IMG/VR virus record: IMGVR_UViG_3300021255_003438
Coordinates: 13,508 to 77,507 of that record
Direction: 5' to 3' (one strand)
DNA: 64,000 bases
From: a virus
Taxonomy: Duplodnaviria; Heunggongvirae; Uroviricota; Caudoviricetes
Part shown: positions 1 through 64,000 of the stretch, piece after piece
How the letters are laid out: every line of letters starts with the position of its first letter
Numbering within the stretch: the first letter of the stretch is position 1
Notes under the pieces: model-generated
Database searches by the model: none
What the model was told of the DNA's origin: nothing
The model's input: the letters and a program-made list of their open reading frames with translations, nothing else
Program-made: the position numbers and the translations under genes

Positions 1-209
1 TGAGGAATCTTTCTTTAAAATTTTTCATAACTATTTAAATAAAATTATTCCAATCAAAACTAATGTTATAATAAATAGTGCTAACTGTAAAAAATCTAAT
101 GCCTTATAAATTTTTAAAGGCATATAATTACTTCCCTTGTCATTCATATGCTGCAAATATATAAATAATTTTTTAAATAACCAAATATATAGTTATATTT
201 TAACAAAAA

Positions 210-896
210 TTATTCCAATTTCTTCCACATATCTTCTGGATATGAACTATGCAGCTTATTCAACCACCACTTTGTCTTCGTCTTACACATTGGCAGTCTC
301 TGACCACTCATAAGCGTTGACCTCTTAATTACCACACCTTCCTTAATATTAGGATATTGACAGCCCTTTTCCGTCCAATCATTGTTGTTTACGGAGTTGA
401 TGAAATCCATGTTAAGTTTGCCAATGTATATCACCTCTGGAGTTTCAATCCTATCGTCCTCACAGAAGATGTCAATGAATGTGTTAGGCTCAATATAGCC
501 CTTTTTCTTCAAAAACACGTCAATCAATGCAAGGTGCATTTCATCACCATCTTGGTGGAATCCACAAAAGCTGTGCTCACCGTACCATTCAAAGAACAGT
601 GTAATTTCTTCAATGCCGTTGAAGATGCCTTTCTTTCCAGAGTTATTAATAATGATTTCCCTCAAAACATTTTCATAGTTCTTTTTAAAGAACCTTACAG
701 CATCACCAAACCCATCTGTGTTTTCATCCACTAGGGTTTGACGAGAGCCAAACAATGTAAACTGTTGCTTAGTTGCACCCTTGGGAGTATATTTCACCCT
801 AAAATTTTGGCCATCAAGCTTGTTGAACGCAACTACTTGTTCACCATGTAGTGTTTTGTCATCCCTAAAATTTGGTATGCTTAGATATTCTTTCAT
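210..896 (-). CDS. Putative ATP-dependent RNA ligase-like nucleotidyltransferase (KxDG motif)
   Basis: 228 aa ORF. N-terminal 'AFNKLDGQNFRV' matches covalent nucleotidyltransferase motif I (KxDG). Ends with a TAA stop. Confidence 0.45.
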   Translation of the reverse strand: MKEYLSIPNFRDDKTLHGEQVVAFNKLDGQNFRVKYTPKGATKQQFTLFGSRQTLVDENTDGFGDAVRFFKKNYENVLREIIINNSGKKGIFNGIEEITLFFEWYGEHSFCGFHQDGDEMHLALIDVFLKKKGYIEPNTFIDIFCEDDRIETPEVIYIGKLNMDFINSVNNNDWTEKGCQYPNIKEGVVIKRSTLMSGQRLPMCKTKTKWWLNKLHSSYPEDMWKKLE

Positions 897-899
897 GAT

Positions 900-1457
900 T
901 TAATGCCAACAACTTTTTTTATGTAATACTTTAAGCTTTTGAAGCCAATATGTTTCTATACGCTGTTTTTTATAACTGTTAAAACAATTCCTTACAAGTT
1001 CAAATTGATTTTCACCTATTTGCCATTCCGTTCCAATCGTGCAAGAATAGTACATTTTATCACCAGTTTTAATATAAGGCTTCAATTCAATATAAAACGA
1101 TAGATTAGGAGCATGACTAATTAGAGTTAAACATAATTCTTTGACTTTTTCTTCTATCACAAACTCAAACTCTTCAAAATGAGTTTCCATTTCGTTGTCT
1201 ATGTATATTTTGATAGCTATATCATCTGTAAGATAGTTACTGTCTTCGCAATAATATATCCTACCAACACAAAACTTACCAGTAGAAAAATAGTTTTGCC
1301 TAGTAATTTGTTTATAATAATAATCGCCCAAATAATGTTTATAAGAATCGTCCAAATAGCCGCCAAACATTTTTTGAATGGCATATTCATAGTTTATGGT
1401 ATTTGGCTCAAACGGCAGTTCCTTTGTTAAGATGTAATACTTACCTTTTTCTATCAT
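900..1457 (-). CDS. Hypothetical protein, paralog of the next gene
   Basis: 185 aa ORF. Starts MIEKGKYYILTKELP, similar to MFEKGKYYVCIGKP of the adjacent ORF, so a tandem paralog. Confidence 0.5.
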   Translation of the reverse strand: MIEKGKYYILTKELPFEPNTINYEYAIQKMFGGYLDDSYKHYLGDYYYKQITRQNYFSTGKFCVGRIYYCEDSNYLTDDIAIKIYIDNEMETHFEEFEFVIEEKVKELCLTLISHAPNLSFYIELKPYIKTGDKMYYSCTIGTEWQIGENQFELVRNCFNSYKKQRIETYWLQKLKVLHKKSCWH

Positions 1458-1995
1458 AGAAATATCGTCCTCTAATTGCTTTCAATAGTTTACAGTCTTT
1501 TAACACAGCTATTTTGATTTCTCTGAGCAAAATCTTAGCAGTATCAGTTAGTTCATTGCGGCTTATGCCAGTGTAACGGATATATTCATCAGTGGCATAT
1601 ATGCACTCAATTTTAAATTTCACTTCGTCATTTTTTCTATCTATATAGTCTGGTTTTATACTCAAGTTTCTAACGCATTTAAGTTCATAAATTGGTTTAA
1701 ACATCTTGTCATCAAAAGTCACATCTATTTCTTGAAAATAGTTCTCATCCCTTTCTGAAAGTTTATAATACATACCACAGTCATTTTTCAAAAGACCCCA
1801 TGTCACTACTGGACCATATATCTTATCTTTGGTAAAGTTGAATTCACAGTCCTCAGTATAGAACTCACGGTCTTCAAAGTATATTGTGCTTCTTCTCCTA
1901 AATCTATTGTTTCCAAATACAGATGCAATAAAATCATTCACCTCTTCTGTACTTGGTTTACCTATACACACGTAATATTTCCCCTTTTCAAACAT
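1441..1995 (-). CDS. Hypothetical protein, paralog of 900..1457
   Basis: 184 aa ORF with N-terminal similarity to its neighbour. Confidence 0.5.
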   Translation of the reverse strand: MFEKGKYYVCIGKPSTEEVNDFIASVFGNNRFRRRSTIYFEDREFYTEDCEFNFTKDKIYGPVVTWGLLKNDCGMYYKLSERDENYFQEIDVTFDDKMFKPIYELKCVRNLSIKPDYIDRKNDEVKFKIECIYATDEYIRYTGISRNELTDTAKILLREIKIAVLKDCKLLKAIRGRYFYDRKR

Positions 1996-2001
1996 ACTTT
2001 G

Positions 2002-2361
2002 TTAGCATTTTACGTATTTCAGTTTTATTGTCTTTTTATCCCTATCTATTATACAAGAGTCATCATCTTTATTGGAATGTGGATAAATAATGTTATTTCC
2101 ATATTTTTCTTGGTAAAATACATTTAGCCATTTTCGAAAGGCGTAGTATAATCCTATTTTAAAATCTATGTTTTTTTCATGTTTAAACCAATGGGTTATT
2201 GATGAACAACCAAAATCAACAATAATACTTGAAGAATCAAATGGAATTGTTCGATAATACTTAGTATTTCTTTGATACTCCAAAAATTCATGATAGAATC
2301 CTATTTGTTTAAAGAATCTACATAGTAGTTTATATCCGTCTGAAAATGTTTTAGCAGCCAT
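2002..2361 (-). CDS. Hypothetical protein
   Basis: 119 aa ORF, minus strand, packed with its neighbours. Confidence 0.4.
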   Translation of the reverse strand: MAAKTFSDGYKLLCRFFKQIGFYHEFLEYQRNTKYYRTIPFDSSSIIVDFGCSSITHWFKHEKNIDFKIGLYYAFRKWLNVFYQEKYGNNIIYPHSNKDDDSCIIDRDKKTIKLKYVKC

Positions 2362-2782
2362 AAGCCCTTACTTTTCTCCATGTATATTTCCCAAAAGAAT
2401 CTTCCAAGTATAGTTCTGGAAATATATAACCCCTAATTACAAATGATATTGTTTGTCCGTTTCTTGTGAATTTTATGGTGTTACCATAGTATGAATAGGT
2501 GAATGTCTGTGTATACCAATTAACGTCTCTTGCTTGAGCCATCGTGATGTCGCACGTCCTTTCACTTAGGAACTTTATTTCCTTGAACTCAACGCTTCCA
2601 ACAATGCAGCCGTATTCACACTGCCATGTACCCAAAAGCTTTTCAGCACAGAAATAATCATACTTTTGATGGTAATGTGGTATTCCATAATCATCAAACC
2701 CATCTTCATCATGCCCATAGGGGCAATATTCACAAGATATGAATGATAGTGATAGTATGGTAAATAAAATTATTTTTCTCAT
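2351..2782 (-). CDS. Putative lipoprotein (signal peptide + lipobox-like ...FISC)
   Basis: 143 aa. N-terminal hydrophobic MRKIILFTILSLSFISCEY, Cys-rich. Confidence 0.45.
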   Translation of the reverse strand: MRKIILFTILSLSFISCEYCPYGHDEDGFDDYGIPHYHQKYDYFCAEKLLGTWQCEYGCIVGSVEFKEIKFLSERTCDITMAQARDVNWYTQTFTYSYYGNTIKFTRNGQTISFVIRGYIFPELYLEDSFGKYTWRKVRAYGC

Positions 2783-2985
2783 ATTCGTTTAATCTTATTT
2801 ATGTCTAGATTTACGATACTAGCGTTTAGTCTTTCCTCATTGCCTTTCACATTTGTAATCTTTCCATCCCTAATAATGACTATTGTGCACTGTCCATTCC
2901 CATGTAATGAATATAGATACCACTGTCTGTTCGGTTTCCAATCGTCAACATAGGTCACTACATCGCCAACTTGTAGGTTATCCAT
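2779..2985 (-). CDS. Hypothetical small protein
   Basis: 68 aa ORF with a 4-nt overlap to its neighbours. Confidence 0.35.
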   Translation of the reverse strand: MDNLQVGDVVTYVDDWKPNRQWYLYSLHGNGQCTIVIIRDGKITNVKGNEERLNASIVNLDINKIKRI

Positions 2986-3481
2986 TTTCCTTCAACAGCT
3001 TTTCCCTAACCTCATCTAATGCTTTCCCAAGTAGGTTTAAACCGTTCCAATTGGACTTGTCATCAAGTGCTTCTGTCTCTCCGCATTTGATGCCATAAAT
3101 TCCATCGATGGGTGAAGCCTCCACAAAGTGCTTACCCTTTAGCTCATCATTGAGCAAGTTAGCCTTAAGCTCTTCGTTGTTCTTGAACTTGTGATAACAA
3201 GCATCAACCATGACTTGATAACGCTTTTCATCCCAAACTTTATCGTCATAGTTCTTTACCATGCGCCCAAACGTCTTGGCTTTCTTTGGATTCTTGCCCT
3301 CAAGTAGTATCTTAAGTGCCATTTCTTCGTCACCGAATGTCTTGGCTTTGATGTACATGAAATACTGTTCAGAGTTATAGAATGTATAATTATTACCGTC
3401 AATCTTTACATTGAAAAGACATGGAAACCAGTTTGATGGCCATTCTCCCCAAAAAAATACGTGCTTATCTGTTACTCTCAT
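2978..3481 (-). CDS. NADAR (DUF1768/YbiA-like) domain protein, ADP-ribose/NAD-related N-glycosidase family
   Basis: 167 aa. 'FFWGEWPSNW...YNSEQYFMYIKAKTFGD...KFKNNEELKANLL...EASPIDGIYGIKCGE' matches the NADAR consensus (FxSNf...saEqyfq..Ka..F.D...EaSp.D..WGiG). Confidence 0.7.
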   Translation of the reverse strand: MRVTDKHVFFWGEWPSNWFPCLFNVKIDGNNYTFYNSEQYFMYIKAKTFGDEEMALKILLEGKNPKKAKTFGRMVKNYDDKVWDEKRYQVMVDACYHKFKNNEELKANLLNDELKGKHFVEASPIDGIYGIKCGETEALDDKSNWNGLNLLGKALDEVREKLLKENG

Positions 3482-3842
3482 AATAATGGTTTTTTAAAAT
3501 GGTAATTCTAATGGTGGGTTTTTTATCTATTAATTCCTTGGTTTTCAAATTGTATGTATACCTATTGGTTTCTTTCAATTCTTTGTCCAACATGAGCATG
3601 TTTTCTGCCGTTGGTTTGTCTAATATCCAATCTCCGTTGTCAACTATGAAAAGAATGTCATCTATTTTAAACTCTAAATCAAAATCTGAATGTATAAGGC
3701 AAAATTTATACCTAATTGACATTAGAGGACCGAAAGGAGTAGTTTCATCTGTTTTAGTAAATGTTGGATAAACCAATATCCAATTATATGACTGCCATTT
3801 TGATTTTAGTCTGCATAATTTATTTAATGGTATGTTTAACAT
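3465..3842 (-). CDS. Hypothetical protein
   Basis: 125 aa ORF. Confidence 0.4.
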   Translation of the reverse strand: MLNIPLNKLCRLKSKWQSYNWILVYPTFTKTDETTPFGPLMSIRYKFCLIHSDFDLEFKIDDILFIVDNGDWILDKPTAENMLMLDKELKETNRYTYNLKTKELIDKKPTIRITILKNHYYESNR

Positions 3843-3875
3843 TTTTCAATTCTAATGTTTAATAATTAATTCTCT

Positions 3876-4262
3876 TTAGGATTCTCCTTTAATTTTTAAA
3901 CGACTCCTATTTATTCTTAAATGGTTTTCCCTCATTACGTTTTTCAGCTTCATATACTCTTCAAGTGTCGGTTTTCTGATGACACACCTATTATTACACC
4001 CACAAATGGTATTAAAAGACCATTTATCAGTCATTGAATTATAGTACATATAGCAGTATATTTCGTGCCATCCCATACCGAAACCGTTTAAACTGACTGA
4101 TTTAACTATCCCAATTATTTTTTCTGTTAAAACATTATGGTCGTTTATGCCCCATCGCATATGTTTATACTCTAAAGCGAAAACATCACCAATTTTCAAT
4201 TTGTTGACAAATTCAATATTTGGGTCGTTTTTGCCATATTTTTTAGAACATACTTTCTCCAT
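3876..4262 (-). CDS. Hypothetical Cys-containing protein, paralog of 4243..4620
   Basis: 128 aa. Shares GxGWHxIxCY...W..N..CGC with the neighbour. Confidence 0.45.
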   Translation of the reverse strand: MEKVCSKKYGKNDPNIEFVNKLKIGDVFALEYKHMRWGINDHNVLTEKIIGIVKSVSLNGFGMGWHEIYCYMYYNSMTDKWSFNTICGCNNRCVIRKPTLEEYMKLKNVMRENHLRINRSRLKIKGES

Positions 4263-4620
4263 ATTCGTTAGTAAAATTAATATCTTCTCCTCTTGTTAAT
4301 AAACGTTTGTGGTTTAAAATGGTTTTGTTGCCTTTAAGTATGGAAGCCATTTTAAAATAATCTTCCATCGTTGGCTTTAATATTTTAGTCATTGTATCAC
4401 ATCCGCAAGAACCGTTTATATACCACTTTTTATTGGTTAAATTTATCAAAAAATAACAATTTATCTTATGCCAACCTTGTCCATACACATCTAGTGCACA
4501 AGACTTGAAAATGCCAACTATTTTTATTCTTGAGTTAAAGCTATTAAAAGCTATTTTAAATAAATCACCTTTTTTAAAATTAGCGATTATATCTTTATTT
4601 TTATCTTCTAATTCTATCAT
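4243..4620 (-). CDS. Hypothetical Cys-containing protein (paralog). Start moved to the internal Met downstream of the promoter.
   Basis: The ORF track gives 4243..4683, but a host-type promoter (-7 at 4644-4651) lies inside the 5' end. A Met (MIELEDK...) at 4620 fits. Confidence 0.4.
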   Translation of the reverse strand: MIELEDKNKDIIANFKKGDLFKIAFNSFNSRIKIVGIFKSCALDVYGQGWHKINCYFLINLTNKKWYINGSCGCDTMTKILKPTMEDYFKMASILKGNKTILNHKRLLTRGEDINFTNEYGESMF

Positions 4621-4643
4621 TTTACTATCTGCAATTATATTTG

Positions 4644-4675
4644 CAAATATATAAAAAAACATGGAGAATTCAAAA
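4644..4675 (-). promoter_or_regulatory. Bacteroidetes sigma-A type promoter (TTTG -33 / TAnnTTTG -7)
   Basis: Plus strand reads caaatata at 4644-4651 and caaa at 4671-4674 with a 19-nt spacer. Confidence 0.5.
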
Positions 4676-4703
4676 TCCTCCATGTTAATTTATGTTAACT
4701 GAT

Positions 4704-5927
4704 TTAACCAATCTGTTTAATCAGATAATTGCACTTCTCAGTATTTCCCAAGGTTTTACCCTTATCATTGGAAAGCTTAACGCAATCATGCCATTCACGG
4801 CTCTCTGTAAGCCTCATTCCAATCAATTTGATTACAATGTTGCTATAAGGAAATTTCTCTTTTGTTTCCATGTTGGCAACATCAGCGCAAAGATGTGTTC
4901 CAATGCCATAGGAGTCCTTCATACGTCCGCCAAGCCACTTGTGCAACTCAACAGCCTTGTCAATGGTAAGGGCGTTAGAATATACAATAGACTTGGTTGA
5001 TGGGTCAATACCAAGAGAACGATATTTCTCAATCATCTTCTCAGTTTCCTCATGCTCGTCACCACTGTCAATACGGATACCATCGAACATCTTAGCCATC
5101 TTTTTAGAGAAATTGGAAAGGAACACCTTTGAGCCAAAACAGTCAGGAAGGAATATGCCCAAGTCGCCGTCATACACGTCAGACCATTTCTTCATAACTT
5201 GATAATTGCACTCAAACACGCCACTTACGCACTCTTCGAATGAGCAAATCTGGTGTGACATCGTTCCTATCACTCCAAGGTCAAATTCCTTTGCAAACCA
5301 CACATTAGATGTTCCAACGAATTTTCCATTGTAATGAGGGGTTTTCTTAATCTCTATATCAGCATTTTTTAATGCGTTAATTACATTACGCTGAACGTCA
5401 AATGAAAAGCGTCTACGTGTTCCCATGTCAGAAAGCAGCAGTCCATTTGTAAATGCTTTAGCTCCTTTTGCATACGCTTCTCTGTATACGTCATCCATGT
5501 CAACCTTTTCAATGTCGCCTTTAAGTATATGCATCAACTCTGAAATGGTAGATAGAATTGGCATTTCCCACATAATTGTGGAATACCACTTACCCTCAAT
5601 CATAATTGAGAGATAGCCATCAAGGTCTTGGAAAATGTGAACCTCACTAGGATTGAAACGGAATCCACGAAGGAAATTGTAGTACCACTCTGGAAGGAAA
5701 TAAATCTTTTTCTTCATAAACTCAATCTCTTCTTCAGTGATAATTACATTGGCCATTCCGTTAATCTGCTCTTGTAGCATCTGACCAAATCCTTTTGGAT
5801 AGCGAGTATAGTTTCTGTCAAAGAACGAATACCTTACCTCTGCACGAGGATAAGTGTGTAAAATGTAATACTGACAAGTGTACGTATAGAGGTCGTTATC
5901 AGTAAAATGAGTTACAATTTGTTTCAT
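4704..5927 (-). CDS. pncB: Nicotinate phosphoribosyltransferase
   Basis: 407 aa. Has 'LLSDMGTRRRFS' and the overall NAPRTase layout and length. Confidence 0.8.
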   Translation of the reverse strand: MKQIVTHFTDNDLYTYTCQYYILHTYPRAEVRYSFFDRNYTRYPKGFGQMLQEQINGMANVIITEEEIEFMKKKIYFLPEWYYNFLRGFRFNPSEVHIFQDLDGYLSIMIEGKWYSTIMWEMPILSTISELMHILKGDIEKVDMDDVYREAYAKGAKAFTNGLLLSDMGTRRRFSFDVQRNVINALKNADIEIKKTPHYNGKFVGTSNVWFAKEFDLGVIGTMSHQICSFEECVSGVFECNYQVMKKWSDVYDGDLGIFLPDCFGSKVFLSNFSKKMAKMFDGIRIDSGDEHEETEKMIEKYRSLGIDPSTKSIVYSNALTIDKAVELHKWLGGRMKDSYGIGTHLCADVANMETKEKFPYSNIVIKLIGMRLTESREWHDCVKLSNDKGKTLGNTEKCNYLIKQIG

Positions 5928-5962
5928 GCTTTATATATTTTGGTAATAATATAGGTGTTGAC

Positions 5963-6406
5963 CTATTTTTGAATGCTAATCGAAATATCTGGTTTAACAA
6001 CGAGTTCAAATTGATTAAAGTCTTTACCGCCTTCTTTTTCTTTAATATATCTTTGTTTTAAATCAAAATTTTCGTGTTCCCCTTCATTTATAAACAATTC
6101 AACATCAATAATAGTTGCCAACTTGAATACTGGCATACTTCTAAATAATGTTGTATTCCAATAAATCATATCAATTTTGTTTTTAGCAGCCTTTTTAGTA
6201 TTAAACAATTTCGCATTGTTAATGTTTTGGCTGTAACATTTAAAATAATATGCACCGCCATCGTAATACAATGGCTCTTCTCCTTTCCACCCATCAGCAA
6301 TGAATTTTGGGTCTTCTTCAAGATGATACTTTTTTTTACAATTAAGTAACTCTTGTATACCATCTTTGGACGGAAATAATTTAATAATATATTTTTTCAT
6401 ATTCAA
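5963..6406 (-). CDS. Hypothetical protein
   Basis: 147 aa. Uses a TAG stop. Confidence 0.4.
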   Translation of the reverse strand: MNMKKYIIKLFPSKDGIQELLNCKKKYHLEEDPKFIADGWKGEEPLYYDGGAYYFKCYSQNINNAKLFNTKKAAKNKIDMIYWNTTLFRSMPVFKLATIIDVELFINEGEHENFDLKQRYIKEKEGGKDFNQFELVVKPDISISIQK

Positions 6407-6474
6407 TAATTAAAATTTAAAAATATGTTAATTTTTGCTTGGGTCAACTGATATATCATTGCCTATATTTTTAA

Positions 6475-6846
6475 TTAATGTATACTTTGTACAAAAACAT
6501 TTGATGTTGTGTTTTTACCTCGTCTTATAAGTATGATTTGGTCTTTGGTAGAGTCTTTTAACTCAAATACTATGTGTTGATTAATCCTGTTTTTCAGCAA
6601 AATAAGTGCTTCAAAAGGATAAAGTGCTTTAACAGCTATTATCTTCCACTCACGGCTAACAATACTAGTCGAAGGATATTCTGTATCACTACTACAAGGA
6701 ATGTTTGAACTAACGCCAAAAAAAGTTTTACTAGAATGGAGTTGAAAGCACCATTCGTTAGTATCTAGTGCCACAATATCACCAATATTCGGCACACAAT
6801 CGATGTCTGTGTATATACCTAAACGATTTCTAATGTGTATTGTCAT
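6475..6846 (-). CDS. Hypothetical protein
   Basis: 123 aa ORF. Confidence 0.4.
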   Translation of the reverse strand: MTIHIRNRLGIYTDIDCVPNIGDIVALDTNEWCFQLHSSKTFFGVSSNIPCSSDTEYPSTSIVSREWKIIAVKALYPFEALILLKNRINQHIVFELKDSTKDQIILIRRGKNTTSNVFVQSIH

Positions 6847-7364
6847 CTTCTTGGTAGTTTCAGAACTTTAGGAGTGTTGTTCTTGGGGTTATGCTTCACC
6901 ATTGCAAGTCCATCAACGCCAACCAATATACTTCTTTTCAATTCGTCAATAAGTTGGCATATTATATTATGCCCCCTTTCGTGCATAATCATTCCAGCAA
7001 TGCGCCATTTCTTATTTTGCCAATATTTTTCAGGTGGTATTTCACCATTTGCAACAAATAAGTAGCCTCCAGCGTAATAACGGTTATTAAAATCACTTCT
7101 ACCCATCAATCCATTGGGGTATTGTTCTTCTGCCTTAGAAAAACCATGCCATTTCTTTCCCCATAAAGCTTCCATAGCATCTGAATAGGTTGAATATAAG
7201 CATCCGTAATTTACGCACTTAACTATGTCATTTATGTTAAAGCCGCTATTGTTAATAACCGTTTCCATAGTCGTAATCGTATCTATTGTATCTGTGTTTC
7301 TGATAGCTGTTGCTGCCATCTTTTGCCATATCCCCAAGGTAATAGAAAGATTCACAGCAGCCAA
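6843..7364 (-). CDS. Hypothetical protein with HExxH (MIMHERGHN) motif, possible zinc metallopeptidase
   Basis: 173 aa. The single HExxH motif is the only evidence. Confidence 0.3.
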   Translation of the reverse strand: MAAVNLSITLGIWQKMAATAIRNTDTIDTITTMETVINNSGFNINDIVKCVNYGCLYSTYSDAMEALWGKKWHGFSKAEEQYPNGLMGRSDFNNRYYAGGYLFVANGEIPPEKYWQNKKWRIAGMIMHERGHNIICQLIDELKRSILVGVDGLAMVKHNPKNNTPKVLKLPRR

Positions 7365-7424
7365 CCATCAAGAATATTATTAGAATGAGCCTAATAAACC
7401 ATCTGAAAAAATCTCTTCCCATAA

Positions 7425-8327
7425 CTACTTTGCCTCTACGTTGGTATAGTACCATTTCTCAAACTCGTTAAACTCTTCTTCAGAAAATTCTTTTTTCACA
7501 CGGTCAAGTTCGACATAATCACAATATTTAACTTTTACGATTACCCTATTGCCATTGCCACTGCAAAGAGGTACAACTGGACGTGCGACAATACCCTCTT
7601 CAATCATGGTTGGGTCAGCAGCCTTATCGTACTGAGTCGTAAAACCACTACGAACTTTGCGCTCAATTTCCTCAAGCGTCATTACACCTAGGAATGGAAC
7701 AGTCTCAAGCCCAAGACCCTTACAGAGAGAGTCACGAACATCCTTTGGAGTCCACCAGCCTTGCTGCTGGATGTCGAACACTACGAACCCATTTCCGTTC
7801 TGAATATAACGAGAGCCGCATTTCTGAATGCCAGTTCCGAAATACTCGCCATAGATGTAGATGGGGACTTCCTCAAGACGAACACCATACTGCCCTTCAC
7901 TTGTAGGAACTACAGTTAAAAGGCCAAGATGGTCTGACATATCCCAATACTCAACCTTGTTGGTGCTGCTATCCTTTACAGGGGCAAACCTAGCAGTCTC
8001 TTTTGGGAACATGGCCTTTAACTGAGGCTTGATACGCTCACCTATGGCTTGCAGCATTTCAAACTGACCATGCTGAGAATCAGCCTTATCCGTTTTACCA
8101 CCAACACGAATCTCACCAGTTGATGGGAAGTATGCAATCTTGGAGTTAGTTCCGTCAATCTTGGAATATGCCTCCCAAGGACAATTGAACAGATACTTAG
8201 CCTCTACATTGGAGAAGTTACCAATGATGATTTTGTTCTTGAACTTAAGCCAATCCTTGTTAGGACACTCCTTGCCATCGAAAATGTACCTTTTATATAG
8301 GGTATCAATCTTAGTATATGTATTCAT
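7425..8327 (-). CDS. ATP-dependent RNA ligase-like protein
   Basis: 300 aa. 'EAYSKIDGTNSKIAYF' carries the KxDG(T)N motif I of RNA/DNA ligases. TAG stop at 7425-7427. A host-type promoter lies just upstream at 8348-8379. Confidence 0.6.
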   Translation of the reverse strand: MNTYTKIDTLYKRYIFDGKECPNKDWLKFKNKIIIGNFSNVEAKYLFNCPWEAYSKIDGTNSKIAYFPSTGEIRVGGKTDKADSQHGQFEMLQAIGERIKPQLKAMFPKETARFAPVKDSSTNKVEYWDMSDHLGLLTVVPTSEGQYGVRLEEVPIYIYGEYFGTGIQKCGSRYIQNGNGFVVFDIQQQGWWTPKDVRDSLCKGLGLETVPFLGVMTLEEIERKVRSGFTTQYDKAADPTMIEEGIVARPVVPLCSGNGNRVIVKVKYCDYVELDRVKKEFSEEEFNEFEKWYYTNVEAK

Positions 8328-8347
8328 GTTTTCTAATTTTTTTTTTG

Positions 8348-8379
8348 CAAATATACGATAAACTTACGAAATAGCCAAA
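8348..8379 (-). promoter_or_regulatory. Bacteroidetes-type promoter
   Basis: caaatata at 8348-8355 and ccaaa at 8375-8379, spacer 19 nt. Confidence 0.55.
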
Positions 8380-8397
8380 TATGAAATGTTAAAAATG

Positions 8398-8922
8398 CTA
8401 AATATAGGTTTTATACTCTGCATAAGATATAAACATTCCCAAAACTATTGCCACAAGCAAAAGTGCTTTTATTGGAAGAATTATTGTTAAATAGCAAAAG
8501 AAAATCATCAGTCCAACAGTTGTTGTTATTACACCCCCAACCATTTTGTAGTGAACATCAGTATGCTTTGTTACAATTTCATTAGGATGGCTCTTAAAAT
8601 AGTCTTCGATGAATATGTCTTGCAACGATTCTATTGTCACTGGTTCTTTTACATACTTAATTTTTTTTGTCGGCAAACAATGAATAAGTTTTATCCCTTC
8701 CATGAACTCAGTTGGAGGAACGCTTGTTGTTGGAAATTTGACTTTATTCGTCCGTATTATGTAATCATGCCTTACTAGGAAAGAAAGATTATCATCATAA
8801 TAGTAATCGTAAAGGCTTTTATATGAAAGCATAAAACTTCCAAACAACTTTCTTTTTTTAAGAGACCTAAAAAAAGAAATGAAATGTTTTAAATATGGAC
8901 TAGAATGAATTCTTTTTTTCAT
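8398..8922 (-). CDS. Membrane protein
   Basis: 174 aa with C-terminal hydrophobic segments. Confidence 0.4.
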   Translation of the reverse strand: MKKRIHSSPYLKHFISFFRSLKKRKLFGSFMLSYKSLYDYYYDDNLSFLVRHDYIIRTNKVKFPTTSVPPTEFMEGIKLIHCLPTKKIKYVKEPVTIESLQDIFIEDYFKSHPNEIVTKHTDVHYKMVGGVITTTVGLMIFFCYLTIILPIKALLLVAIVLGMFISYAEYKTYI

Positions 8923-9143
8923 TTATAAAATAGGTTGCTAAATGGTTTTATAACACGTTTCCAATTAAACAATCTGTTAATGAAGCCTTCACTTTTCAAA
9001 TCATCAAACAATTCTTTTGCTTCGTTGAACTTTTGTTTGTATATGATTGTTTGATTTTTCTCTTCAATTAAAGAAGATTCCAAGGACTTAACTTTATCCT
9101 TAAGTCCTTGGTACTCTTCCATTGGAATTTCTATACGAGCCAT
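8919..9143 (-). CDS. Hypothetical small coiled-coil protein
   Basis: 74 aa ORF. Confidence 0.3.
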   Translation of the reverse strand: MARIEIPMEEYQGLKDKVKSLESSLIEEKNQTIIYKQKFNEAKELFDDLKSEGFINRLFNWKRVIKPFSNLFYK

Positions 9144-9742
9144 ACTCTTTCTGAATTTTCAATAAAATTAGTAAAGCTATTTGCTGTGTCTTCGGCTATA
9201 GCTGGGCTATATTCCTTCATCACTGCGAAATTAACATCAGGCATCGCTTTAACGCCATCTTTCACTGAGTCTGCAAGGCAATAGTCATATGCAAGGCCGC
9301 ATACATTAATGACTTGCGGTTTAATATAGTTGCAAAGGTTTACGATGAGGTCATGAGACTTTTCGTTCTTGAACACAGAATATTCCTCATGCTCTTCATT
9401 AAGACCCTTGGTGACTACAACATAATCAGCCTTAATTTCGTTGAGCGCGTCAAGAATCGGCTGATAGATAGCTGCTCCATGAGAGTGCTGAACACAGTGC
9501 ATTGGCCACATGCCGCCATTATCCTTAAACGAACAATGTGTGATAGGATGCCAATCAGCAGTTAGAATGATTTTTTCGTAATCCTTTCCGTGACCTCTGA
9601 TAAAGTCAGCCAAGTTATTCATTGCTCTCTCTGCACCATTTACAGGGAGTGTTCCACCCTCTAAAAAATCATATTGTGGGTCTACTACTAATAAAATTTT
9701 ACTTGTCATATTATTATTTGTTTTATTTTTCTTATAAATCAA
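9131..9742 (-). CDS. pncA: Nicotinamidase/pyrazinamidase (isochorismatase family)
   Basis: 'ILLVVDPQYDFLEGGTLPV', 'ADWHP', and a catalytic Cys context (NVCGLAYDYC). The start may be the internal Met at 9709. Confidence 0.75.
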   Translation of the reverse strand: MIYKKNKTNNNMTSKILLVVDPQYDFLEGGTLPVNGAERAMNNLADFIRGHGKDYEKIILTADWHPITHCSFKDNGGMWPMHCVQHSHGAAIYQPILDALNEIKADYVVVTKGLNEEHEEYSVFKNEKSHDLIVNLCNYIKPQVINVCGLAYDYCLADSVKDGVKAMPDVNFAVMKEYSPAIAEDTANSFTNFIENSERVWLV

Positions 9743-9983
9743 TAGAGTCTTCAGTTATGTCATAGGTGACACAACTGTTATGATACTTTTTCACAAATAG
9801 GTCGGTGCAATGACCATCTTCCTTTTTAGTGCCCTTAAATGGGCATTTCTTACATAATGTTCCCATGATTTATTCCTTTTTTGCAAATATATAAAAAATA
9901 TATTAAATATAAAAATATATTAATATATAATTTATTTATTTAATATAATTTAATAATATATATTAATTAATTAAGAGTCCAAC

Positions 9984-11381
9984 TCAAGTTGTTAGGCTCT
10001 TAATTTTATTCTCTACGACCTCAAAGCATTCATCTTTCGTAATATTTGGATTTTCGAAATAGGCATCTTTGACTGCCTCAAGCAGAACTCCAATTATCGG
10101 CCCACCTTTTAATTTAAATTCTGCCATAATGTCTTTTCCATTTATAGGCAGTTTGATGTTGGCCATCTTATCAATGTCCTCAAGCTCTTCTATTCTGTTA
10201 AGAAGGTCGTACACTTGTCGTTTTTTCTTGTCGTATGTGGAATGTAGGTTATTGGCGTTCATTAGGTCAACCACTGTTCCGATGTCGTTTCCGCATAGAT
10301 TCATGAACTTTCTGATTTTCTTATCTGGAGGTACTACGCCATCCGCATAGATTTTGAAAATCCTATGATATTCTATAGCAGTTTGTACGCTTTTAATGAT
10401 ATGGTTTGGAAACTTCATCATCTTCAAGTCTGCTGCTGCAATCTCTCCGCTAAAGTTATCAGGATTAACTGTTTTGTCCTTATCCGTTATAACCTTTCCA
10501 ACGTCATGGAATAATGCTGCCAATCTGCTTTCAAGGTATGGCTGCGTTTCGTCCAACACATTCATGGTATGGTCAAATGTTGTTACCATTGGGTTTTTAG
10601 ACTCATACGCAAAGTTAGTGTCGTATATATCAGGCATTACCTTGTTCAGCACGCCACAGTAATACATTTTCCTTATGCCAACGCTAGGCTTGCTGCATAA
10701 CAGAATTTTTGAAATTTCATCACTGATTCGTTCTTGTGATACGATTTCCAACCTATTTACGTTTTTAATCATACCAAGCCATGTGTCCTTATCAATACCC
10801 CATCCTAGACGAGTTGAGAAACGAATGACACGCATAATCCTCAATGGGTCATCATTGAACGTTATATCTGGGTCTGTTGGTGTTCGTATGATTTTAGCAC
10901 AAAGGTCAGAATATCCAGTGCCGTTAAAATCGCACAGTTTATCTTGGCTTATGTTGTAATATAAAGAATTGATTGTTAAATCTCTTCTTTTTGCGTCTTC
11001 TTCTATAGTTCCAAATACAGTCTCTGGATTCCTATTTTCTTTATGATACTGCTCCTTACGAGTCTGCACACATTCTATTTCAATGTCCTTAAACTCTTCG
11101 TGTTTATATAATTGGAATTTAGCAGTACCATAGGTCTCAAATATTACAGGATTTGTTGACGTAACAAAACATTGATGTTTCATCGTCATGTATGTGGAGA
11201 ATAGAAGTCCTCCATTTGGTATGTCAATTACCAAATCCAAATCCTTAATTGGAAGCCCTAAGATGCTGTCACGGACAGAGCCACCGACAACGTATACATG
11301 ATTGTCGAAGTGGGTGAACTTAATCGTTTCCCTTATTAGATTTAGAAGCTTTTTTATTTTCTCGTCCTTGAATATTTCCAT
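9984..11381 (-). CDS. cca: tRNA nucleotidyltransferase (CCA-adding enzyme) with HD domain
   Basis: 465 aa. 'VVGGSVRDSILGLPIKDLDLV' is the PolyA-polymerase head motif. 'LFHDVGK' is the HD motif. Confidence 0.8.
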   Translation of the reverse strand: MEIFKDEKIKKLLNLIRETIKFTHFDNHVYVVGGSVRDSILGLPIKDLDLVIDIPNGGLLFSTYMTMKHQCFVTSTNPVIFETYGTAKFQLYKHEEFKDIEIECVQTRKEQYHKENRNPETVFGTIEEDAKRRDLTINSLYYNISQDKLCDFNGTGYSDLCAKIIRTPTDPDITFNDDPLRIMRVIRFSTRLGWGIDKDTWLGMIKNVNRLEIVSQERISDEISKILLCSKPSVGIRKMYYCGVLNKVMPDIYDTNFAYESKNPMVTTFDHTMNVLDETQPYLESRLAALFHDVGKVITDKDKTVNPDNFSGEIAAADLKMMKFPNHIIKSVQTAIEYHRIFKIYADGVVPPDKKIRKFMNLCGNDIGTVVDLMNANNLHSTYDKKKRQVYDLLNRIEELEDIDKMANIKLPINGKDIMAEFKLKGGPIIGVLLEAVKDAYFENPNITKDECFEVVENKIKSLTT

Positions 11382-11622
11382 TATCGTTTAAAGATTTTAA
11401 TCTGTATTTTTTGAATTCTTCTAACAAACAACACATCCATTTCATGTTTATATTTTTCCAATACTTAACCCCTTCCTCAGTTTTATCCCAAGGAATCGAT
11501 GTGACAGCAAAACTATTGTCGTTAAGAGCATATTTCCTATAATAGTAGCAATATTTTATATAACATCCGTTTTCCTTCAAGAATTTGGAAAACAAAGGTG
11601 TTATTCGCGTTTTTTCTTCCAT
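11320..11622 (-). CDS. Hypothetical protein
   Basis: 100 aa. Overlaps the cca start by about 60 nt. Confidence 0.3.
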   Translation of the reverse strand: MEEKTRITPLFSKFLKENGCYIKYCYYYRKYALNDNSFAVTSIPWDKTEEGVKYWKNINMKWMCCLLEEFKKYRLKSLNDNGNIQGRENKKASKSNKGND

Positions 11623-12632
11623 TATGATACTAACTCTAAAGGATATAAAAATCTAGCCAATTCATGCTCATAGTAAAAAACTAAGTCAGAATCAACAATT
11701 TCTATCCCATTGAGTAATTTATACACTTGAGGGTAATAAGTGGCAGGAACGCCCTTTAAAATGCGTCTATTGGCATTTAAATAATCTTCTTTCTCATATA
11801 CAGTTAATATTGAGCTAGATGCTGCTAATTTAAAATTTCTTGCATAAAGTTTAAACTTGCTTCCTTTGTATTCAATTCCTTCAAATACAATAGATGGTAA
11901 TATTTCGCATTTTTCAAATTCTTTTTCATTACCATTCCATTTAAAAATTATTTCGTCTGAATTTATAGAAAATAAAGTGAGCTTTCCAGCCATTATATAA
12001 TCTCTACTATGTTCTTTTGCGAAAATATTAATTATTCCATTGGTAGAAGATACGATTGACTTTGCAACTTCATTTGTAATCCACTTTTCAAGATTAATTG
12101 TTCTTTTTGGATTGAGTTTACCAAAAATTACTTGTCTTGTGTATTTTGACTGTTTTATATAATCAAGGTCAGTGAATTTTCCAATAAAATTTTCATAAGT
12201 ATTAGCATCGCAAACTATAGCTGGATTTGCATATTTCAACGTTTGGAAGTTTGCTTTTTTCATATCATATGATATAAACAAGCATCCATCTTGTTCGTTT
12301 GTGTATAAATTTTTATTTGAACAAATTGGAACTATATTCTTGACAAATTTTTCATTAGATATGAAATCTTTATATGCTTCAGAATTTGTTATACTTGTAA
12401 TAATATTGTCTCTTACTTGATGATAATATTCAAGAAACTTATTTGGATTTCCATCGAATTTTTCATCAATCATAAATAACAAATTTTCGTATAAGGTTTT
12501 CGCCATATATTCTTCCTCTAGCAGTTCTAATCTATCTTCAAAGTATGGCGACTGCACCACTTGAATGGGCAGACTGAAATCGCTCACAAAGCGGTTTCTG
12601 AGTTGTTTAATTTCTAATGATGTTTCTATCAT
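11622..12632 (-). CDS. Hypothetical protein
   Basis: 336 aa ORF. Confidence 0.45.
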   Translation of the reverse strand: MIETSLEIKQLRNRFVSDFSLPIQVVQSPYFEDRLELLEEEYMAKTLYENLLFMIDEKFDGNPNKFLEYYHQVRDNIITSITNSEAYKDFISNEKFVKNIVPICSNKNLYTNEQDGCLFISYDMKKANFQTLKYANPAIVCDANTYENFIGKFTDLDYIKQSKYTRQVIFGKLNPKRTINLEKWITNEVAKSIVSSTNGIINIFAKEHSRDYIMAGKLTLFSINSDEIIFKWNGNEKEFEKCEILPSIVFEGIEYKGSKFKLYARNFKLAASSSILTVYEKEDYLNANRRILKGVPATYYPQVYKLLNGIEIVDSDLVFYYEHELARFLYPLELVS

Positions 12633-12940
12633 ATGTCGTATTTTTCTTTATATTCTTGATGATACACAAATGACTTCCATTCCTCATTTATTTTATGCCA
12701 AAAATCAAGTTTTTTAAAAAACCCATTTATATTTTTTGGATAACTAATACTTGATACACTAGAAAATGAATGAATCAAGTCACGCATTTGGCAATTGTTG
12801 AAAATGTCATTGACATATATTCTGTGCCTTTTTGCCTCAATCATATAGTTACCAATGAAATCCCCTAACAGTTTTTTCTCTTTCAAGAATTTAACCAATA
12901 TCTGTTTTTTTTTCAGTCCAATTTGATGTAAATCTTCCAT
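12629..12940 (-). CDS. Hypothetical protein
   Basis: 103 aa ORF. Confidence 0.4.
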   Translation of the reverse strand: MEDLHQIGLKKKQILVKFLKEKKLLGDFIGNYMIEAKRHRIYVNDIFNNCQMRDLIHSFSSVSSISYPKNINGFFKKLDFWHKINEEWKSFVYHQEYKEKYDI

Positions 12941-13000
12941 AGTGCAAATATATGAAAAAAACGTGAGATACCAAAATATCCCACGTTAAAGTTTATTAAA

Positions 13001-13771
13001 TCAACCATTATTGATTGAACATTCAAATATTGTGACTAATGCATTTGGGTCTAGGTTCTTTATAAACCTATCATAAAACGTACTGACCCATTCAGTTTCA
13101 CTACCTTCAAAGGTATCTACGTCAACCCACCCATCTTTGTCAACAAAGGCATAGTTCCAATAAGAGGTGCTGTAGTTTACATACTCTTCTTCTGATTTGA
13201 ATTTACGGAAATATGCTTCTTTGTCTTTCATGGCGTTATAGATGGCCTCTTCTTCCGTATTTGAAGGTGTTTTACCTTCCATAACCATTTCCCAAGCAGC
13301 TTTATAGACACTTGCGTTTGTGTGTGTCATTGATTCCCAATCCACTTCACTTACATGAGCAGAATAGGCTTCCATACCATTTTTTAATAGCAATGGCATA
13401 GAGAAATTCCTTCCTACCCTACAAGTGTTGAAATGGGCATTAGGATTTTCAGTTGACAAGGCATCACCATCTTCATTGTAATACATTCCATCTGTAAGCT
13501 GTCTGTAATACTCGAATGAAGATTGTTTTTTAAGCTCTTCTAAGCGTGTTTTAAGCGTTTCTTGTGTGGTTGGTGGTATTCCTATCTTATCAGCTTCATC
13601 AAGCAACTTCTCAAGCGTTTTAATAGATGCTTGCTGATACTTCTTAGCCTCAAGATATTTGTACTTGACATATGGTTCGACTTCATAGTCTGCGCCATAT
13701 TTCTCCATCATTTTCTGTGGCTCTTCTCCTACGGCCATTACAGAAAAAAATCTACTATTCGTCTGTGCCAT
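13001..13771 (-). CDS. Hypothetical protein
   Basis: 256 aa ORF. Confidence 0.45.
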   Translation of the reverse strand: MAQTNSRFFSVMAVGEEPQKMMEKYGADYEVEPYVKYKYLEAKKYQQASIKTLEKLLDEADKIGIPPTTQETLKTRLEELKKQSSFEYYRQLTDGMYYNEDGDALSTENPNAHFNTCRVGRNFSMPLLLKNGMEAYSAHVSEVDWESMTHTNASVYKAAWEMVMEGKTPSNTEEEAIYNAMKDKEAYFRKFKSEEEYVNYSTSYWNYAFVDKDGWVDVDTFEGSETEWVSTFYDRFIKNLDPNALVTIFECSINNG

Positions 13772-13774
13772 ACA

Positions 13775-15154
13775 TTATCTGTTTGGGGTCGTTTCACCTA
13801 GATAGTTCGGCATTTCAAAATGCATTCTAACTGGTTCATATTCAATATGAGGTACTTGAATGTCAGCAGTTATAGTTGCTGCGATTTGGTTTACACCGTT
13901 CAGTGCTGTGTTGTCAATGAAATCCCTATCCATTTGTTGGCCAATTCTGCCACCAAATATATCATCAAGGGAATCATCATCGTCATTTGCCGCACCAACA
14001 GCACCTACTCCTTCCATAGGTTCGCCACCTTCTACTTCTTCCTCACCTATAAGCTCACCGTTCTCTACCTCATCCTCTTCAATGTCAAAGGCGTTTGTCA
14101 TTTCACTTCCTATGCTTTCAATTTTTTTAATAAGCTCATCCGTTACTTCTTTATTGTAGGAAATTTTGGTTGAAGAATCAAAATTTACTCCAAAATTAGC
14201 AGACACGCAATCATTGAAAGAATATGTTTCTTGTTTGCCTAGAGATTGGAACAGAATATCATTCACGATATTGTTGTGATTTGTTTTATATCTTGTGTAA
14301 AACCAAGTATATGGTTTTTTGTTTTTGCTAATAATCTTTTCATACACCTTATCCATGAGTCTTCTTTCATTAAGAATGTCCTCAAGGAGTGACTTGTCTT
14401 TCAAGGCCCAAGAACTCTTATTGAAGGAGTTGGTGCCAGGAAATGCAAACGATGGGCATGTGCTAGACACTATGCAAGCGATGTCATAGTCTTCTAATAT
14501 ACTATCAATCGCTTTTTCGTTGTAAACAAAACTTTCATCTTTCCAATACAGTTTCCTACCGATTCTTTCTTGCTGCGCCTTTTTCCATTCCCTATCCAAT
14601 GAAATGCTTCCGCCCAAACATAGGCAGTTGAATGATTCAAACTTAACTATTGAATAATCAGGTACTGTCTTCACATTTGACAGATTGATTTCTTCATTGT
14701 TGAACAAACTAGGGTTGTCGCTGTTTCCTCTGACAAACAGCACATGACAATTGTTATCACTTAAAACTGTATTGAAATTGTTAAACTTAGAAATGTAGAA
14801 AGATGTGTCTTTACTACCCAAACCACAATTTCCGCATACGATTATAATAGTGTCATTTAAGAAACCACGCATACTTGACATCATCTTTTTAAGCGATGGC
14901 CTAGAATGGTCAAATGCATGAGCGTGCAAACCAAAAGGATTGACAAAAGGGTTATTAAGTTGTTCTCTAAGTCTTTCCTCTTCTTTCCTTTTAAGCCTTT
15001 CTTGTCTTTCAACTTCTTTTGGATGAATTTCTTTTGATACGTTCTGTGTATTAGGCAGTTTTCTTATAACGTTTTCGATGAATTTGTCAAGGCCGTTTTC
15101 TATACTGCCACAAAGCACACAGTTATTAATCGGTTCGTAATCATAAATTTTCAT
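13775..15154 (-). CDS. Hypothetical protein with degenerate calcineurin-like phosphoesterase motifs and an acidic C-terminus. Start adjusted.
   Basis: 'IIIVCGNCG' and 'FVRGNSDNP' weakly resemble metallophosphoesterase motifs GDxHG and GNH[DE]. The ORF track gives 13775..15352, but a promoter at 15197-15228 lies inside, so the Met at 15154 (MKIYDYEP) is the likely start. Confidence 0.35.
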   Translation of the reverse strand: MKIYDYEPINNCVLCGSIENGLDKFIENVIRKLPNTQNVSKEIHPKEVERQERLKRKEEERLREQLNNPFVNPFGLHAHAFDHSRPSLKKMMSSMRGFLNDTIIIVCGNCGLGSKDTSFYISKFNNFNTVLSDNNCHVLFVRGNSDNPSLFNNEEINLSNVKTVPDYSIVKFESFNCLCLGGSISLDREWKKAQQERIGRKLYWKDESFVYNEKAIDSILEDYDIACIVSSTCPSFAFPGTNSFNKSSWALKDKSLLEDILNERRLMDKVYEKIISKNKKPYTWFYTRYKTNHNNIVNDILFQSLGKQETYSFNDCVSANFGVNFDSSTKISYNKEVTDELIKKIESIGSEMTNAFDIEEDEVENGELIGEEEVEGGEPMEGVGAVGAANDDDDSLDDIFGGRIGQQMDRDFIDNTALNGVNQIAATITADIQVPHIEYEPVRMHFEMPNYLGETTPNR

Positions 15155-15196
15155 ACTTGTTAGGTTTTTTAAAAATTCGACATATATTTCTTTTTG

Positions 15197-15228
15197 CAAA
15201 GATATGTTTTTTTTTCTTAATTTCCAAA
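15197..15228 (-). promoter_or_regulatory. Bacteroidetes-type promoter
   Basis: caaagata at 15197-15204 and ccaaa at 15224-15228, spacer 19 nt. Confidence 0.5.
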
Positions 15229-15290
15229 ATTTGAACAATAAAAAAATGAGTGATACTTTCAAAATAGCACCACTCATTTCTGTATGTAGT

Positions 15291-17333
15291 TTACATTGCT
15301 CTAGTAAGCTCGTATTCCAATGAGTCCTCCGTCTCAACCTCAACGTTGTCATTGAAGATGTCTTTGTTAGGTTTGATATACTCCTTAAGGTCTATCTTAC
15401 AAGACTTTGCGAGTTTCTTGTCCTCTTCCCTAACCTTAAGGTCAGGTCTCTGACCAATAATCTTCAATGCCTCAAGGTTGTTATTCACGATGCACTGTCC
15501 AAGTGCAGCGCAACCAAAATCATTAACGTTGTTGACGTTGACGTTCTTCTTTGCTGCAAGAACCTTCACAACCCACACTTGGCTTGGGAATTCACATGCC
15601 ACGTTAATAGCCGTATCGTGGTTAAGGTCAAGCGTATTGAAGTCGAATGTCTTGCTAGAAAGAACTGACTTAATCATGGTAGTAAGCAGTTTGTTGTCCT
15701 CCTTAGAAGTGACAATTTCATCACTGCCGTGCAGATAAAGAAGTGACTCAAGAAGTGTCTCGCCAAAGCCGTCTTCAATCTTAGAGTTGAACTTAGGATG
15801 GTTCACAATAGCATCGAAAAGCTTATACATCTTGTTGTTGATGGCAGAGAACACAGGAACTCTTGTGTTAAATTCATAGTTAACGTCAATGTTGTTACCC
15901 TCTTTATTAATAAGCTCAATTGCACCAAGCTCATCGTTCTCGTCAATCAGCTTGTGTAGCAAGATGGATGGGTCAATAGCCTCACGGTTCAGATATGCGT
16001 CACTTGAAATGCCAATCTTTGACAGATAGCCTTGCTTGGTCAAGTCTGCGCCGAATGTTTCAGTCGCACGAACCAAAGATAGTGCACCATATTGGTCTTT
16101 GCGGTACTGCATTGCAATCATGGACATGTCATCGTTGTAGTTGAGGTTGAAGTCCATAAAGAGATACAACTTATTATTGGTATCCACAGAGAAGTTTCCA
16201 CTCTTGATGAAACTGTGACCCACAAGCTTGTCAAATCCATTCTTGTTAAGGATGTTGATAATCAAACGGCCATCACCCTCGTATGCAATTGCATAGTTTG
16301 ATGGTTCTTTCTTTACCATTTCAAGAATGGATGCAATAGTCCAAGTGAAACCAATGTTCCTAGGCAGACGCATGAACTTGCTGGCCTTAACGCCAATCTT
16401 TGCAAGAAGCTTGTGGATGTTAAGAGTTTCACTACCTTGCTTGAAATCTTCCATCATGTCCTTGTTGTCACAAGTCTGAGCAATGATAATTCCACTACCA
16501 CCCTCAACTGTGAATCCAACGTGTGCGAAACAGTCAGTTTCCTTACGGCTGAAATCAAACAAGAAGTATTGGTCACGCTTGCCATCGTAACGTGTCACAT
16601 AATCTGAAAAGAAATGTGCCTCACGAGTAATGCACCACTGTGTACGGCCGCTGCCACAAAGCTTGTGGCTAGAATCGAATGACGGAACGCGAATAATAAC
16701 AACAGACCCTTCGTTGTACACGATTTCACAATCGCTAGCATTATGCTCAAGGTAACAAAGCATATCTTCCTTATCCCATTCATATGTCTCTTCAAGACAG
16801 CTATTGATTGCTGCTAGCAAAGAGTCAGCAGTTTTCAGTGCAGAGCAAGTGCTATAGAACTTGTTCTTGCGACCCATAGGCTTTTTATTGAAGAGTTTGA
16901 ATACATTGTACCATTTCTTAATCGTGGCATCGCTGTAAGCTTCGAGAGCCGTATATTCCTTATCAAGGAGTGCCTTGGTAAGAATCTTCCTTTGGTCAGT
17001 GTTAAAGTGCGAAATGATGTTCTTGATGAATGCCAATCTGTCAAGTCCTTCCATTTCCTTTTTCAACTGAGCAATACCTGATTTATTAGAGTAGGACACA
17101 ATGTTCTTTTTCGCAAGCTTACTGATGAGGTTCTGATTTTCAACAATCCAATCGTGAATCTGCTGTAAGTCCTCAAAAGTTAATGACTGCGAGAAAATCA
17201 TCTTAACAGCCCAATTTTGATAGTTGGTCTGTCCATCGAACATTTCTACTACGCTAATAAACAATTTGTTAGTCTCTGGATTGATTTGATACTTATCAAT
17301 CAAGGGCTGCATCTGTTTTTTGTTGTAAGTCAT
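15291..17333 (-). CDS. Large ankyrin-repeat protein with an N-terminal domain paralogous to 17655..20174
   Basis: 680 aa. The C-terminus has ANK-like repeats (G.TLLESLL..., HDTAINVACEF...NDFGCAALGQC). 'TQWCITREAHFFSDYV...QYFLFDFS...HVGFT' aligns with 'TNWCISKNKSYWNNYI...QYMIFDFS...IVGFT' in the next gene. Confidence 0.5.
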   Translation of the reverse strand: MTYNKKQMQPLIDKYQINPETNKLFISVVEMFDGQTNYQNWAVKMIFSQSLTFEDLQQIHDWIVENQNLISKLAKKNIVSYSNKSGIAQLKKEMEGLDRLAFIKNIISHFNTDQRKILTKALLDKEYTALEAYSDATIKKWYNVFKLFNKKPMGRKNKFYSTCSALKTADSLLAAINSCLEETYEWDKEDMLCYLEHNASDCEIVYNEGSVVIIRVPSFDSSHKLCGSGRTQWCITREAHFFSDYVTRYDGKRDQYFLFDFSRKETDCFAHVGFTVEGGSGIIIAQTCDNKDMMEDFKQGSETLNIHKLLAKIGVKASKFMRLPRNIGFTWTIASILEMVKKEPSNYAIAYEGDGRLIINILNKNGFDKLVGHSFIKSGNFSVDTNNKLYLFMDFNLNYNDDMSMIAMQYRKDQYGALSLVRATETFGADLTKQGYLSKIGISSDAYLNREAIDPSILLHKLIDENDELGAIELINKEGNNIDVNYEFNTRVPVFSAINNKMYKLFDAIVNHPKFNSKIEDGFGETLLESLLYLHGSDEIVTSKEDNKLLTTMIKSVLSSKTFDFNTLDLNHDTAINVACEFPSQVWVVKVLAAKKNVNVNNVNDFGCAALGQCIVNNNLEALKIIGQRPDLKVREEDKKLAKSCKIDLKEYIKPNKDIFNDNVEVETEDSLEYELTRAM

Positions 17334-17368
17334 TGATTATTTAATTTATGTTATTCAACTTTTTTGTG

Positions 17369-17399
17369 CAAATATATAGTTAATTTTCAAAAATGCAAA
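17369..17399 (-). promoter_or_regulatory. Bacteroidetes-type promoter
   Basis: caaatata at 17369-17376 and caaa at 17396-17399, spacer 19 nt. Confidence 0.5.
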
Positions 17400-17418
17400 G
17401 TTTTTCGTGTTAATAAAA

Positions 17419-17604
17419 CTAAAAACATGAAAAATATATTGTCCAAGCTATTATAATGACCATCATCATAATGAAGGAATATATCGCACTACTCTTTGTT
17501 TCGTCTTCACTAAATGCAATTACTCTTACTGCTTTGCTGAATTTATCGTTTATGAAAAACACTGTAAATGCAATTGCAATAAATAAAACTAAGGCTTTTA
17601 TCAT
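17419..17604 (-). CDS. Small membrane protein
   Basis: 61 aa with two hydrophobic helices. Confidence 0.3.
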   Translation of the reverse strand: MIKALVLFIAIAFTVFFINDKFSKAVRVIAFSEDETKSSAIYSFIMMMVIIIAWTIYFSCF

Positions 17605-17654
17605 TTTATGTCTAATATTATGTGGTGTGCCTTAACGGCACACCACTTATTATT

Positions 17655-20174
17655 TTAATCGTTACCCCTACGCAAATAAGGAGGGTTCGCACCAACAGCA
17701 ACTAAGTAGTCATTTAACATGGCGGTAGTTACTGGAGTAACGTTTGACTTAGCAAACTTTTCACTGACTTTGATTTGCTCATACAAATCGTTACACAGTT
17801 TCTTAGCCCATCCATGCTTATTGGAAATGTTTTTAGCAATTTCCTTAAGCTCCTCATCACCGTACATGACAGAGTACCTAATAAAATGGGTAGTTGCATC
17901 GTTTCTCTGATTGAAATCAAGCCTGTTAATCATTGCAAGCAAGAATTCTTTAATCGCATCACCAACCAAGCTAGAAGAAAATATGTTCGTGATAACCCTT
18001 CCGTAATGTCTAGAATACTCTACAGTTGTTTTTTCGTTGGAAACCTCTTTCTCTAACAACATTTTCATAAGTATGTAGTTTCCCACATAAACAGTAAAGT
18101 TTCTGTCTGCTATTGAACGATTATAGAATGCTTCAATGTCTTCTTCCGAAGGTTTCTTAAAGTTGTTGTTCTCAAACACCCTTCTGCCATAGTTTTTCAT
18201 AGTGTTGAACACCATTTTGAACAATTCACTGACATAGCCCTCATCCAAGAATTGTGAAAGTATGTAGCCGTTGTCATAGAATATGTCCAAGTAATCAAAT
18301 GAAAGATAATCGTTAACAGACACCCTAATCAAATGATACAAATGCTCATTGTCTATGTAGTTGTTCAATACAATTTCCATGACCTTTTTGTCTTTCTCTA
18401 GACAATCTTTAATCATAGGCGTATTGAAATTTAAAAACGCATTCTTGAACTTCCTAACATTATCATCCGTTCTTCTGATAATGTCATAAGGCACGCCAAA
18501 TTCAATAAGCTTTGCATCGAAATTGTTTAAAATAGGCGTAGAGGTCTCATTATACATTGCATTGCAATAATCTTCATCAGACCCACCATCGTATATAATA
18601 GCAAACTGGAGCTTGTTTGGGTCGTACTGACTCATTGAAAAGTCAATGAAAATGATGTGCTGTTCACCCCAATCGTCAGAAGAAACATTATCCATGTAGG
18701 CATCACCAAAGAAATACTTGATGTTCTCATCAGTGACAGATAAGACAAGTTTGTCACCATCTGACTTAATAATGTCCACATTTTCAGAATTGACGCATTC
18801 ATATAGATAATCCATGAGTGCTTCCCTATCCCACTTGTAAAGCGGCTTGTCGTAATGGGCAACCAAAGTAATATCTATATTGCAGTCTTGCATTATCTTA
18901 TAGATGTTCTTATTATTGTCAAATCTTGAAACATAAGACGTGAGGTACTGCATGGCATTGTTGTCACTAGCCATAAGGTTGTTGTTAACAAAGTCATGGG
19001 CTGACGTAATACCTTTATTATATGTGGTAGTGAATCCAACAATAGATAATTTTTCATCCTCAAGCTTTGAGAAGTCAAATATCATATACTGGGTTGCCTT
19101 GCCATGATGGTTTTCAATGTAGTTGTTCCAATATGACTTGTTCTTGGAAATACACCAGTTGGTTGTCTTACCCAACTGCTTAATCGTCTCATAATCAGCC
19201 ACTTTCACAAGAACGACATTATCACTCTCGTATATTGTTTCATACTTAATACCCTCAACGTTCCTAATGAAGTCCATAAATGAATCTTTGTTCCATTCAA
19301 AATGAACGCTAGTTATGTGGCGCATTTGCCTCATAAGCTCTTGGAAGTCTTCAATGGTCGAAACTTTTTTGATGAAGTTAATGCGCTTTGTATCAGACAG
19401 CTTTGAGAACCTAGCAAGGGTCTTATTGTCAGTTTCAGACAATTCATTAGTCTTTAACAGCTTTTTCTGTGCGGTGTTGAAAGAGTTAATGGCATCGTTG
19501 ATGCGCTTTCCGTTCCTAAGTTCAGAAAGCTCATCCAACAGTTTGGCAATGGCATCAGGAGTTGTGTATGCCGTAATACTACCTTTGCTAAGATTTTTGG
19601 ACAACTGTTTGTAATATTCGTTCCAAGTCAGTATGTTCTGGATTGTCCTCATTGAAATACCATACTGATAATGGAGATTAACTGCCCACTGGAAAAAGTT
19701 CTTAGAACCATCTGTGTAGATGTAAAGCCTTTTGATTCTTACGTCTCTAGTATTGAAGCCAATCTTATCACTGAGCGTTTTAATCATCTTGGCATTTTCT
19801 TTCAAAAATGCTTCGTAATCCTTGTCAAACGTTTTAGGCAATAAATATATTTCATTGAAAAATGCATTATATTCCGTAAAATTGTCATGGTCATGCCTAG
19901 GCTTGACTTCAAGTATTCTTGAATGCTCAATATCCTTTAGCTCCTTTTTCAATTCTTTGTTATAACTCACAATTGAGCTAAACCCATAATTGTTCTGGTT
20001 ATAATAACTGTTGAAGATAAACATACGTTCACCCATAAGGGGATTATCCTTTTCAGTTTTTACAACCTCGCAAATATCATAGCCATGCTCGTTGCAACGG
20101 GCTAGTATTTTCTGGAGAGAGGTATCAGCTACCCTCCAAAGATGTCTGATACCTCTAATGCTTGTTCCTATCAT
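17655..20174 (-). CDS. Very large hypothetical protein (paralogous domain shared with 15291..17333). Start adjusted.
   Basis: The ORF track extends to 20561, but that 5' extension overlaps the upstream gene in another frame. The Met at 20174 (MIGTSIRG...) abuts the stop of the upstream gene. Confidence 0.5.
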   Translation of the reverse strand: MIGTSIRGIRHLWRVADTSLQKILARCNEHGYDICEVVKTEKDNPLMGERMFIFNSYYNQNNYGFSSIVSYNKELKKELKDIEHSRILEVKPRHDHDNFTEYNAFFNEIYLLPKTFDKDYEAFLKENAKMIKTLSDKIGFNTRDVRIKRLYIYTDGSKNFFQWAVNLHYQYGISMRTIQNILTWNEYYKQLSKNLSKGSITAYTTPDAIAKLLDELSELRNGKRINDAINSFNTAQKKLLKTNELSETDNKTLARFSKLSDTKRINFIKKVSTIEDFQELMRQMRHITSVHFEWNKDSFMDFIRNVEGIKYETIYESDNVVLVKVADYETIKQLGKTTNWCISKNKSYWNNYIENHHGKATQYMIFDFSKLEDEKLSIVGFTTTYNKGITSAHDFVNNNLMASDNNAMQYLTSYVSRFDNNKNIYKIMQDCNIDITLVAHYDKPLYKWDREALMDYLYECVNSENVDIIKSDGDKLVLSVTDENIKYFFGDAYMDNVSSDDWGEQHIIFIDFSMSQYDPNKLQFAIIYDGGSDEDYCNAMYNETSTPILNNFDAKLIEFGVPYDIIRRTDDNVRKFKNAFLNFNTPMIKDCLEKDKKVMEIVLNNYIDNEHLYHLIRVSVNDYLSFDYLDIFYDNGYILSQFLDEGYVSELFKMVFNTMKNYGRRVFENNNFKKPSEEDIEAFYNRSIADRNFTVYVGNYILMKMLLEKEVSNEKTTVEYSRHYGRVITNIFSSSLVGDAIKEFLLAMINRLDFNQRNDATTHFIRYSVMYGDEELKEIAKNISNKHGWAKKLCNDLYEQIKVSEKFAKSNVTPVTTAMLNDYLVAVGANPPYLRRGND

Positions 20175-20184
20175 ATCGTAACTG

Positions 20185-21711
20185 TTAGAATTTAATTTCG
20201 TTATTGAATTTTTCGCTGATAGCAGCTTCAAATACATCGAACAAAACATGATTCTGCACGCACAAGTCCTTAACGGCCTCAAGCACCTCTTCCTTAATCG
20301 AGTTGATGTGACCCTCGTAGCGGTTGACGATATACTTAACCGTTTCAAACTTGATTTCGTCCTCTTTCTTGGTGGTGTACGTTGTGGTAGTATTGGTGTT
20401 CGTGTGCGTTGAACCGCTACCATAACCAAAGTAGTTCTTACGAGTGTTGTCACCAAGGTTTTCAAGCTTTGTAATGTCATCAACGTCAACACGCTTGTAT
20501 GTACCATCGTCATTACGCACGTATGTGCCATTGTTACGGTCAGTCCAAGTGCTGCCGCCATGCTTCAAGTAATGCCTTGTGCAACCAATTGATTCGATAA
20601 GGTCAACGCCCATACCACATGCTTGGTCCATGTCTTCAATGATGCAGTACTCATTTTCAGAGTGAGCATAATAACCACCGTTACCAAAGTTCATACAGAT
20701 AACTTCGACTTTCTCACGAATGTTCTTAACGTCCGTGTAAGGCTCTGAGAAGAAACAGCCTTTGGTAAGACCCCAACGGTCACAAACCTCTTTCATATGT
20801 TTCTCGTAGAACTCATAGCTAAACAACTTTGTTCCACTACAAGCCCATGCAGCACGATAAAGGTCTGGAGAGTCATAACCAATCACATAACCTACATCTT
20901 TAAACCAATCCTTGTCAAGGTTATCACTTCCATGACAACCTGTTTCCTCATCCAAAAAGAAGCAAGCCTTAAGTTTGTCAAGGTGATTAAACAACGAAAG
21001 ACAGATACATACACCGCCCTTGTCATCAGCACCAATACCAATTGAAGAGCCACCGTTTGCATCAACGCTAATCTTATGCAAGCCATCCTTGGTGCGCTCG
21101 GTCTTGAGGTCAAGAGGAACACCTGCATAGATGTATGGGTCATGCTTGGTCTGAACAGTATCAAGGTGTGACGTTACGCAAGGATAGTATTCGCCTTCTG
21201 CAAGTTCACCCTTTGTCAGATACACATTGCCAAAGTCATCAAACTCATATTTGATGCCGTTCTTTCTAGCCCACAAGATGATAAATACGACCATTCTGTA
21301 CTCTAACTTACTGTGAGTAGGAACAGACATACAATCATACACGAAATCCTTGTCAAGATACAAGAGCTTCATGTCATCGTCACGAGGGTTCAAAGGAATT
21401 GTAACAGCCTCAGTAGGCTCGGTAGATGTAGGAGGTATTTCAACAGCATCGTCTTCTGTATAATCCTCTACAGTGGTTTGCGCGTTAGTTTCTGCGCTAT
21501 TTTCCACGTTGTTCTCTTTGATTGACTCATTGGTGCTGTCGTTGGCAACATTAGCGTTAGCAACATTAGCGTTTTCTGCGCTAGTATTCTCTACGTTTTC
21601 GTTAGAGTCAGTCTTTGGTTTTTCAACCTCTGCTGATGGTGTCTGAACCACCTCAGTAGGTGTGTTGGCAACAACATTGCCATTCTCATTTAAAATGTTT
21701 GAGTCAGTCAT
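20185..21711 (-). CDS. M20-family metallopeptidase-like protein with an acidic N-terminal extension
   Basis: 'CVTSHLDTV' and 'IGADDKGGV' resemble the M20/ArgE/DapE metal-binding motifs. The start is moved to the Met at 21711 because a promoter at 21739-21770 overlaps the annotated start. Confidence 0.45.
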   Translation of the reverse strand: MTDSNILNENGNVVANTPTEVVQTPSAEVEKPKTDSNENVENTSAENANVANANVANDSTNESIKENNVENSAETNAQTTVEDYTEDDAVEIPPTSTEPTEAVTIPLNPRDDDMKLLYLDKDFVYDCMSVPTHSKLEYRMVVFIILWARKNGIKYEFDDFGNVYLTKGELAEGEYYPCVTSHLDTVQTKHDPYIYAGVPLDLKTERTKDGLHKISVDANGGSSIGIGADDKGGVCICLSLFNHLDKLKACFFLDEETGCHGSDNLDKDWFKDVGYVIGYDSPDLYRAAWACSGTKLFSYEFYEKHMKEVCDRWGLTKGCFFSEPYTDVKNIREKVEVICMNFGNGGYYAHSENEYCIIEDMDQACGMGVDLIESIGCTRHYLKHGGSTWTDRNNGTYVRNDDGTYKRVDVDDITKLENLGDNTRKNYFGYGSGSTHTNTNTTTTYTTKKEDEIKFETVKYIVNRYEGHINSIKEEVLEAVKDLCVQNHVLFDVFEAAISEKFNNEIKF

Positions 21712-21738
21712 TTCGATTATTGATTTAATTAGTTTTTG

Positions 21739-21770
21739 CAAAGATATGAAATTTTAATCAGTTAAACAAA
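21739..21770 (-). promoter_or_regulatory. Bacteroidetes-type promoter
   Basis: caaagata at 21739-21746 and caaa at 21767-21770, spacer 20 nt. Confidence 0.5.
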
Positions 21771-21802
21771 TAATTGGTATAAATTTTAACATTAATTAAC
21801 TA

Positions 21803-22048
21803 TTACTCCACTATTGCACATGCTACCAACGGTGAAACATTGCTTTTAGGGGCAATCTGTATTCTTATTTCGTTTCTTTTACCTATAGTAATATCTTTCT
21901 CATTACAACCTTGCGTTGTGACATTCACACCAATTTTATAACCCAAAGACTTAATTAAACTTGTCCTTAGTTCAATGTTCTTAACATGGTCAACAAAATA
22001 GTTGATGTCACGAATATCAATTGAAAAATCTTTTTTATTCTTACCCAT
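21803..22048 (-). CDS. Hypothetical protein
   Basis: 81 aa ORF. Confidence 0.35.
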   Translation of the reverse strand: MGKNKKDFSIDIRDINYFVDHVKNIELRTSLIKSLGYKIGVNVTTQGCNEKDITIGKRNEIRIQIAPKSNVSPLVACAIVE

Positions 22049-22403
22049 TATTTAATATTGAGTTTAGCAAGATTTTCTTGTCTTGAGGCGATAGCTTAAA
22101 CCATTTGCTTGCGAAATGAGACAACCCAAACTTCTGTTTTATTCGTGTTTTGTCAATATTCGCTAAAGCGTCATAAGTCCTAATCAATTCTCCTTTGATT
22201 AATATGTTCCTCTGTTGTTTCGTGAGGTTAGAAAAATTGTTAGACCAATCGGTACTAGGTAAGTTGTGCTTAACGAAAATATGCTTGTATTTTAGACTAG
22301 AACGCACTTTTTCACTTGGCGTTTTCCTATTCCATCTTTCGCTAGCCTTGTTTGTGATGCTGCGAGTTGATAAAATGTTTTCAATATTTTCATTCTCTGC
22401 CAT
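22041..22403 (-). CDS. Hypothetical basic protein
   Basis: 120 aa. Its start is in frame immediately after the folA TAA stop. Confidence 0.4.
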   Translation of the reverse strand: MAENENIENILSTRSITNKASERWNRKTPSEKVRSSLKYKHIFVKHNLPSTDWSNNFSNLTKQQRNILIKGELIRTYDALANIDKTRIKQKFGLSHFASKWFKLSPQDKKILLNSILNNG

Positions 22404-22928
22404 TTAAATCTTCTTTTTAAGAACTTCAAAATAGAATGACTTGTCCACACCCTCCCATGAACTCACTTGAGCCATTGACTTGTAATATGAATACCAATCA
22501 TCCTCTGTGTACTCAGGAAAAAACACATCCCCATCGCTCTCGTCTTTAACGATGGTCAGCCTCATTTCGTCAACAAGGTTCTGTTCCATAAACTGACGAT
22601 AAATGCTCTCTCCACCTATGACAAACAATTCTTTATCATAGAAGAAAGCATCGCACAGTTCTACCACGTCATTTACAGAATGAGCAATGTAAACATTCTC
22701 ATACTCTGGACTTACACCAAACTCTTCATCTGACGTAAGAATGACATTAATCCTATCCTTTAACGGTTCTCCGTTGGGCAAACTTTCATAGGTCTTACGA
22801 CCCATGATAACAACATTACCAACTGTCATACGCTTGAAGTTAGCAAGGTCATTACCAATGTGGAAAAGAAGCTTACCATCCTTCCCCAATGCCCTTTTTT
22901 GGTTAATACATGCGATAATTTTAAACAT
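22404..22928 (-). CDS. folA: Dihydrofolate reductase
   Basis: 174 aa. Has 'IIACINQKRALGKDGKLLFHI...DLANFKRMTVGNVVIMGRKTYESLP' and 'LFVIGGESIY', the classic DHFR motifs. Confidence 0.85.
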   Translation of the reverse strand: MFKIIACINQKRALGKDGKLLFHIGNDLANFKRMTVGNVVIMGRKTYESLPNGEPLKDRINVILTSDEEFGVSPEYENVYIAHSVNDVVELCDAFFYDKELFVIGGESIYRQFMEQNLVDEMRLTIVKDESDGDVFFPEYTEDDWYSYYKSMAQVSSWEGVDKSFYFEVLKKKI

Positions 22929-22957
22929 ACTGTTGAAATTTAGTTTTTACTTTTGTG

Positions 22958-22989
22958 CAAAGGTATATAAAAAAATTGAGAAATCAAAA
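22958..22989 (-). promoter_or_regulatory. Bacteroidetes-type promoter upstream of folA
   Basis: caaaggta at 22958-22965 and caaa at 22986-22989, spacer 20 nt. Confidence 0.5.
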
Positions 22990-23019
22990 AATGATTCCTC
23001 AATTCTATATTAAAAAATG

Positions 23020-23370
23020 TTAAAGCGGAACTAATGCTTCCATTAAACTTTTCATAAAGCATGTATTAACCACTTTTTCTAGTAGATAGTCCTTTATAGT
23101 TTCCATTGTAGGATATTTGGCGCAAAGGCAGTCTGGTTTGTCACCAATCCACGCCACTTCGGTAAAGTAAAAGTGCACGCCCTCTTCCCCATATTTGAAC
23201 AACTTTTCATCATCACCGTCTTTGTTATAGTATACGGCAACTTTTCCACGATTATAACAATACTTCTTAAGAAGCTTATCTATGTCTTCGTTTAATAAGT
23301 TAATTTTAATTTCCATATCACTTACATTTTTTTTAATTATGCCAATAGCAATAAATACATTTATGCTCAC
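23020..23370 (-). CDS. Hypothetical protein
   Basis: 116 aa ORF. Confidence 0.4.
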   Translation of the reverse strand: MSINVFIAIGIIKKNVSDMEIKINLLNEDIDKLLKKYCYNRGKVAVYYNKDGDDEKLFKYGEEGVHFYFTEVAWIGDKPDCLCAKYPTMETIKDYLLEKVVNTCFMKSLMEALVPL

Positions 23371-24097
23371 ATTGTTTGGGCTTCACTTTTAATAAAGAAG
23401 TTTTATTGGCTGGACAGCCACAGCTCTTCCTTTGTTCAGCACTTCCGACCAATTCTATTTCATCATTTAAACCCAATATATCAATATCTTTTTGCGATAA
23501 ACATGGAATACTTTCAATTCCTGGTTCACCACATGCTTCAACTGATTCAAATCCGCACTCAAAAGCACACTGCTTAATCTTTTCTAAAGCATCTAGCCTT
23601 TCTGCAAGTGGCGCATGGAAACTACCGTCATATAAAATAGGTATATTTTCCTCTTTAAAACGCTCTTGGACGTGTTTATAGTTGTCCAAGAAGGAAATCC
23701 TCACCCTACGTATTCCAAAGTCTCTAAAAGCCCTTAAAACGCGCATAGCAGTCTCTACACCCTTATGTGTGGGAACAATTGGGTCAACCCTTAACACAAC
23801 GTGGGAAATAGGAAATCCACCTTCAATCAGTTTAACAAACTTATTATGCGTCTCTTCAACTGACGGAACAAACGGTTCAATGCGAGTGCTACCCATTCCT
23901 GTGCATGTTAGATGCAATATTACCTTGTCTTGATGCTCTATGAGTTTTTCAATTAACTTATCAGTTAACCTTTTGGTAATAATTATGTTACCTTTATAAA
24001 GTCTGTCAAAGGCATCTAGGTTATAAGAAATTTCGCCACTTTCAGTAGTACCTATCCTATTTTCTGTGTCTAAAACTAATTTTTTTGTCGAAGCCAT
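23333..24097 (-). CDS. Hypothetical protein with C-terminal CxxxCxxC Fe-S-like motif
   Basis: 254 aa. The C-terminus reads '...KPKQCEHKCIYCYWHN'. Start codon verified at 24095-24097. Confidence 0.4.
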   Translation of the reverse strand: MASTKKLVLDTENRIGTTESGEISYNLDAFDRLYKGNIIITKRLTDKLIEKLIEHQDKVILHLTCTGMGSTRIEPFVPSVEETHNKFVKLIEGGFPISHVVLRVDPIVPTHKGVETAMRVLRAFRDFGIRRVRISFLDNYKHVQERFKEENIPILYDGSFHAPLAERLDALEKIKQCAFECGFESVEACGEPGIESIPCLSQKDIDILGLNDEIELVGSAEQRKSCGCPANKTSLLKVKPKQCEHKCIYCYWHN

Positions 24098-24701
24098 GTG
24101 ATTCTATGTGTTCATCGTTTGTTCTACCATCTACAATTTCTTTATCTCTTAGCGAAGAAATATATTCGTATAAATTATTCCACATTTCTTTTGCATCAAT
24201 GAATTTAGGAATATATGTGTTTTTCAATATAGGGTTTTCAATAATATTTATTGGGTTTTTACTAATAGAAACCTCACCTCTATATCTAGTGTATATAACA
24301 TCAGTGCAAATAGATAGAGGGCAATTGCTTAATTTGTGCTTTTTATCAATTTTCTTTTTTTCTATTAATTGCGGCTCTAATATCAAATTATCATTATCAT
24401 CAAGATACCTCTCAACTTTAAAAAAATAATGATAATATCCACTTTCCACTAGAAAATAAAAAAATCTACCTTCCATGACTGGTACTTTAATTCCGTATCC
24501 TTTAACTAGTCTACGTTTTATATCATATGTTTTATCTTTTTCTTTTTTGAAAATGTTATCAAGACCGTGACCAATATAATAATTATTCAAATCAATTGGG
24601 TATGATTTCCTTCTGTCATAAACCACCAATTCATCAATTCCAAAATAATTTTGGAGATAATCATAATAGTCTTTCTCCCCACGTTTGCATAGGATTTTCA
24701 T
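24057..24701 (-). CDS. Hypothetical protein, dispersed paralog of 42392..43009
   Basis: 214 aa. C-terminus 'HGFDKKISFRHRK' versus 'HGFDLKTSFRKRKES' in the paralog. Confidence 0.45.
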   Translation of the reverse strand: MKILCKRGEKDYYDYLQNYFGIDELVVYDRRKSYPIDLNNYYIGHGLDNIFKKEKDKTYDIKRRLVKGYGIKVPVMEGRFFYFLVESGYYHYFFKVERYLDDNDNLILEPQLIEKKKIDKKHKLSNCPLSICTDVIYTRYRGEVSISKNPINIIENPILKNTYIPKFIDAKEMWNNLYEYISSLRDKEIVDGRTNDEHIESHGFDKKISFRHRK

Positions 24702-24802
24702 AATAACAATTATATTTTTAAATGTTAAACGCTAGATGATAGATGTTTTAAGCACCCACCGTCTAGCGTTATTTAAAATTTTTAATAATCTCTTGTTAGG
24801 GA

Positions 24803-24994
24803 TTACTCAGCAACAACCACTGTATCAGCGGCAGTCTCAACAAGTGAGTCAGCTACAACAACAGTCGTATCTGCACCTGCTACTGCTAGACTATCAGTTC
24901 CGTTTGCTGTAGTGTCGCACTTACTTGTACCATTTCCACAAGATGCGAATGTCATAGCCATCATTGCTACGAATAAAAATGCAATCTTTTTCAT
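24803..24994 (-). CDS. Small secreted lipoprotein
   Basis: 63 aa. Signal peptide 'MKKIAFLFVAMMAMTFASCG' with a lipobox Cys. Ala/Thr/Asp-rich mature part. Confidence 0.5.
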   Translation of the reverse strand: MKKIAFLFVAMMAMTFASCGNGTSKCDTTANGTDSLAVAGADTTVVVADSLVETAADTVVVAE

Positions 24995-25056
24995 TTTTTC
25001 TTTAATTTTGTTTGTTTTATAATTGTTATTTTATAATTGTTATTTTTTTTCGAGTG

Positions 25057-25088
25057 CAAAGATATAATAAATATTTCTAATTTCCAAA
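25057..25088 (-). promoter_or_regulatory. Bacteroidetes-type promoter
   Basis: caaagata at 25057-25064 and ccaaa at 25084-25088, spacer 19 nt. Confidence 0.55.
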
Positions 25089-25092
25089 TTTT

Positions 25093-25566
25093 TCAGCAAT
25101 TTTTTTTCACATTTGAAAGAAAACTACGATAATAATGTTGTTTGTTTGAATATTCTTCTTTAGAAATCTTCCCACTATGAGGATGTTCTGAAAACTCTAA
25201 CACGTCCATCAAATGACATTTAGCATCGTAATAATTATATATCTCATTATACAATTTGGCATGGGTAACTTGGTATTTTCCCCATCGTAGGGCAAGGAAA
25301 TAGAAAAAATCATATCCTTGTGCGGATGCTGACCAAATAACTGCCTTATTGATGGTGTCCATATGCTGGCCTTCTTCAAATTTCTCTAGAATTTTATATT
25401 TTTCACAAGTTGCAACGTCATGCACTTCAAGAAAATTGACTAACGCATCAAATAACTTGAGCAGTTGTTTTTTCTTTTCTCCTTTATAGTGCGCAGACAT
25501 ACGTTTGCGAATTATCTGTATTCGGCTTTCTTCCGTTTCTTTGCATTTTGTAAATTTAAGTTTCAT
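25093..25566 (-). CDS. Hypothetical protein
   Basis: 157 aa ORF. Confidence 0.4.
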   Translation of the reverse strand: MKLKFTKCKETEESRIQIIRKRMSAHYKGEKKKQLLKLFDALVNFLEVHDVATCEKYKILEKFEEGQHMDTINKAVIWSASAQGYDFFYFLALRWGKYQVTHAKLYNEIYNYYDAKCHLMDVLEFSEHPHSGKISKEEYSNKQHYYRSFLSNVKKNC

Positions 25567-25574
25567 TGGCTAAA

Positions 25575-26165
25575 TTAATATAAGTTGGAAAAATAAAGGT
25601 AAATTTCATTAATGCGAGTCTTATGATTAAACGCCCATTCATAATTGTCAATGTCATTCACTTTCACCCATTTAATTTCCCCAACTTCTTTACCCTCGTT
25701 GTTTTTCTTGGAAAACTCAAAATCAGTCGTAACCTTGTCTGTAATCCAAGCGCCAAACCTAAACGTAACGTTCTGTCTGTTGGTGGTAACTGGGTCATCC
25801 TCATAGTTGATGAACGTAAGTTGGGATGGGTCAAGTTTAACACCTGTTTCCTCAAAGCACTCACGAACCGCGCATTCCTTTGTGGTCTCGTCAAAGTCAA
25901 GATAACCACAAGGACAATTCCACATGCCTCTGAAATCAGCAGCCTCTTCACCACGTTCAGATGCTAGCACACACCAATCGCCATCAGCATCCTTACAGAA
26001 TACGAAAATGGCTGTTGCCATAGAACGGCTAAACCAACCAATAAATGCTTGGCTTAACACTACTCCAATATCTCCTTCTGAAATGCCCAAACTACTTAAA
26101 TTGGTTGCAAGCAATTTTATTGCTTTTTCCATGTCCAAACAAGGACGATTTGTCATCTTCTCCAT
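25575..26165 (-). CDS. Nudix hydrolase
   Basis: 'GMWNCPCGYLDFDETTKECAVRECFEETGV' fits the Nudix box Gx5Ex7REUxEExGU. Confidence 0.75.
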   Translation of the reverse strand: MEKMTNRPCLDMEKAIKLLATNLSSLGISEGDIGVVLSQAFIGWFSRSMATAIFVFCKDADGDWCVLASERGEEAADFRGMWNCPCGYLDFDETTKECAVRECFEETGVKLDPSQLTFINYEDDPVTTNRQNVTFRFGAWITDKVTTDFEFSKKNNEGKEVGEIKWVKVNDIDNYEWAFNHKTRINEIYLYFSNLY

Positions 26166-26231
26166 ATGTTTTTAAAACGTTTTTCGTAACTTTTTTGTTC
26201 CAAATTTATTCATTACACACTTTATTTGTTG

Positions 26232-26262
26232 CAAATATATGAAAAATAAATGAAATGTCAAA
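26232..26262 (-). promoter_or_regulatory. Bacteroidetes-type promoter upstream of the Nudix gene
   Basis: caaatata at 26232-26239 and caaa at 26259-26262, spacer 19 nt. Confidence 0.5.
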
Positions 26263-26324
26263 ATCTGAAATATTAAAAAACCATAAAAGAGGTTAGGAAT
26301 CCTTTTTCCCAACCCCTTTTGAAA

Positions 26325-26708
26325 TTATTGGTTTATCTTAGATAAATCAAACCCTCTATTCTGTAGAGTTACATTAAGCAAAGTTAAGTATTTACGGTAC
26401 TGCTCCTTATTAAGGACATAACCCATATACCTAGCATTTTTCTTAACTGCGCTAGCTATGACCTTCATACGAGATTCCTCAGTCTCCATAGATGCTGCAA
26501 ATCTCATGTCGTTTACAAACTCGTTAAAAATGCTTTCAAACATTTCCATCTGGTCTAATGTCATTTCTAGCACGCATGCTAGTCTACGATGGTTAAACTT
26601 GAACTCATATCTTTCGATATTGTCAACCTTTGCTGCATTGCTGTCATCAGCAAATGAATAAACGCTCATACTAAGCATCATAAACATAATTAAAATAAAC
26701 TTCTTCAT
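26325..26708 (-). CDS. Secreted protein (signal peptide)
   Basis: 127 aa. N-terminus 'MKKFILIMFMMLSMSVYSFA'. Confidence 0.45.
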   Translation of the reverse strand: MKKFILIMFMMLSMSVYSFADDSNAAKVDNIERYEFKFNHRRLACVLEMTLDQMEMFESIFNEFVNDMRFAASMETEESRMKVIASAVKKNARYMGYVLNKEQYRKYLTLLNVTLQNRGFDLSKINQ

Positions 26709-27063
26709 AATAAATTTCCCTTTTTTTTTTACACTTACTTATTTTTCACTTACTTTGTTTTTAATTTGGAACTGAATATCGGCTTGATGCCGATACCAAT
26801 TCCATTGCACTTACTTTCATAACCCCCAAGCTGTTGCTTATGGATTCATTCTAGGGTGCGAGGAGGATAATGATGCATACTTCATAATTATTTCCCTTTC
26901 ATTTTTTTAATTTGACACTTACTAACTTACTCACTTCATATAATATATATTATACATTTTTCTTTTGTAAACCATTTTCATGGCCAATTTCACTTAAACC
27001 TATCCATTCTTGATGTACATCAAAGTGTGCTGTGCACGTACACACCGTTTAAATTTAACAATG

Positions 27064-27095
27064 CAAAGATATAAAAAATATATTAGAAAGGCAAA
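27064..27095 (-). promoter_or_regulatory. Bacteroidetes-type promoter with a ~350-nt leader
   Basis: caaagata at 27064-27071 and caaa at 27092-27095. The leader 26709-27060 has a 10-codon uORF and a GGTATCGGC/GCCGATA hairpin. Confidence 0.4.
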
Positions 27096-27298
27096 ATTTT
27101 TCATCAAAAAAGGTATCAAATACACTTATTATTGATATAAATCATTATATAAAAAATGAGCACCCATCGCTGGATGCTCTTGAAAAATCTTATCGCAACA
27201 AGAAAGATTTTAAAAAACAAGGAACAATAATGGTCGGATTCTAACCGACACAAGATTGATTTGCAATCAATTGAGTTAACTTGCTGTATGTTCCTTTG

Positions 27299-27370
27299 TA
27301 GCGAGAGAGAGAATCGAACTCTCACCTAATGAATATGAGTCACTTGTTCTAGCCGTTAGACTATCTCGCT
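27299..27370 (-). tRNA. tRNA-Met/Ile2-type (anticodon CAT)
   Basis: Acceptor AGCGAGA/TCTCGCT. T-arm GAGAG-TTCGATT-CTCTC. Anticodon stem AGTGA/TCATT with loop CTCATAT. Confidence 0.65.
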
Positions 27371-27529
27371 ATGAATTTATTAAATTCTTCTTCTACAAAT
27401 TTGGGGTCATATTTACCCATATCTTTGATTATATATGGAGTGTAACCGCAATTTATAATTTCTTTAATCTTTATTTTATCTCTATTGATATTTTTCCTAA
27501 ACGATTGACCACTCTGCCACCTCGTCATA

Positions 27530-27781
27530 TCAATTAAATATGCTCATAGGGTCTTCATTAACCTTAACAAGCTCAACAGACAATTGGAATCGTGGATTTT
27601 CATCCTTTTCCTTATACTCTTCTGGATGCTCTTCCATCTGTTTCACTTGCTCTTCAAGCCTTTTAATAGCCTCCTTGAGCATTTCAACTTTGTCAGTTCC
27701 AGGATAGTTTAAACCAAACCTAAACTCCTTCCCTTCCATAAGCAACATTTTTGCTTGCAACATTTTTGTAAACTTATCCAT
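27530..27781 (-). CDS. Hypothetical coiled-coil protein. Start uncertain because the 5' end overlaps a tRNA-like element.
   Basis: The ORF track gives 27530..27838. The start is moved to the internal Met (MDKFTKML). Confidence 0.3.
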   Translation of the reverse strand: MDKFTKMLQAKMLLMEGKEFRFGLNYPGTDKVEMLKEAIKRLEEQVKQMEEHPEEYKEKDENPRFQLSVELVKVNEDPMSIFN

Positions 27782-27797
27782 AACCTTAAATAATTTG

Positions 27798-27859
27798 TCG
27801 GTGGTGTTGGACTCGAACCAACCATGCTCTAGAATCATCGCGCCAAAAATTTACCACCG
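27798..27859 (-). ncRNA. Truncated tRNA-like element (no D-arm) with a TTCTAGA loop (anticodon-like CTA)
   Basis: Perfect acceptor CGGTGGT/ACCACCG and T-arm GTTGG-TTCGAGT-CCAAC. Only 62 nt. Weak ATG(A)/(G)CAT stem around a TTCTAGA loop. Confidence 0.3.
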
Positions 27860-27861
27860 TT

Positions 27862-27905
27862 TTGTTAAAAAATGGCTGTTAAGTTAGCTACTCCTAACAG
27901 CCATA
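27862..27905 (-). terminator. Rho-independent terminator-like hairpin (ATGGCTGTTA...TAACAGCCAT + T-tract on the minus strand)
   Basis: 10-bp perfect inverted repeat at 27873-27905, followed on the minus strand by TTTTTTAACAAAA. Confidence 0.4.
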
Positions 27906-28363
27906 AAGCCCATCATATCCCAATCTCCCTCACGTGTTGGGTAGGTGATATGATATAGTCACGAAAGTTTCCATTTTTATAATACAAATATTAATTAATC
28001 AATAAATATAATCTATTTTTTTCCGAGTCATTTTATCTAAAATAGATTCATAATTAACTTCCGTAACTTTTTAAGACTTTTTGTTGTATTCTAATCCGTA
28101 TTTAAAGAACTTCTCACATAGTATCATCACTTGGTTCTGTGACATAAATGATGGCTCACCTAGTAATTCTATTCTCATTTTCTTACGGAAAAATTCTAGT
28201 GCTTCCTTATCCATCATTGTATTCTTTTTAAATAAGTTATTTTCAATAAGTCGTTCTCTCTAGGAACTCGTCATCATCTTCTTCTTTTACAATTATTCCC
28301 ATGTCGAAAATGCAACGTTTTCTTTTGCCACTTGCTTCACACTTCCCATATAACCGACATTTT

Positions 28364-28675
28364 TCATTGCAAGGTATCATGGTCTAATTCTTTTAAAACG
28401 TTATTGGTTAAATCTTTACTTTCTTTTCTGAGGGTTTTAATCTTTTTGTGCGCATTATATTGGTCATATCTGTACGTCCACTTTGTAGCAGTTTTTTTGT
28501 ACTGTTTGACCTTTGAGGATGGGTCAGAGTCAAGTTCTTTCCAATTTTTCGCATTCCTATACCCTCTAGGGGCATTTTTATCTTTAACTATCCAATAGTA
28601 CAAGTTTTTGCTAATGCGAGACACATATTTTGTGTGTGACTTCCACATTCTGAACGCTTTGCCTCTTTTTGTCAT
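28364..28675 (-). CDS. Hypothetical basic protein
   Basis: 103 aa, Lys/Arg-rich. Confidence 0.4.
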   Translation of the reverse strand: MTKRGKAFRMWKSHTKYVSRISKNLYYWIVKDKNAPRGYRNAKNWKELDSDPSSKVKQYKKTATKWTYRYDQYNAHKKIKTLRKESKDLTNNVLKELDHDTLQ

Positions 28676-28771
28676 AGATAAATAGTTTGTAAAGATTATT
28701 TATTCGCTAAATTAATAACGAAATGTTACCAAATGATATGTTTAAAAAGTGTACGAAAAAAACGAACCTTG

Positions 28772-28844
28772 TGATTGGGATGGGACTCAAACCCATATGA
28801 ACAGACTTAGGAGGTCTGTGCCTAATTCTTTCAGCCACCCAACC
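28772..28844 (-). tRNA. tRNA-Arg (anticodon CCT)
   Basis: Acceptor GGTTGGG/CCCAATC (one G-U pair). Anticodon stem CAGAC/GTCTG with loop CTCCTAA. T-arm ATGGG-TTTGAGT-CCCAT. Confidence 0.55.
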
Positions 28845-28898
28845 AAGTAATAAAAAGGCTTACCAACCATTCTCCTAATTGATAAGCCTTAAAAGTGT

Positions 28899-29453
28899 TT
28901 AGTGTCTGCCAAGTCTGAATCTACGATTCATAACTACGCTTGGGTCAGTATCCGCTACCACTGGCGGAGTCTTCCAAGGCTCGTCACTCTCCGTCTTACG
29001 GACGAATCGTCCTCTAGCGTCACGTTTTGCAAGCTCTAGAGCACACGGTGCTTCACGAGGAGCTTCAAAGCGAGGGCAATCTCTACGAACCTCTGGTCTA
29101 CCACACTGAGACTGTCTTGGCTGCACGCAACCGTTAAGCAGTTCAGTAACCACGCAAAGCAATACGGCTGAAGCCACTGGAAGCTCTGGGGTGCTGTCAA
29201 TCAAGTAGACCTCACCACCCTTTACATCGAAAGCAAGGATAGCGTGTACGCCATTCTGTGCATCACGGCTGATTGCGCGTGCCTCTTCGCTACTGAGCTT
29301 ATACTCGCGGTTAGCGTTAGGCGTGGTAGCGCACTCTACATGATTCTCAGAGAGGTGGTAGATTACAAGACGCAGATTTGACTTGTCGCTACACTGTGAC
29401 AGAATTTCAGCCATAGGGCTGTTGTCAGAATGAAGTCTAATGTAATTCCACAT
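28899..29453 (-). CDS. Hypothetical protein, GC-rich compositional outlier
   Basis: 184 aa. Markedly higher GC and Arg/Pro/Ala content than the surrounding AT-rich genes. Confidence 0.4.
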   Translation of the reverse strand: MWNYIRLHSDNSPMAEILSQCSDKSNLRLVIYHLSENHVECATTPNANREYKLSSEEARAISRDAQNGVHAILAFDVKGGEVYLIDSTPELPVASAVLLCVVTELLNGCVQPRQSQCGRPEVRRDCPRFEAPREAPCALELAKRDARGRFVRKTESDEPWKTPPVVADTDPSVVMNRRFRLGRH

Positions 29454-29477
29454 AAATTTCTCTTGTTAGCTAATTAA

Positions 29478-29530
29478 TACTCGTTTGTTTTAAAAAAAAT
29501 AGGTGGGTAGCTTGGTGGCCACCCACCTTT
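29478..29530 (-). terminator. Rho-independent terminator (AGGTGGGT...ACCCACCT hairpin + T-tract on the minus strand)
   Basis: 8-bp stem. The minus strand continues with ATTTTTTTTAAAA. Lies downstream of 29549..29893. Confidence 0.5.
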
Positions 29531-29548
29531 AAAAGAGAGATACAACGA

Positions 29549-29893
29549 TTAATCTGCGTCAGCAGTCTCCTCATCGTCATCGAAGAACTCGTCAAAGGTT
29601 GCCTGAGCAATCTTGAGTTCAACGTTCAGCTCGTAGAGACGAGTCTTAGCGTCCTGCAAGTCAGCAGCCCACTTGGTTGGATTCCAACCCTTCACACCAG
29701 GACGGAGTGAATCAGTGGTGTCTGGAGCGAAATCGGTCAGACCCTGAATCTGCATTTCCACGTTGGTCTTCTCAATCTTAAGCTTGTGGATGATTTCCTC
29801 TTGGGCAATCTTTGCCTGAGTGTTAATCTGTGAAGCACGTGCTACAAGAGCCTTAGAGTCATTCTGACTCATCATCTGTAAAAACTTTCCCAT
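29549..29893 (-). CDS. Hypothetical coiled-coil protein
   Basis: 114 aa. Tandem promoters upstream at 29975-30006 and 30082-30113. Confidence 0.45.
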   Translation of the reverse strand: MGKFLQMMSQNDSKALVARASQINTQAKIAQEEIIHKLKIEKTNVEMQIQGLTDFAPDTTDSLRPGVKGWNPTKWAADLQDAKTRLYELNVELKIAQATFDEFFDDDEETADAD

Positions 29894-29974
29894 TGTTGTT
29901 TAAGTTTTAAAAGGTTTATAAAATGTGAACTATAAATAATTGTTTTACAACTTGTTGTTGTCTTTTTTACAGTG

Positions 29975-30006
29975 CAAAGATATATTTTTTATTTGTAATT
30001 TCCAAA
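29975..30006 (-). promoter_or_regulatory. Bacteroidetes-type promoter (first of a tandem pair)
   Basis: caaagata at 29975-29982 and ccaaa at 30002-30006, spacer 19 nt. Confidence 0.5.
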
Positions 30007-30081
30007 TTTTTTTGGATTAATTTTTCAAAAAAATTACCTTTGTTTTTTTGATGTTGTTTTCATCGTTTCTTTTTAACAATG

Positions 30082-30113
30082 CAAAGATATATCTTTTTTT
30101 CGTAATTTCCAAA
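30082..30113 (-). promoter_or_regulatory. Bacteroidetes-type promoter (second of a tandem pair)
   Basis: caaagata at 30082-30089 and ccaaa at 30109-30113, spacer 19 nt. Confidence 0.5.
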
Positions 30114-30123
30114 ATTTTCAGTG

Positions 30124-31110
30124 TTAATGCTTGTTAAAAGTTTTAAAAGCCTCATCTGCAAGTTGTGATACTAGGTCTATCTGAGCAGTTGCTAACGCAC
30201 TTCTGAACATTCTAGGGTTAATGCGCCTTTTAGAGTCTTTCTTGCCCTTTCTAGAAGCTATTACCTTGTCTACAAGCTCTTTGGAGGGTTTCAACTGTTC
30301 TTTCTCTGACGAATAACCAACGTGGGTAAACCCAAGGAAAGAACCGCTTTTTTCAATCTTACAAAGCTCAACATGGTTTTCGCCATATTTAAACTCTCCA
30401 GTGCGAACTTTAATCTGCTTGATGTACCTAATGGTTGGGTCTTTAATGCTTGCGCCAATTGCAAACATGGCGTCAAAGAAATTGGTCAGCTTTTTACTGC
30501 CACTAAGACTGTTCTGCGTTAAAGGAGTGCCCAAGTTACGCTTTGGAGTATGGGAAAGCACAAGAATGCTTATATCATATTTCTTCTTCAATGTACAAAG
30601 GTTTTTCATGAGCTTTCCAGCAGTAGTTGCGGTGTCTTTCATATTCACCAACCAACTGAGGTTGTCAACAATGATTACCTTTGAGTTGTATTTGTTAATG
30701 TTGGCCTCAATGCCGCCAATAATAACCTCGTCAAAGCTTTGCTTGGAGGCATCACAATAATCCCTCACTTTGTCACTGTCAAGCTCAACACGAATAAACT
30801 TGTCGTTGAACTTGAAAGTGCTCTTATTCTTCTCGTCAGTATAACGTAGTTCAAATTGCTTCTTGCTCAACTCAAAGTCATAATACAAAACAGTTTCATC
30901 CTTACCCAACTTATCAGCAATCATATTGCTAATCTGAACGGCAAGGATGCTCTTACCAACATTGGCATCAGCAAAAAGGCAACATACCTCATTCTCAATC
31001 CAAAACTCTTTCCAAAGTTTCTTCGGATTCTTCTGCACCTTTGCAGCCTCGATTGTCTCATTGGCTGTCATTGCGCTAAAGATGTCTGTTAAATTTGGTT
31101 TGTTTGCCAT
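30124..31110 (-). CDS. RecA-like P-loop ATPase (DnaB/RepA-family C-terminal-like, AAA_25-type)
   Basis: 328 aa. Walker A 'ADANVGKS'. Walker B 'VIIVDNLSWL'. Confidence 0.45.
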   Translation of the reverse strand: MANKPNLTDIFSAMTANETIEAAKVQKNPKKLWKEFWIENEVCCLFADANVGKSILAVQISNMIADKLGKDETVLYYDFELSKKQFELRYTDEKNKSTFKFNDKFIRVELDSDKVRDYCDASKQSFDEVIIGGIEANINKYNSKVIIVDNLSWLVNMKDTATTAGKLMKNLCTLKKKYDISILVLSHTPKRNLGTPLTQNSLSGSKKLTNFFDAMFAIGASIKDPTIRYIKQIKVRTGEFKYGENHVELCKIEKSGSFLGFTHVGYSSEKEQLKPSKELVDKVIASRKGKKDSKRRINPRMFRSALATAQIDLVSQLADEAFKTFNKH

Positions 31111-31297
31111 ATATAAAAATTAAATTGATTTCTAAAAAAAAAAAATAAAAATTAGCTGCTAGGGGCAGGCTACGTTCTAACGATTATCCCCTCTTAACTG
31201 AGTACGCCCATAGGTATTATTACGTAATTATCCCCTATTGCTTTCTCTGCCCTGTGGTAGACCTTTATCAAATTACGTCCGCAACAGCTAATTATTG

Positions 31298-31368
31298 TAC
31301 CCCCTCAAGGAATCGAACCTCGTTGTTACAGCACTACGCCAAATGTCCTACCATTAGACGAAAGGGGT
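31298..31368 (-). ncRNA. tRNA-like element with a non-canonical anticodon region
   Basis: Acceptor ACCCCTT/AGGGGGT. D-arm GTC-TAATGGTAG-GAC. T-arm CGAGG-TTCGATT-CCTTG. No clean anticodon stem found. Confidence 0.35.
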
Positions 31369-31454
31369 ATAGACGAGAAATGATTTTGCTAGCGTTGCTC
31401 ATTTCTCGCAAAAGCAACAGTTGTACTCAACCAACGAGACGGTTTAAAAGACAC

Positions 31455-31540
31455 CCACATGACTCGAAATCCGACAACCCAGTCAGTTGCTTGAGAGCAA
31501 CCACTCTACAACCTTATGCGTCATACCATTACGCAATATA
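31455..31540 (-). ncRNA. tRNA-like hairpin element. Perfect GTTGC/GCAAC stem with loop TCTCAAG (anticodon-like TCA).
   Basis: Hairpin at 31485-31502 and a T-loop-like GACTCGAAATCC at 31461-31472. No acceptor pairing found. Confidence 0.25.
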
Positions 31541-31568
31541 AAAGGGAAGGTTGTATACCCTTAGTTCG

Positions 31569-32390
31569 TTATTTTATTGGATACATCATTGTTGTACCTC
31601 CACCGACAACTACGTCAACGTTAGCATCCTTCTTCTTTTCAATGACTTCCCACTTACGTAACTCAATATACTGAGGCACAGTAAGATTCAATGCTGTCAT
31701 ATATGCTTTATCAGCAATAGCCCTCTGACGTTCAGCCTTTTCACGAGCCAACTGTACCTCTGCTTCACGCTCTTGCGTCTGCTTTGCTTGCACAGCCCTA
31801 GCAGTTTTGTTCATTTCAGCCAACTGTTCCTCATTAGGTGTAGCCTTACCAATCGTCACTTGGCGAATGGTCACTGGAAATTCCTTGTCCTTTGACAGCT
31901 CTGCCACATAATCTTGCATCTGTTTCAATACCCTATCGTCAATCTCATTCAGAATCGCACGATTGGACATAAGGTCAAACGGACTATGCTGTGAAATATG
32001 GTCTCGCACTAGGTTACAGTAGTAGTTATAAATGTTGGTATTAAACCAATCCTCGCCATAATTCTGCAATAGTACTGGAGACTTTCCCTTCTGAATCTGA
32101 GTGATAATCACGGTATGGAAATCCAACGGTGTATTGTCATCAGAGAACAAATCGTTCATATCCACTTGATGCTTCACTGGAACAATCTTGAACGTAACCG
32201 CATCAGTTGTCCACACACACCAAGTAAGACCACTCTCCACTGGAGTCATGTCAATACCACCATGACCAAAGAACCAAGGCTTGTAAATCAGCACAGCCTC
32301 CTCGTCTGCGTTAGGTTTAACGCCATGACATGAACATGTCATCACTAGCGTAAGAAACGCCATCAAACTAAGAACTAAATATTTCTTCAT
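31569..32390 (-). CDS. Lipoprotein (signal peptide + Cys)
   Basis: 273 aa. N-terminus 'MKKYLVLSLMAFLTLVMTCSC'. Confidence 0.45.
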   Translation of the reverse strand: MKKYLVLSLMAFLTLVMTCSCHGVKPNADEEAVLIYKPWFFGHGGIDMTPVESGLTWCVWTTDAVTFKIVPVKHQVDMNDLFSDDNTPLDFHTVIITQIQKGKSPVLLQNYGEDWFNTNIYNYYCNLVRDHISQHSPFDLMSNRAILNEIDDRVLKQMQDYVAELSKDKEFPVTIRQVTIGKATPNEEQLAEMNKTARAVQAKQTQEREAEVQLAREKAERQRAIADKAYMTALNLTVPQYIELRKWEVIEKKKDANVDVVVGGGTTMMYPIK

Positions 32391-32415
32391 GTTCTTTTGT
32401 TTTTTAAAGTTAAAA

Positions 32416-32778
32416 TCAATAGAAACTGCTTATCTTTACCTCAAGAGAAGACACGGTATCTGCTGTAGCGGCCTCTTTCTCTACGATGTTGATTTCTGCA
32501 TAACCGCAGTCACCACCTTGAATGAAGATGCTACCATCCTTTTTACGTTCAACATTCTCGTTCTCCCACTCTTTAAGGTGGTCATCATCGCGGAAAGTGC
32601 AGTTATCAAGAATCTTCTCGTAAACTTTTTCCACTACAGCTTTTGCTGTTTCTTTACTGTCGCAAGGGATGACCTCAGTATTTACGTAAAAGTCATCACT
32701 GTTGAAAAACATTGTTTCTACTACTACCATTGTTTTTTGTTTTTTAAAGTTAATAATGTTGTTGCTAAATTTTGGCAA
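32416..32778 (-). CDS. Hypothetical protein
   Basis: 120 aa ORF. Confidence 0.4.
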   Translation of the reverse strand: MPKFSNNIINFKKQKTMVVVETMFFNSDDFYVNTEVIPCDSKETAKAVVEKVYEKILDNCTFRDDDHLKEWENENVERKKDGSIFIQGGDCGYAEINIVEKEAATADTVSSLEVKISSFY

Positions 32779-32987
32779 TTATATAGTACTTGACCCAAAT
32801 AGTTAATCTACTATTGCGTACATATATTCTTCGCCATTTGCTTCTTTATCCATTATGGATTTAATCTCCTCTTTGCTTTTTTTAGCAGTTTTGTTCCAAT
32901 AAATAAAATGTTTCATACGTTATTAATATAAATTATTTTTTTTTTTTCTAAAATGTCTAATTGTATATAGTTACCTAAATTTTTGTG

Positions 32988-33019
32988 CAAATATATGAAA
33001 AACAAATGGAATAACCAAA
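32988..33019 (-). promoter_or_regulatory. Bacteroidetes-type promoter
   Basis: caaatata at 32988-32995 and ccaaa at 33015-33019. Drives a 37-codon ORF at about 32808-32921 (-). Confidence 0.45.
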
Positions 33020-33046
33020 TATTTTAACATTTATTATGCATTTTGT

Positions 33047-33119
33047 TGCGGAGAAAGGACTCGAACCTCTAACCTCCCCATTATACGTGGGGTGAGCTTC
33101 CCAACTTGCTCTACTCCGC
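33047..33119 (-). tRNA. tRNA (anticodon TAT, Ile-like)
   Basis: Acceptor GCGGAGT/TCTCCGC. D-arm GAGC-AAGTTGGGAA-GCTC. Anticodon stem CCCCA/TGGGG with loop CGTATAA. T-arm AGAGG-TTCGAGT-CCTTT. Confidence 0.5.
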
Positions 33120-33216
33120 GAAACTAAGTATACCTAGAACACCTTTCAACATTGATGAACTTCATAACAGTAACGGCCTATTACCGTTATGCTCTATCAA
33201 CATCTAATCAATGTTG

Positions 33217-33293
33217 TGGGTCTAGAGGGGTTTGAACCCACGTGTAACCAACTACGGTTTCAACTGCTTATGAGGCAGAGCCGATATAGACCC
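33217..33293 (-). ncRNA. Non-canonical tRNA-like gene: no recognizable D-arm, CTCATAA (CAT) anticodon loop, extra hairpin in the variable region
   Basis: Acceptor GGGTCTA/TAGACCC is perfect. Hairpin TCTGC-CTCATAA-GCAGT. Extra AACC-GTAGTT-GGTT hairpin. T-arm GTGGG-TTCAAAC-CCCTC. Confidence 0.4.
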
Positions 33294-33446
33294 AAATTGC
33301 CAAAGGAACTTTCAATTTAATTCTATCATGTATGCTGCGCCTTACGCCCAGACTCTGACGCATTAATTAAATAAGATAAGTACTCCTGCCGTAACAAATC
33401 ACATACATGAATCCTATGTTAGACTCTCTTTGGCTATATGGTTTAT

Positions 33447-33713
33447 TCAATAATAATCGTCTTCGTCATAAAACTCGTCATCATAAACATCATAGTCTTC
33501 GTAATCATCGTATTCATTATAATCCTCGTAGTCTTCGTCTTCATACTCTTCGTCCTCGTAGCCCTCATCTTCGTAGCCCTCGTCATAGTCCTCTTCGTCT
33601 TCATCACCGTTTTCTATGATGTCCATTACGTCCTCTTCGGAGATTCCTAACTCATCGGCTATGTCTTCTACTGTATAGCCATCTTCAATCATGTTGTAAA
33701 TTTCTTCTTCCAT
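33447..33713 (-). CDS. Highly acidic small protein (HTH-like N-terminus + D/E/Y-rich tail)
   Basis: 88 aa. 'YTVEDIADELGISEEDVMDII' followed by a tail of about 55 residues made almost only of D/E/Y. Confidence 0.5.
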   Translation of the reverse strand: MEEEIYNMIEDGYTVEDIADELGISEEDVMDIIENGDEDEEDYDEGYEDEGYEDEEYEDEDYEDYNEYDDYEDYDVYDDEFYDEDDYY

Positions 33714-33726
33714 AGTGATTTTTTTG

Positions 33727-33758
33727 CAAATATATGATTTTTATTTTTAATAACCAAA
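33727..33758 (-). promoter_or_regulatory. Bacteroidetes-type promoter
   Basis: caaatata at 33727-33734 and ccaaa at 33754-33758, spacer 19 nt. Confidence 0.55.
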
Positions 33759-33762
33759 TATT

Positions 33763-34026
33763 TTAACATTTATTAATGCTATACATCCAATAAATTAAAA
33801 AAAATATCCAACCAACCAAAAACACGATACCATAAGATACGGCCATACAAACATACACATAAACAACATCAAGCAAATTCATAAGGCTTTTGGCGAGCAT
33901 TTCCTTAGTTGGTATGTCACTCACATCACTAGGCACTATGCTATCTTTGAATATAAGAAAACTAGTTAAACAGAATAATGCGATGAGCAATATGATTTTG
34001 AATCTATTTTTATTTTTCATAATCAA
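33763..34026 (-). CDS. Small membrane protein
   Basis: 87 aa with two TM helices. Confidence 0.4.
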   Translation of the reverse strand: MIMKNKNRFKIILLIALFCLTSFLIFKDSIVPSDVSDIPTKEMLAKSLMNLLDVVYVYVCMAVSYGIVFLVGWIFFLIYWMYSINKC

Positions 34027-34048
34027 TTATAACAGAAATAAAAACTAA

Positions 34049-34456
34049 CTAGTAATTCATACGTGAGGGTATAACACCTCTTACGCCACCTCTAGGGTTT
34101 TCAACGTCACCCTCATATCTAGGAATTATGTGTATGTGACAATGATGAATGGTTTGCCCAGCAACCTCTCCACAGTTAATACCAATATTATAACCTTGGG
34201 GATGGTATCTTTCGTCTAATATTTTTTTGGCATTCTCTATCGCATAATGCAATGACTCCTTTTGAGAATCTGATAAATCAAAATATGTTTCAACGTGTTC
34301 CTTTGGTATAATAAGTGTGTGACCTTTAGATACTGGATATTCATCTAATACGGCTTTCCATATAGTTCTGTCGAACAACACATTCTCTTCCTTTTGATTT
34401 TCACAAAAAACACACTTATCCATTGTTCTGCTGCCCATTCTCTCTAATGTGTTCAA
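34049..34456 (-). CDS. HIT-family (histidine triad) nucleotide hydrolase/transferase
   Basis: 135 aa. 'IHHCHIHIIPR' is the HxHxHxx motif. Confidence 0.75.
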   Translation of the reverse strand: MNTLERMGSRTMDKCVFCENQKEENVLFDRTIWKAVLDEYPVSKGHTLIIPKEHVETYFDLSDSQKESLHYAIENAKKILDERYHPQGYNIGINCGEVAGQTIHHCHIHIIPRYEGDVENPRGGVRGVIPSRMNY

Positions 34457-34934
34457 CTGCGCTCTTAAGTGCTACCGAAATGGCTTTTTCAATATTATTG
34501 CTTCTAGAAGAATCAGCTTCAATCTTTACATACTTGAAAGTGACTCTTCCATTTATTTTCTTGCACACACAAATCCATATTGTACCATTTTCACTGTCCT
34601 CATGGATAAATGCGTCACCAATAACACTAATACATACATCTACGTTAAACATATAAGACGCACATAATGCAGTTTTCATTGCCACTTGAGAACTGTATAA
34701 GCCATTCGCCTTTATAACATCTTCACCTATTCCCATCAACGTTTTAAGGGCATCGTCATTGAAATAGTTAAGAGTGCCCTTATATATTGTTGGAACGGCA
34801 CATACGCTTCCTATGGTTGCTCCAAGCAGTCCACAAGTACAATTTTCAACCGTTGCTATCGTTAGACCTCTGTTGAGGATTTCTAGGGCTAATTCTTTCA
34901 ATTCTTCACTCATCGAAATAAACGTTTTTGTCAA
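34416..34934 (-). CDS. pncC: CinA C-terminal domain protein (PncC-like NMN deamidase)
   Basis: 172 aa. 'TIATVENCTCGLLGATIGSV...YSSQVAMKTA...DVCISVIGDA...GTIWI' matches the CinA_C/PncC consensus (ESCTGGLLA...SNE.K...GAVS...MA.GA...ISVTGIAGP...GTV). Confidence 0.6.
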   Translation of the reverse strand: MTKTFISMSEELKELALEILNRGLTIATVENCTCGLLGATIGSVCAVPTIYKGTLNYFNDDALKTLMGIGEDVIKANGLYSSQVAMKTALCASYMFNVDVCISVIGDAFIHEDSENGTIWICVCKKINGRVTFKYVKIEADSSRSNNIEKAISVALKSAVEHIRENGQQNNG

Positions 34935-35286
34935 TATTAAACTCTCTAAACACGTCCATGATTTTTTTGTTGATGTCTTGTTTCTGCTTTTTCAATTTGG
35001 CTATGATGCACCTTAAAGCTTCTTCCTTGTTAAGGAAATATACATTATTTACAGATGATTTTTTCATATCATCAGAATGCCAAATACTGAATTGGCAGCT
35101 ATCACCCCACCAATCATGCGTTTGCCTACCTAGCTTATCCACGAAGAGGCAAAGTAATCGCCCTTGGTCTCTACCATCAATTATGCCATTGGTAGGCTTA
35201 ATTCTTTTGGTTTCAACCTTATTCCCTTTTATTACGTATATTGGATAAATCTCTCCAATAGTTAAATCTTTAAATGTAAGTGCCAT
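34906..35286 (-). CDS. Hypothetical protein. Start moved to the Met downstream of the promoter.
   Basis: The ORF track gives 34906..35361, but a promoter at 35318-35349 lies inside. The Met at 35286 (MALTFKDL) fits. Confidence 0.4.
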   Translation of the reverse strand: MALTFKDLTIGEIYPIYVIKGNKVETKRIKPTNGIIDGRDQGRLLCLFVDKLGRQTHDWWGDSCQFSIWHSDDMKKSSVNNVYFLNKEEALRCIIAKLKKQKQDINKKIMDVFREFNIDKNVYFDE

Positions 35287-35398
35287 TCCATATATTTTTT
35301 TTTTATTAAACTTTTTGCAAATATATAAAAAAAAATTGGAAGATACAAATATATCTCCCAACTTTAATTTTGTTTAACAATTTGCCTATATGGATGTG

Positions 35399-35472
35399 TG
35401 AGCGTAGTGGGATTCGAACCCACGAACAACGGTTTTAGAGACCGCCCCAATAGACCACTCTAGCATACGCCC
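35399..35472 (-). tRNA. Candidate suppressor tRNA (anticodon CTA, would read UAG)
   Basis: Acceptor GGGCGTA/TACGCTC. T-arm GTGGG-TTCGAAT-CCCAC. Anticodon stem (G)CGGT/ACCG(T) with loop CTCTAAA (U33, CUA, A37). The D-arm is irregular. Own promoter at 35481-35511. Confidence 0.45.
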
Positions 35473-35480
35473 TTATGTTG

Positions 35481-35511
35481 CAAATATATGAAAAATAATT
35501 TGCATAGCAAA
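35481..35511 (-). promoter_or_regulatory. Bacteroidetes-type promoter driving the CUA tRNA
   Basis: caaatata at 35481-35488 and caaa at 35508-35511, spacer 19 nt. Confidence 0.5.
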
Positions 35512-35576
35512 ATAATTTAAAGAATTTTAATAAAAAAGCACCATAAGCAAGAGCCTATAGTGCTTTTTATATTGTA

Positions 35577-35936
35577 TTAGTCTTCGGTAACAATATCTAA
35601 ATTCTTAAATAGCTCTTCATGACCGTGTACCGCGATTGCAGTAATTCTATCGTCCAAGTCAGGTTCTCTGAACTCAGAATAATCAACGCCTAGAAGGTCT
35701 AACTTCCTTCTCCACTTTATTATGTCAGCTCTTAAGTAAATCAGATATTCGTTATCCCATAGGTGGGTATTTTTATGCTCTAGCATCCATTGCGCTACGG
35801 CATGACCCCCTTGGACACAACCATATACTGGTTTCAACGTCTTGTCAATCAAGACATAAAGTTTATTCTTCTCCATCAGTTGATGCATATTTGTTGTAAG
35901 TGTTAATAACACGGTTTTTAAATGCTGGAACCACAT
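35577..35936 (-). CDS. Hypothetical protein
   Basis: 119 aa ORF. Confidence 0.4.
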   Translation of the reverse strand: MWFQHLKTVLLTLTTNMHQLMEKNKLYVLIDKTLKPVYGCVQGGHAVAQWMLEHKNTHLWDNEYLIYLRADIIKWRRKLDLLGVDYSEFREPDLDDRITAIAVHGHEELFKNLDIVTED

Positions 35937-36177
35937 AGCTTTCGGTCATTTCACCTCCGCTTACTCCCCAACGGCCACTGTATAACATCTTCCAACAACG
36001 ATGTCTTATTTCATCCTCAAGATACTTGTCACGCTCCTCACCTTCAATACGATGCTTAAAAATGTAATAAGCAACATAATCAGAATGGTCTTTTTCTGCG
36101 TCTGACTTAATAAACTCTTTAAACTTAAGATACTGTTCCTTAGTGGTGGCTTCGTTTGTAAAAATTTTCTTTTCCAT
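35863..36177 (-). CDS. Hypothetical protein
   Basis: 104 aa ORF. Overlaps the downstream gene. Confidence 0.35.
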   Translation of the reverse strand: MEKKIFTNEATTKEQYLKFKEFIKSDAEKDHSDYVAYYIFKHRIEGEERDKYLEDEIRHRCWKMLYSGRWGVSGGEMTESYVVPAFKNRVINTYNKYASTDGEE

Positions 36178-36429
36178 ATGATATATTTTTTAATTTGTTT
36201 GTTATTATTAATGAATTTAAATTACTTCACTTATATTTCCCATTCAAACTAAAATATATCAGGACCACGAATCTTTTTCAGCTACCAGAATTCGTCAGAA
36301 ATCTACCAAAAACTGTTCTTTTTCATAATGTTAATTAATTTAATTTGTTATTAAAAAACGGAAGCTCTTTTTCTAGAATAAATTGATTACAAGTCAAGCC
36401 CTATTAGAAATTGCTGTAAGCTTCCTTAC

Positions 36430-36456
36430 GATAAAAATAAGGAGATTATTCTCCCA
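36430..36456 (-). terminator. Rho-independent terminator after tRNA-Met (GGAGA-ATAA-TCTCC + TTATTTTTAT on the minus strand)
   Basis: Hairpin at 36441-36454, followed on the minus strand by a T-tract. Confidence 0.5.
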
Positions 36457-36462
36457 CTCTAG

Positions 36463-36535
36463 TAGCGACCCTTGGAGTCGAACCAAGTGTTACAAGGTTA
36501 TGAGCCTTGTGTGTAAGCCGTTTCACTCGGTCACT
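36463..36535 (-). tRNA. tRNA-Met/fMet/Ile2-type (anticodon CAT)
   Basis: Acceptor AGTGACC/GGTCGCT. Anticodon stem CAAGG/CCTTG with loop CTCATAA. T-arm CTTGG-TTCGACT-CCAAG. Confidence 0.65.
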
Positions 36536-36564
36536 ATTAAATCTTCACCCTTCCGCAATGTTAA

Positions 36565-36650
36565 AACTCAATATATAGGATTCAAACCCATGTATTCCAA
36601 TGCTAGTGTCTATCTGTTGCTCTACTCAAATCCATTTAAGGTTAGTTAGC
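36565..36650 (-). ncRNA. tRNA-like element (type-II-like length). Structure unresolved.
   Basis: T-arm ATGGG-TTTGAAT-CCTAT and acceptor-like GCTCAAT/ATTGAGT pairing. Inconsistent internal arms. Confidence 0.25.
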
Positions 36651-37076
36651 GATTGAGCTAATATTGAGTTATATTAAAACTTACGGATATACTTTATCAG
36701 GAATCTGGCTTTCTCTGCTGAAGACTTATTTTTACCCATCCACTCATAGGAACTTCACAGAGTGCTTCACACACCATTAGGTAGCATCGAATGAGATAGT
36801 ATTCCATACGCTAGTGGAACTATATAGACATTGTTACATACCTCAATCTACATTCTTCTTAGTGTGTACCCTTGCGACAAATGTACCCACGCTTGTATAT
36901 CTACGCCTCTATCGTAAGTTTTGTGTTGAAGGGAACTTTTTTTTTCGGTATTCGTTTCAAGCAAATTCCATATAGTCATTGCTGTAAGTTCCCGCTATTG
37001 GTTAAGGAATTGGAAACGGTAGAGCCACACTACGAAACTCTCTACCTACTCATCGTAGCATTATCCAAAACCTTAG

Positions 37077-37149
37077 TGGAGGTAGAGAGACTCGAACTCT
37101 CAAATATAGCTTGCAGAGCTATCAGTTTAGCCTGTTAGCCTATACCCCC
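37077..37149 (-). tRNA. tRNA-Ala (anticodon TGC)
   Basis: Acceptor GGGGGTA/TACCTCC with the G3:U70 Ala identity pair. Anticodon stem ATAGC/GCTAT with loop TCTGCAA. T-arm GAGAG-TTCGAGT-CTCTC. Confidence 0.65.
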
Positions 37150-37193
37150 AATGTTAGTCAGAAGGAATCGAACCTTCATACAACCATTTGACC

Positions 37194-37520
37194 TTAAAGT
37201 TTCTCTACGACCTTTCCGTAGATTTGGTTTCTACCTATCCATCCATTCATGTGACCGTGAGTATTGCCTATTAGGTATTCACTATCATTCTTTATGGCAT
37301 GGATTAGATGCAAATAATGATGACCTCTAACCTTACATAATACAATGTCCTTTTTGTTAAGTTTAGTGTCATCTTTCACAGGTTCACATATTACTGCTTG
37401 CCTTGATTTCAAAAGTGGTAACATAGAATTGCCTATTCCAGTCACCTTACATGTCTCACCTCCTCTGAGGTGGTTGCATGTCTCTTGGTTTTCAAAACCA
37501 CTATAAGTAAAATCTCTCAT
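37194..37520 (-). CDS. S24-family (LexA/UmuD-like) peptidase domain protein
   Basis: 108 aa. 'GNSMLPLL' is the G(D/N)SMxP motif, with a downstream Lys (CKVRG). Confidence 0.5.
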   Translation of the reverse strand: MRDFTYSGFENQETCNHLRGGETCKVTGIGNSMLPLLKSRQAVICEPVKDDTKLNKKDIVLCKVRGHHYLHLIHAIKNDSEYLIGNTHGHMNGWIGRNQIYGKVVEKL

Positions 37521-37686
37521 ATATTGTTAAGTTTTAGATTCACTTACCTAAAAAGATTGAGATTCTTGCAAGCTACATAGTAGTATCTCCTCATTTATGT
37601 CCAGCCCACCGATGAAGGCTTCTACTAGAACTGGTTACCTCCGATTCACACGTGCTTCGCTTTTCTACTATGTAAATCTCAATTTG

Positions 37687-37811
37687 CAGGGACTGATGGA
37701 CTCGAACCACCATTTTTCATTAACAGTTAAAGGCGTAATCTGTTCCGCAGTCGAGACTACGTTAATTCCTTAAATCGTAACAAACCACTCTTACCCTTGA
37801 GCTAAATCCCT
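37687..37811 (-). ncRNA. Long tRNA-like gene (~125 nt) with acceptor + D-arm + T-arm and ~50 extra nt
   Basis: Acceptor AGGGATT/AGTCCCT. D-arm GCTC-AAGGGTAA-GAGT. T-arm GGTGG-TTCGAGT-CCATC. Extra internal hairpins, including AACAG...CTGTT. Confidence 0.35.
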
Positions 37812-38612
37812 ATATAAATATACAAAAGACTGAGAATGTTGTCTTATGTTGATGCCGTCACACAACGGTTGGACGTTGCTCTTCACACGCTGCCTTACAG
37901 CAGACGTAGACACCATGCACGATGATTTTGCGAAAACCACCAAAAAACTTACTAGTTTAAACCTCTCGGTGCAGCATCATAGCTTTCAGTTCTTCGCCAA
38001 GCTCTTGCGGATTCATAGGATGCCTCCTATTAACTCAGGCGAGTACTTTTACACGCTCATTGAATTCCTTGCGAGTCCTCAATGTCTTCATATTGCAGAA
38101 GAATAAGTGCATTTTAGCTGCCTAGTGTCGCGCACTTTTGCTAATATAAAACCGTTTGAATCAACATTTCAAAATTTTATTGCCCATGACCTTGGAAGAC
38201 GAGGCGCGACCCATCGCATTCGTACCTTTTGAGTACGACCCACGAAATCGCCTTCCTACAAAGACTCACCACAAGTCCAATTGCTGTTATGCACTATCAG
38301 CCTTACGGTTCTCACGCCTTTCAGCGCAAGACTAGCGAATAACTAAACCCAACACGCCAACTGGTGATTATTGCATCGAGTTCAGCACAGTAATCTATTG
38401 TGTCACCACTCATCCAAAGACTCTTCGCCCTTGGAAACCTACACCTATGGTGTTACCCACGATGTAGACCGTACTATGCTCTTTTCAGTGAAATGCCTCA
38501 GTCAGCCAAGGCATCTGCAACGCTACTTGGTCAATTTCACGCCACATTTATCCTATCACTAGATTATCCTTAATGGCTACGAAAGCTAGCCAAAACCCCT
38601 TGCGAGATTCGT
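37800..38612 (-). ncRNA. GC-richer ~0.8 kb region with no ORFs: candidate large structured RNA or degenerate tRNA-like array
   Basis: No ORF over 90 codons on either strand. GC visibly higher than its flanks. Long-range complementarity (for example GGAAGACGAGGCG...CGCCTTCC, TTCGTAC...GTACGA). Embedded between tRNA genes on the transcribed strand. Confidence 0.3.
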
Positions 38613-38722
38613 TGGTAAGAAGAGATTTGCACTCTTGAAGCCTCCGAAGAGGCACATCAAGCACGAACTTGATGCCCATTTGTCTACATCAGTCTCTCGA
38701 CTGTTCTCCTCTGGTACTTACC
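38613..38722 (-). ncRNA. Long tRNA-like gene A (~110 nt), tandem paralog of 38760..38866
   Basis: Acceptor GGTAAGT/TCTTACC. T-arm AAGAG-TGCAAAT-CTCTT. Internal hairpins (GCATCAAG...CTTGATGTGC, GCCTC-TTCG-GAGGC). Conserved 5' blocks AGAGGAGAACA and GATGTAGACAAAT shared with its neighbour. Confidence 0.4.
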
Positions 38723-38759
38723 AAAAGGTGGTTTTTCAATTTGTCCACCACAAAATAGT

Positions 38760-38866
38760 TGGTAGAGCTAGATTTGCACTAGCGAAGCCACCTAAGTAGC
38801 ACAATACTTACCGTATTGCCGATTTGTCTACATCACCATCACTGGTGTTCTCCTCTCGTATCTACC
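38760..38866 (-). ncRNA. Long tRNA-like gene B (~107 nt), tandem paralog
   Basis: Acceptor GGTAGAT/CTCTACC. T-arm CTAG(A)-TGCAAAT-CTAG. Shares the 5' conserved blocks with gene A. Confidence 0.4.
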
Positions 38867-38875
38867 AAATGTAGT

Positions 38876-38954
38876 TGCGGAAGTGGGATTTGCACCCACG
38901 AACCTTACGGACTAGCTTATGAAACTAGCGAGATTGACTACTCCTCCATTCCGC
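38876..38954 (-). tRNA. tRNA (anticodon CAT) with an extended variable region
   Basis: Acceptor GCGGAAT/(C)TTCCGC. Anticodon stem CTAGT/GCTAG with loop TTCATAA. T-arm GTGGG-TGCAAAT-CCCAC. Confidence 0.5.
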
Positions 38955-39067
38955 TATGTTAAAAATAAGGAAACGTTTTTGTTTTTTCAAGAAACATTTA
39001 CATACTTAAGCTAGTTGCTGTGCGTTTCCACTATTCTATGAATTTTATTATCTTTTTTCCAACTGCG

Positions 39068-39099
39068 CAAAGATATAAAAAATATTTTTAATATCCAAA
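39068..39099 (-). promoter_or_regulatory. Bacteroidetes-type promoter upstream of the tRNA cluster unit
   Basis: caaagata at 39068-39075 and ccaaa at 39095-39099, spacer 19 nt. Confidence 0.55.
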
Positions 39100-39103
39100 T
39101 TTT

Positions 39104-39370
39104 TTACGAACTTTTTTCAGCTTTTTTGAAAAATTCTTTCAACTTGGCCAATTCTGCAAGTTGGAAAGTGTATTCATCAGCACTGATTATCAATTCATCT
39201 TTATCTTCTTCAATGTTAACAATCTGTGCCTTTAGCTTTTCAATAAGGCTTGCTTTTAATGCATCACGATACTTGACGCTAACTATATTAGTAGCTTCGC
39301 CTTTACTGTACCCAGCATCACATAAGTTCTTATACAACTCGTTTCTAAACTCTTTGTCTAATATTTTCAT
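39104..39370 (-). CDS. Hypothetical protein
   Basis: 88 aa. Promoter at 39393-39424. Confidence 0.4.
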   Translation of the reverse strand: MKILDKEFRNELYKNLCDAGYSKGEATNIVSVKYRDALKASLIEKLKAQIVNIEEDKDELIISADEYTFQLAELAKLKEFFKKAEKSS

Positions 39371-39392
39371 AACCGTTTTGTTTTTAACAGTG

Positions 39393-39424
39393 CAAAGATA
39401 TATAAAATTTTTGAAACTTCCAAA
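39393..39424 (-). promoter_or_regulatory. Bacteroidetes-type promoter
   Basis: caaagata at 39393-39400 and ccaaa at 39420-39424, spacer 19 nt. Confidence 0.55.
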
Positions 39425-39427
39425 TTT

Positions 39428-39676
39428 TTATGAACCTTTTTTCTTAAAAATCACAATTTCTTTTGATTTTTCCCATATCAGCCATCCAATCATCACAAAA
39501 AAGGCAAATATCATAAATAGTACCACAAACCAAGATAATGTACAACATATCAAAGCTGCAATAATGTCAGATAGCCTAATTTCATCAATTCGGAATTTTT
39601 CGCTTCTGTCACATCTTACTAGTAGAACTAATAGAAATGCAACAAAGCACCCAATAAGATAAATTGTCATAACCAT
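39428..39676 (-). CDS. Small membrane protein
   Basis: 82 aa with two TM helices. Confidence 0.4.
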   Translation of the reverse strand: MVMTIYLIGCFVAFLLVLLVRCDRSEKFRIDEIRLSDIIAALICCTLSWFVVLFMIFAFFVMIGWLIWEKSKEIVIFKKKGS

Positions 39677-39690
39677 TTGTCCATCAATTT

Positions 39691-40391
39691 GTTAAGTGGA
39701 GCTAGAGTGAAATAAATCTCATTAAACTCCGTACTTTTCCACATTTGTAAATATTTATATTAAAATCAATATTACTATGTCAAAAAAATATAACTTTAAT
39801 CGTAAACTAGGTACAGTTAAATGTGATAATTGCGGCAAAGAATTCCAAAAGCCCCAATCAGAAATTAACCGTAACGCTAAACTCAATAGAAATAACTACT
39901 GCTGTAGAGAATGTTCTGCTGAAGGGGTTAGAAAAACTAGATTGAATTTACCTTATAAACCAGCATCTAAAAAAATGTTAGAACATTTAAAAGATATTTG
40001 TGGAAATCATCGTGATGATTACACTCCATTCAGATATTCTTTAAGATGCGCTAAAAGACGTTTTAAAGACGTTAATGTAACTTTGGAAGACTTAAAAGAA
40101 ATATGGGAAAAACAAAATGGTGTTTGCCCATACACTGGTTTTAAACTAATTCTTCCTGAAAACTCTAATGTGAATAAAATCGATTTTTTTCATAGAGCAT
40201 CTTTAGATAGAATAGATTCTTCACTTGGTTACATTAAAGGTAACATTCAATTTATTTCTACACCTATTAACTTGATGAAACAAACACAAAGTGATGCAAG
40301 CGTTAAACAATTCCTAAAAGAAATTTCAAGTTATACATCAAAACTTTTATAAGTGTCTGATTTTCAAGTAGTTAAGTGGAGCTAGAGTGAA
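39691..40391 (+). mobile_element. Free-standing HNH homing endonuclease insertion flanked by a 21-bp direct repeat derived from a tRNA 3' end
   Basis: Identical gttaagtggagctagagtgaa at 39691-39711 and 40371-40391. The right copy continues into an intact T-arm (GAGTG-TTCGATT-CACTC). The only sizeable plus-strand gene in the window. Confidence 0.55.
39777..40352 (+). CDS. HNH homing endonuclease
   Basis: 191 aa. 'FFHRASLDRIDSSLGYIKGNIQFIS...N' matches the HNH_3 motif. N-terminal Cys pairs (CDNCGK...CCREC). Confidence 0.65.
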   Translation: MSKKYNFNRKLGTVKCDNCGKEFQKPQSEINRNAKLNRNNYCCRECSAEGVRKTRLNLPYKPASKKMLEHLKDICGNHRDDYTPFRYSLRCAKRRFKDVNVTLEDLKEIWEKQNGVCPYTGFKLILPENSNVNKIDFFHRASLDRIDSSLGYIKGNIQFISTPINLMKQTQSDASVKQFLKEISSYTSKLL

Positions 40392-40762
40392 TCGAACACT
40401 CGTCCATACTACCATCCCATAAGAGATTATACAAGCTTTAAAATTGGAAAGTTGACATTGCTGTCCTCACCGCCACCTCATTTTGCGAAAACGAGGAAAA
40501 CTAGGGGGATGACTAGAGTCATCAGTCCACCATTCGGTTTTAAGAAACCGACAAAAAGTTGCTAGGATGTTCTGTTCCTAAGAGCCTAGCCTCTCGGCTT
40601 ACATTACGCAGCTATTGCGTACTCGTAAGCAGGAGTATCAATATACTCGCCGTTTATTTTTTTCTTGCTATTTCTAGTGTATGCCCACTGCTTGTCTCTT
40701 ACCAAATGCATAGCTGTCTATACCATTGTAGCCCCATTGTGTCAAAGAACTCTTTCTTGTTG

Positions 40763-40839
40763 TCGAGACGGCAGGAGTTGAACCTGCGTGTGACCTACTA
40801 CACTTTCTACTCCTTATCAGGGAGAGGTGATACGTCTCG
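40763..40839 (-). ncRNA. Non-canonical tRNA-like gene (no clear D-arm, CTGATAA/GAT Ile-like loop, extra variable hairpin)
   Basis: Acceptor CGAGACG/CGTCTCG is perfect. CTCC-CTGATAA-GGAG hairpin. GTGT-AGTAGGTC-ACAC hairpin. T-arm GCAGG-TTCAACT-CCTGC. Confidence 0.4.
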
Positions 40840-40842
40840 CTG

Positions 40843-41052
40843 TTATAAAAATACTGTTTTAGCTTTATTTAAAACTTCATCTACCCTACCATCAAAAGTA
40901 AAACTATTACCATCTACTCTAATGCAAGTTTTTTCTTCACCTTCGTTGGTTGTGTAATCATAAATATTCTTTATGTCAGTTTTTCTAATCAATATTTTAT
41001 GACCATCTTGATTAGTTATTTCCAAAAACGCATTCGTATAATCGTAATTCAT
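40843..41052 (-). CDS. Hypothetical protein
   Basis: 69 aa ORF. Confidence 0.35.
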   Translation of the reverse strand: MNYDYTNAFLEITNQDGHKILIRKTDIKNIYDYTTNEGEEKTCIRVDGNSFTFDGRVDEVLNKAKTVFL

Positions 41053-41123
41053 ATTTTTATTTTTAAAAAACGGAAACGATTCAATTTAAAGTTGAACTAT
41101 TAGAAATTGCTGTATGTTTCCTT

Positions 41124-41191
41124 GGTGCTTGCGATAGGATTTGAACCTACTGTACCCCACTATAAGATGGCGTGTGTCTGCCAATATATCA
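41124..41191 (-). ncRNA. tRNA-like element with encoded CCA. Internal structure unresolved.
   Basis: T-arm GTAGG-TTCAAAT-CCTAT. 3' end ...CGCAAGC-A-CCA. 5' GCTTGAG pairs 6/7. No clean anticodon stem. Confidence 0.3.
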
Positions 41192-41390
41192 CCCCTCAAG
41201 CATGTTCGCACTCTGTACTCTTTCAAGCCATCGAGCACTTGTCTTGCATTATCGTAGTTAAGACCAATATACGGCATTCTTGACCTAAAGTATGCTTACG
41301 ATGGAGTTAAATGTGTGTCCTCTGTTTTAAGTCCGCGCAATTTCCTCATAGCTCCCAAGAGACTTATGCGCTTGACTGATACTCAAGTAG

Positions 41391-41466
41391 TTGGAGGTAA
41401 CGGATTCGAACCGATGACCTTCTGCTTGTAAGGCAGACGCTGCTGAACCAACTGAGCTAACCTCCA
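41391..41466 (-). tRNA. tRNA-Val (anticodon TAC)
   Basis: Acceptor TGGAGGT/ACCTCCA. Anticodon stem TCTGC/GCAGA with loop CTTACAA. T-loop TTCGAAT. Confidence 0.6.
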
Positions 41467-41678
41467 ATTTGGGAGCGTTTGTTTTACGTGTGACTCGCCC
41501 TTTCAACAAGACCTGAGGTTTCCGAAGATTCCACTATTACAGTTCTCTTGTTCCACAATCCCTATTGTCTGTTTACTTGTCCATCAGAAACTTATATCCG
41601 AAAACTCCACAAACAGCACCAACAATAAATGTAAGCATAATGATTTTTTTTATTAGTTAGACATTTGAATTAACAGTG

Positions 41679-41710
41679 CAAAGATATATAAAATATTTGA
41701 AACTTCCAAA
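41679..41710 (-). promoter_or_regulatory. Bacteroidetes-type promoter
   Basis: caaagata at 41679-41686 and ccaaa at 41706-41710, spacer 19 nt. Confidence 0.55.
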
Positions 41711-41729
41711 TTTTATTCCTTAAAAAATG

Positions 41730-42395
41730 TTACCATTTGTCTATATTGTCAGCTACCCATTGTTTTGCCGCTTTCTTTTCGTATTCCTCTTGGATTGCGT
41801 CAGTAGCATCAAACTCATCTTCCAATTCGCTTTCGTCAAACTGAACATGCAACCCATATTTTTTCTTACGAGGTTTCTTGCAAGTTTCTTGTTTGCAAAT
41901 CACTGCATTCTTGCCATCACCCCAACGGTATTGTAGCCACCCTTCGTATTCTCCAGTGTCAAATAAATATCCTTTTGGAATTTCATCATCACCTCTAAAG
42001 AAATCATCAAGCATTTCCAACCCCATGCGTACAGTTCCACGACATATTTTCATGACATTGCCATGATATTTGTAAATGCCATCACCACCTGTTTTTAATA
42101 TCTTGTTTTTTTCAAAATCAAGAACCAAATACCCCCAAAAGCGGCTTTCAATTTTAAACTCCCAAATTTCTTCATGCCTTTTGGAACGCAAATTGGGAAC
42201 TTTATATGGCCTTGGCGTGTCTGCGTAAACCTCTTCTATAAGTTTAACCTCTTCTTTCCATTCAGCTTCGGTATTAAATTCTGTCTCAGAATGAGAATAT
42301 TCTTTCAACTGATACAAATCTTGCATATCCCTAGCTGTAGGGGATTTACCCCACATGGAAAAAATCACCATATATCTTTTTGTATGCTTTTTCAT
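41730..42395 (-). CDS. Hypothetical protein
   Basis: 221 aa ORF. Confidence 0.45.
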   Translation of the reverse strand: MKKHTKRYMVIFSMWGKSPTARDMQDLYQLKEYSHSETEFNTEAEWKEEVKLIEEVYADTPRPYKVPNLRSKRHEEIWEFKIESRFWGYLVLDFEKNKILKTGGDGIYKYHGNVMKICRGTVRMGLEMLDDFFRGDDEIPKGYLFDTGEYEGWLQYRWGDGKNAVICKQETCKKPRKKKYGLHVQFDESELEDEFDATDAIQEEYEKKAAKQWVADNIDKW

Positions 42396-43009
42396 GATTC
42401 TTTTCTTTTTCTAAAAGATGTCTTCAAATCAAAACCGTGAGCTAATATTTTACCTTCGTTGGTTTGTGTTTTCACACCCTCTGGAGAACCAAATAAATCA
42501 CAGAAACAGTCATGTTTAAACTCATTTATTTTTTTCTCATCATATTTGTTTTCATATAAAAAAGTAACGATGTTATTCATTACCTTTTCCAAATCACTAA
42601 TGAGGTGGTCTTCAATTCCGTTTCCAATCAAATCCCAAGGTCTAATTTCATAGCCTATGGAAGTGTTATTCCTATTTGTTAAATAACTTATGTCATAGTA
42701 GCCACCTTGAAACTCTATCCTATACACCTTTCTAATACCTTCCTCTTGGTATTTTTTCTTATTGTTTAAAGAACTTTCGCTTTTGTAGTAGTAAAAGCCC
42801 AAAGGAGAGAGACATTTCAATTTCCTTCCACCTTTACCTACACGGCTAACAACTCTTTCATCACGAACAATTTCTTCTCCTTTTTGAAAGGTAATGGTGT
42901 TGCTATATATAAATTGAGCATTAATTGCGGGGTTTTCTACTTTCTGTACAATAACCTCACATTTACTGAACAATATCTTCCTTTTTTCTCTTACCTTATT
43001 GTCTTTCAT
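42392..43009 (-). CDS. Hypothetical protein, dispersed paralog of 24057..24701
   Basis: 205 aa with a conserved C-terminus HGFDLKTSFRKRKES. Confidence 0.45.
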   Translation of the reverse strand: MKDNKVREKRKILFSKCEVIVQKVENPAINAQFIYSNTITFQKGEEIVRDERVVSRVGKGGRKLKCLSPLGFYYYKSESSLNNKKKYQEEGIRKVYRIEFQGGYYDISYLTNRNNTSIGYEIRPWDLIGNGIEDHLISDLEKVMNNIVTFLYENKYDEKKINEFKHDCFCDLFGSPEGVKTQTNEGKILAHGFDLKTSFRKRKES

Positions 43010-43218
43010 GACGCGAAACTTTCAAACCAATTTTTAATAAGTTTTACAGGCCAAAAGAACATAAGGAAAACTATAAGCAGAACAGCCATAGACTCTTCAA
43101 CCTCGTCAGCGTCTTTCTCATATTCGTACTCTGGTTTATATTCATCATTCCACCACACTAGTGCTAGAACCAAGCCTATTACAAAATAAGCTATTAATAT
43201 AACTTGACCTACACTCAT
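43006..43218 (-). CDS. Small membrane protein. Start adjusted to avoid the tRNA overlap.
   Basis: The ORF track gives 43006..43266, but its first 16 codons overlap the tRNA 3' end. The Met at 43218 (MSVGQVIL) fits. Confidence 0.35.
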   Translation of the reverse strand: MSVGQVILIAYFVIGLVLALVWWNDEYKPEYEYEKDADEVEESMAVLLIVFLMFFWPVKLIKNWFESFAS

Positions 43219-43241
43219 AACAATAAAAATTAAATTAACAG

Positions 43242-43330
43242 CTCGCAGGGTGCGATTCGAACACACGGTAGGATTTTAAACCTACGGCAGTTTTGGAGAC
43301 TGCTGGGTTAAACCACTCCCCCACCTGCGA
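43242..43330 (-). tRNA. tRNA with a Trp anticodon (CCA) but a type-II-like long variable arm
   Basis: Acceptor TCGCAGG/CCTGCGA is perfect. Anticodon stem GCAGT/ACTGC with loop CTCCAAA. Variable hairpin GTAGG-TTTAAAAT-CCTAC. T-arm GTGTG-TTCGAAT-CGCAC. Confidence 0.5.
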
Positions 43331-43386
43331 ATATATACCTAAATTCCTAGATATGTTTTTAACTCCTTTTTAGATGTTGGTAAATT

Positions 43387-43644
43387 TTAGTTCAAATACC
43401 CATGTTCAATAAGGTATTTCTCGCCTTTCTTTGTGCAACGATACCGCGTTTTCACGATACTTCCATACCGATACTTCTTACGGGCAACCTTTTCAATGAT
43501 AAAGTTTTTTTTAATCAGCATTTCGATTGAAAAACTAATACCATAATAAGAAATTGTCTTTAAATATGGGAGTTGTTCTATTTCCCCATAAGACATCGGC
43601 ATCGCATATATGCTAGCTAATATTTTTTCAGTCACTTCTAACAT
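43387..43644 (-). CDS. Small hypothetical protein (possible winged-helix regulator)
   Basis: Start moved from 43665 to the Met at 43644, downstream of the promoter at 43663-43694. Confidence 0.3.
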   Translation of the reverse strand: MLEVTEKILASIYAMPMSYGEIEQLPYLKTISYYGISFSIEMLIKKNFIIEKVARKKYRYGSIVKTRYRCTKKGEKYLIEHGYLN

Positions 43645-43662
43645 ATTCTGTAGTTTTTTTTG

Positions 43663-43694
43663 CAAATATACGAAAAAAAATTCATATAGCCAAA
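43663..43694 (-). promoter_or_regulatory. Bacteroidetes-type promoter
   Basis: caaatata at 43663-43670 and ccaaa at 43690-43694, spacer 19 nt. Confidence 0.55.
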
Positions 43695-43698
43695 TCCT

Positions 43699-44274
43699 TT
43701 AACGTATATTAACAAAATCTATTGCCAATATGTCTTTATCCGTTCCCTTTTTAAGTGTTTTTTTGTTATTCAACTTAGCAAATAACCAAGGAAACCAATC
43801 ATCTATTATCTTAGGACTTTGAACTGACGAATATACAGCCTCCTCAGTTGGCTCATACTCATACTTATAGTCAAATTCCCAATTGTAAAGATTCCTACCA
43901 CAATAGAATTTTATATTAGGAAACCTAATTTCCATTGCTTGACAGAAATCCTTGAATCTTTCAACACTTTCTTTAGTATATTGTTTTTTGTTCCTTGCCT
44001 CATGCAATACTCTAACAATGCACCCATTATCATTCATGAACTCCAAATGCTTCATTAAAGTCATGTAGTTAATGCCAAATTGAAAGAATCCATGAGCAAT
44101 TACAATTCTGCCCTTCTTGTCGAATCTTATCCTCAAATCAAAACTTCTAACACCATAATCATAATATTGATGATATATTGAAGCTTTTTGGCATCTAGCC
44201 ATAAATCTAAATGGCCTTAACCACCATTTCTCTGGCCTTAAATATGACCACGAATTGTGAGATTGTAATATCAT
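43699..44274 (-). CDS. PI-PLC X-domain-like phosphodiesterase
   Basis: 'YDYGVRSFDLRIRFDKKGRIVIAHG' resembles the PLC-like phosphodiesterase motif (GiR.fDlRv...v.HG). The N-terminal part of the ORF-track ORF (to 44460) is a read-through of two tRNA genes. The start is set at the Met at 44274 and is uncertain. Confidence 0.4.
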   Translation of the reverse strand: MILQSHNSWSYLRPEKWWLRPFRFMARCQKASIYHQYYDYGVRSFDLRIRFDKKGRIVIAHGFFQFGINYMTLMKHLEFMNDNGCIVRVLHEARNKKQYTKESVERFKDFCQAMEIRFPNIKFYCGRNLYNWEFDYKYEYEPTEEAVYSSVQSPKIIDDWFPWLFAKLNNKKTLKKGTDKDILAIDFVNIR

Positions 44275-44281
44275 TTGCTTT

Positions 44282-44354
44282 CCATTTTTTGAGCCTTGTG
44301 TCGGAATCGAACCAACGACATTCACGTTACGAAGGTGACGCTCTACCGTCTGAG
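44282..44354 (-). tRNA. tRNA-Thr (anticodon CGT)
   Basis: Acceptor GCCTTGT/ACAAGGC is perfect. D-arm GCTC-AGACGGTA-GAGC. Anticodon loop TTCGTAA. T-arm GTTGG-TTCGATT-CCGAC. Confidence 0.7.
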
Positions 44355-44361
44355 CTAACAA

Positions 44362-44445
44362 GGCATTACCTTTAATGTCCTCCGTGTTGGAGTCGAACCA
44401 ACGTTGCGTTTCCGCACAGATTAAGAGTCTGTTGCATGACCTCTC
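44362..44445 (-). ncRNA. tRNA-like element with a Lys-type anticodon arm (ACAGA-CTCTTAA-TCTGT, CTT). Acceptor pairing not found.
   Basis: Perfect T-arm GTTGG-TTCGACT-CCAAC and anticodon hairpin. No complementary 5' acceptor strand. Confidence 0.3.
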
Positions 44446-44460
44446 TGCCAGGTGCATCAT

Positions 44461-45306
44461 TTATTGTATGTCCTTCTTTCTATATGGTAAACCGTAGTAT
44501 TTACACCATTTTCTTACAGCGTTGTCTGATACCCCATAAGTCCTTCCTATTGCACTGAAATTGCTCTCTTGCAGCAGCATACTAAGTTCTTCCTTACTTG
44601 GTCTCTCAACTTTTCTCTGAAGTTTCTTATTACATTCATCACATCTAGTACTATGCGAATCTATATGTTTACCACAATTAATGCACACGCCATAATATCT
44701 AACTCTTGGATGTGGCATTATACTGTTTGTTTTTAATTCACCATTGACCATCTTCTTATAACATTCATCGCAAAGTCCTGTCTGAGTCTTGTTTATTTCC
44801 TTTCCACAGCATTTACAATAATGTTTCTTATCTACACCATTGTGATGATTATTAGCGCCACAATAGTTATCTGTTTGTGAATGGCAATTGGGGCATAGTA
44901 TTTGTAAATTTTCTAGCCTATTGTCTGTATTATCCCCATTTATATGGTGTAGTTGTAAACTTATTTGTTCACCATTCCAATGAATTATACCGCATTTCTC
45001 GCATTTATATTCTTTTAGTCCACTAGAAAATAGTTTCCATTTAAGTCTATCAGCCTTAATATATGAGTTAGTAGTAAGGTAATCTTCTACTTTTTTCTCG
45101 TTGTGTTTAACACCACTATTGGACTTTCCTTTCATTGTGAAATGACTAGTATCAAGCTCTAACTCATTTATGTATTTTTTGACATATCTGTAGTTACCGC
45201 CTTGTGGCTTCCATCCAATCTTTCTACATACATCAGCGTATGTGTGGCTCTCTTCAACGAACCTTTTAAAATCCTCGTTACTAATTCTTTTCATATGCAA
45301 AATCAT
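44461..45306 (-). CDS. HNH homing endonuclease-like protein with a C-terminal HTH
   Basis: 281 aa. 'LQLHHINGDNTDNRLENLQILCPNCH' is the HNH motif. Several CxxC pairs. Confidence 0.6.
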   Translation of the reverse strand: MILHMKRISNEDFKRFVEESHTYADVCRKIGWKPQGGNYRYVKKYINELELDTSHFTMKGKSNSGVKHNEKKVEDYLTTNSYIKADRLKWKLFSSGLKEYKCEKCGIIHWNGEQISLQLHHINGDNTDNRLENLQILCPNCHSQTDNYCGANNHHNGVDKKHYCKCCGKEINKTQTGLCDECYKKMVNGELKTNSIMPHPRVRYYGVCINCGKHIDSHSTRCDECNKKLQRKVERPSKEELSMLLQESNFSAIGRTYGVSDNAVRKWCKYYGLPYRKKDIQ

Positions 45307-45370
45307 TTCCTATATAAATAAATAGTTAACGACTTGCAAAAATCAAGTCTTAGTTCGATTTTTTTTTTTG

Positions 45371-45442
45371 TGCCCCCAGAGAATTTTGCAATCTCGACCC
45401 CATGTTTAAGAGACACGTGCTCTACTTCTGAGCTATGGAAGC
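45371..45442 (-). tRNA. tRNA-Lys (anticodon CTT)
   Basis: Acceptor GCTTCCA/TGGGGGC (two G-U pairs). D-arm GCTC-AGAAGTA-GAGC. Anticodon stem CGTGT/ACATG with loop CTCTTAA. T-loop-like TTGCAAAAT. Confidence 0.5.
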
Positions 45443-45452
45443 ATATGAACTG

Positions 45453-45527
45453 TACGCCTGGTGGGATTCGAACCCACGTAGTCACAGATTAAAAGTCTGG
45501 TGCATAAAGCCACTCTGCCACAAGCGC
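45453..45527 (-). tRNA. tRNA-Lys-like (anticodon TTT)
   Basis: Acceptor GCGCTTG/CAGGCGT (two G-U pairs). Anticodon stem (C)CAGA/TCTG(T) with loop CTTTTAA. T-arm GTGGG-TTCGAAT-CCCAC. Confidence 0.45.
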
Positions 45528-45535
45528 AAATATTG

Positions 45536-45607
45536 TGCGCCCAGAGGATTCTGCCACCTCGACTCCTAGTTTAAAAGACTAGTGCTCTACTTCTGAGCTA
45601 TGAGCGC
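45536..45607 (-). tRNA. tRNA-Lys (anticodon TTT)
   Basis: Acceptor GCGCTCA/TGGGCGC. D-arm GCTC-AGAAGTA-GAGC. Anticodon stem CTAGT/ACTAG with loop CTTTTAA. Confidence 0.55.
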
Positions 45608-45609
45608 AA

Positions 45610-45680
45610 TTTCTACTATTTTACCTATAGTTAAAAGAGGCCGCAGCTCTACCGTTAAGCTATAGGAGCAATTATCTATA
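45610..45680 (-). ncRNA. tRNA 5'-fragment-like element (acceptor + D-arm, no T-arm)
   Basis: The sense strand reads GCTCCTA-TA-GCTT-AACGGTA-GAGC..., then closes on itself (CCTATAG...CTATAGG) without a T-arm. Confidence 0.3.
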
Positions 45681-45775
45681 TCTTATTCATAACGCTCCTA
45701 GTCCAACGGTGTTGGTACTCGACAGAGCATTACATCTGTTTACGTTTTATACACTTTATCTTTCTCATACGTTTT

Positions 45776-46084
45776 TTACTTCTTTTTCTTATACTTATTA
45801 AGTTCATTTAAGAACATTTCTTTAGTGTTTAAATTATCCAATTCATACTCTTTCTTTCTTTCGCTGTACATATTTAAATCAAATACACCTATAACAAAGT
45901 TAATTGCTGCCAATACGTAACGACCGTGTAAAAGACACCCAATTCCATTGCAAATGATACCTATGGCCATAAACAACAAACCAAGAACAACCTTTTTTTT
46001 GTCAACATTCATCGTAAGAGACATACCCCAAAGAATGAACACTAGACATAATATTGAAAAAATTGAACTAATAATTGAAATCAT
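45776..46084 (-). CDS. Small membrane protein
   Basis: 102 aa with three hydrophobic helices. Confidence 0.4.
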   Translation of the reverse strand: MISIISSIFSILCLVFILWGMSLTMNVDKKKVVLGLLFMAIGIICNGIGCLLHGRYVLAAINFVIGVFDLNMYSERKKEYELDNLNTKEMFLNELNKYKKKK

Positions 46085-46106
46085 AACACTTAGTTTTAAA
46101 ATTATG

Positions 46107-46192
46107 CGGAGGGGCAGGAATTCGAATCCTATACCCTAATGGGTACGTTCTGATTAGCAGTCAGACCCAGTTCCTTTCTGGTTGCGCCCTCC
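46107..46192 (-). tRNA. tRNA-Ser (anticodon GCT), type II
   Basis: Acceptor GGAGGGC/CCCCTCC. D-stem CCAG/CTGG. Anticodon stem TCTGA/TCAGA with loop CTGCTAA. Variable-arm hairpin TACCC-ATTA-GGGTA. T-loop TTCGAAT. Confidence 0.6.
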
Positions 46193-46339
46193 TTCATATC
46201 TTCTACTATTATACGCCACTATTTAAATACTTACATTCCACTATCTCGTACAACTGTAAAGAATACCTTGATAAATGATATATTCCATCGTTGCCTACGA
46301 TAACTTCTTCAAGTAATTAGCTTGATGTTTCCTTCAGTA

Positions 46340-46633
46340 TTATAATGTTCCATTAAATTCTATACTTTTAATATTAGCCCTTTCTAGTGTCACATAAAGA
46401 TTTTCCTTGTGCAAATGACTTGGCGAACTAATTACCCATCTATGTTGTTCAATTACTAAATCAACTGAATCATTATTGAATTTTGCCTTTATTATTTTAT
46501 CGTCAGCAAATGAATGGCATAACAAATTCCACCTATTATAGAATTCTCCATTAACTTCTACAGATTCAAACAAATCAATTCGATAAGTTTCATTAATTCT
46601 TCTCTTCCAGTCATTCCAAAATTTTTTAGTCAT
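46340..46633 (-). CDS. Hypothetical protein
   Basis: 97 aa ORF. Confidence 0.4.
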   Translation of the reverse strand: MTKKFWNDWKRRINETYRIDLFESVEVNGEFYNRWNLLCHSFADDKIIKAKFNNDSVDLVIEQHRWVISSPSHLHKENLYVTLERANIKSIEFNGTL

Positions 46634-46662
46634 TTTATATCAACCGCCACCAACTATATTTG

Positions 46663-47037
46663 TTACTCCCCTAATGTTGGAAGGGATGCTTTTCTTATCA
46701 TTGTCGGCATAAGTGGGTCATCAGTTCTTTCAAACCCAAATTTCTTATAGAAAGCAACCAAACCGCTTACAGTTCTATGATTAATACTTTCATCCACTCT
46801 TGGCATAGGTACTACGTTTAGACGTAATTCATAACCTTTAAAGTCTTCAATCATCTTGTTCAACATAGAGGTTGCTATACCATTTCCACAAGCTGATAGG
46901 TTAGTTATGACATATATAATTTTAGCAACTTTTCCATCGACATATACGCCCAACTTGCCTATTCTGTTGTCGTTATTGTCAAAAGCATTAACATAATAAT
47001 AGTCTTTGCCTCTTTTAACTTGTAGTTTATACTCCAT
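46663..47037 (-). CDS. GNAT-family acetyltransferase-like protein
   Basis: 124 aa. C-terminal 'LVAFYKKFGFER' resembles the GNAT motif. Confidence 0.4.
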   Translation of the reverse strand: MEYKLQVKRGKDYYYVNAFDNNDNRIGKLGVYVDGKVAKIIYVITNLSACGNGIATSMLNKMIEDFKGYELRLNVVPMPRVDESINHRTVSGLVAFYKKFGFERTDDPLMPTMIRKASLPTLGE

Positions 47038-47043
47038 AACTGT

Positions 47044-47844
47044 TTAAATATTTTGCAAATTGTTTAATATATGTTCTTTCCAATAATTTCTTCTAGTGCT
47101 GTTTTTATTTTTTGACTTAAATGTGTCTAACTGACTATCACAATTAGGACATATCATCCGCAAATTTTCTCTTTTGTTGTTAGAAGCATCACCATCAATA
47201 TGGTCTAGTACAAATACTAACGGTTTACCATTATGTTCTGGTTTACCTCCACATATTGGGCATATACCACCTTGTTCCTTTAAGAATTCTTTTTTAAAAG
47301 CTTTTGGTGTATAATTTCCTCTACAGTATTTATTGTTATTTTCTAGAAAATCTTTATAAGATTCTCTATGCCTATGTTCTGCAACACATTTTTCAGAACA
47401 ATATTTAGCATCTTTTACTGTAGTTTCAAAATATTTTCCACAAACAACACATTTTTTTGTATATTTAATTAATTTCTTTTCTTTTTTAATGTGTTCTTTT
47501 TTCGTTTTCTTTAACTTACTAGCAATACCATCATAAACAGATTTATCCCTATGTTCATTGTTATACTTCGCAGCACAAGAACGGCAACAAAATTCCTTAC
47601 CCCATTTATTAGTAATTTCTTTTCCGCATTGCTTACAATATTTAATTATTTTTTTCTTTTTATAAGTATCTAAATCAAATCCAACTGACGTTGCAATTTC
47701 TTTCAAATATTCAGAACCTTGTTTATTATCGCTTATTCCGAAATATTCATGTGCTTGATTTTTGCTAGTAAAACTATCAAATTTATCAAAGACCTCTTTC
47801 TTTTTTTCTTCTGTACTAATGTCAATAATCTTTCTTTTCCTCAT
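47044..47844 (-). CDS. HNH homing endonuclease-like protein
   Basis: 266 aa. 'VLDHIDGDASNNKRENLRMICPNCDSQ' is the HNH motif. Many CxxC pairs. Confidence 0.6.
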   Translation of the reverse strand: MRKRKIIDISTEEKKKEVFDKFDSFTSKNQAHEYFGISDNKQGSEYLKEIATSVGFDLDTYKKKKIIKYCKQCGKEITNKWGKEFCCRSCAAKYNNEHRDKSVYDGIASKLKKTKKEHIKKEKKLIKYTKKCVVCGKYFETTVKDAKYCSEKCVAEHRHRESYKDFLENNNKYCRGNYTPKAFKKEFLKEQGGICPICGGKPEHNGKPLVFVLDHIDGDASNNKRENLRMICPNCDSQLDTFKSKNKNSTRRNYWKEHILNNLQNI

Positions 47845-47933
47845 AATTAAATGTATTATATATAATATATAATACTTTTTGCGGAAAAATCAAGGTTTTG
47901 ACCAAACTTTTTTTTGTTTTTTTTTTTGAAATG

Positions 47934-48028
47934 CGGTGGGAGTAGGATTCGAACCCACGCTCCGATATATCTCAACCGAACTAAGAGATTTCAAGTCTCC
48001 CCCCTTATAACCACTTGGGTATCCCACC
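47934..48028 (-). tRNA. tRNA-Ser (anticodon TGA), type II
   Basis: Acceptor GGTGGGA/TCCCACC. D-stem CCC/GGG with a long loop. Anticodon stem GGAGA/TCTCT with loop CTTGAAA. Long variable region. T-arm GTGGG-TTCGAAT-CCTAC. Confidence 0.55.
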
Positions 48029-48299
48029 AAAATAAAGGAATATACTAGCGAATCGTGTGTTGTATTTCACTCCACGTCTTTGACCACTACCATTTCATCA
48101 ATCCATTTCGTCTACCATACTTTCACATGTTTGGAATAATTAGATAATCAGTAATAACGACTATAGTCTCCTGAAGTTTGTCCATCTAATCCATGTTATT
48201 CATACAGCCTATTCTTTCATTTGTAATTTAATACAGATGATACTCTATGCATCACGAACTTACTGTTCTTCCGACCTTTATTCCTTTGTGGAGCTGAAG

Positions 48300-48372
48300 A
48301 GAATCGAACTCTCCCACGAACCTTGCAAAAGTCCATCGCCAGCCTTGGAACATGCAACCCCAAGCAATGCAC
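48300..48372 (-). ncRNA. tRNA-like element (acceptor with G3:U70, canonical T-arm, no clean anticodon stem)
   Basis: Acceptor GGGGTTG/CAGCTCC. T-arm GAGAG-TTCGATT-CTCTT. A palindromic TTTTGCAA sits where the anticodon arm should be. Confidence 0.3.
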
Positions 48373-48500
48373 AGCAGCAGTATCGTTGGCTTAGTGCGTC
48401 CTTACGGCTAGGTAAAAACCAATCCATCATGGGGGGAACAACCCTAGCCACTCATATGTACATCTTTGAGTGTTGTTTTAGACCCACGTCTGGGTGCGTT

Positions 48501-49571
48501 CTATTTCTTGTCAAATATCACCCCATCTGGTAAATCATTGTCTACCACTTTCTTCTCCTTGTAGTAGTCCAAATAGGCATTTCCATCGTCATTGATGATG
48601 TATTCGATGCCTCTTGAATATTCATAGGTAGATGCAACACCTTGCAGCATAAAGAAGAAAAATCCATCCTTATCTACTAGTCGCAACCAATGGGAATCAT
48701 TTGTATTTTCCTCTTGTATGATTTTGTACTTGTCCGTTGCCTTTACCTTTTCTATGTATTTGTTGAAAGTTGGGGCAAACTTACCAGTTGCACAATCACC
48801 TCTGAAACGAACAGATTCAAACCCTATTTTCTTAGCCCATTCGACAAAATTCTCAACGAATGTAGGAAAGTTCTCAATTTCCTTATACACAACACTCACT
48901 GCTGATGTTGTTATGTTTCTGTCAAGAAGCTGTACTATCAAGCTAGTAAGCTCTTCGTCTGTCGGAATTCTCCAAGTGTTAAATATCTCTCTTCGTGCAT
49001 CTAAATTATAATGATGGATTGAAATATTTACATAGTTAACCACGCCAATTAATGAATCTAAAACTTCATTCAGCTTATATCCATTTGTGGTAAGGGTCAC
49101 TCTGTTAATTTTATCCAACCATTTAGAGTTTTTTAGCCTCCTTAACACTTTCCTTAACAAGTCTGGATTGAACGTTGGTTCATTTCCAGTTATGTCAAGA
49201 CTAATTGGCTGTTTGCCGTATACTCTATCAACCACATCGCCAAGAGAATCAATAAATCTGCTCAAGAATAAGTCATAGTCATGCTCCATGTTCTTATATC
49301 CGTTCATAAAACAAAACTCACACTTTGCTTGGCAGAAAGATGGGATTATCAACTTAATTGAAACCACATTCTCATAGTCAACTCTTACGTTGTAATTGTC
49401 AAGTACCCATAAATGCCATTTTGCAGCATTCACAACATTTTCATTCTCATGCTTTAGAAGAGATTCAACATAACCTCTGTCCAAGGTAAAATCCTTTTTC
49501 AGCTTATGGTATATGTCTGTCCATTTCTCCCTTTTGTGTTCTAAAATTGTCTTTTTGACATCTTTCCACAT
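48501..49571 (-). CDS. Radical SAM domain protein
   Basis: 356 aa. N-terminal 'CQAKCEFCF' is the CxxxCxxC motif. Confidence 0.6.
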   Translation of the reverse strand: MWKDVKKTILEHKREKWTDIYHKLKKDFTLDRGYVESLLKHENENVVNAAKWHLWVLDNYNVRVDYENVVSIKLIIPSFCQAKCEFCFMNGYKNMEHDYDLFLSRFIDSLGDVVDRVYGKQPISLDITGNEPTFNPDLLRKVLRRLKNSKWLDKINRVTLTTNGYKLNEVLDSLIGVVNYVNISIHHYNLDARREIFNTWRIPTDEELTSLIVQLLDRNITTSAVSVVYKEIENFPTFVENFVEWAKKIGFESVRFRGDCATGKFAPTFNKYIEKVKATDKYKIIQEENTNDSHWLRLVDKDGFFFFMLQGVASTYEYSRGIEYIINDDGNAYLDYYKEKKVVDNDLPDGVIFDKK

Positions 49572-49599
49572 ACTACTGAGTTATTAATTGATGAAACAT

Positions 49600-49670
49600 T
49601 GCGGAGGTAGAGGGAATCGAACCCACACCTAATGGTTAACAGCCACTTGCTCGACCTTCGAGCTACACCT
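49600..49670 (-). tRNA. tRNA-Asn (anticodon GTT)
   Basis: Acceptor GGAGGTG/TACCTCC. D-arm GCTC-GAAGGTC-GAGC. Anticodon stem AGTGG/CCATT with loop CTGTTAA. Confidence 0.6.
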
Positions 49671-49677
49671 CCAATTT

Positions 49678-49748
49678 TGTGGATGCAATAGGATTCGAAC
49701 CTATGTTTTTTTACCATTGTATATGGTCACTCCCCAGAGGAGTCCTTA
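49678..49748 (-). ncRNA. tRNA-like element (good acceptor/T-arm, aberrant D/anticodon region)
   Basis: Acceptor GGATGCG/TGCATCC. T-arm ATAGG-TTCGAAT-CCTAT. ACCA-TATACAA-TGGT hairpin. Confidence 0.35.
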
Positions 49749-49761
49749 CACGCATCCATAT

Positions 49762-49953
49762 TTAGTCATTACAAAAATGTACCCAATAGGTATCATCTTT
49801 AATATCCTTTAAAACTTTTTTCCTATCCCAATTATGTAGTATACATAATTTCCATAACATTTTTTTAGATAAAGGATTTATACACCCAAAAGGTGTAGTT
49901 CCAATAAGAGAATTTAACACCTCAATATGCTTTGTGTTACGTATTTTATGCAT
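49762..49953 (-). CDS. Small hypothetical protein. Start adjusted because the annotated 5' end overlaps tRNA-Asp.
   Basis: The ORF track gives 49762..50022. Its first 23 codons translate tRNA-Asp. The Met at 49953 (MHKIRNTK) fits. Confidence 0.25.
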   Translation of the reverse strand: MHKIRNTKHIEVLNSLIGTTPFGCINPLSKKMLWKLCILHNWDRKKVLKDIKDDTYWVHFCND

Positions 49954-49975
49954 AGTTATTATAATTTCAATTTTG

Positions 49976-50047
49976 CAGTGACGATGGGATTCGAACCCAC
50001 GACTTTTGGTTAGACAGACCAACGCTCTACCACTGAACTACGCCACT
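49976..50047 (-). tRNA. tRNA-Asp (anticodon GTC)
   Basis: Acceptor AGTGGCG/CGTCACT. D-arm GTTC-AGTGGTA-GAGC. Anticodon stem TTGGT/ACCAA with loop CTGTCTA. T-loop TTCGAAT. Confidence 0.65.
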
Positions 50048-50065
50048 ATTTGAACTAATTTTTTG

Positions 50066-50138
50066 AGCCGTGTGAGGGATTCGAACCCACGACATTCACA
50101 TTACAAGGGTGACGCTCTACCAACTGAGCTAACACGGC
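50066..50138 (-). tRNA. tRNA-Thr (anticodon TGT)
   Basis: Acceptor GCCGTGT/ACACGGC is perfect. D-arm GCTC-AGTTGGTA-GAGC. Anticodon loop CTTGTAA. T-loop TTCGAAT. Confidence 0.7.
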
Positions 50139-50220
50139 ATTGTTAAACTAGGTCTGCACTCCCCTCGCATGCTACGTGTCGGAGTTACTTGCATTGCTGC
50201 ATTTGTTGTTACCTAGTTTG

Positions 50221-50293
50221 TGGGGCTGGGTGGAGTTGAACCACCGACACGAGGATTTTCAGTCCTCTGCTCTACCACCTGAGCTACAGCCCC
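50221..50293 (-). tRNA. tRNA-Phe (anticodon GAA)
   Basis: Acceptor GGGGCTG/CAGCCCC. D-arm GCTC-AGGTGGTA-GAGC. Anticodon stem GAGGA/TCCTC with loop CTGAAAA. T-arm GGTGG-TTCAACT-CCACC. Confidence 0.75.
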
Positions 50294-50298
50294 AATAT

Positions 50299-50589
50299 TC
50301 ATTTGTCAATTTTATCAAGAATCTCTTGAGCCAAATTTATCATCTTTCCTAATGTCTGTAGATGCTCATGTAAAAGCAAACAGCTTGGTGCTTCGGCTGC
50401 ATTCTCTTTAGTTAAATGAGAGTTTTCTTTCCACCACTTTTTAAACACCCTCGGATGTACGTCACAATGATGCTCTATTACCTTTGTTATTGGCACTAGC
50501 ACCATGCCGTTACATTCCTCTTTGTACCCATCTACCACCTCTTTTTGTGGACAGTAGTTTTGGCAATCTAAGCAACTATACTTTCCCAT
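50299..50589 (-). CDS. Cys-rich small protein
   Basis: 96 aa. 'CLDCQNYC...HHCDVH'. Promoter at 50598-50629. Confidence 0.4.
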   Translation of the reverse strand: MGKYSCLDCQNYCPQKEVVDGYKEECNGMVLVPITKVIEHHCDVHPRVFKKWWKENSHLTKENAAEAPSCLLLHEHLQTLGKMINLAQEILDKIDK

Positions 50590-50597
50590 TTTTTTTG

Positions 50598-50629
50598 CAA
50601 ATATATGATTTTTTTTTCAAATAGCCAAA
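50598..50629 (-). promoter_or_regulatory. Bacteroidetes-type promoter
   Basis: caaatata at 50598-50605 and ccaaa at 50625-50629, spacer 19 nt. Confidence 0.55.
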
Positions 50630-50960
50630 TTTTTTCTCCACTTTAACATACCTTAACTATAGGCACATAAAAAAGCTGCTGAATACTTTTTTGAGAGTTC
50701 TTCAACAGCTTGGGAAATATATAGTGAAGTAAGTGCCTACATTAAACCTTTCATACCTCTATATCACCGTCTAGCTGTCCTAGAACTGCGTCTGAATTAA
50801 ACACAACTGTATCATTCCATTTACTATTCGCAAATGAATCAGATGTCTTAATGATATTTTTAATAGTTGTGTTCATGATATAAAAGTTTAATTGATTTTT
50901 CTATAATTATATATTAACTCTCAAAAAGTTCTATTTTTCGTGAATTTTTTTTTAATTTTT

Positions 50961-51392
50961 TTATTTAAGTATATTTCCCACTTCTTTACACTTAGCTTTC
51001 AATGCCTCAAGGTGTTGCATGGCACTTTCATTGTCTTTAAAATATTGTGTATTGTTAAGCCTACATTCAACACAGTTAACCCTAACCTTGGCTTTATCGT
51101 ACACATCATTACCTTTCAAAAAGGTATTCCCCCAAGGGAAGTTAATATCATACGCTTTCTGTAAATCACTAAACCTATAGAATGGGTTATTCGATGTCCT
51201 ATAAAGGTCTTTTTTAGCTACCAATGGAATCAGTGGAATAAAGCCCCAAAGTCTCCAAAAATATAGCTTGCCTTTACGCACTTTAGGATTAAGAGTTATG
51301 CGTTTCTCAACTGGAGTAAAGCTAATATTTGTTATATTCTTATAATAAGCTTCTCCTTCCAATTTAATTGGTGTATAATTTTTACCTTCCAT
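50961..51392 (-). CDS. Hypothetical protein
   Basis: 143 aa. Promoter at 51430-51461. Confidence 0.45.
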   Translation of the reverse strand: MEGKNYTPIKLEGEAYYKNITNISFTPVEKRITLNPKVRKGKLYFWRLWGFIPLIPLVAKKDLYRTSNNPFYRFSDLQKAYDINFPWGNTFLKGNDVYDKAKVRVNCVECRLNNTQYFKDNESAMQHLEALKAKCKEVGNILK

Positions 51393-51429
51393 TTATATGG
51401 TTATTTAAAGTTTCACAATGCAAAGATAT

Positions 51430-51461
51430 ATATTTTTTTTATAAATTCCAAATTTTTAGAA
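51430..51461 (-). promoter_or_regulatory. Bacteroidetes-type promoter
   Basis: caaagata at 51430-51437 and ccaaa at 51457-51461, spacer 19 nt. Confidence 0.55.
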
Positions 51462-51523
51462 AACTTTTTTCAAAAAAAATTGCCTTTTTTTTATGTATAA
51501 AGTTCCATATTTTAAGTCTCTTT

Positions 51524-51871
51524 TTAATGATATTTATAAGTAATCGTATGAACGTTTAACCCATATCGTTCATAATCTTCAACAATAACATTACTGATTG
51601 GGCAATTTTCTTTTCGTTCTGCCATTCTATATCCACACACAGCATTATCGTATACTTCATTTGCTCTCTTTTTATTCTCTACGATATAGATGTTTCTTCT
51701 TTCATTTGAATTGGGTTTGAAACAAGTCATAAGGTGACAGCCACAAATAGTGTTAATAGAAAAACCGCCATCACGATGATAACCACATCCAAATTCAAGC
51801 CAAATGGGAATGTGCTTTTTTTTAGAAACTCCACTTTCATTCAGATAACTGTAATTAATTTCTTTGTCCAT
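51524..51871 (-). CDS. Hypothetical Cys-containing protein
   Basis: 115 aa ORF. Confidence 0.4.
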   Translation of the reverse strand: MDKEINYSYLNESGVSKKKHIPIWLEFGCGYHRDGGFSINTICGCHLMTCFKPNSNERRNIYIVENKKRANEVYDNAVCGYRMAERKENCPISNVIVEDYERYGLNVHTITYKYH

Positions 51872-51924
51872 TATACATTATTCTATTTTAAAAGTTAAAC
51901 ATGAAACCATTGAAAAGAAAATTT

Positions 51925-51960
51925 TGTATAGGGGGTGGGAGTCGAACCCACAACTACCTT
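51925..51960 (-). ncRNA. Orphan tRNA 3' half (T-arm + acceptor 3' strand) directly downstream of tRNA-Arg
   Basis: GTGGG-TTCGACT-CCCAC then CCCCTAT. No 5' partner strand within 100 nt. Confidence 0.35.
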
Positions 51961-51965
51961 ATTCG

Positions 51966-52040
51966 TTGCTCGTCTGGGACTCAAACCCAGGACCCTATCT
52001 TTCGTAGAGATATGCTCTAATTCAACTGAGCTAACGAGCA
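51966..52040 (-). tRNA. tRNA-Arg (anticodon ACG)
   Basis: Acceptor TGCTCGT/ACGAGCA. D-arm GCTC-AGTTGAATTA-GAGC. Anticodon stem TATCT/AGATA with loop CTACGAA. T-arm CTGGG-TTTGAGT-CCCAG. Confidence 0.65.
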
Positions 52041-52459
52041 ATAAAAAGGAAACGTAGGTTTTCGAGCTTGCTTATTCTGCTATTACTATGAGGGTGGTAT
52101 TTCAAGATTGACTCCACACATCCTAGCGAATATGCTTCAACGTCTCCCACCTATCCTACACTCATATGCCATTGCTACTGTTATTCACAAGAGTAACACG
52201 TTATGCAGCCCTAGCCTTATCTTTTGGAATTGTAACGAGTTAAGATTTCATATGCTGTACGTTTCCGATATATTGTGTCAATTGCGACAAAAGAAAAAAG
52301 GAACGACCAATTTTATGTCTTGGCTCGACATTCGCCCCGAAGAGCATAGGTAAGTGCCTCGCAATGATGATTTAACGCTTCTCTTACCTTCGTCTAGTCT
52401 GAATTAAAAATGTGTTCTTATAAATTTATTTTAATCAAACTGCTGTACGTTCCTACTTG

Positions 52460-52533
52460 TACATCCGCTGGGACTCGAACCCAGAACCTACGGCTTAGAA
52501 GGCCGTTGCTCTAATCCATTGAGCTACGGATGC
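52460..52533 (-). tRNA. tRNA-Arg (anticodon TCT)
   Basis: Acceptor GCATCCG/CGGATGT. D-arm GCTC-AATGGATTA-GAGC. Anticodon stem ACGGC/GCCGT with loop CTTCTAA. T-arm CTGGG-TTCGAGT-CCCAG. Confidence 0.7.
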
Positions 52534-52867
52534 ATTTACATTAACTCAACGTTGGGTCATTTTTTGGGTCGTAGTCATCGTGCAAGAAAGGCTCTGTTGA
52601 TGGAACTTCTACTGCATTGCGAAATTCATACACCATTATGCCTATAAATGCTACTAAAAACGCCAATACGATTATTCCAATTATTCTCATTTTATTTATT
52701 TCTTTTTTTAGAATATTTTTCCAACTCTTCTTTAAAGGATTTCATTTTTTCCTTTTTACTTGGACGTTTCTTAGGGAAACTACAAACTAGCATAATAAGC
52801 ATGTATCCCCATATAAACGAAAGTAAAATAAATAGTAACCTTCCCATAGCATTTTCTATTTACGTTG

Positions 52868-52899
52868 CAAATATATGAAAAAAAATTGAAATAGCCAAA
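52868..52899 (-). promoter_or_regulatory. Bacteroidetes-type promoter (drives two small TM-peptide ORFs at about 52536-52851, then tRNA-Arg)
   Basis: caaatata at 52868-52875 and ccaaa at 52895-52899, spacer 19 nt. Confidence 0.5.
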
Positions 52900-53922
52900 T
52901 TATTTTGACCTTTTTAACTTATTTCTATACCAATTTTTCAAAATATCATAAATTCCTTTATTTCTTTTAACAAATATATCACCTTGTGGAATCTCCTTTG
53001 ATGAATATTTTTTGAAACTACCTCTAGCAGTACCATTTTCCTCATTCCATCTTCCAATGACCCTTCTCATTTTCTTAATCAAATAAGAAATGTTGGCATC
53101 GCATAATTTAAAATAGTTTTTTGGTTCATCTATTCTCCTAATAGATGCATCAATATATTCTTTTGTGTTATCTTTTGTGTAATAATCATCTTTTGAAACA
53201 TACACTCGTTTCAACAATTTGTAGTCTTTAATTGTACCAGATAGCATTTTATAGGTCTTAGTGTCTCTGATGTCATTTTCATATTGTGACTCCATATACA
53301 TTTCTTGAACCCATGCATCTATCTCGTCTCTATCTAATCTATAGTATATCCAAGGTATTGTAAAATCTACAATTTGTTTCATAGGAGTATTCGCGCTTGG
53401 ATTGAAGCCAAATTTATTCCTCATTTCGCTTTGCGCTTTGGAGTATTGAGGTGTAATATTAGTGCCACCTCTTTTATACGATTGGTAAGCATGTTTTACT
53501 TCATGATTGATTGTAGATACGATATAGTTTTTTTCCCTATGAGGTATGACATCTGTCATTGTCCATACAAATGAAAATGTTATTACTCTATTACTAGGAG
53601 AAAAATTATTTTTTAAATAGCCATTACTAGAAATAAAATCCATAACATCATCAAACGTTTCATTCTGTGGGTTATAGTAGTATAGGTTAACAGTGATTCC
53701 ATTCAAAAAAGACAATATTTGAATATTATTAATATCTAAATTAAATGTTTTACCATATATTTTTTTACCCCCAATCTGGAACATTTGACCTCTATATTCT
53801 CTATGATGCTCATATATCAAATTAAAAATGGTCATAGATATTTGCATAATATCATTTGACACACCGCCATATTCTAATATTACTTCTTTTACTATGGATT
53901 CTATGAGATTATTTTTAATCAT
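52900..53922 (-). CDS. Hypothetical protein with HExxH (INHEVKHAY) motif, possible metalloprotease
   Basis: 340 aa with a single zincin-like motif. Confidence 0.35.
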   Translation of the reverse strand: MIKNNLIESIVKEVILEYGGVSNDIMQISMTIFNLIYEHHREYRGQMFQIGGKKIYGKTFNLDINNIQILSFLNGITVNLYYYNPQNETFDDVMDFISSNGYLKNNFSPSNRVITFSFVWTMTDVIPHREKNYIVSTINHEVKHAYQSYKRGGTNITPQYSKAQSEMRNKFGFNPSANTPMKQIVDFTIPWIYYRLDRDEIDAWVQEMYMESQYENDIRDTKTYKMLSGTIKDYKLLKRVYVSKDDYYTKDNTKEYIDASIRRIDEPKNYFKLCDANISYLIKKMRRVIGRWNEENGTARGSFKKYSSKEIPQGDIFVKRNKGIYDILKNWYRNKLKRSK

Positions 53923-54299
53923 AACAAAAAATGATATTTTATTATTTTAACTAATAATAAATATCATTTTAAGCTAAAAATAACTGAATGTGTTGTTACA
54001 CCAAAGACAACGCTTGTACTTTACGTCTCACGATTTACGTTTACATTCGACTAAGAATCCAGCAGCGGCTTTAAAGGTTCTCCAACTTGACTTCACGAGC
54101 CTCATTCGGTCTTATATTTCAGATTCTCAGACTTCGACCTCTCGTCTCTCGCCAATTAGGGATTTGCAACTCCCACGTTATTTGGATGCACCTAGGGTTT
54201 TTATATGAGGTGTAAACCCATAAAACATTCTACCTCACCACTTACTGAGTACTGTCACTCCTTAGAAGATGGACACTACCAATCCCACTTTTTCAGTTA

Positions 54300-54340
54300 T
54301 CTATGTAGGGTAGAAGGGATTCGAACCCCCCACAAACCTT
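54300..54340 (-). ncRNA. Orphan tRNA 3' half downstream of the 54343..54420 tRNA
   Basis: GGGGG-TTCGAAT-CCCTT then CTACCCT-A. No partner 5' strand. Confidence 0.35.
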
Positions 54341-54342
54341 TG

Positions 54343-54420
54343 TACCGCTGGTGGGAGTCGAACCCACAAAATGACGCTACCCCTAAAATAGCCGACTTTA
54401 CCTAATTTGCCCACAGCGGT
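54343..54420 (-). tRNA. tRNA (anticodon TAG, Leu-like) with an irregular D region
   Basis: Acceptor ACCGCTG/CAGCGGT is perfect. Hairpin GCTAT-TTTAGGG-GTAGC. T-arm GTGGG-TTCGACT-CCCAC. Confidence 0.4.
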
Positions 54421-54547
54421 ATTATTTAGACAGATTGAATTTTTGACTCCATTTATGTATTGCTTTATCACTAACCTCAAAATATTTTCCAGTTTTTGTT
54501 TTGTTCCAATTGCGATTAGCGGTTTTGAACAAATATTGCTGTTTGTT

Positions 54548-54621
54548 TCCTTACAAGTGGACTCGGAGGGAATTGAACCCACGACCTTCAGATTATGAGT
54601 CTGCTGCTCTAACCAACTGAG
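54548..54621 (-). tRNA. tRNA-Met/Ile2-type (anticodon CAT)
   Basis: Acceptor GGACTTG/CGAGTCC. D-arm GCTC-AGTTGGTTA-GAGC. Anticodon stem (G)CAGA/TCTG(A) with loop CTCATAA. Confidence 0.6.
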
Positions 54622-54825
54622 CTACAAGTCCTTACACCAATATGGATAATTCCTCTTTTCAGATTCTGGTGTATCTGTCAACTCATACCTTGCGCCACAG
54701 TAAGGACAATGGGCATAAGTCACCATTGCATCGTCTTCTTCACTCAAATCTTCTCCGTTGATTTCACTGAGCATAAAGTTTCCCTCTAGAATTAGGTCAT
54801 GCTCACAACGCATACATTTTTCCAT
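54622..54825 (-). CDS. Small zinc-ribbon protein
   Basis: 67 aa. CxxC...CxxC. Confidence 0.35.
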   Translation of the reverse strand: MEKCMRCEHDLILEGNFMLSEINGEDLSEEDDAMVTYAHCPYCGARYELTDTPESEKRNYPYWCKDL

Positions 54826-54843
54826 ATTGAATTAGTTTTACTG

Positions 54844-54957
54844 AGCCGTGTGCTGGATTCGAACCAACGTTTGTACTTAAACACCCCTTGTGCATATGCT
54901 GGTACCTACTGGGGTCGCCTCGTTTGCGCTGTGCTGACCGTCTTACACTAACACGGC
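54844..54957 (-). ncRNA. Long tRNA-like gene (~114 nt) sharing the acceptor stem with tRNA-Thr(TGT)
   Basis: Acceptor GCCGTGT/ACACGGC. T-arm GTTGG-TTCGAAT-CCAGC. About 85 nt internal with GGTACC/GCATATGC palindromes. Confidence 0.35.
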
Positions 54958-55231
54958 AATTTCTTGAGCAGTGTAGGAGATTCGAACTCCCTCCTTGACC
55001 TTGGCAAGGTTATATGCTACCATTAACACCAACACTGCAAAGTCAGTTTTTATAACCGTAAAACTGAAAAACTTCCTCCACCTACGATGAGGCAATAGTT
55101 TGAATCCCTTCAGGGACTACTGACGTTACGTTGAGCCTCAAATCTCTTTTGATAGTCTTTTTTAACGTGCAGATAATCTAGCAAGTAGTATGTACACGAT
55201 ATTTTAAGGAAACGTTTGTTGTTTATTTTTT

Positions 55232-55320
55232 AGTGCTCTAACCAACTGAGCTACCACGCTATGTTATTATGATTTAGTAGCGTGGACAGGATTCGAACCT
55301 GTGACCCCTAGCTTGAAATG
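55232..55320 (-). ncRNA. Permuted/split tRNA-like unit A: 3' half then 17-nt linker then 5' half
   Basis: On the sense strand: ...GGGTC-ACAGG-TTCGAAT-CCTGT-CCACGCT-A, then CTAAATCATAATAACAT, then AGCGTGG-TA-GCTC-AGTTGGTTA-GAGC-A, then an A-rich tail. The acceptor strands are perfectly complementary (7/7). Confidence 0.45.
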
Positions 55321-55358
55321 CTTTTTAAACGATGTACTTTGCTGTACGTTTCCACTTG

Positions 55359-55430
55359 AGCGAGTAAAGGGAATCGAACCCTCATCAGAAGATTGGAAAT
55401 CTCCTACACTAACCGTTGTGCTATACTCGC
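55359..55430 (-). tRNA. tRNA-Gly (anticodon TCC)
   Basis: Acceptor GCGAGTA/TACTCGC. D-arm GCAC-AACGGTTA-GTGT. Anticodon stem GGAGA/TCTTC with loop TTTCCAA. T-loop TTCGATT. Confidence 0.65.
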
Positions 55431-55666
55431 AACGATGAACTAACTTAGTGATACTTCGATTTATTATCGGAAAATGAACAAATGAAAATAGTATCTAGTT
55501 TGGTATTAGTCCGTGAGCTGTTTACTTTTCGCAGCAACCGTTTATCTAACTATCTTTACCATCATAATAGCAGAAAGGAGAATGTAGACAACTTGATAGT
55601 TGATAAACTTGCGGTTTTAACGATTTACCGCCAACGCCTTACTTTTTAGTATTCTCCTAAAACTTT

Positions 55667-56689
55667 TTACTGAGCAGTAGTTGGCTTAACGATTACCAAA
55701 CGGTTAAGCTTAACGCCCTCACCTACGGACTTGTTAACTCTTACACCACGAGCCTTAAGGTACTCTGCAACAGCATCTGCTCTGCGCTGTGAAAGCTCCT
55801 TGTTATAAGCTTCACTACCCTCTGGTGATGCATATCCGAACACGTCAACGATACCATCTTGTCCGATTGTGTTAAGAACTGCCTTTGCATCACTTGTAAG
55901 CTCTGCGCTATTGAAAGCGAACTCAACCATCCACTCGTTAGTCTTTTCAACAGCACGGAAGATAGGCTTCTCAACAACAACTTGCGTTACAACCGTATCA
56001 ACTGGATGTTGTCTTTGACACTCATCAAGTGCGCCACGAAGTCTATTAATCTCATCATTCATAGCACCAATATCCCATGTCTTGAAGTGATGTGTACCGT
56101 TGCTAGTCTTGAAGTGGTATACATAACTTACGTTAAGTGCCAACTGTGAACCACGCTTATCAAACTGAATATCGCCAAACTTGTGGAGATTCCAATAGAT
56201 TGCTGGAGTCAAGACCAACGAATGAGCTTTTTTCTTACCAATGTTCCAAGCAAAGTCAAGACCTGTCTTAGAACTTAGATAGTTGTTACTTGTGTTCCAT
56301 GTATGAAGCCAACCGATACCTGCAATTGCACTAACTTCAAACTTCCTAGGAGTACCTTGGTATCCACCAAATACATTTGACAAATTGAGTGCGCCATTAA
56401 GACCTACGTTTGTTGCCTTTACTGATGTCTTGATGTCAGTGAAATGGTTGTCATTCAAAAATGCCAAACCTTCTACTTGGAAACCGAATGCTGGAGTGAA
56501 ATCCTTAGTGAACTTAAGACCAACATTTGTGTTGAGAGGGAAAACTGAGTTGAAGTCAAGCGGAGTTGAAACGCCACCAGTGATACCGATGCCAATGTTA
56601 TCAAGTGCTGAACTGTTCTCAGTTGCAATCTGTGCCTTTGCACCAACTACGGCACTAAAAAGTGCCAACATTAAAATTAATTTTCTCAT
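55667..56689 (-). CDS. OmpA-family outer membrane protein (signal peptide + beta-barrel + OmpA_C peptidoglycan-binding domain)
   Basis: 340 aa. 'MRKLILMLALFSAVVGAKAQ'. C-terminal 'FAFNSAELTSDAKAVL...GYASPEGSEAYNKELSQRRADAVAEYL'. Confidence 0.7.
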   Translation of the reverse strand: MRKLILMLALFSAVVGAKAQIATENSSALDNIGIGITGGVSTPLDFNSVFPLNTNVGLKFTKDFTPAFGFQVEGLAFLNDNHFTDIKTSVKATNVGLNGALNLSNVFGGYQGTPRKFEVSAIAGIGWLHTWNTSNNYLSSKTGLDFAWNIGKKKAHSLVLTPAIYWNLHKFGDIQFDKRGSQLALNVSYVYHFKTSNGTHHFKTWDIGAMNDEINRLRGALDECQRQHPVDTVVTQVVVEKPIFRAVEKTNEWMVEFAFNSAELTSDAKAVLNTIGQDGIVDVFGYASPEGSEAYNKELSQRRADAVAEYLKARGVRVNKSVGEGVKLNRLVIVKPTTAQ

Positions 56690-56734
56690 AACTTTTTTTT
56701 AATTGTGCTATTTTTAATAATGTTATTTCAAATG

Positions 56735-56766
56735 CAAAGATATACAAAAAAATTGTAAATTCCAAA
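56735..56766 (-). promoter_or_regulatory. Bacteroidetes-type promoter upstream of the OmpA-like gene
   Basis: caaagata at 56735-56742 and ccaaa at 56762-56766, spacer 19 nt. Confidence 0.55.
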
Positions 56767-56768
56767 TT

Positions 56769-57074
56769 TTAGAATGGCAATTTATCAATTTTTTTTAATT
56801 TCCATTTGTACGTATACGTTCTAACCCCATTGTTCTTAACCATTTTATATGTTGGAGTGCTCACATAAAAACTTTTTCTTGTGAACGCTTTTATTATCAA
56901 CGTAAATGCATCAGAACAATAAGGATGACTAGATGTTTCTATCGTAACCTCTATTTCATCACCGACATTTTTGATGTCATATTCATCAATGCTGTCTTGA
57001 ATTTCCTTAATGAAGAAATAGCAATACCTTGGAAAATCAATATACTCTTTTGTTATTTTCTTATATTCACCCAT
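56769..57074 (-). CDS. Hypothetical protein
   Basis: 101 aa ORF. Confidence 0.4.
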   Translation of the reverse strand: MGEYKKITKEYIDFPRYCYFFIKEIQDSIDEYDIKNVGDEIEVTIETSSHPYCSDAFTLIIKAFTRKSFYVSTPTYKMVKNNGVRTYTYKWKLKKIDKLPF

Positions 57075-57100
57075 AACATTACCTTAAAAAACGGATACTT

Positions 57101-57165
57101 TTGTTTAATATACCAATACCCACGAATGGGTGCTTAAACCATTTGTTTAGGTTTAGCTTGGATTC
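57101..57165 (-). ncRNA. Permuted/split tRNA-like unit C (3' half then 8-nt linker then 5' half)
   Basis: On the sense strand: CTTGG-TTCGAAT-CCAAG-CTAAACC-T, then AAACAAAT, then GGTTTAA-GC-ACCC-ATTCGTG-GGT. Acceptor strands pair 6/7. Confidence 0.4.
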
Positions 57166-57359
57166 GAACCAAGAAATTGTAACAAAATTACATTGCTGTA
57201 AGTATCCTTGCGTTAATTATATCAACTATCACGTTTGGACTGCTACTAGAGACCTTACCCCCATCCATACCTCTCTAGGAAGATAACCTAGCACATTCTT
57301 TCAATTTCCATGACCCCACAGTTTATTGGACTTACGTGGCACGATTATTTGATATATAG

Positions 57360-57432
57360 TCTAGGTGAAGGGACTTGAACCCCCGACCACAGCCGCCCAA
57401 GGGCCGCATTCTACCTACTGAACTACACCTAG
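57360..57432 (-). tRNA. tRNA-Pro (anticodon TGG)
   Basis: Acceptor CTAGGTG/CACCTAG is perfect. D-arm GTTC-AGTAGGTA-GAAT. Anticodon stem CGGCC/GGCTG with loop CTTGGGC. T-loop TTCAAGT. Confidence 0.6.
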
Positions 57433-57460
57433 ATTTTTCGGAAACATTTTTTATTTTTTA

Positions 57461-57530
57461 CATTGCTCTACCAACTGAGCTACAACGAGCTATTGCCCAT
57501 TGAAGAGACTCGAACTCTTGACCTACGGAT
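57461..57530 (-). ncRNA. Permuted/split tRNA-like unit B (3' half then 5-nt linker then 5' half)
   Basis: On the sense strand: AAGAG-TTCGAGT-CTCTT-CAATGGG-C, then AATAG, then CTCGTTG-TA-GCTC-AGTTGGTA-GAGC-A, then an A-rich tail. Acceptor strands pair 7/7 with two G-U. Confidence 0.4.
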
Positions 57531-57732
57531 TACAAATCATAATAAAAACGTTTGCATTGCTGTATGTTTCCTTTTATGTTTTATGAAACTGTTTTGGCTC
57601 TATGCTTTCTGTTCTATCACGTTCCAATACGTAATCCCTAAGAAGGGTTAGGCTTAACGAATTATTCTTTTACATTTCATTCGCCCTCTTGCTACGATAG
57701 CAAGACTGTGATTACTCACCGTTCAGTCTCAT

Positions 57733-57810
57733 TGAGCAAGCCTATGGAATCGAACCATTCTTTCCCTCGGATGAGGGCTGTGCTAGCCATTACACCAAAG
57801 CCGCATTTTA
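57733..57810 (-). ncRNA. tRNA-like element (T-arm AATGG-TTCGATT-CCATA). Anticodon region is a tetraloop hairpin.
   Basis: T-arm present. CCCTC-ATCC-GAGGG hairpin. Poor acceptor pairing. Confidence 0.25.
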
Positions 57811-57821
57811 TTTTAACGATG

Positions 57822-57853
57822 CAAAGATATAAAAAATATTTGAGAACTCCAAA
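57822..57853 (-). promoter_or_regulatory. Bacteroidetes-type promoter
   Basis: caaagata at 57822-57829 and ccaaa at 57849-57853, spacer 19 nt. Confidence 0.55.
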
Positions 57854-58016
57854 TTTTTTACCATTTTTTGGCATTAAAATCCCATTTCTTCCTTAGTTGG
57901 TTCTTCTGAACCGCCTATTCTTATACCTTCTGCCAATAGTTTCAGCATTTCCCTATCTTTTTCGTTTGGGAATCTTTTTTCAGCTAGCCTATAATATTTT
58001 CTTTTTTTCATATTTG

Positions 58017-58090
58017 GGTGTACGACAGGATTCAAACCTGCGTATACAAGTGCCACAAACTTGCGCCTAAGTCTCTCGGCCACGTACACC
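58017..58090 (-). tRNA. tRNA-His (anticodon GTG) with encoded G-1
   Basis: G-1 pairs with C73. Acceptor GTGTACG/CGTACAC is perfect. Anticodon stem CAAGT/ACTTG with loop TTGTGGC. T-arm GCAGG-TTTGAAT-CCTGT. Confidence 0.65.
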
Positions 58091-58242
58091 ATGTTTAAAA
58101 CTAGGTGTTGCAACATTAGAAATGGGCTTACAATATTCGACATTCGGCTCAACCGCTCTAGATTTCGGTATCATAGCCTCCTCCTCGTAGCCTCTTACTG
58201 CCATTCTAAACCTAGTTTTATGAAAACGGAATCTATAAACTT

Positions 58243-58313
58243 TCGGTAGGTTGAGACTCGAACTCAAATCTCTTAGTAAAAGCCAAGGCTCTAACCCATT
58301 GAGCTACCCATCG
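58243..58313 (-). ncRNA. tRNA-like gene (canonical D- and T-arms, unresolved anticodon stem)
   Basis: D-arm GCTC-AATGGGTTA-GAGC. T-arm TTGAG-TTCGAGT-CTCAA. Acceptor pairs 6/7. Confidence 0.4.
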
Positions 58314-58340
58314 CGTTACCTTATGCTGTTAGATTCCTTT

Positions 58341-58421
58341 GTCGGAAGGGTAGGATTCAAACCTACGAACTCTGCTATATCAACACGGCTAGTTTGCAGA
58401 ACTGCTGCCGTTTCCTTCCGA
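58341..58421 (-). ncRNA. tRNA-like gene (perfect acceptor TCGGAAG/CTTCCGA, T-arm GTAGG-TTTGAAT-CCTAC), internal arms unresolved
   Basis: 81 nt. GCAG-TT-CTGC hairpin inside. Confidence 0.35.
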
Positions 58422-58426
58422 TTTTG

Positions 58427-58499
58427 TCAGGGTACTTGGACTCGAACCAAGAACAGCGTGTCTCCAAAGCACGTCGTCTACCTATTGACGTACACCCTG
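58427..58499 (-). tRNA. tRNA-Pro-like (anticodon TGG), second copy
   Basis: Acceptor CAGGGTG/TACCCTG. D-arm CGTC-AATAGGTA-GACG. Anticodon stem CGTG(C)/(A)CACG with loop TTTGGAG. T-arm CTTGG-TTCGAGT-CCAAG. Confidence 0.5.
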
Positions 58500-58593
58500 A
58501 GTTAAAATGCCAACACGTTAGAATTCTTGCATTATTACCTCTATAGTCTTATGCTGCTCTTAGAGAGGTTGCCTAAAGACTTGTGTTAGCTTG

Positions 58594-58679
58594 TCGGAGG
58601 AGAGGGATTCGAACCCCCTGCGTATCTTACGTGCTAGATTTACAGTCTAGTGCCCATCCACCATCTGAGCAGCCCTCCG
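58594..58679 (-). tRNA. tRNA-Tyr (anticodon GTA), type II
   Basis: Acceptor CGGAGGG/TCCTCCG. D-arm GCTC-AGATGGTGGAT-GGGC. Anticodon stem CTAGA/TCTAG with loop CTGTAAA. Variable-arm hairpin CGTA-AGA-TACG. T-loop TTCGAAT. Confidence 0.65.
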
Positions 58680-58902
58680 ATTTTAAAGCATAGGTTTCTC
58701 AACCACAATCCTTTCGAATTGACCACAGTGGTGAACTGTGTATGCTTTTATGTTTATTTAATTTTTCTATTTCATTTATTTATTATCGTCATAACAACAC
58801 GGATATGGACATTTCACCCTTAATGCTCTATCACGCCCATCACAAGGATTGCAAGAACATGCGTCACAACGTTTTTTCCACTTTTCTTCGTATTCGTTCA
58901 TG

Positions 58903-59340
58903 TTACTTAAACTTACCCAATCGTATACTTTCCACTAAATAATCGTATAATATTTCCCAATCTGTTTCAGCATCAAATCCAAATTTATCATCAATGCCTA
59001 CATTGAAATATGTTTTTTCATCGAAACAAGACAACGATGTATTTTTTGTTTCAATGTTTCGGTTAATATAATCAAACCGAATGCCATTAGCTTTAAAATA
59101 TCCAATATACTCATCTATTATGTTTTTATAAGTTGATGTCCAAAGAATTAAAGAAATTTGTTGCGCATGGCTCATAATATCCAATGCTTCTTTCGCAAAG
59201 GGATACCATTTATATTCTTCCTTGTTGTGATAGCACGCTTCAAACACTGTATCGTGTATATCCACAAGGACATAGATTTTCTCCCAATTACGTTCTTTCA
59301 TTCTTTTGAAAGCGCCTTCGAAACTCTTAGTTATACTCAT
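58903..59340 (-). CDS. HAD-superfamily 5'(3')-deoxyribonucleotidase-like (NT5C family)
   Basis: 145 aa. 'IYVLVDIHDTV' is the DxDxT motif at the N-terminus. Size fits NT5C. Confidence 0.45.
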   Translation of the reverse strand: MSITKSFEGAFKRMKERNWEKIYVLVDIHDTVFEACYHNKEEYKWYPFAKEALDIMSHAQQISLILWTSTYKNIIDEYIGYFKANGIRFDYINRNIETKNTSLSCFDEKTYFNVGIDDKFGFDAETDWEILYDYLVESIRLGKFK

Positions 59341-59775
59341 ACTTATAATTTCATTTTAGAAAAGATTCCTACATCTGTCATAGAGCAATTAACTCAAAGG
59401 CAAATAGACTTCATATTCGATGTAAAATTGCTTCTACAAGTTTTCAATCCATCACCACTTTTATTTACCTGGAAGTGCAGATTCTCACTGCTTTTCTCTT
59501 ACACAGTCTCCATCTGGTTGCTTTACCAATCACACTGGCCTCAATCACGTGTTTGCCACTACAAGGTCTTCCAACTGTCAATTCAGTATCCCCATTGAAA
59601 TAAATTATTTCGCCCTCGGAATCTTTTGTTAAAAAAAGGATAGTAGTCTCAAATCAAGCAAACAAACCAAAGTACCCTCTATGGCTGTTATGACATTCTC
59701 ATATGCCTTGGGTAATCTGCATCAAATGACATATCTCGAAAGACTTGCTATCCTACAAGGCTTACATACCCATTT

Positions 59776-59800
59776 TGTCAGCCAAGGTAGATTCGAACTA
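59776..59800 (-). ncRNA. Orphan T-arm/acceptor 3' fragment (GGTAG-TTCGAAT-CTACC + TTGGCTG)
   Basis: No complementary 5' strand found. Confidence 0.25.
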
Positions 59801-60101
59801 CCACCGTTATTTCTAACGCCATCAAGTCTTCCCAATTGCACTATAACTTGAAACCTCCTAGCCCAATGTAGGTGTGCTACCATTACTCCATTGACTGAAT
59901 TTGCTACATCGGTGGGATTCGAACCCAACGTAGAAACGAAAATGTTTCGACTCATATCTAACAAGGATGCACTTTTAAGGTCTTTGCTAGCAATTGACCT
60001 CCTAGTTTCATTGACTGTTTGTCTCATTTGTCCCAGATGTGGCATTAAGACTTGCAATTTTCTTAAAAATCCATATCCATTCCTCTGATACGATGCAGTT
60101 G

Positions 60102-60174
60102 TTGGGATTAAGGGAATCGAACCCCTACAGACCAAGAGTCAGAGTCTTGCGTACTACCATTATACTAAACCCCA
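60102..60174 (-). tRNA. tRNA-Gln (anticodon CTG)
   Basis: Acceptor TGGGGTT/AATCCCA. D-arm GTA-TAATGGTAG-TAC. Anticodon stem CAAGA/TCTTG with loop CTCTGAC. T-arm AGGGG-TTCGATT-CCCTT. Confidence 0.55.
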
Positions 60175-60262
60175 AAGTAAAGGGAACATTTTTAACCGTA
60201 TTCTTAAAACCCAAATTTAATTACTTGTTAATTCAATAATACTTGCTGTAAGTTCCCACTTG

Positions 60263-60334
60263 TAGCGCATAGGAGAGTCGAACTCCTCTTTAGAGAATGA
60301 AAATCTCTCGTCCTAGCCGATAGACGAATGCGCC
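60263..60334 (-). tRNA. tRNA-Glu (anticodon TTC)
   Basis: Acceptor GGCGCAT/ATGCGCT. D-stem GTCT/GGAC. Anticodon stem AGAGA/TCTCT with loop TTTTCAT. T-arm AGGAG-TTCGACT-CTCCT. Confidence 0.6.
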
Positions 60335-60484
60335 ATTAAAGAAAGATGCTGTGTTGGAGGCGTGAATCTCTCGCCCACTATTCTCATACTACGGATGGAA
60401 AACACCAGTGCATGTAGGGTACGACTTTCCACATTTAATATACTTCGGTGCATTTCGAACTACACCTTTTCTAACATCTTTTTG

Positions 60485-60557
60485 TAGTCGTAGGGAGGCT
60501 CGAACTCCCATTCTCTGCGTGAGAGGCAGTACTCCTAACCTTTTAGAGGATACGACC
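60485..60557 (-). tRNA. tRNA-Glu (anticodon CTC)
   Basis: Acceptor GGTCGTA/TACGACT. D-arm CTCT-AAAAGGTTA-GGAG. Anticodon stem (A)CTGC/GCAG(A) with loop CTCTCAC. T-arm GGGAG-TTCGAGC-CTCCC. Confidence 0.55.
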
Positions 60558-60576
60558 ATTTTCAAATTTCACGTTG

Positions 60577-60608
60577 CAAATATATGAAAAAAAATCGGAA
60601 TATCCAAA
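60577..60608 (-). promoter_or_regulatory. Bacteroidetes-type promoter at the head of the tRNA island
   Basis: caaatata at 60577-60584 and ccaaa at 60604-60608, spacer 19 nt. tRNA-Glu 5' end at 60557. Confidence 0.55.
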
Positions 60609-60892
60609 TTTTTAGCCAATTTTTAACGTATTTAAACAATTTAAGGTGGATAATCCGTAGACTACCCACCTATACATTATATTTTACCGATGTAAGAAAT
60701 CTTGTTTAAATATAATAATAAAATGATTGAGTCTACACTTAACATATGGACATACCGCCTAGTCTTGGGTATTCATATCCAAGCTCTCTAGGCTGTTCTA
60801 TATGTAGACTAAAAGTAATCATATTATTATTAACTGTTTATTATAAATATAATGTATTTCAAAAAAATTTAAATGGAAAATGAAAAATATTT

Positions 60893-61321
60893 TTATTCCC
60901 CATTATGTTCTTCCCAAGAGGTTCTTATTTCGTCAGTAACCTTTTGGTATATGTCCGTGCCCTTTGCAAGGCCATAGACTTTCTTTGTCCATCCGAAAAC
61001 GGACGTTCCAGTGCTACCAATCTTAAACCAAAGTTCATGATTGTGGCTTGAACTTGATATTTCCCACACTTGGTGCACCATAGGATATTCGTTGCCGTAT
61101 CCGTCATCAATAAGGCAGAATACACAATCGCCTCTTTTAATGTCAATAGGAACACAAGGTTTAATCTTGCAGTATTCCATGTGGTTAATCAATGGACGAA
61201 GTGATGTTCCAGCTTCCCAATGATATACGGTTTCACCATGTTTAAGGGCTTCTTCAATTTCCTTATAGTCTTGAACTACCCTTATTCCATCTATTTCTTT
61301 TGGTTCATTTACTATCCTCAT
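60893..61321 (-). CDS. Hypothetical protein
   Basis: 142 aa ORF. Confidence 0.4.
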   Translation of the reverse strand: MRIVNEPKEIDGIRVVQDYKEIEEALKHGETVYHWEAGTSLRPLINHMEYCKIKPCVPIDIKRGDCVFCLIDDGYGNEYPMVHQVWEISSSSHNHELWFKIGSTGTSVFGWTKKVYGLAKGTDIYQKVTDEIRTSWEEHNGE

Positions 61322-62787
61322 AACATTTCAAATAATTTATAAAGTTCGTTTGTGTCATCATCGACTGCTGTTTTTCTCTTCTTTTTTACGCCACTGAGTT
61401 TACACATTGTGTCCAAGTCTTCTTTCATAATTGCAATAGAAGAGTTAAGAGACTTTACATAGTTGTTCAGAGAGTTGACCATCATGTCAACTGATGCCAC
61501 ACTACCATTGAAATTCATTCGTGGCAAAGAAGGAATTGTGGGCATTTTAATGTTGTAGTTTTTCATTCTGAAAACTGCTGCTTCTGCCCTTTTCCTTTGT
61601 TCTTTGATTCTTCTTTCCTCTGCTTCTATTCTTTTACGTTTTTCTTCCTCTTCTCTTCTAGCCCTTTCAGCAGCTTCTTTAGCTTTCCTTTCCTTTTCAG
61701 CTTCGTACTCTTCAATGGTAATTGCGCCTAGTTCATCCCAACTAATTGTGAAATATTCATTTGGGTTAACGCCATCGAAATAAGCTCTATCAACACCAAA
61801 ACATCTATCAATTGAGTCTTCTACACCTTTTTTCGTTAATTTGATTAGAATGTAAATAGTATCCTCAGATGATATAAAATTGCCATGATTGAACAGCATA
61901 CCTTTTGGATAAACAATTTGAATATCCAAATTTGTTTTATCTTTGGTGATATAACCGTTGCCATATACTAATGGTTCAATTGTCTGAATCCTTACACTCT
62001 TCTCAAACTGCTTTTCGGTAATAAGATGACCACTAGGAGTTAGGACATACCCATCAAAGTAATCCTTAAACCCATCAAGTCTTATAAGTATGTTCCTAAC
62101 GGTGTTATCAATGTCTGACAATGGAGTAGTACCTAAGTTGTTCTTATCAAATGGTATAATGTCTTTAACTCTTTTCCAAGCTAGTTTCTTAGGAAAAAGC
62201 TGCAAACCAGTCTGATATTCAATTCCAAGCTGTGCACAGTCATTTTTGGATAATGTAAATATTAATCCTTTTTCTCCACCCACTTGTTTTACGATGACAG
62301 AATCAACTTTAACTCCATGAAACTCATCAACCATACCAACAAGTTCATAGACTTTCTCTTCCATCTTAAACCCATCGCAAGCTACACCCCTTAAAGCATA
62401 CTTCTCACCTTCAATAAACTTAGGTATCATATGCTTTGGTTCATTTACCACGCTCATGTCGGTAAAGTCAACAGCTTCAAACAACTCTTTAGGCTGAGAA
62501 AATAGCTTCTCAACCTTTGGCGTGCTGCGTTTGCGAGGACAGCCTATAGCTTCCAAAGCAGCGTTGTTAATTTCGTCTACCACCTTAAAAACGGTGCTAT
62601 TACTATTCCACAAACTCATTATATTAGTATCTACTATATCAGTCAACGGAAAAACTATTCCATCATCTGTGCTTTTTAATAAAAGGTTATTACCTTGCGC
62701 ATCTGTTACTATCTTAACAACACCTAACCCACTAGGCAGTTTAGTCCTAGTGGGAGGTGGTATTCTAGATGGAGTTATTTTTGCCAT
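61318..62787 (-). CDS. Hypothetical protein with a charged coiled-coil segment
   Basis: 489 aa. 'EAEKERKAKEAAERARREEEEKRKRIEAEERRIKEQRKRAE'. Confidence 0.45.
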   Translation of the reverse strand: MAKITPSRIPPPTRTKLPSGLGVVKIVTDAQGNNLLLKSTDDGIVFPLTDIVDTNIMSLWNSNSTVFKVVDEINNAALEAIGCPRKRSTPKVEKLFSQPKELFEAVDFTDMSVVNEPKHMIPKFIEGEKYALRGVACDGFKMEEKVYELVGMVDEFHGVKVDSVIVKQVGGEKGLIFTLSKNDCAQLGIEYQTGLQLFPKKLAWKRVKDIIPFDKNNLGTTPLSDIDNTVRNILIRLDGFKDYFDGYVLTPSGHLITEKQFEKSVRIQTIEPLVYGNGYITKDKTNLDIQIVYPKGMLFNHGNFISSEDTIYILIKLTKKGVEDSIDRCFGVDRAYFDGVNPNEYFTISWDELGAITIEEYEAEKERKAKEAAERARREEEEKRKRIEAEERRIKEQRKRAEAAVFRMKNYNIKMPTIPSLPRMNFNGSVASVDMMVNSLNNYVKSLNSSIAIMKEDLDTMCKLSGVKKKRKTAVDDDTNELYKLFEML

Positions 62788-63971
62788 TACTTCTCAAGCA
62801 TTCTTATGCCATCATTTTGAAGCTCCTTGGCAATAACACGCTGTGTCGATTCAGCAACACCAAGTGCTGTCTGAGACATCTGCTTCTCCAACTTGGCAAT
62901 TTCAGCCTCGGCAGCAGCACGCTTCTGAGCACCCTCTTGCTGGGCTTTCTGCACGCCCTCAACCGTAGCCAACAAATCTGTCGTAGTCTTACGAAGCGTT
63001 TCAATGTCAATTACTGTACGCTGATTCTGCTTTGCAACCTCAATTGCTTGGGTCTTCATCATTTCAGAATTCTTTCTGAAGATTTCATTGGTTGCATTTG
63101 CAACCTTACTACTAACTTCAAGACTCTGCTTCTGATTATACAAAGCCACTGCAAGTGAAAGCTGATTCTTCCAAAGAGGAATTGTCATGGCAATCTGAGA
63201 CTCTGTATTGTTGGCATCCATAATATTGGTGCGCTGAATAATGCGAATCTGCGTGAGAGACTGCTTAAACGCATAGCGAAGCATTGTAAGGTCTGTGAGA
63301 CGCTTATCCAAAGAATTTTTGTACTCTTCGATGTCGCTAATCTGATAGTCCTCATACTCGCCAACCCTAGACTTCATGTCTTCAATCAGTGTTCCAAGCT
63401 CATCGGACTTAATCTTACCTGCAATGATAAGGTCTTCAAGTTGGTCTACATAATCACAGTTGTTTTCAAACTGCTTCTGCAAAAGGTTGTTGTCACGAAT
63501 TGCAATCTGACGAGTGGCCTCAAGCTTATTGACAATACCATCAATGTTCTTCTGAATGGTGTTGTACTTGGCTTTAATCTGCTCAACAGATACCACAAGT
63601 TTGCGCAGCATAGGAATCTTACGCAAAAACCTCTTCATCTTACTAGGTGCTTCAAGGTCATCAATGTTGACCTCATGCAGTTCACCCAAAAGATTGGAAA
63701 TAAGCTCTGCTGATTCGATGCTTGTACGAGAGTCCATCTGCTGAGACAAAAAGTCATTGGAATAGGTGTCCATAGCCCTCTGTAGGTCAGAGCCATAGCT
63801 AGAGATACTTGTCAAGTCCTTTTCGTCAAGAACCTTTGCAATTTCAGCATAATAAGCTTTCTTTTGAGCTGGCAAGTTTTCCGTGTTAATCGTGCCATCA
63901 TCAGATACTCTCTTCTGAGGCAGATTTCCACTAATGTTCTCGCCATTAAGCTCTGCTTCTGCTTCTTCCAC
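62787..63971 (-). CDS. TelA-like (toxic anion resistance family) protein
   Basis: 394 aa. Mostly helical/coiled-coil. Length and sequence character fit the TelA/KlaB family. The start lies close to the window end. Confidence 0.4.
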   Translation of the reverse strand: MEEAEAELNGENISGNLPQKRVSDDGTINTENLPAQKKAYYAEIAKVLDEKDLTSISSYGSDLQRAMDTYSNDFLSQQMDSRTSIESAELISNLLGELHEVNIDDLEAPSKMKRFLRKIPMLRKLVVSVEQIKAKYNTIQKNIDGIVNKLEATRQIAIRDNNLLQKQFENNCDYVDQLEDLIIAGKIKSDELGTLIEDMKSRVGEYEDYQISDIEEYKNSLDKRLTDLTMLRYAFKQSLTQIRIIQRTNIMDANNTESQIAMTIPLWKNQLSLAVALYNQKQSLEVSSKVANATNEIFRKNSEMMKTQAIEVAKQNQRTVIDIETLRKTTTDLLATVEGVQKAQQEGAQKRAAAEAEIAKLEKQMSQTALGVAESTQRVIAKELQNDGIRMLEK

Positions 63972-64000
63972 AATAGTTTCAGCTACTTTCTTAGCCTTAC

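Follow-up and report, generated by a model that had tools for sequence, protein, structure and literature searches.

The four genes that a first-pass annotation had described as an RNA-repair and tRNA-maturation toolkit are recognisable as a variant, though an incomplete one, of the RNA-repair sets that jumbo phages are already known to carry. They lie within the first 15 kb of the 64,000-nucleotide stretch of viral DNA that was analysed (the window), all on the minus strand, and encode two Rnl2-like RNA ligases (Rnl-A and Rnl-B), a CCA-type nucleotidyltransferase, and a phosphoesterase-like protein that has lost its metal ligands. These matches are not chance patterns; the profile matches are significant, and the proteins are conserved in hundreds of metagenomic relatives. 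The four genes are non-contiguous, being separated by NAD+ salvage genes and numerous unknown ORFs; with its NAPRTase, nicotinamidase, and NADAR genes, this 15-kb region is an NAD+ salvage/ADP-ribose island as much as it is an RNA toolkit.

210-896, minus strand: Rnl-A, stand-alone RNA-ligase nucleotidyltransferase domain, 228 aa (PF09414)
2978-3481, minus strand: NADAR domain protein, ADP-ribose or N-glycoside processing (PF08719, 4e-42)
4704-5927, minus strand: nicotinate phosphoribosyltransferase (NAPRTase), Preiss-Handler NAD+ salvage (Pfam, 5.7e-44)
7425-8327, minus strand: Rnl-B, RNA ligase, 300 aa (PF09414)
9131-9742, minus strand: nicotinamidase/isochorismatase-like (PncA-like) protein, between the CCA gene and Rnl-B (NF008623, 8.2e-22)
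9984-11381, minus strand: class-II tRNA nucleotidyltransferase (CCA-adding type) with C-terminal HD domain, 465 aa (Pfam, PHROG, NCBIfam)
11622-12632, minus strand: u336, unannotated, 336 aa, directly upstream of the CCA enzyme
13001-13771, minus strand: u256, unannotated, 256 aa, immediately downstream of the pseudo-phosphoesterase
13775-15154, minus strand: pseudo-metallophosphoesterase, 459 aa, calcineurin-like fold with replaced metal-binding motifs

Two minimal RNA ligases

Both ligase-like proteins are PF09414 RNA ligases with conserved motif V lysines, and neither is a DNA ligase or a capping enzyme, so that their original assignment holds. Rnl-A matched the PF09414 RNA_ligase profile with an E-value of 6.4e-10 (39.9 bits; cut-off 27) and phrog_548 (RNA ligase) with 1.4e-19; the corresponding values for Rnl-B were 1.6e-16 (61.4 bits) and 3e-23. 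The two proteins are only 20% identical to each other; motifs I, III, IIIa, IV, and V of Rnl-A are invariant in a family alignment of 24 sequences (A2), as are the catalytic motifs of Rnl-B in its own family alignment (A1).

804-824: Rnl-A motif I, NKLDGQN (aa 25-31, K26)
576-596: Rnl-A motif III, FFEWYGE
513-527: Rnl-A motif IIIa, LIDVF
321-344: Rnl-A motif IV, KEGVVIKR
264-287: Rnl-A motif V, CKTKTKWW (K205 and K207)
8145-8165: Rnl-B motif I, SKIDGTN (aa 55-61, K56)
7836-7856: Rnl-B motif III, IYGEYFG
7770-7784: Rnl-B motif IIIa, VVFDI
7578-7601: Rnl-B motif IV, EEGIVARP
7521-7544: Rnl-B motif V, VIVKVKYC (K265 and K267)

The nearest solved fold for both ligases is T4 Rnl2 (PDB 1s68, 2hvq, 2hvr), which shares PF09414, the covalent nucleotidyltransferase fold and these five motifs. 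Rnl-B matches it best in both sequence and fold: the Rnl-B motifs align to 1s68 and 2hvq, and the AF2 model, of moderate confidence (pLDDT 66), retrieved T4 Rnl2 as the best Foldseek match (E about 1e-6). T4 Rnl2 differs in having KxHG instead of the KxDG of Rnl-B, and the segment between motifs I and III is approximately 40 aa longer in Rnl-B, which also carries an N-terminal extension of ~50 aa and a short C-terminal helix. Unlike T4 Rnl2, neither window ligase has a C-terminal domain, and no accessory domain was detected in Rnl-A. Both proteins remained below the cut-offs for Rnl2, Rnl5, and Rnl3; Rnl-A did not match these NCBIfam models at all, and Rnl-B reached 22.4 bits on the Rnl2 equivalog TIGR02307, against a cut-off of 197. 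The window ligases are thus Rnl2-like minimal domains, and neither is of the T4 Rnl1 type. In phage T4, tRNA repair is performed by Rnl1; the ligase of Pnkp, Rnl4, is again of a type other than the window ligases. The C-terminal domain of Rnl2 is required to seal a nick in duplex RNA, the biological role of T4 Rnl2 itself is to our knowledge unsettled, and we know of no characterised PF09414 ligase that consists of the nucleotidyltransferase domain alone. Rnl2 and Rnl5 have a substrate-binding accessory domain; lacking it, Rnl-A and Rnl-B probably depend on a partner protein or on structured, nick-like substrates.

CCA-type enzyme, u336, and the phage tRNA genes

The annotation of a CCA-type enzyme with an HD domain at 9984-11381 was borne out by profile matches to PolyA_pol (head, 8e-25), PolyA_pol_RNAbd (3.3e-13), tRNA_NucTran2_2 (1.2e-6), and the phrog_2244 tRNA nucleotidyltransferase family (1.5e-61); the HD domain was recovered at 1.5e-4 (22.4 bits; cut-off 22). 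With bacterial class-II CCA-adding enzymes the protein shares the HD motif and the division into head, neck, and body domains, and it matches TIGR02692, NF009814, and NF008137, all under their equivalog cut-offs (at best 210.7 versus 438.8 bits). The enzyme is CCA-type by sequence, a level at which CCA-adding, A-adding, and poly(A) specificities are indistinguishable.

11268-11285: GGSVRD
11229-11246: DLD
10968-10991: RRD
10818-10853: DDPLRxxRxxRF
10494-10577: H...HD

A maturation role for this enzyme is obvious, since CCA is missing from all 31 phage tRNA genes; 30 of them have C at position 74 and none has C at position 75, the pattern being N73-C74-(A/T)-A in place of CCA. The tRNA island, which had been described as adjoining the repair genes, is near but not adjacent; it begins at 27.3 kb, ~12 kb from the closest of the four. 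As for the split or permuted tRNA-like units, on which the toolkit had been suggested to act, only one tRNA-like element with a 68-nt insert was seen. In the Escherichia coli enzyme, the HD domain is reported to remove 2',3'-cyclic or 3'-phosphates.

Upstream of the CCA gene, u336 had no match in Pfam, PHROG, NCBIfam, or PDB; it belongs to a family of 1213 representative clusters with invariant residues S121, D123, A127, N128, R166, G171, D226, E227, and D316. Its gene neighbours the CCA gene in 9 of the 11 related loci, and in a single fusion (P0491) an RlaP domain, the RNA-ligase-associated Pol-beta nucleotidyltransferase, is joined to its N-terminus. We infer that u336 is a candidate RNA-repair nucleotidyltransferase.

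12243-12275: u336 motif hSxDLKKANFQ
12108-12149: u336 motif SKYxRQVIFGxLNP
11946-11963: u336 motif SDE

A phosphoesterase fold without metal ligands

The 459-aa protein had been proposed as a phosphoesterase with degenerate motifs; the degeneracy is real, and it includes the loss of all canonical metal ligands, which makes dinuclear metallophosphoesterase (MPE) function impossible. The program-made ORF extends to 15352 (525 aa); since homologues (440-510 aa) begin at the methionine of MKIYDY, 15154 is the likely start. The protein had no Pfam match and a single PHROG match, to phrog_1649 (metallo-phosphoesterase, 4.7e-4). Its AF2 core (pLDDT about 85-93) is followed by an acidic, disordered tail of ~110 aa, and Foldseek ranked Dbr1 (5k77 and 5k78, E 5e-6, probability 1.0) before Mre11, GpdQ, LpxH, and inactive MPE-fold proteins (GAP50, polymerase B-subunits). 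Dbr1 (also 4peh) is an MPE-fold enzyme acting on RNA; its identity to the 459-aa protein is only about 10%, with TM-scores of 0.3-0.4, and it retains the His and Asp/Asn metal ligands that the window protein lacks. Every metal ligand is replaced throughout the pseudo-metallophosphoesterase family (alignment A3), and next to active homologues that pass PF00149 (alignment A4) all five motifs are without His/Asp ligands.

15092-15112: GSIENG, replacing GDxHG
14993-15025: inserted helix HPKExERQERL
14822-14839: GNC, replacing GD
14711-14731: GNSD, replacing GNHD
14447-14467: SSTCPSF, replacing THTCPSF
14276-14299: YTRYKTNH, replacing YGHYHxH

The u256 gene follows in 11 of 11 loci, and terminator-like hairpins (15281-15242 and 12987-12960) flank the pair. 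The metallophosphoesterase end-healing modules of lambda phosphatase and of Clostridium thermocellum Pnkp, with its Hen1 partner, are comparable in their calcineurin-like fold and its association with an RNA ligase (PMC2190708, PMC3675462); the window protein differs in its lost metal ligands, and it has neither a fused kinase or ligase nor an accompanying Hen1. The resemblance to T4 Pnk/Rnl and Pnkp/Hen1 suggested by the first-pass annotation is therefore not borne out here: searches of the window and of the 10 kb beyond its start recovered no polynucleotide/5' kinase, 2H, HAD, Hen1, or RtcB protein. A canonical phosphoesterase is located 2.4 kb outside the window, beyond its start; since its nearest relatives are MPPED2-type cyclic-nucleotide phosphodiesterases, it may target signalling nucleotides instead.

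Gene neighbourhood, related phages, and alternative explanations

All 11 of the 11 IMG/VR loci preserve the order Ank-pseudoMPE-u256-u336-CCA-PncA-RnlB-NAPRT-NADAR, even at protein identities down to 36-60%, with the NADAR gene retained within the block in 10 of them; synteny inside a single phage clade can simply reflect shared ancestry. The NADAR, NAPRTase (330 bits on TIGR01514; cut-off 269.6), and nicotinamidase genes (Pfam Isochorismatase 9.5e-6, under the cut-off) are the context of the ligases, and NADAR is not a demonstrated toolkit member. Genuine contextual support for RNA repair comes from a second clade of phages (L008, L019, L038, L039, L041, L045, and L046), where the following lie at most 7 kb from Rnl-A: an HD-Pnk (HD + AAA_33), a homologue of the 459-aa protein that is active (PF00149, 1.5e-11 and 2.2e-9), and an Rnl5-like, OB-containing ligase-like protein. 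The u256 family recurs in L008 and L019; in L008 a 38%-identical homologue lies between the Metallophos gene and HD-Pnk. This proximity of active homologues to Rnl-A and HD-Pnk indicates that the window pseudo-enzyme descends from a repair phosphoesterase.

Similar gene sets have been noted before. The Lak megaphage study proposed an RNA ligase for tRNA repair together with CCA addition (10.1101/356790), and jumbo phages commonly hold several Rnl paralogues, CCA-adding enzymes, and calcineurin-like/HD phosphatases as RNA-repair sets (PMC7824862), so that the RNA-repair idea itself has already been voiced for both. Full-length Rnl-A homologues, 57-59% identical, occur in the Prevotella Lak megaphages (MK250015-MK250029); Xanthomonas phage XacN1 ORF354 is 31% identical, and none of the Lak and jumbo-phage Rnl2 paralogues, XacN1 included, is biochemically characterised. 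The window phage, with related contigs of 300-430 kb, is not a Lak phage; it has no nucleotide match and, unlike Lak phages, no TAG recoding in the window. Lak genomes carry Rnl-A alone, with the other block members not near it and HD-Pnk not detected. In a cluster of the bacteroidete Runella, HD-Pnk is paired with a ligase-like protein that self-adenylylates, yet ligated no tested substrate (PMC6097658). The Runella slithyformis HD-Pnk/ligase-like/Tpt1 cluster shares the likely host phylum, Bacteroidetes, and a thematic NAD+ link; sister phages (L008, L019, L038, and others) likewise join HD and P-loop kinase to ligase-like proteins, a likeness of gene content, and unlike Runella they also encode a metallophosphoesterase and, as a second ligase, an OB-containing one. 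The window has neither HD-Pnk nor Tpt1.

An alternative reading is that there is no functional toolkit. Four independent auxiliary or early genes would then merely share one arm, colinear and non-structural, of a large phage genome; the CCA enzyme would mature phage tRNAs, and the ligases would have unrelated tasks such as sealing nicks in RNA:DNA hybrids, double-stranded RNA, or phage transcripts. The genes are spread across 15 kb, interspersed with at least 15 unknown ORFs and with the NAD+ salvage genes (Rnl-A and Rnl-B alone are 7 kb apart, with both kinds of genes between), no kinase is present among them, at least 30 of 50 Rnl-A loci have no other component within 10 kb, as in the Lak phages, and crAss-like phages hold Rnl-B-type ligases without such context, in one case beside HicA. 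We nevertheless regard this reading as rather unlikely, since Rnl-A recurs independently with HD-Pnk, the active MPE homologue, u256, and another ligase in the non-colinear genomes of the second clade, u336 is fused to RlaP, and block order persists despite the divergence of its proteins.

Very unlikely, in our assessment, is that Rnl-A serves an NAD+/ADP-ribose system instead of classical ATP-dependent repair, with NAD+ as AMP donor or with ADP-ribosylated, NAD-capped, or Tpt1-like-processed RNA ends as substrate, and with NADAR, PARG, and Nudix removing by-products. We know of no NAD+-dependent RNA ligase, and Tpt1/KptA, sirtuin, and ART were looked for and not found. Rnl-A of the window clade does sit among NAPRTase, NADAR, NMN-transporter-like, NMNAT-like, and PARG genes, and its homologue in the unrelated XacN1 has an annotated NAD+ synthetase two genes away; the literature also links NAD+, Tpt1/KptA, NADAR, and RNA repair (PMC9503650; PMC6097658). 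Yet most Rnl-A loci have no nearby NAD+ genes, and NAD+ salvage islands, a separate feature documented in gut jumbo phages (PMC11662467), are explained by NAD+-depleting defences. It is also highly improbable that the 459-aa protein is still an enzyme with a new RNA-end chemistry, for example a Dbr1-like 2'-5' phosphodiesterase variant using its invariant cysteines (C12, C177, C179, and C227) and acidic residues (D146 and D187). The intact, confidently predicted fold, the top rank of Dbr1, and the strong conservation of Cys, Asp, and the charged helix would fit such a function, and Dbr1 naturally has Cys in motif I; but His and Asp ligands have gone from all five motifs together, structural matches extend to inactive proteins, and the cysteines lie within core beta-strands, not obviously at active-site loops.

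The heal-and-seal interpretation therefore stands in part: ligases, CCA enzyme, and sister-phage clusters agree with it, whereas the missing kinase, the dead phosphoesterase, and the non-Rnl1 ligases do not. The window comes from a huge sheep-rumen phage (about 300-430 kb) that is a distant relative of the Prevotella Lak megaphages and whose clade-conserved minus-strand block is read from high to low coordinates. Rnl-A and Rnl-B are predicted to be ATP-dependent RNA ligases acting via a lysyl-AMP intermediate, reduced to the nucleotidyltransferase domain. Their most likely task would be to seal RNA (tRNA) that host ribonucleases have nicked, by joining 3'-OH and 5'-PO4 ends. End healing would have to come from elsewhere, the candidates being the outside phosphoesterase, the HD domain, an undetected genomic kinase, or host enzymes. 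The 459-aa protein, descended from the phosphoesterase of an HD-Pnk/MPE/ligase cluster still intact in sister phages, has lost catalysis; presumably it persists, alongside its constant neighbour u256, in a non-catalytic role as a binding or scaffold subunit. The CCA-type enzyme would finish the 3' ends of the phage's own tRNAs and could also rebuild damaged CCA ends, with its HD domain perhaps removing 2',3'-cyclic or 3'-phosphates. In sum, the genes probably constitute an auxiliary block for phage translation that combines CCA maturation, RNA sealing, and a dead phosphoesterase subunit.

Phage source and predicted RNA ligases

The window has a G+C content of about 35% and carries practically every gene on the minus strand. 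Sheep-rumen assemblies (ENA ERZ28612978 scaffold_473; Logan SRR873598) also contain this sequence, contigs with homologs of the window proteins measure 300–430 kb and in the extreme 553 kb, and the closest named relatives by protein are the Prevotella Lak megaphages; contig sizes, rumen assemblies and Lak-like proteins together identify the source as a huge phage of Bacteroidales from gut or rumen. Identity with a known phage was ruled out, since a megablast search of window positions 1–16000 against the INPHARED phages returned no nucleotide match; the similarity to Lak is at the protein level only. TAG recoding as in Lak phages left no signal in the window, where TAG ends 7 of 58 open reading frames (ORFs) and TAG read-through rescues none.

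The genes discussed here, four of which the first-pass annotation had combined into an RNA repair and tRNA maturation toolkit, are located as follows:

210–896, minus strand: Rnl-A, RNA-ligase-like protein of 228 aa
7425–8327, minus strand: Rnl-B, second RNA-ligase-like protein, 300 aa
9984–11381, minus strand: CCA-adding-type enzyme
11622–12632, minus strand: u336, protein of 336 aa directly upstream of the CCA gene
13001–13771, minus strand: u256
13775–15154, minus strand: 459-aa protein, the possible phosphoesterase of the first-pass annotation

Both ligase-like ORFs exist as originally described, and both exceed the gathering cut-off of the PF09414 RNA_ligase family (27 bits), with scores of 39.9 bits for Rnl-A and 61.4 bits for Rnl-B; phrog_548 and phrog_968 ("RNA ligase") are matched by Rnl-A and Rnl-B alike. 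In alignments of 24 sequences each, the invariant residues of Rnl-A are K26 (motif I), E103 (motif III), D126 (motif IIIa), E186-G187 (motif IV), and K205 and K207 (motif V), and those of Rnl-B are K56, E161, F184-D185, E244-G245, and K265 and K267. By profile score and motif set, both are predicted covalent nucleotidyltransferase RNA ligases of the PF09414 superfamily. A single-sequence search of Rnl-B with weak PDB matches aligned its motifs one by one with those of T4 Rnl2, and its AlphaFold model, of moderate confidence only (pLDDT 66), matched T4 Rnl2 best by fold (E ~1e-6); Trl1, Rnl3 and the Rnl5 enzyme of Naegleria came next, and DNA ligases ranked much lower. A DNA-ligase or capping-enzyme identity is excluded by Pfam and fold, and the alignments retain the motif V lysines, so that the initial assignment as RNA ligases stands.

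Scores against the NCBIfam equivalogs for Rnl2, DRB0094/Rnl5 and archaeal ligases reached 14–22 bits vs. cut-offs of 137–197, and Rnl-A matched none of them. Membership in the T4 Rnl2 family (TIGR02307) was rejected for Rnl-B (22.4 bits vs. a cut-off of 197.15) and for Rnl-A (no match); the C-terminal domain that follows motif V is missing, with 21 aa left after this motif in Rnl-A and only ~31 aa in Rnl-B. The Rnl5 or DraRnl-NgrRnl family (TIGR02306; PHA02142 OB plus nucleotidyltransferase domains) was likewise rejected, with 20.9 bits for Rnl-B vs. 151.15 and PF21189 unmatched. This architecture is present in relatives, in a 344-aa protein of locus L007 and a 583-aa protein of locus L008; with these as queries, OB-containing Rnl5-type proteins were not detected in the window or in L004, a locus that extends past the window start. 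Neither ligase matched RNA_lig_T4_1 (PF09511, the T4 Rnl1 tRNA-repair ligase) at E <= 0.1, and searches of PDB sequences by phmmer and hmmsearch with Rnl-A and both family alignments were uninformative, as narrow family profiles fall short of the solved ligases. Rnl-A and Rnl-B thus lie outside every characterized subfamily; both lack an accessory domain, and Rnl-B is extended by 50 residues at its N terminus and ends in a short helix. Given their mutual identity of 20%, the two would at best be old paralogs; a recent duplication was ruled out by a weak profile-profile comparison (probability 10%). Rnl-B-like genes annotated as "RNA ligase" are found in crAss-like, Klebsiella, Acinetobacter and Streptomyces phages, and Rnl-A-like genes in Lak phages, other huge phages and Xanthomonas phage XacN1; similar short "RNA ligase" proteins are widespread.

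tRNA 3' ends, the CCA-type enzyme and u336

The ORF for the CCA-adding-type enzyme proved real. Its product scores above the Pfam cut-offs for PF01743 (88 bits), PF12627 (49.6 bits) and PF13735 (29 bits), which represent the head, RNA-binding and body domains of class-II tRNA nucleotidyltransferases; the class-II head motifs GGxVRD, DxD, RRD and [E/D]DxxR are all found, and the HD domain named in the first reading is borderline-significant. The best NCBIfam model is that of a CCA enzyme, at 210.7 bits vs. a cut-off of 438.8, and PcnB also matches (121 bits). The window contains 31 ARAGORN tRNAs and a tmRNA at 27.3–60.6 kb, and Rfam adds six tRNA-like matches. The 3' ends of all 31 ARAGORN tRNA genes (27298–60557) were read, and none encodes CCA: 30 of the 31 have C at position 74; position 75, where C never occurs, is taken by A (23 genes), T (7) or G (1); and 26 have A at position 76. 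Since the tRNA genes lack CCA, CCA addition is favored over an A-only, CC-only or poly(A) specificity; every phage tRNA needs CCA (or CA) to be added post-transcriptionally, which gives the enzyme a direct role whether or not a repair scenario applies.

The "CAA" or "CTA" that follows the discriminator base constitutes a conserved trailer signature other than CCA, which may help to determine 3' processing. Several elements and auxiliary genes accompany the tRNA genes:

35398–35472, minus strand: tRNA with CTA anticodon (amber suppressor; "Pyl" according to ARAGORN), as in TAG-recoding Lak megaphages
37687–37811, minus strand: tRNA-like element (Rfam tRNA, 35 bits) without ARAGORN call; acceptor, D and T arms normal, but 68 nt stand where the 15-nt anticodon arm would be; possibly an insert resembling an intron, or a mimic that is not a tRNA
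33217–33293, 40763–40839, 45371–45442 and 45536–45607, minus strand: Rfam tRNA-like matches missed by ARAGORN
44386–44450, minus strand: further match of this kind, covering model positions 8–63 only
58243–58313, minus strand: tRNA with an abnormal two-base anticodon call
52087–52166, minus strand: stand-alone match of 80 nt to the model of bacterial 23S rRNA (positions 2131–2210; 63 bits vs. gathering 50, E 2.7e-16) between two tRNA-Arg genes; looks like an rRNA-fragment mimic
23333–24097, minus strand: DUF1848 protein
48501–49571, minus strand: radical-SAM protein
31569–32390, minus strand: SPFH/Band-7 protein
55667–56689, minus strand: OmpA-like outer-membrane protein
62787–63971, minus strand: TelA-like protein
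44461–45306 and 47044–47844: HNH endonucleases

The protein u336 had no match in Pfam, PHROGs, NCBIfam or PDB sequences; its family comprises 1213 representative clusters, with the invariant residues grouped in three motifs, hSxDLKKANFQ, SKYxRQVIFGxLNP and SxDE. By eye, these may resemble polymerase palm and finger motifs; an assignment as a family-A polymerase found no support in an hhalign comparison with the DNA polymerase I of a crAss-like phage, and no PDB sequence matched, so that the likeness stands as a hypothesis at the level of motifs. RlaP is the RNA-ligase-associated Pol-beta nucleotidyltransferase, and in a relative of u336 (P0491, 839 aa) an RlaP domain precedes the u336 region N-terminally. 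On the basis of this fusion, and of its position beside the CCA gene, seen in 9 of 11 loci, u336 is a candidate RNA-repair enzyme.

The phosphoesterase lineage and end-healing genes

The ORF of the 459-aa protein can be extended to 15352, and its homologs begin at the methionine chosen in the first-pass annotation. In sequence searches the protein gave only a weak PHROG match ("metallo-phosphoesterase") and no Pfam match. Its AlphaFold model, built on a 27-sequence alignment, is confident for residues 1–330 (mostly pLDDT 85–93) and disordered in the acidic tail; Foldseek retrieved Dbr1 as best match (E 5e-6), then Mre11, GpdQ, LpxH and Rv0805, and nearly all of the top 30 have the metallophosphoesterase (MPE) fold, the inert MPE-fold proteins GAP50 and polymerase B-subunits being also among the matches. 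The modeled structure thus indicates an alpha/beta sandwich of the calcineurin-like MPE fold. The metal-binding motifs of PF00149 (DxH, GD, GNH[DE], H, GHxH) are absent. A homolog of 274–288 aa with 30–32% identity lies 1.5 kb upstream of Rnl-A in the huge phages of a sister clade (clade 2), and the two of these homologs that were scanned, in L019 and L038, pass PF00149; the corresponding motifs are compared below.

Metal-binding motifs of the active homologs and of the 459-aa window protein
Motif I: GD(I/L/M)HG in active homologs; GSIENG in the window protein
Motif II: GD in active homologs; GNC in the window protein
Motif III: GNHD in active homologs; GNSD in the window protein
Motif IV: THTCPSF in active homologs; SSTCPSF in the window protein
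Motif V: GHYHxH in active homologs; TRYKTNH in the window protein

The window protein and 26 family members read GSIENG, GNC, GN(S/-)D, S(S/N)xCPSF and (T/S/G)(R/K)(Y/F)(K/G)xxN at these columns, and the family has gained a conserved HPKExERQERL helix and an acidic tail. Since the metal motifs are lost family-wide and active homologs are found beside Rnl-A in clade 2, the 459-aa protein is a pseudo-enzyme (pseudoMPE) derived from a phosphoesterase of the repair cluster; its strong conservation implies a retained non-catalytic function. The phosphoesterase proposed initially is therefore present as a fold, yet with all five metal-motif columns replaced it is non-catalytic. Strong terminator-like hairpins at 15242–15281 and 12960–12987 (minus strand), of 16 and 12 pairs followed by T-rich tails, flank pseudoMPE and u256 and suggest a separate two-gene transcription unit. 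For the window as a whole, terminators are no more numerous than chance predicts, and the scan for sigma-70 promoters likewise stayed at chance level.

An intact enzyme of this kind is encoded just outside the window: a canonical 250-aa metallophosphoesterase (DMHG, GD, GNHD, GHLH) lies 2.4 kb downstream of Rnl-A at L004:13275–14027. Its nearest solved relative is MPPED2, so that a role in acting on cyclic-nucleotide signals would be equally possible.

Other end-healing components were sought extensively. No kinase family was found by Pfam, PHROG or NCBIfam in ~60 ORFs (those of the toolkit, the larger window ORFs, and nine L004 ORFs downstream of Rnl-A). A Walker-A scan of all minus-strand ORFs of at least 70 aa returned only an AAA_25 protein and one chance-like match; a regex scan of the window for 2H, HAD and HD motifs revealed no healing enzyme; and tblastn with HD-Pnk, DSPc, HAD_SAK and MPE queries found no match in the window. 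Polynucleotide kinase, 2H, HAD, RtcB, Tpt1 and Hen1 proteins were found neither in the window nor in the 10 kb that lie past its start. HD-Pnk was absent from the window and L004 by tblastn, and hence an HD-Pnk/ligase/MPE cluster is not found here; it was not detectable in Lak genomes either, and a search of IMG/VR loci returned only close clade-2 relatives, which is not proof of its absence from the window clade. The likenesses drawn by the first-pass annotation do not hold in consequence: no 5'-OH kinase or 3'-phosphatase of the T4 Pnk/Rnl1 type accompanies the ligases in the window and the L004 stretch, and neither a fused kinase-phosphatase-ligase nor a methyltransferase or Hen1, as in Pnkp/Hen1, occurs among the scanned ORFs.

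Gene order, NAD+ neighborhood and proposed function

The order Ank-repeat protein, pseudoMPE, u256, u336, CCA enzyme, nicotinamidase, Rnl-B, NAPRTase and NADAR recurs in essentially all 11 Rnl-B-containing IMG/VR loci (u336 is undetected in two and NADAR in one), and in several loci of the window clade the block continues into Rnl-A and the canonical phosphoesterase, an order also seen in L009 and L015. Protein identities across the block fall to 36–60%; within the window clade, the order could be inherited colinearity. Clade 2 shows a different arrangement, in which Rnl-A is accompanied by HD-Pnk, the active MPE homolog, a 514–598-aa PHA02142 OB protein and a u256 homolog. An HD-Pnk homolog lies at most 10 kb from Rnl-A in 11 of 50 Rnl-A loci, with HD and AAA_33 domains confirmed by Pfam in L019 and L038; this is the architecture of the Runella end-healing enzyme (PMC6097658). 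L008 also has a DSPc phosphatase near Rnl-A, and three further loci have a "Swiss-army-knife" HAD phosphatase close by. The OB protein is encoded just downstream of Rnl-A (L008:11485–13236, L038:10776–12572, L019:10721–12265) and combines an N-terminal PHA02142 OB domain and a coiled-coil insert with a C-terminal half in which the ligase motifs KLHGT, GEICG, REGIVLR and KLK can be recognized by eye; it resembles an Rnl5-like ligase interrupted by an unusual insert.

The NAD+-related genes of the region suggest another context for Rnl-A. NAPRTase, nicotinamidase and NADAR genes are interleaved with both ligases (window 2978–9742), an NMNAT-like cytidylyltransferase-fold protein and PARG are encoded just outside the window (L004:18019–18648, L004:19997–20687), a Nudix protein and a CinA/PncC protein lie deeper within it (25575–26165, 34416–34934), and in L009 NMN-transporter-like genes stand on both sides of Rnl-A. 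This NAD+/ADP-ribose set matches that of the "NAD-jumbo phages" of animal guts (PMC11662467), and interplay of such systems with RNA repair has been discussed (PMC9503650). In the same part of the window, two tandem overlapping ORFs (3876–4262 and 4243–4683, minus strand) encode paralogous small proteins (35% identity, E 1e-25). An NAD+-linked role of Rnl-A finds a curious echo in the unrelated jumbo phage XacN1, which repeats the ligase–NAD+ neighborhood: a 207-aa Rnl-A-like "hypothetical protein", ORF354, is encoded two genes upstream of the annotated NAD+ synthetase ORF356 (AP018399.1, 239851–241425). Such a role has a low probability. The best evidence that ties Rnl-A, u256 and the MPE lineage to RNA end healing and sealing is their independent recurrence with HD-Pnk outside the window clade.

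The finding is mainly sound annotation in agreement with published surveys. In these, jumbo phages are reported to counter host tRNA-cleaving effectors with several ligases of the Rnl1, Rnl2 and RtcB types in one genome, with CCA-adding enzymes, RlaP and kinase-phosphatases, and occasionally with calcineurin-like or HD phosphatases (PMC7824862); for Lak megaphages, the addition of CCA and tRNA repair by a T4-like ligase have been mentioned (10.1101/356790). Particular to the window are ligases trimmed to their catalytic domain, the lack of a kinase in the vicinity, a fossilized phosphoesterase, uniformly CCA-less tRNA genes, and u336. The first-pass interpretation is partly supported: the four ORFs, the RNA ligases and the CCA-type enzyme are retained, the phosphoesterase is non-catalytic, and no polynucleotide kinase was found in the window or the 10 kb past its start. 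A function of the block in tRNA 3'-end maturation can be stated with high confidence, and one in sealing RNA nicks in defense of the translation apparatus with moderate confidence. It is rather unlikely, and would be the most unusual outcome, that the block constitutes a repair machine of bare-domain ligases, non-catalytic guides, and u336 as a new class of repair nucleotidyltransferase. In such a machine, pseudoMPE, as a relic of the repair MPE that binds RNA ends, and u256 would lead the bare nucleotidyltransferase-domain ligases to the broken tRNA, and u336 (S-x-D / R..FG / DE, polymerase-palm-like) would refill lost tRNA-end nucleotides ahead of ligation or CCA addition.

Huge phages spend heavily to sustain translation against host tRNA-cleaving defenses, and the block appears to be a clade-conserved solution in rumen and gut Bacteroidales megaphages, with more than 30 CCA-less tRNA genes, a CCA enzyme of their own, and two minimal ligases. 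It also illustrates turnover of the repair cassette, as the kinase is absent here and present in sister clades, and a phosphoesterase has become a pseudo-enzyme that is conserved. Both the 228-aa Rnl-A and the Rnl-B type, which is widespread, are candidates for "minimal" RNA ligases, and u336 represents a large uncharacterized family with a plausible catalytic signature; if either the ligases or u336 prove active, they would be of practical interest as RNA-ligation tools and would widen the catalog of RNA-repair enzymes.

Follow-up and report, generated by a model that had tools for sequence, protein, structure and literature searches.

Predicted deamidated NAD+ salvage genes and an independent NADAR protein in a ruminant gut jumbo phage

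Reconstitution of NAD+ by phages counters NADase defences, and NARP1-3 are the only validated pathways of this kind. NARP1 (Adps and Namat) makes NAD+ from ADPR-PP and nicotinamide, NARP2 (NadV/NAMPT and NMNAT-Nudix, Vibrio phage KVP40; Osterman et al. 2024) leads from nicotinamide and PRPP to NAD+ in two amidated steps via NMN, and NARP3 (PnuC and NadR) depends on the import of nicotinamide riboside. In addition, Preiss-Handler clusters are known from gut jumbo phages (Li et al., Microbiome 2024, PMC11662467), one example being pncB-nadD-nadE in Kuafu_71, a member of a clade for which Bacteroidota are the only predicted hosts; the authors proposed a counter-defence role for these NAD-jumbo phages. 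In that paper pncA appears only in the discussion, and co-travelling Nudix, NADAR and CinA genes are not mentioned. Phage NADAR proteins were shown in 2024 to defeat DarTG1 (PMC11257639).

We analysed a 64,000-nucleotide stretch (hereafter the window) belonging to a jumbo phage with a genome of 201 kb or more (public contig ENA NODE_38_length_201037), of which 78 kb is readable sequence. An earlier note on this DNA had united six genes, all confirmed here on the minus strand at the coordinates it gave, in one NAD+ and ADP-ribose module, and had regarded the combination as new. HMM searches (Pfam/NCBIfam) supported all six family assignments at the domain level, and the catalytic residues are intact in PncB, PncA, NADAR, Nudix and HIT, though not in the CinA-like protein. 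The genes that we assign to salvage are as follows:

4704-5927, minus strand: PncB, nicotinate phosphoribosyltransferase, 407 aa (Pfam, NCBIfam, structure match, motifs)
9131-9709, minus strand: PncA, nicotinamidase, 192 aa (structure matches, active-site residues)
25575-26165, minus strand: Nudix hydrolase, 196 aa (Pfam NUDIX 58 bits, Nudix box)
65852-66760 in window-equivalent numbering (L248 6028-6936, same contig NODE_38_length_201037): NadE, about 1.9 kb past the right-hand end of the window

PncB matched Pfam NAPRTase_N (106 bits) and NAPRTase (151 bits), passed the NCBIfam equivalog TIGR01514 (330 bits vs a cutoff of 269.6) and aligned over its full length with the Porphyromonas gingivalis NAPRTase 2im5 (7e-76), while His225 and the GTRRR, GTSN and DSGD motifs were invariant among the six divergent phage copies compared. 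The predicted reaction is nicotinate + PRPP (+ATP) to NaMN. PncA missed the NCBIfam equivalog cutoff and scored 26.2 bits against Pfam Isochorismatase, just below the gathering score of 27; it matched the solved nicotinamidases 1ilw (5.3e-23) and 3r2j (1.3e-22), and the equivalents of the catalytic triad Asp10/Lys94/Cys133 and of the metal site Asp52/His54/His71 were present in the window and in 50/50 distinct phage orthologues. Within the clade, all six residues are kept despite identities down to 49-67%, which argues for selection on PncA function. The enzyme is predicted to convert nicotinamide to nicotinate and NH3. Its likely start is ATG 9709; the TTG at 9742 chosen in the earlier note gives 11 extra residues, and the public contig gene call is likewise 192 aa.

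The Nudix hydrolase retains an intact Nudix box (GX5EX7REUXEEXGU). Foldseek searches with its AlphaFold2 model (pLDDT 83.9) returned the ADP-ribose-bound NrtR Nudix domain among the top matches, which as a set do not discriminate between substrates; ADP-ribose or NAD(H) is most likely. Two of its relatives lie close to PncB: one in MT835470, 3 kb downstream of that gene (50% identity), and one in the viral locus L006, directly abutting it (29% identity).

IMG/VR contains 429 PncB-encoding stretches, and we counted genes within 10 kb of PncB in 84 viral loci. PncA was found in 63 of these, NadE in 58, the Nudix family of the window in 36 and a NadD-like gene in 35. The complete set of PncA, NadE, PncB, Nudix and NadD-like genes is clustered both in L006, whose PncB is 77% identical to that of the window, and in MT835470. 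The clade of the window shows dispersal with no operon: PncA and PncB are 3.2 kb apart, Nudix lies 20 kb and NadE 60 kb away, and in clade relatives NadE sits about 70 kb from PncB on a single contig. Because PncA and PncB are intact, conserved in the clade and, in many other phages, clustered with NadE, with members of this Nudix family and with a NadD-like gene, the prediction of an NAD+ salvage function is well founded. The 78 kb and the clade contigs yielded no NadD, NMNAT or PRPP synthetase, and the pathway would thus be incomplete without the host.

The closest cellular homologues of the window PncB come from Prevotella/Bacteroidales (61-63% identity), with Bacteroidales accounting for 80/80 of the nearest cellular sequences. 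This agrees with the Bacteroidota host suggested earlier and points to a rumen Bacteroidales, probably Prevotella-like. At least three sequence groups can be distinguished among phage PncBs, and only that of the window clusters with Bacteroidales genes, suggesting that PncB was acquired repeatedly.

These features place the salvage route among a kind already reported from gut metagenomes. The window phage resembles the NAD-jumbo phages (PMC11662467) in being a jumbo phage of the ruminant gut with a Bacteroidota-type host signal and both PncB and NadE, and the purpose proposed for both is an independent NAD+ supply with possible counter-defence; however, the NAD-jumbo phages have a complete pathway in clustered genes, whereas here the genes are dispersed and NadD was not found in 78 kb. 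Like NARP2, the route would start from nicotinamide and PRPP, end at NAD+, be accompanied by a Nudix and occur preferentially in large phages. In contrast to the two steps of NARP2, it would be deamidated (nicotinamide-nicotinate-NaMN-NaAD-NAD+), requiring PncA, PncB, NadD and NadE at a higher ATP cost, and no NAMPT or NMNAT was found in the window. It is also neither NARP1 nor NARP3, although restoration of NAD+ after immune depletion is proposed here as well; their signatures (PRPS-like Adps, NAMPT-like Namat, PnuC, NadR) were absent from the window. Counter-defence has been demonstrated for NARP2, whereas for the deamidated route we infer it as plausible.

Taken together, we consider it fairly probable that the phage uses a Preiss-Handler salvage route to keep up or restore NAD+ while it infects the cell, plausibly in answer to NADase defences, with NADAR acting independently. 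PncA would first yield nicotinate, which PncB would join to PRPP to form NaMN. An adenylyltransferase, probably host NadD given that no copy turned up in the accessible phage sequence, would convert NaMN to NaAD, and the phage-encoded NadE would amidate NaAD to NAD+. The Nudix would most likely cleave ADP-ribose (or NAD(H)), returning ribose-5-phosphate towards PRPP. The enzymes would in this way maintain NAD+ in infection by rebuilding it from the products of TIR, SIR2 and similar NADase effectors, an outcome that NARP1-3 reach by other chemistry.

Alternatively, PncA, PncB and NadE may be auxiliary metabolic genes for general provisioning, not aimed at NADase immunity, with NAD+ feeding phage NAD+-dependent enzymes (e.g., a DNA ligase elsewhere in the genome) during a long jumbo-phage cycle. 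This is possible, if on the doubtful side. Li et al. (2024, PMC11662467) found NAD+-dependent ligases in 90/174 NAD-jumbo phages and proposed that NAD+ metabolism is redirected to phage needs. The host lineage has a PncB of its own, so the phage copy would add flux instead of a new capability, and the salvage genes lie dispersed among genes for replication, tRNAs and RNA repair, with no recognisable anti-defence neighbours. However, the start from nicotinamide, a NADase product, and the co-travelling Nudix fit the recycling of NADase products, and a NAD+-consuming enzyme was not found in the window. Provisioning and counter-defence are compatible, and both roles could hold.

We further examined the neighbourhood of PncA and PncB, which comprises the following genes:

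210-896, minus strand: second RNA ligase, 228 aa, downstream of NADAR (PF09414 39.9 bits, phrog_548 1.4e-19)
2978-3481, minus strand: NADAR domain protein, YbiA-type, 167 aa (PF08719 144.7 bits)
7425-8327, minus strand: RNA ligase, 300 aa, between PncA and PncB (PF09414 61.4 bits, phrog_548)
9984-11381, minus strand: CCA-adding tRNA nucleotidyltransferase, upstream of PncA (PolyA_pol, PolyA_pol_RNAbd, tRNA_NucTran2_2)

The NADAR passed TIGR02464 (130 bits vs a cutoff of 73.7) and matched phrog_1017 (1.8e-47) and 8BAU (4.9e-23), a stand-alone NADAR of YbiA type from P. nicotianae; the residues aligned to the ADP-ribose contacts of 8BAU are retained. Its last strand ('FVEAS') carries the Glu that marks the YbiA subfamily (PMC11125620), as opposed to His in T4-type and Asp in DarG1-type proteins. 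Hydrolysis of guanine-ADP-ribose is common to every NADAR tested to date, but specificity in vivo differs, and E. coli YbiA did not rescue DarT1 or YarT toxicity. The window protein is best described as a probable nucleic-acid (guanine) ADP-ribosyl glycohydrolase, and the role in reversing ADP-ribosylation given to it earlier is a reasonable reading. It stands alone, like the phage NADARs T4 AdfN/gp30.3, NADAR-Bas32 and NADAR-Bas60 (PMC11257639), and would probably strip ADP-ribose from nucleic-acid bases, as other phage NADARs do against DarT1. NADAR lay within 10 kb of PncB in 7/84 loci, exclusively in the clade of the window, and its function is separate from that of the salvage enzymes.

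The RNA ligase between PncA and PncB occupies the same place in seven loci (L005, L011, L012, L015-L018), the second ligase is conserved in L005, L011, L015 and L018, and the CCA-adding enzyme (TIGR02692 210 bits; phrog_2244) also holds its position in the clade. RnlA (6/84) and RnlB (7/84) occurred near PncB almost entirely in this clade. The order CCA-PncA-Rnl-PncB-NADAR-Rnl, kept in seven relatives with PncBs 70-82% identical, could indicate a unit repairing nucleic acids damaged by host ADP-ribosyltransferases or anticodon nucleases, in which PncA and PncB would locally clear nicotinamide and restore NAD+ used by toxins. We regard this as unlikely. In its favour, Iyer et al. (2021) note that NADAR and Macro domains of jumbo phages may take part in RNA repair that depends on NAD+, and the MT835470 cluster, too, has a CCA enzyme and a HAD 'Swiss Army Knife' RNA-repair domain at its flanks. 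Outside the clade, however, PncA and PncB accompany NadE, NadD and Nudix, but neither RNA ligases nor NADAR. The window encodes no Tpt1-like NAD+-dependent RNA-repair enzyme, and synteny in one clade may be mere descent. Both ligases and the CCA-adding enzyme are context neighbours, and the ligase between PncA and PncB does not belong to salvage.

The two remaining genes of the proposed module lie apart from the others:

34049-34438, minus strand: HIT-family hydrolase (PF01230 73.4 bits), likely start ATG 34438 or 34423
34416-34913, minus strand: CinA_C-fold protein, 165 aa (PF02464 68.9 bits), likely start ATG 34913, matching its homologues

The CinA-like protein shares the PF02464 fold family with bacterial PncC/CinA C-terminal NMN deamidases (matches to 5vu3, 2a9s and 6l19) but falls below the TIGR00199 cutoff (50.2 vs 68.9). 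Its motif reads VENCTCG against the canonical AESCTGG, and the equivalents of the Ser31 nucleophile, Lys63 and Thr105, required for NMN deamidase activity, are all replaced. S31A and K63A each inactivate Agrobacterium tumefaciens CinA (PMC5384747). The motif Ser was present in 138/163 aligned CinA domains; the subfamily of the window has Asn, Gln, His, Glu, Cys or Ala instead and lacks the Ser/Lys/Thr signature throughout. Identification as PncC was therefore rejected, a loss of catalytic residues being what the earlier note had itself named as evidence against its assignments, and of the PncA-PncB-PncC series thought to rebuild NaMN and NAD only PncA and PncB stand.

It is accordingly very improbable that the six genes form one counter-defence set in which PncA, PncB and PncC rebuild NaMN from nicotinamide and NMN, and ADP-ribose conjugates are left to NADAR, Nudix and HIT. 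The six domains do all occur, and the first three come from families with NAD-cycle members, but neither CinA nor HIT was found within 10 kb of PncB in any of the 84 loci. As to novelty, Preiss-Handler clusters (PMC11662467) and anti-DarTG1 phage NADARs (PMC11257639) had already been published.

The HIT hydrolase has an intact HxHxHxx motif ('HHCHIHIIP'). Enzymes of this family use nucleotide phosphoramidates and adenylates as substrates and are not known to act on ADP-ribose. In 7/8 IMG/VR loci the HIT gene directly follows the CinA-like gene, at 59-62% identity. Together with their absence near PncB, this pairing indicates that the two genes are not part of NAD salvage; they lie, without NAD genes, in a conserved block of orf119, tRNA(CUA), orf151, CinA-like and HIT, in which the tRNA is a suppressor tRNA.

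The earlier note had read six genes of the window as an NAD+ salvage and ADP-ribose module serving counter-defence, and all six open reading frames (ORFs) were found at the following places:

2978-3481, minus strand, NADAR-domain protein
4704-5927, minus strand, PncB (nicotinate phosphoribosyltransferase)
9131-9742, minus strand, PncA (nicotinamidase)
25575-26165, minus strand, Nudix hydrolase
34049-34456, minus strand, HIT hydrolase
34416-34934, minus strand, CinA-like protein

That observation is largely real, the module being smaller and otherwise composed than proposed, with one gene mis-assigned. The PncB assignment held throughout: the protein carries both NAPRTase domains (PF17767, NAPRTase_N, 106 bits; PF04095, 151 bits), scores above the NCBIfam equivalog cutoff (TIGR01514, 330.4 vs 269.55), and aligns over residues 4-399 with the Porphyromonas gingivalis PncB 2im5 (7e-76). 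The active-site His, which we take to be the one autophosphorylated in ATP-coupled PncB (His219 of Salmonella PncB), lies in a 'GTMSHQ' motif that aligns with 'GTMAHE' of 1yir, and this residue (His225) is kept in all six divergent phage PncBs compared. As judged from its sequence, the predicted identity of PncB is unambiguous. The possibility that it is instead the Namat of the phage pathway NARP1 was ruled out by the equivalog pass together with the full-length alignment to a solved Bacteroidota PncB.

HMM searches gave PncA a more divided result, as its Pfam Isochorismatase match falls 0.8 bit short of the gathering score (26.2 vs 27 bits), but it matches seven solved nicotinamidases (5e-23 to 3e-13) and keeps all six active-site residues. 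For the P. horikoshii nicotinamidase we take the triad to be D10/K94/C133 and the metal site D52/H54/H71, and the residues at those numbers did match; the window PncA and 50/50 distinct phage orthologues collected have both the complete Asp-Lys-Cys triad and the Asp-His-His metal site. Its score against NCBIfam NF008623 is 78 (cutoff 174).

The proposed link to a Bacteroidota host was borne out by PncB, for which all of the 80 best cellular matches are from Bacteroidales, mostly Prevotella and ruminant MAGs, the nearest being 61-63% identical. For other phage PncB groups identity drops to 36-43%, and these groups separate from the window's in an average-linkage clustering on identity, a crude method for which the bacterial sample was limited to the window protein's 80 best matches; this low identity and separate clustering suggest that pncB was captured by phages more than once.

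The Nudix and NADAR family assignments were likewise confirmed. The Nudix box (GX5EX7REUXEEXGU) is complete in the window protein ('GYLDFDETTKECAVRECFEETGV'), which shares 50% identity with the Nudix inside the cluster of MT835470, a 117-kb human-gut phage, and reaches no NCBIfam equivalog. When the Nudix model was searched with Foldseek, ranks 2 and 4 went to the NrtR-ADPR Nudix domain (3gz8), with E-values like those of NUDT15, Dcp2 and CDP-Chase, so that the fold does not single out one substrate. A Pro about 16 residues past the Nudix box is a signature of ADPRases, and it is kept across this Nudix family. The predicted substrate is probably ADP-ribose or NAD(H).

The NADAR domain scores 144.7 bits (PF08719, cutoff 35.1), and its best match is a stand-alone Phytophthora NADAR crystallised with ADP-ribose (8BAU), whose contacting residues are aligned: 'SEQYFM..K', 'AK..GR' and 'VEAS' correspond to the regions of E43/K50, K75/R79 and the last-strand Glu, respectively. 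Whereas NADARs of the AdfN/DarG1 type, which are defined also by rescue from DarT1, have in the last strand either His, as in T4 gp30.3, or Asp, as in the DarT1-associated BC4488, the window protein has Glu and so falls outside that type; a last-strand Glu marks the YbiA subfamily of NADARs (PMC11125620). Removal of ADP-ribose from nucleic-acid bases has been found in every NADAR tested so far, and this is most likely also the activity of the window NADAR.

The CinA-like protein had been named PncC, an NMN deamidase, and this assignment, which the earlier note had made dependent on catalytic residues, is refuted by the loss of Ser, Lys and Thr in the protein and its subfamily. The CinA_C fold is present (PF02464, 68.9 bits; PDB 5vu3, 1.3e-8), with a TIGR00199 score of 50.2 (cutoff 68.9). 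The Ser of the canonical AESCTGG motif is the nucleophile, and S31A and K63A inactivate the A. tumefaciens CinA (PMC5384747). The window protein reads VENCTCG vs canonical AESCTGG. Across 163 family domains, collected by an exhaustive HMMER search and then aligned, the motif Ser is present in 138, and its position is occupied by Asn, Gln, His, Glu, Cys or Ala in the window's CinA-like subfamily. Moreover, Leu occupies the aligned Lys column, and 'VIGDA' stands in place of 'ITGYA', with the Thr of the 'TG' oxyanion region lost; the Lys and Thr losses are also common to the subfamily. From these residues, we regard the predicted protein as a CinA fold only and not as PncC. This matters for annotation, since the deamidase residues are lost throughout this phage subfamily of CinA-fold proteins and its members should not be listed under NAD salvage. 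A CinA fold without catalytic activity could serve to bind nucleotides; inactive PncC mutants are in use as NMN binders (PMC8231969).

The HIT assignment stood, with 'HHCHIHIIP' giving a complete HxHxHxx histidine triad (PF01230, 73.4 bits). The HIT and CinA-like genes overlap, and both belong to a block within the tRNA region:

34049-35936, minus strand, block orf119 - tRNA(CUA) - orf151 - CinA-like - HIT, kept in 7/8 related IMG/VR loci
35398-35472, amber-suppressor tRNA(CUA)

Identity across the block loci is 30-44% for the fast-evolving CinA-like protein, 59-62% for HIT and 62-77% for orf119. CinA-like and HIT form a separate pair, for which no link to NAD salvage could be detected.

We further examined gene linkage in 84 viral loci encoding a PncB relative, taking 10 kb on each side.

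Genes near PncB in the 84 viral loci
PncA: 63/84 loci
NadE (NAD synthase): 58/84 loci
Nudix of the window's family: 36/84 loci
NadD-like cytidylyltransferase-fold protein (GSFDPPHIGH motif): 35/84 loci
NADAR: 7/84 loci, all in the window's own clade
CinA: 0/84 loci
HIT: 0/84 loci

The idea of one NAD and ADP-ribose module therefore survives for PncA, PncB and Nudix, which are linked over these loci, but not for CinA and HIT, while NADAR accompanies PncB only in the window's clade. Two compact clusters were found, PncA-NadE-PncB-Nudix-orf-NadD on a 356-kb IMG/VR contig (L006) with a PncB that shares 77% identity with that of the window, and PncA-orf-PncB-NadE-AAA-NadD-Nudix in MT835470. From this linkage and the two clusters it follows that the conserved unit is PncA, PncB, NadE, NadD and Nudix, a complete nicotinamide-to-NAD+ route. 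In the window's clade, with seven relatives and PncB identities of 70-82%, the genes run CCA enzyme - PncA - RNA ligase - PncB - NADAR - RNA ligase, and none of NadE, NadD and Nudix was found near PncB there. IMG/VR holds 429 PncB-encoding stretches.

NadE was located on the source contig outside the window (6028-6936 of L248, the stretch running past its right end; window-equivalent 65852-66760), 1.9 kb past the window end, and it occupies the same relative place in the clade relatives. Its neighbours on the source contig (L248 1-6936, 8.8 kb beyond the window's right end) are a TyrRS-like protein (423 aa), a DUF2828 protein and a sigma-70-like protein; in one relative (L102), an RtcB-like RNA ligase follows NadE. 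Over 78 kb of the source contig (at least 201 kb long), tblastn and a profile from six phage NadD-like proteins revealed no NadD, nor did Pfam searches of the two unannotated ORFs adjoining NadE; the clade contigs likewise gave none. Either NadD lies elsewhere in the genome or the host enzyme is used.

The best-supported reading of the mechanism is Preiss-Handler salvage, in which PncA would convert nicotinamide to nicotinate, PncB would form NaMN from nicotinate and PRPP, NadD, probably the host's, would make NaAD, and the phage NadE would make NAD+. NAD+ depletion is among the commonest outputs of bacterial immunity. As to biological purpose, countering NADase immunity and general provisioning are both candidates, separately or in combination.

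The validated phage NAD+ pathways are NARP1 (Adps/Namat), NARP2 (NAMPT/NMNAT) and NARP3 (PnuC/NadR), none of which uses the deamidated route. The window differs from all three in having none of these gene pairs, and none of their signature families was detected in a Pfam survey of its ORFs. Neither PncA nor PncB appears in the Osterman preprint, and the Aravind-lab surveys cover the NadV/NadM/NadR system only. The combination had been thought new; however, Preiss-Handler clusters in jumbo phages with Bacteroidota hosts were already described by Li et al. 2024 (PMC11662467), who reported a pncB-nadD-nadE cluster with Bacteroidota as the sole predicted hosts of one clade and proposed a counter-defence role, and phage NADARs defeating DarTG1 were also shown in 2024 (PMC11257639). 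The kind of system is thus already described from metagenomes. Li et al. mention pncA in passing only, and Nudix, NADAR and CinA not at all (PMC11662467). Their Preiss-Handler type of NAD-jumbo phage is defined by all of pncB, nadD and nadE, whereas here PncB lies in the window and NadE on the same contig, with NadD not found in 78 kb.

It is possible, if on balance doubtful, that PncA-PncB-NadE(-NadD)-Nudix constitutes a fourth, deamidated pathway of phage NAD+ reconstitution, which would recycle both NADase products (nicotinamide via PncA/PncB; ADP-ribose via Nudix to ribose-5-phosphate and PRPP), be widespread given the 429 stretches, and have been taken up by phages repeatedly, the window's lineage being a reduced form leaning on host NadD. 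The window, and above all the relatives with the compact PncA-PncB-NadE-NadD-Nudix arrangement, provide concrete gene sets for a deamidated route that might also overcome NADase defences in Bacteroidales, which are dominant in the gut. In a 735-kb 'huge phage' (LR756501.1, positions 20001-28207), tblastn revealed PncB with a NadE-like gene directly downstream and a PncA-like gene 7 kb off; Li et al. credited this genome only with nadD and listed it without a complete pathway (PMC11662467), and these genes together with nadD might complete a Preiss-Handler route.

The window has a G+C content of about 35%, with almost all genes on the minus strand, and encodes more than 32 tRNAs, a tmRNA and the amber-suppressor tRNA:

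27298-60557, minus strand, tRNA-bearing region
40374-40735, tmRNA, tag GEYIDTPAYEYAIAA

Other genes encode HNH and endonuclease VII proteins, a DnaB-like helicase/primase, an Srd-like anti-sigma factor, two RNA ligases and one CCA-adding enzyme. Exact-protein look-up found identical proteins on an ENA metagenome contig of 201,037 bp (ERZ12302814, NODE_38_length_201037) and on a scaffold of 75 kb from another assembly. The contigs of the IMG/VR relatives measure 100-412 kb, and clade genomes include IMGVR_UViG_3300021256_000001 and 3300032007_000003. When 25 kb of the window was compared with deposited phages by megablast, there was no match. The window is an early or middle region of a jumbo phage. 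TAG recoding, suspected from the tRNA(CUA), was rejected: the window uses the standard code because ORF lengthening with TAG as sense was below the TGA and TAA controls and 11 genes terminate at TAG, and TAG read-through merges no ORFs. If recoding occurs, it would affect regions of the genome outside the window, presumably late ones.

Scans of the window for sigma-70 promoters (49 vs 41.6±7.8) and terminators (5 vs 4.9±2.3) were at chance, with models probably unsuited to Bacteroidota. A 13-bp hairpin with a T-run (4658-4686, minus strand) lies directly past the PncB stop and overlaps the ORF that follows (4243-4683) at its start codon; in the region overall, terminator-like sites are not enriched. 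Two large ORFs were checked and have no relation to NAD metabolism: one of 500 aa has no Pfam match (13775-15277, minus strand), and one of 522 aa (20185-21753, minus strand) matches Peptidase_M20 weakly, at 24.1 bits and under the gathering score; the last ORF, a TelA-family protein (434 aa), is cut by the window edge. The tRNA array also holds, adjoining tRNA-Arg(ACG), a stand-alone 80-nt element (52087-52166, minus strand) that matches the 23S rRNA L1 stalk (Rfam LSU model positions 2131-2210, 57-63 bits), its loops equal to the consensus exactly and its closing stem different. Two further matches to the pattern are genuine 23S genes, and comparable stand-alone copies lie beside tRNAs on two other contigs, one from the clade (L344) and an unrelated viral one of 119 kb (L340). 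This element may be a decoy or regulator binding ribosomal protein uL1.
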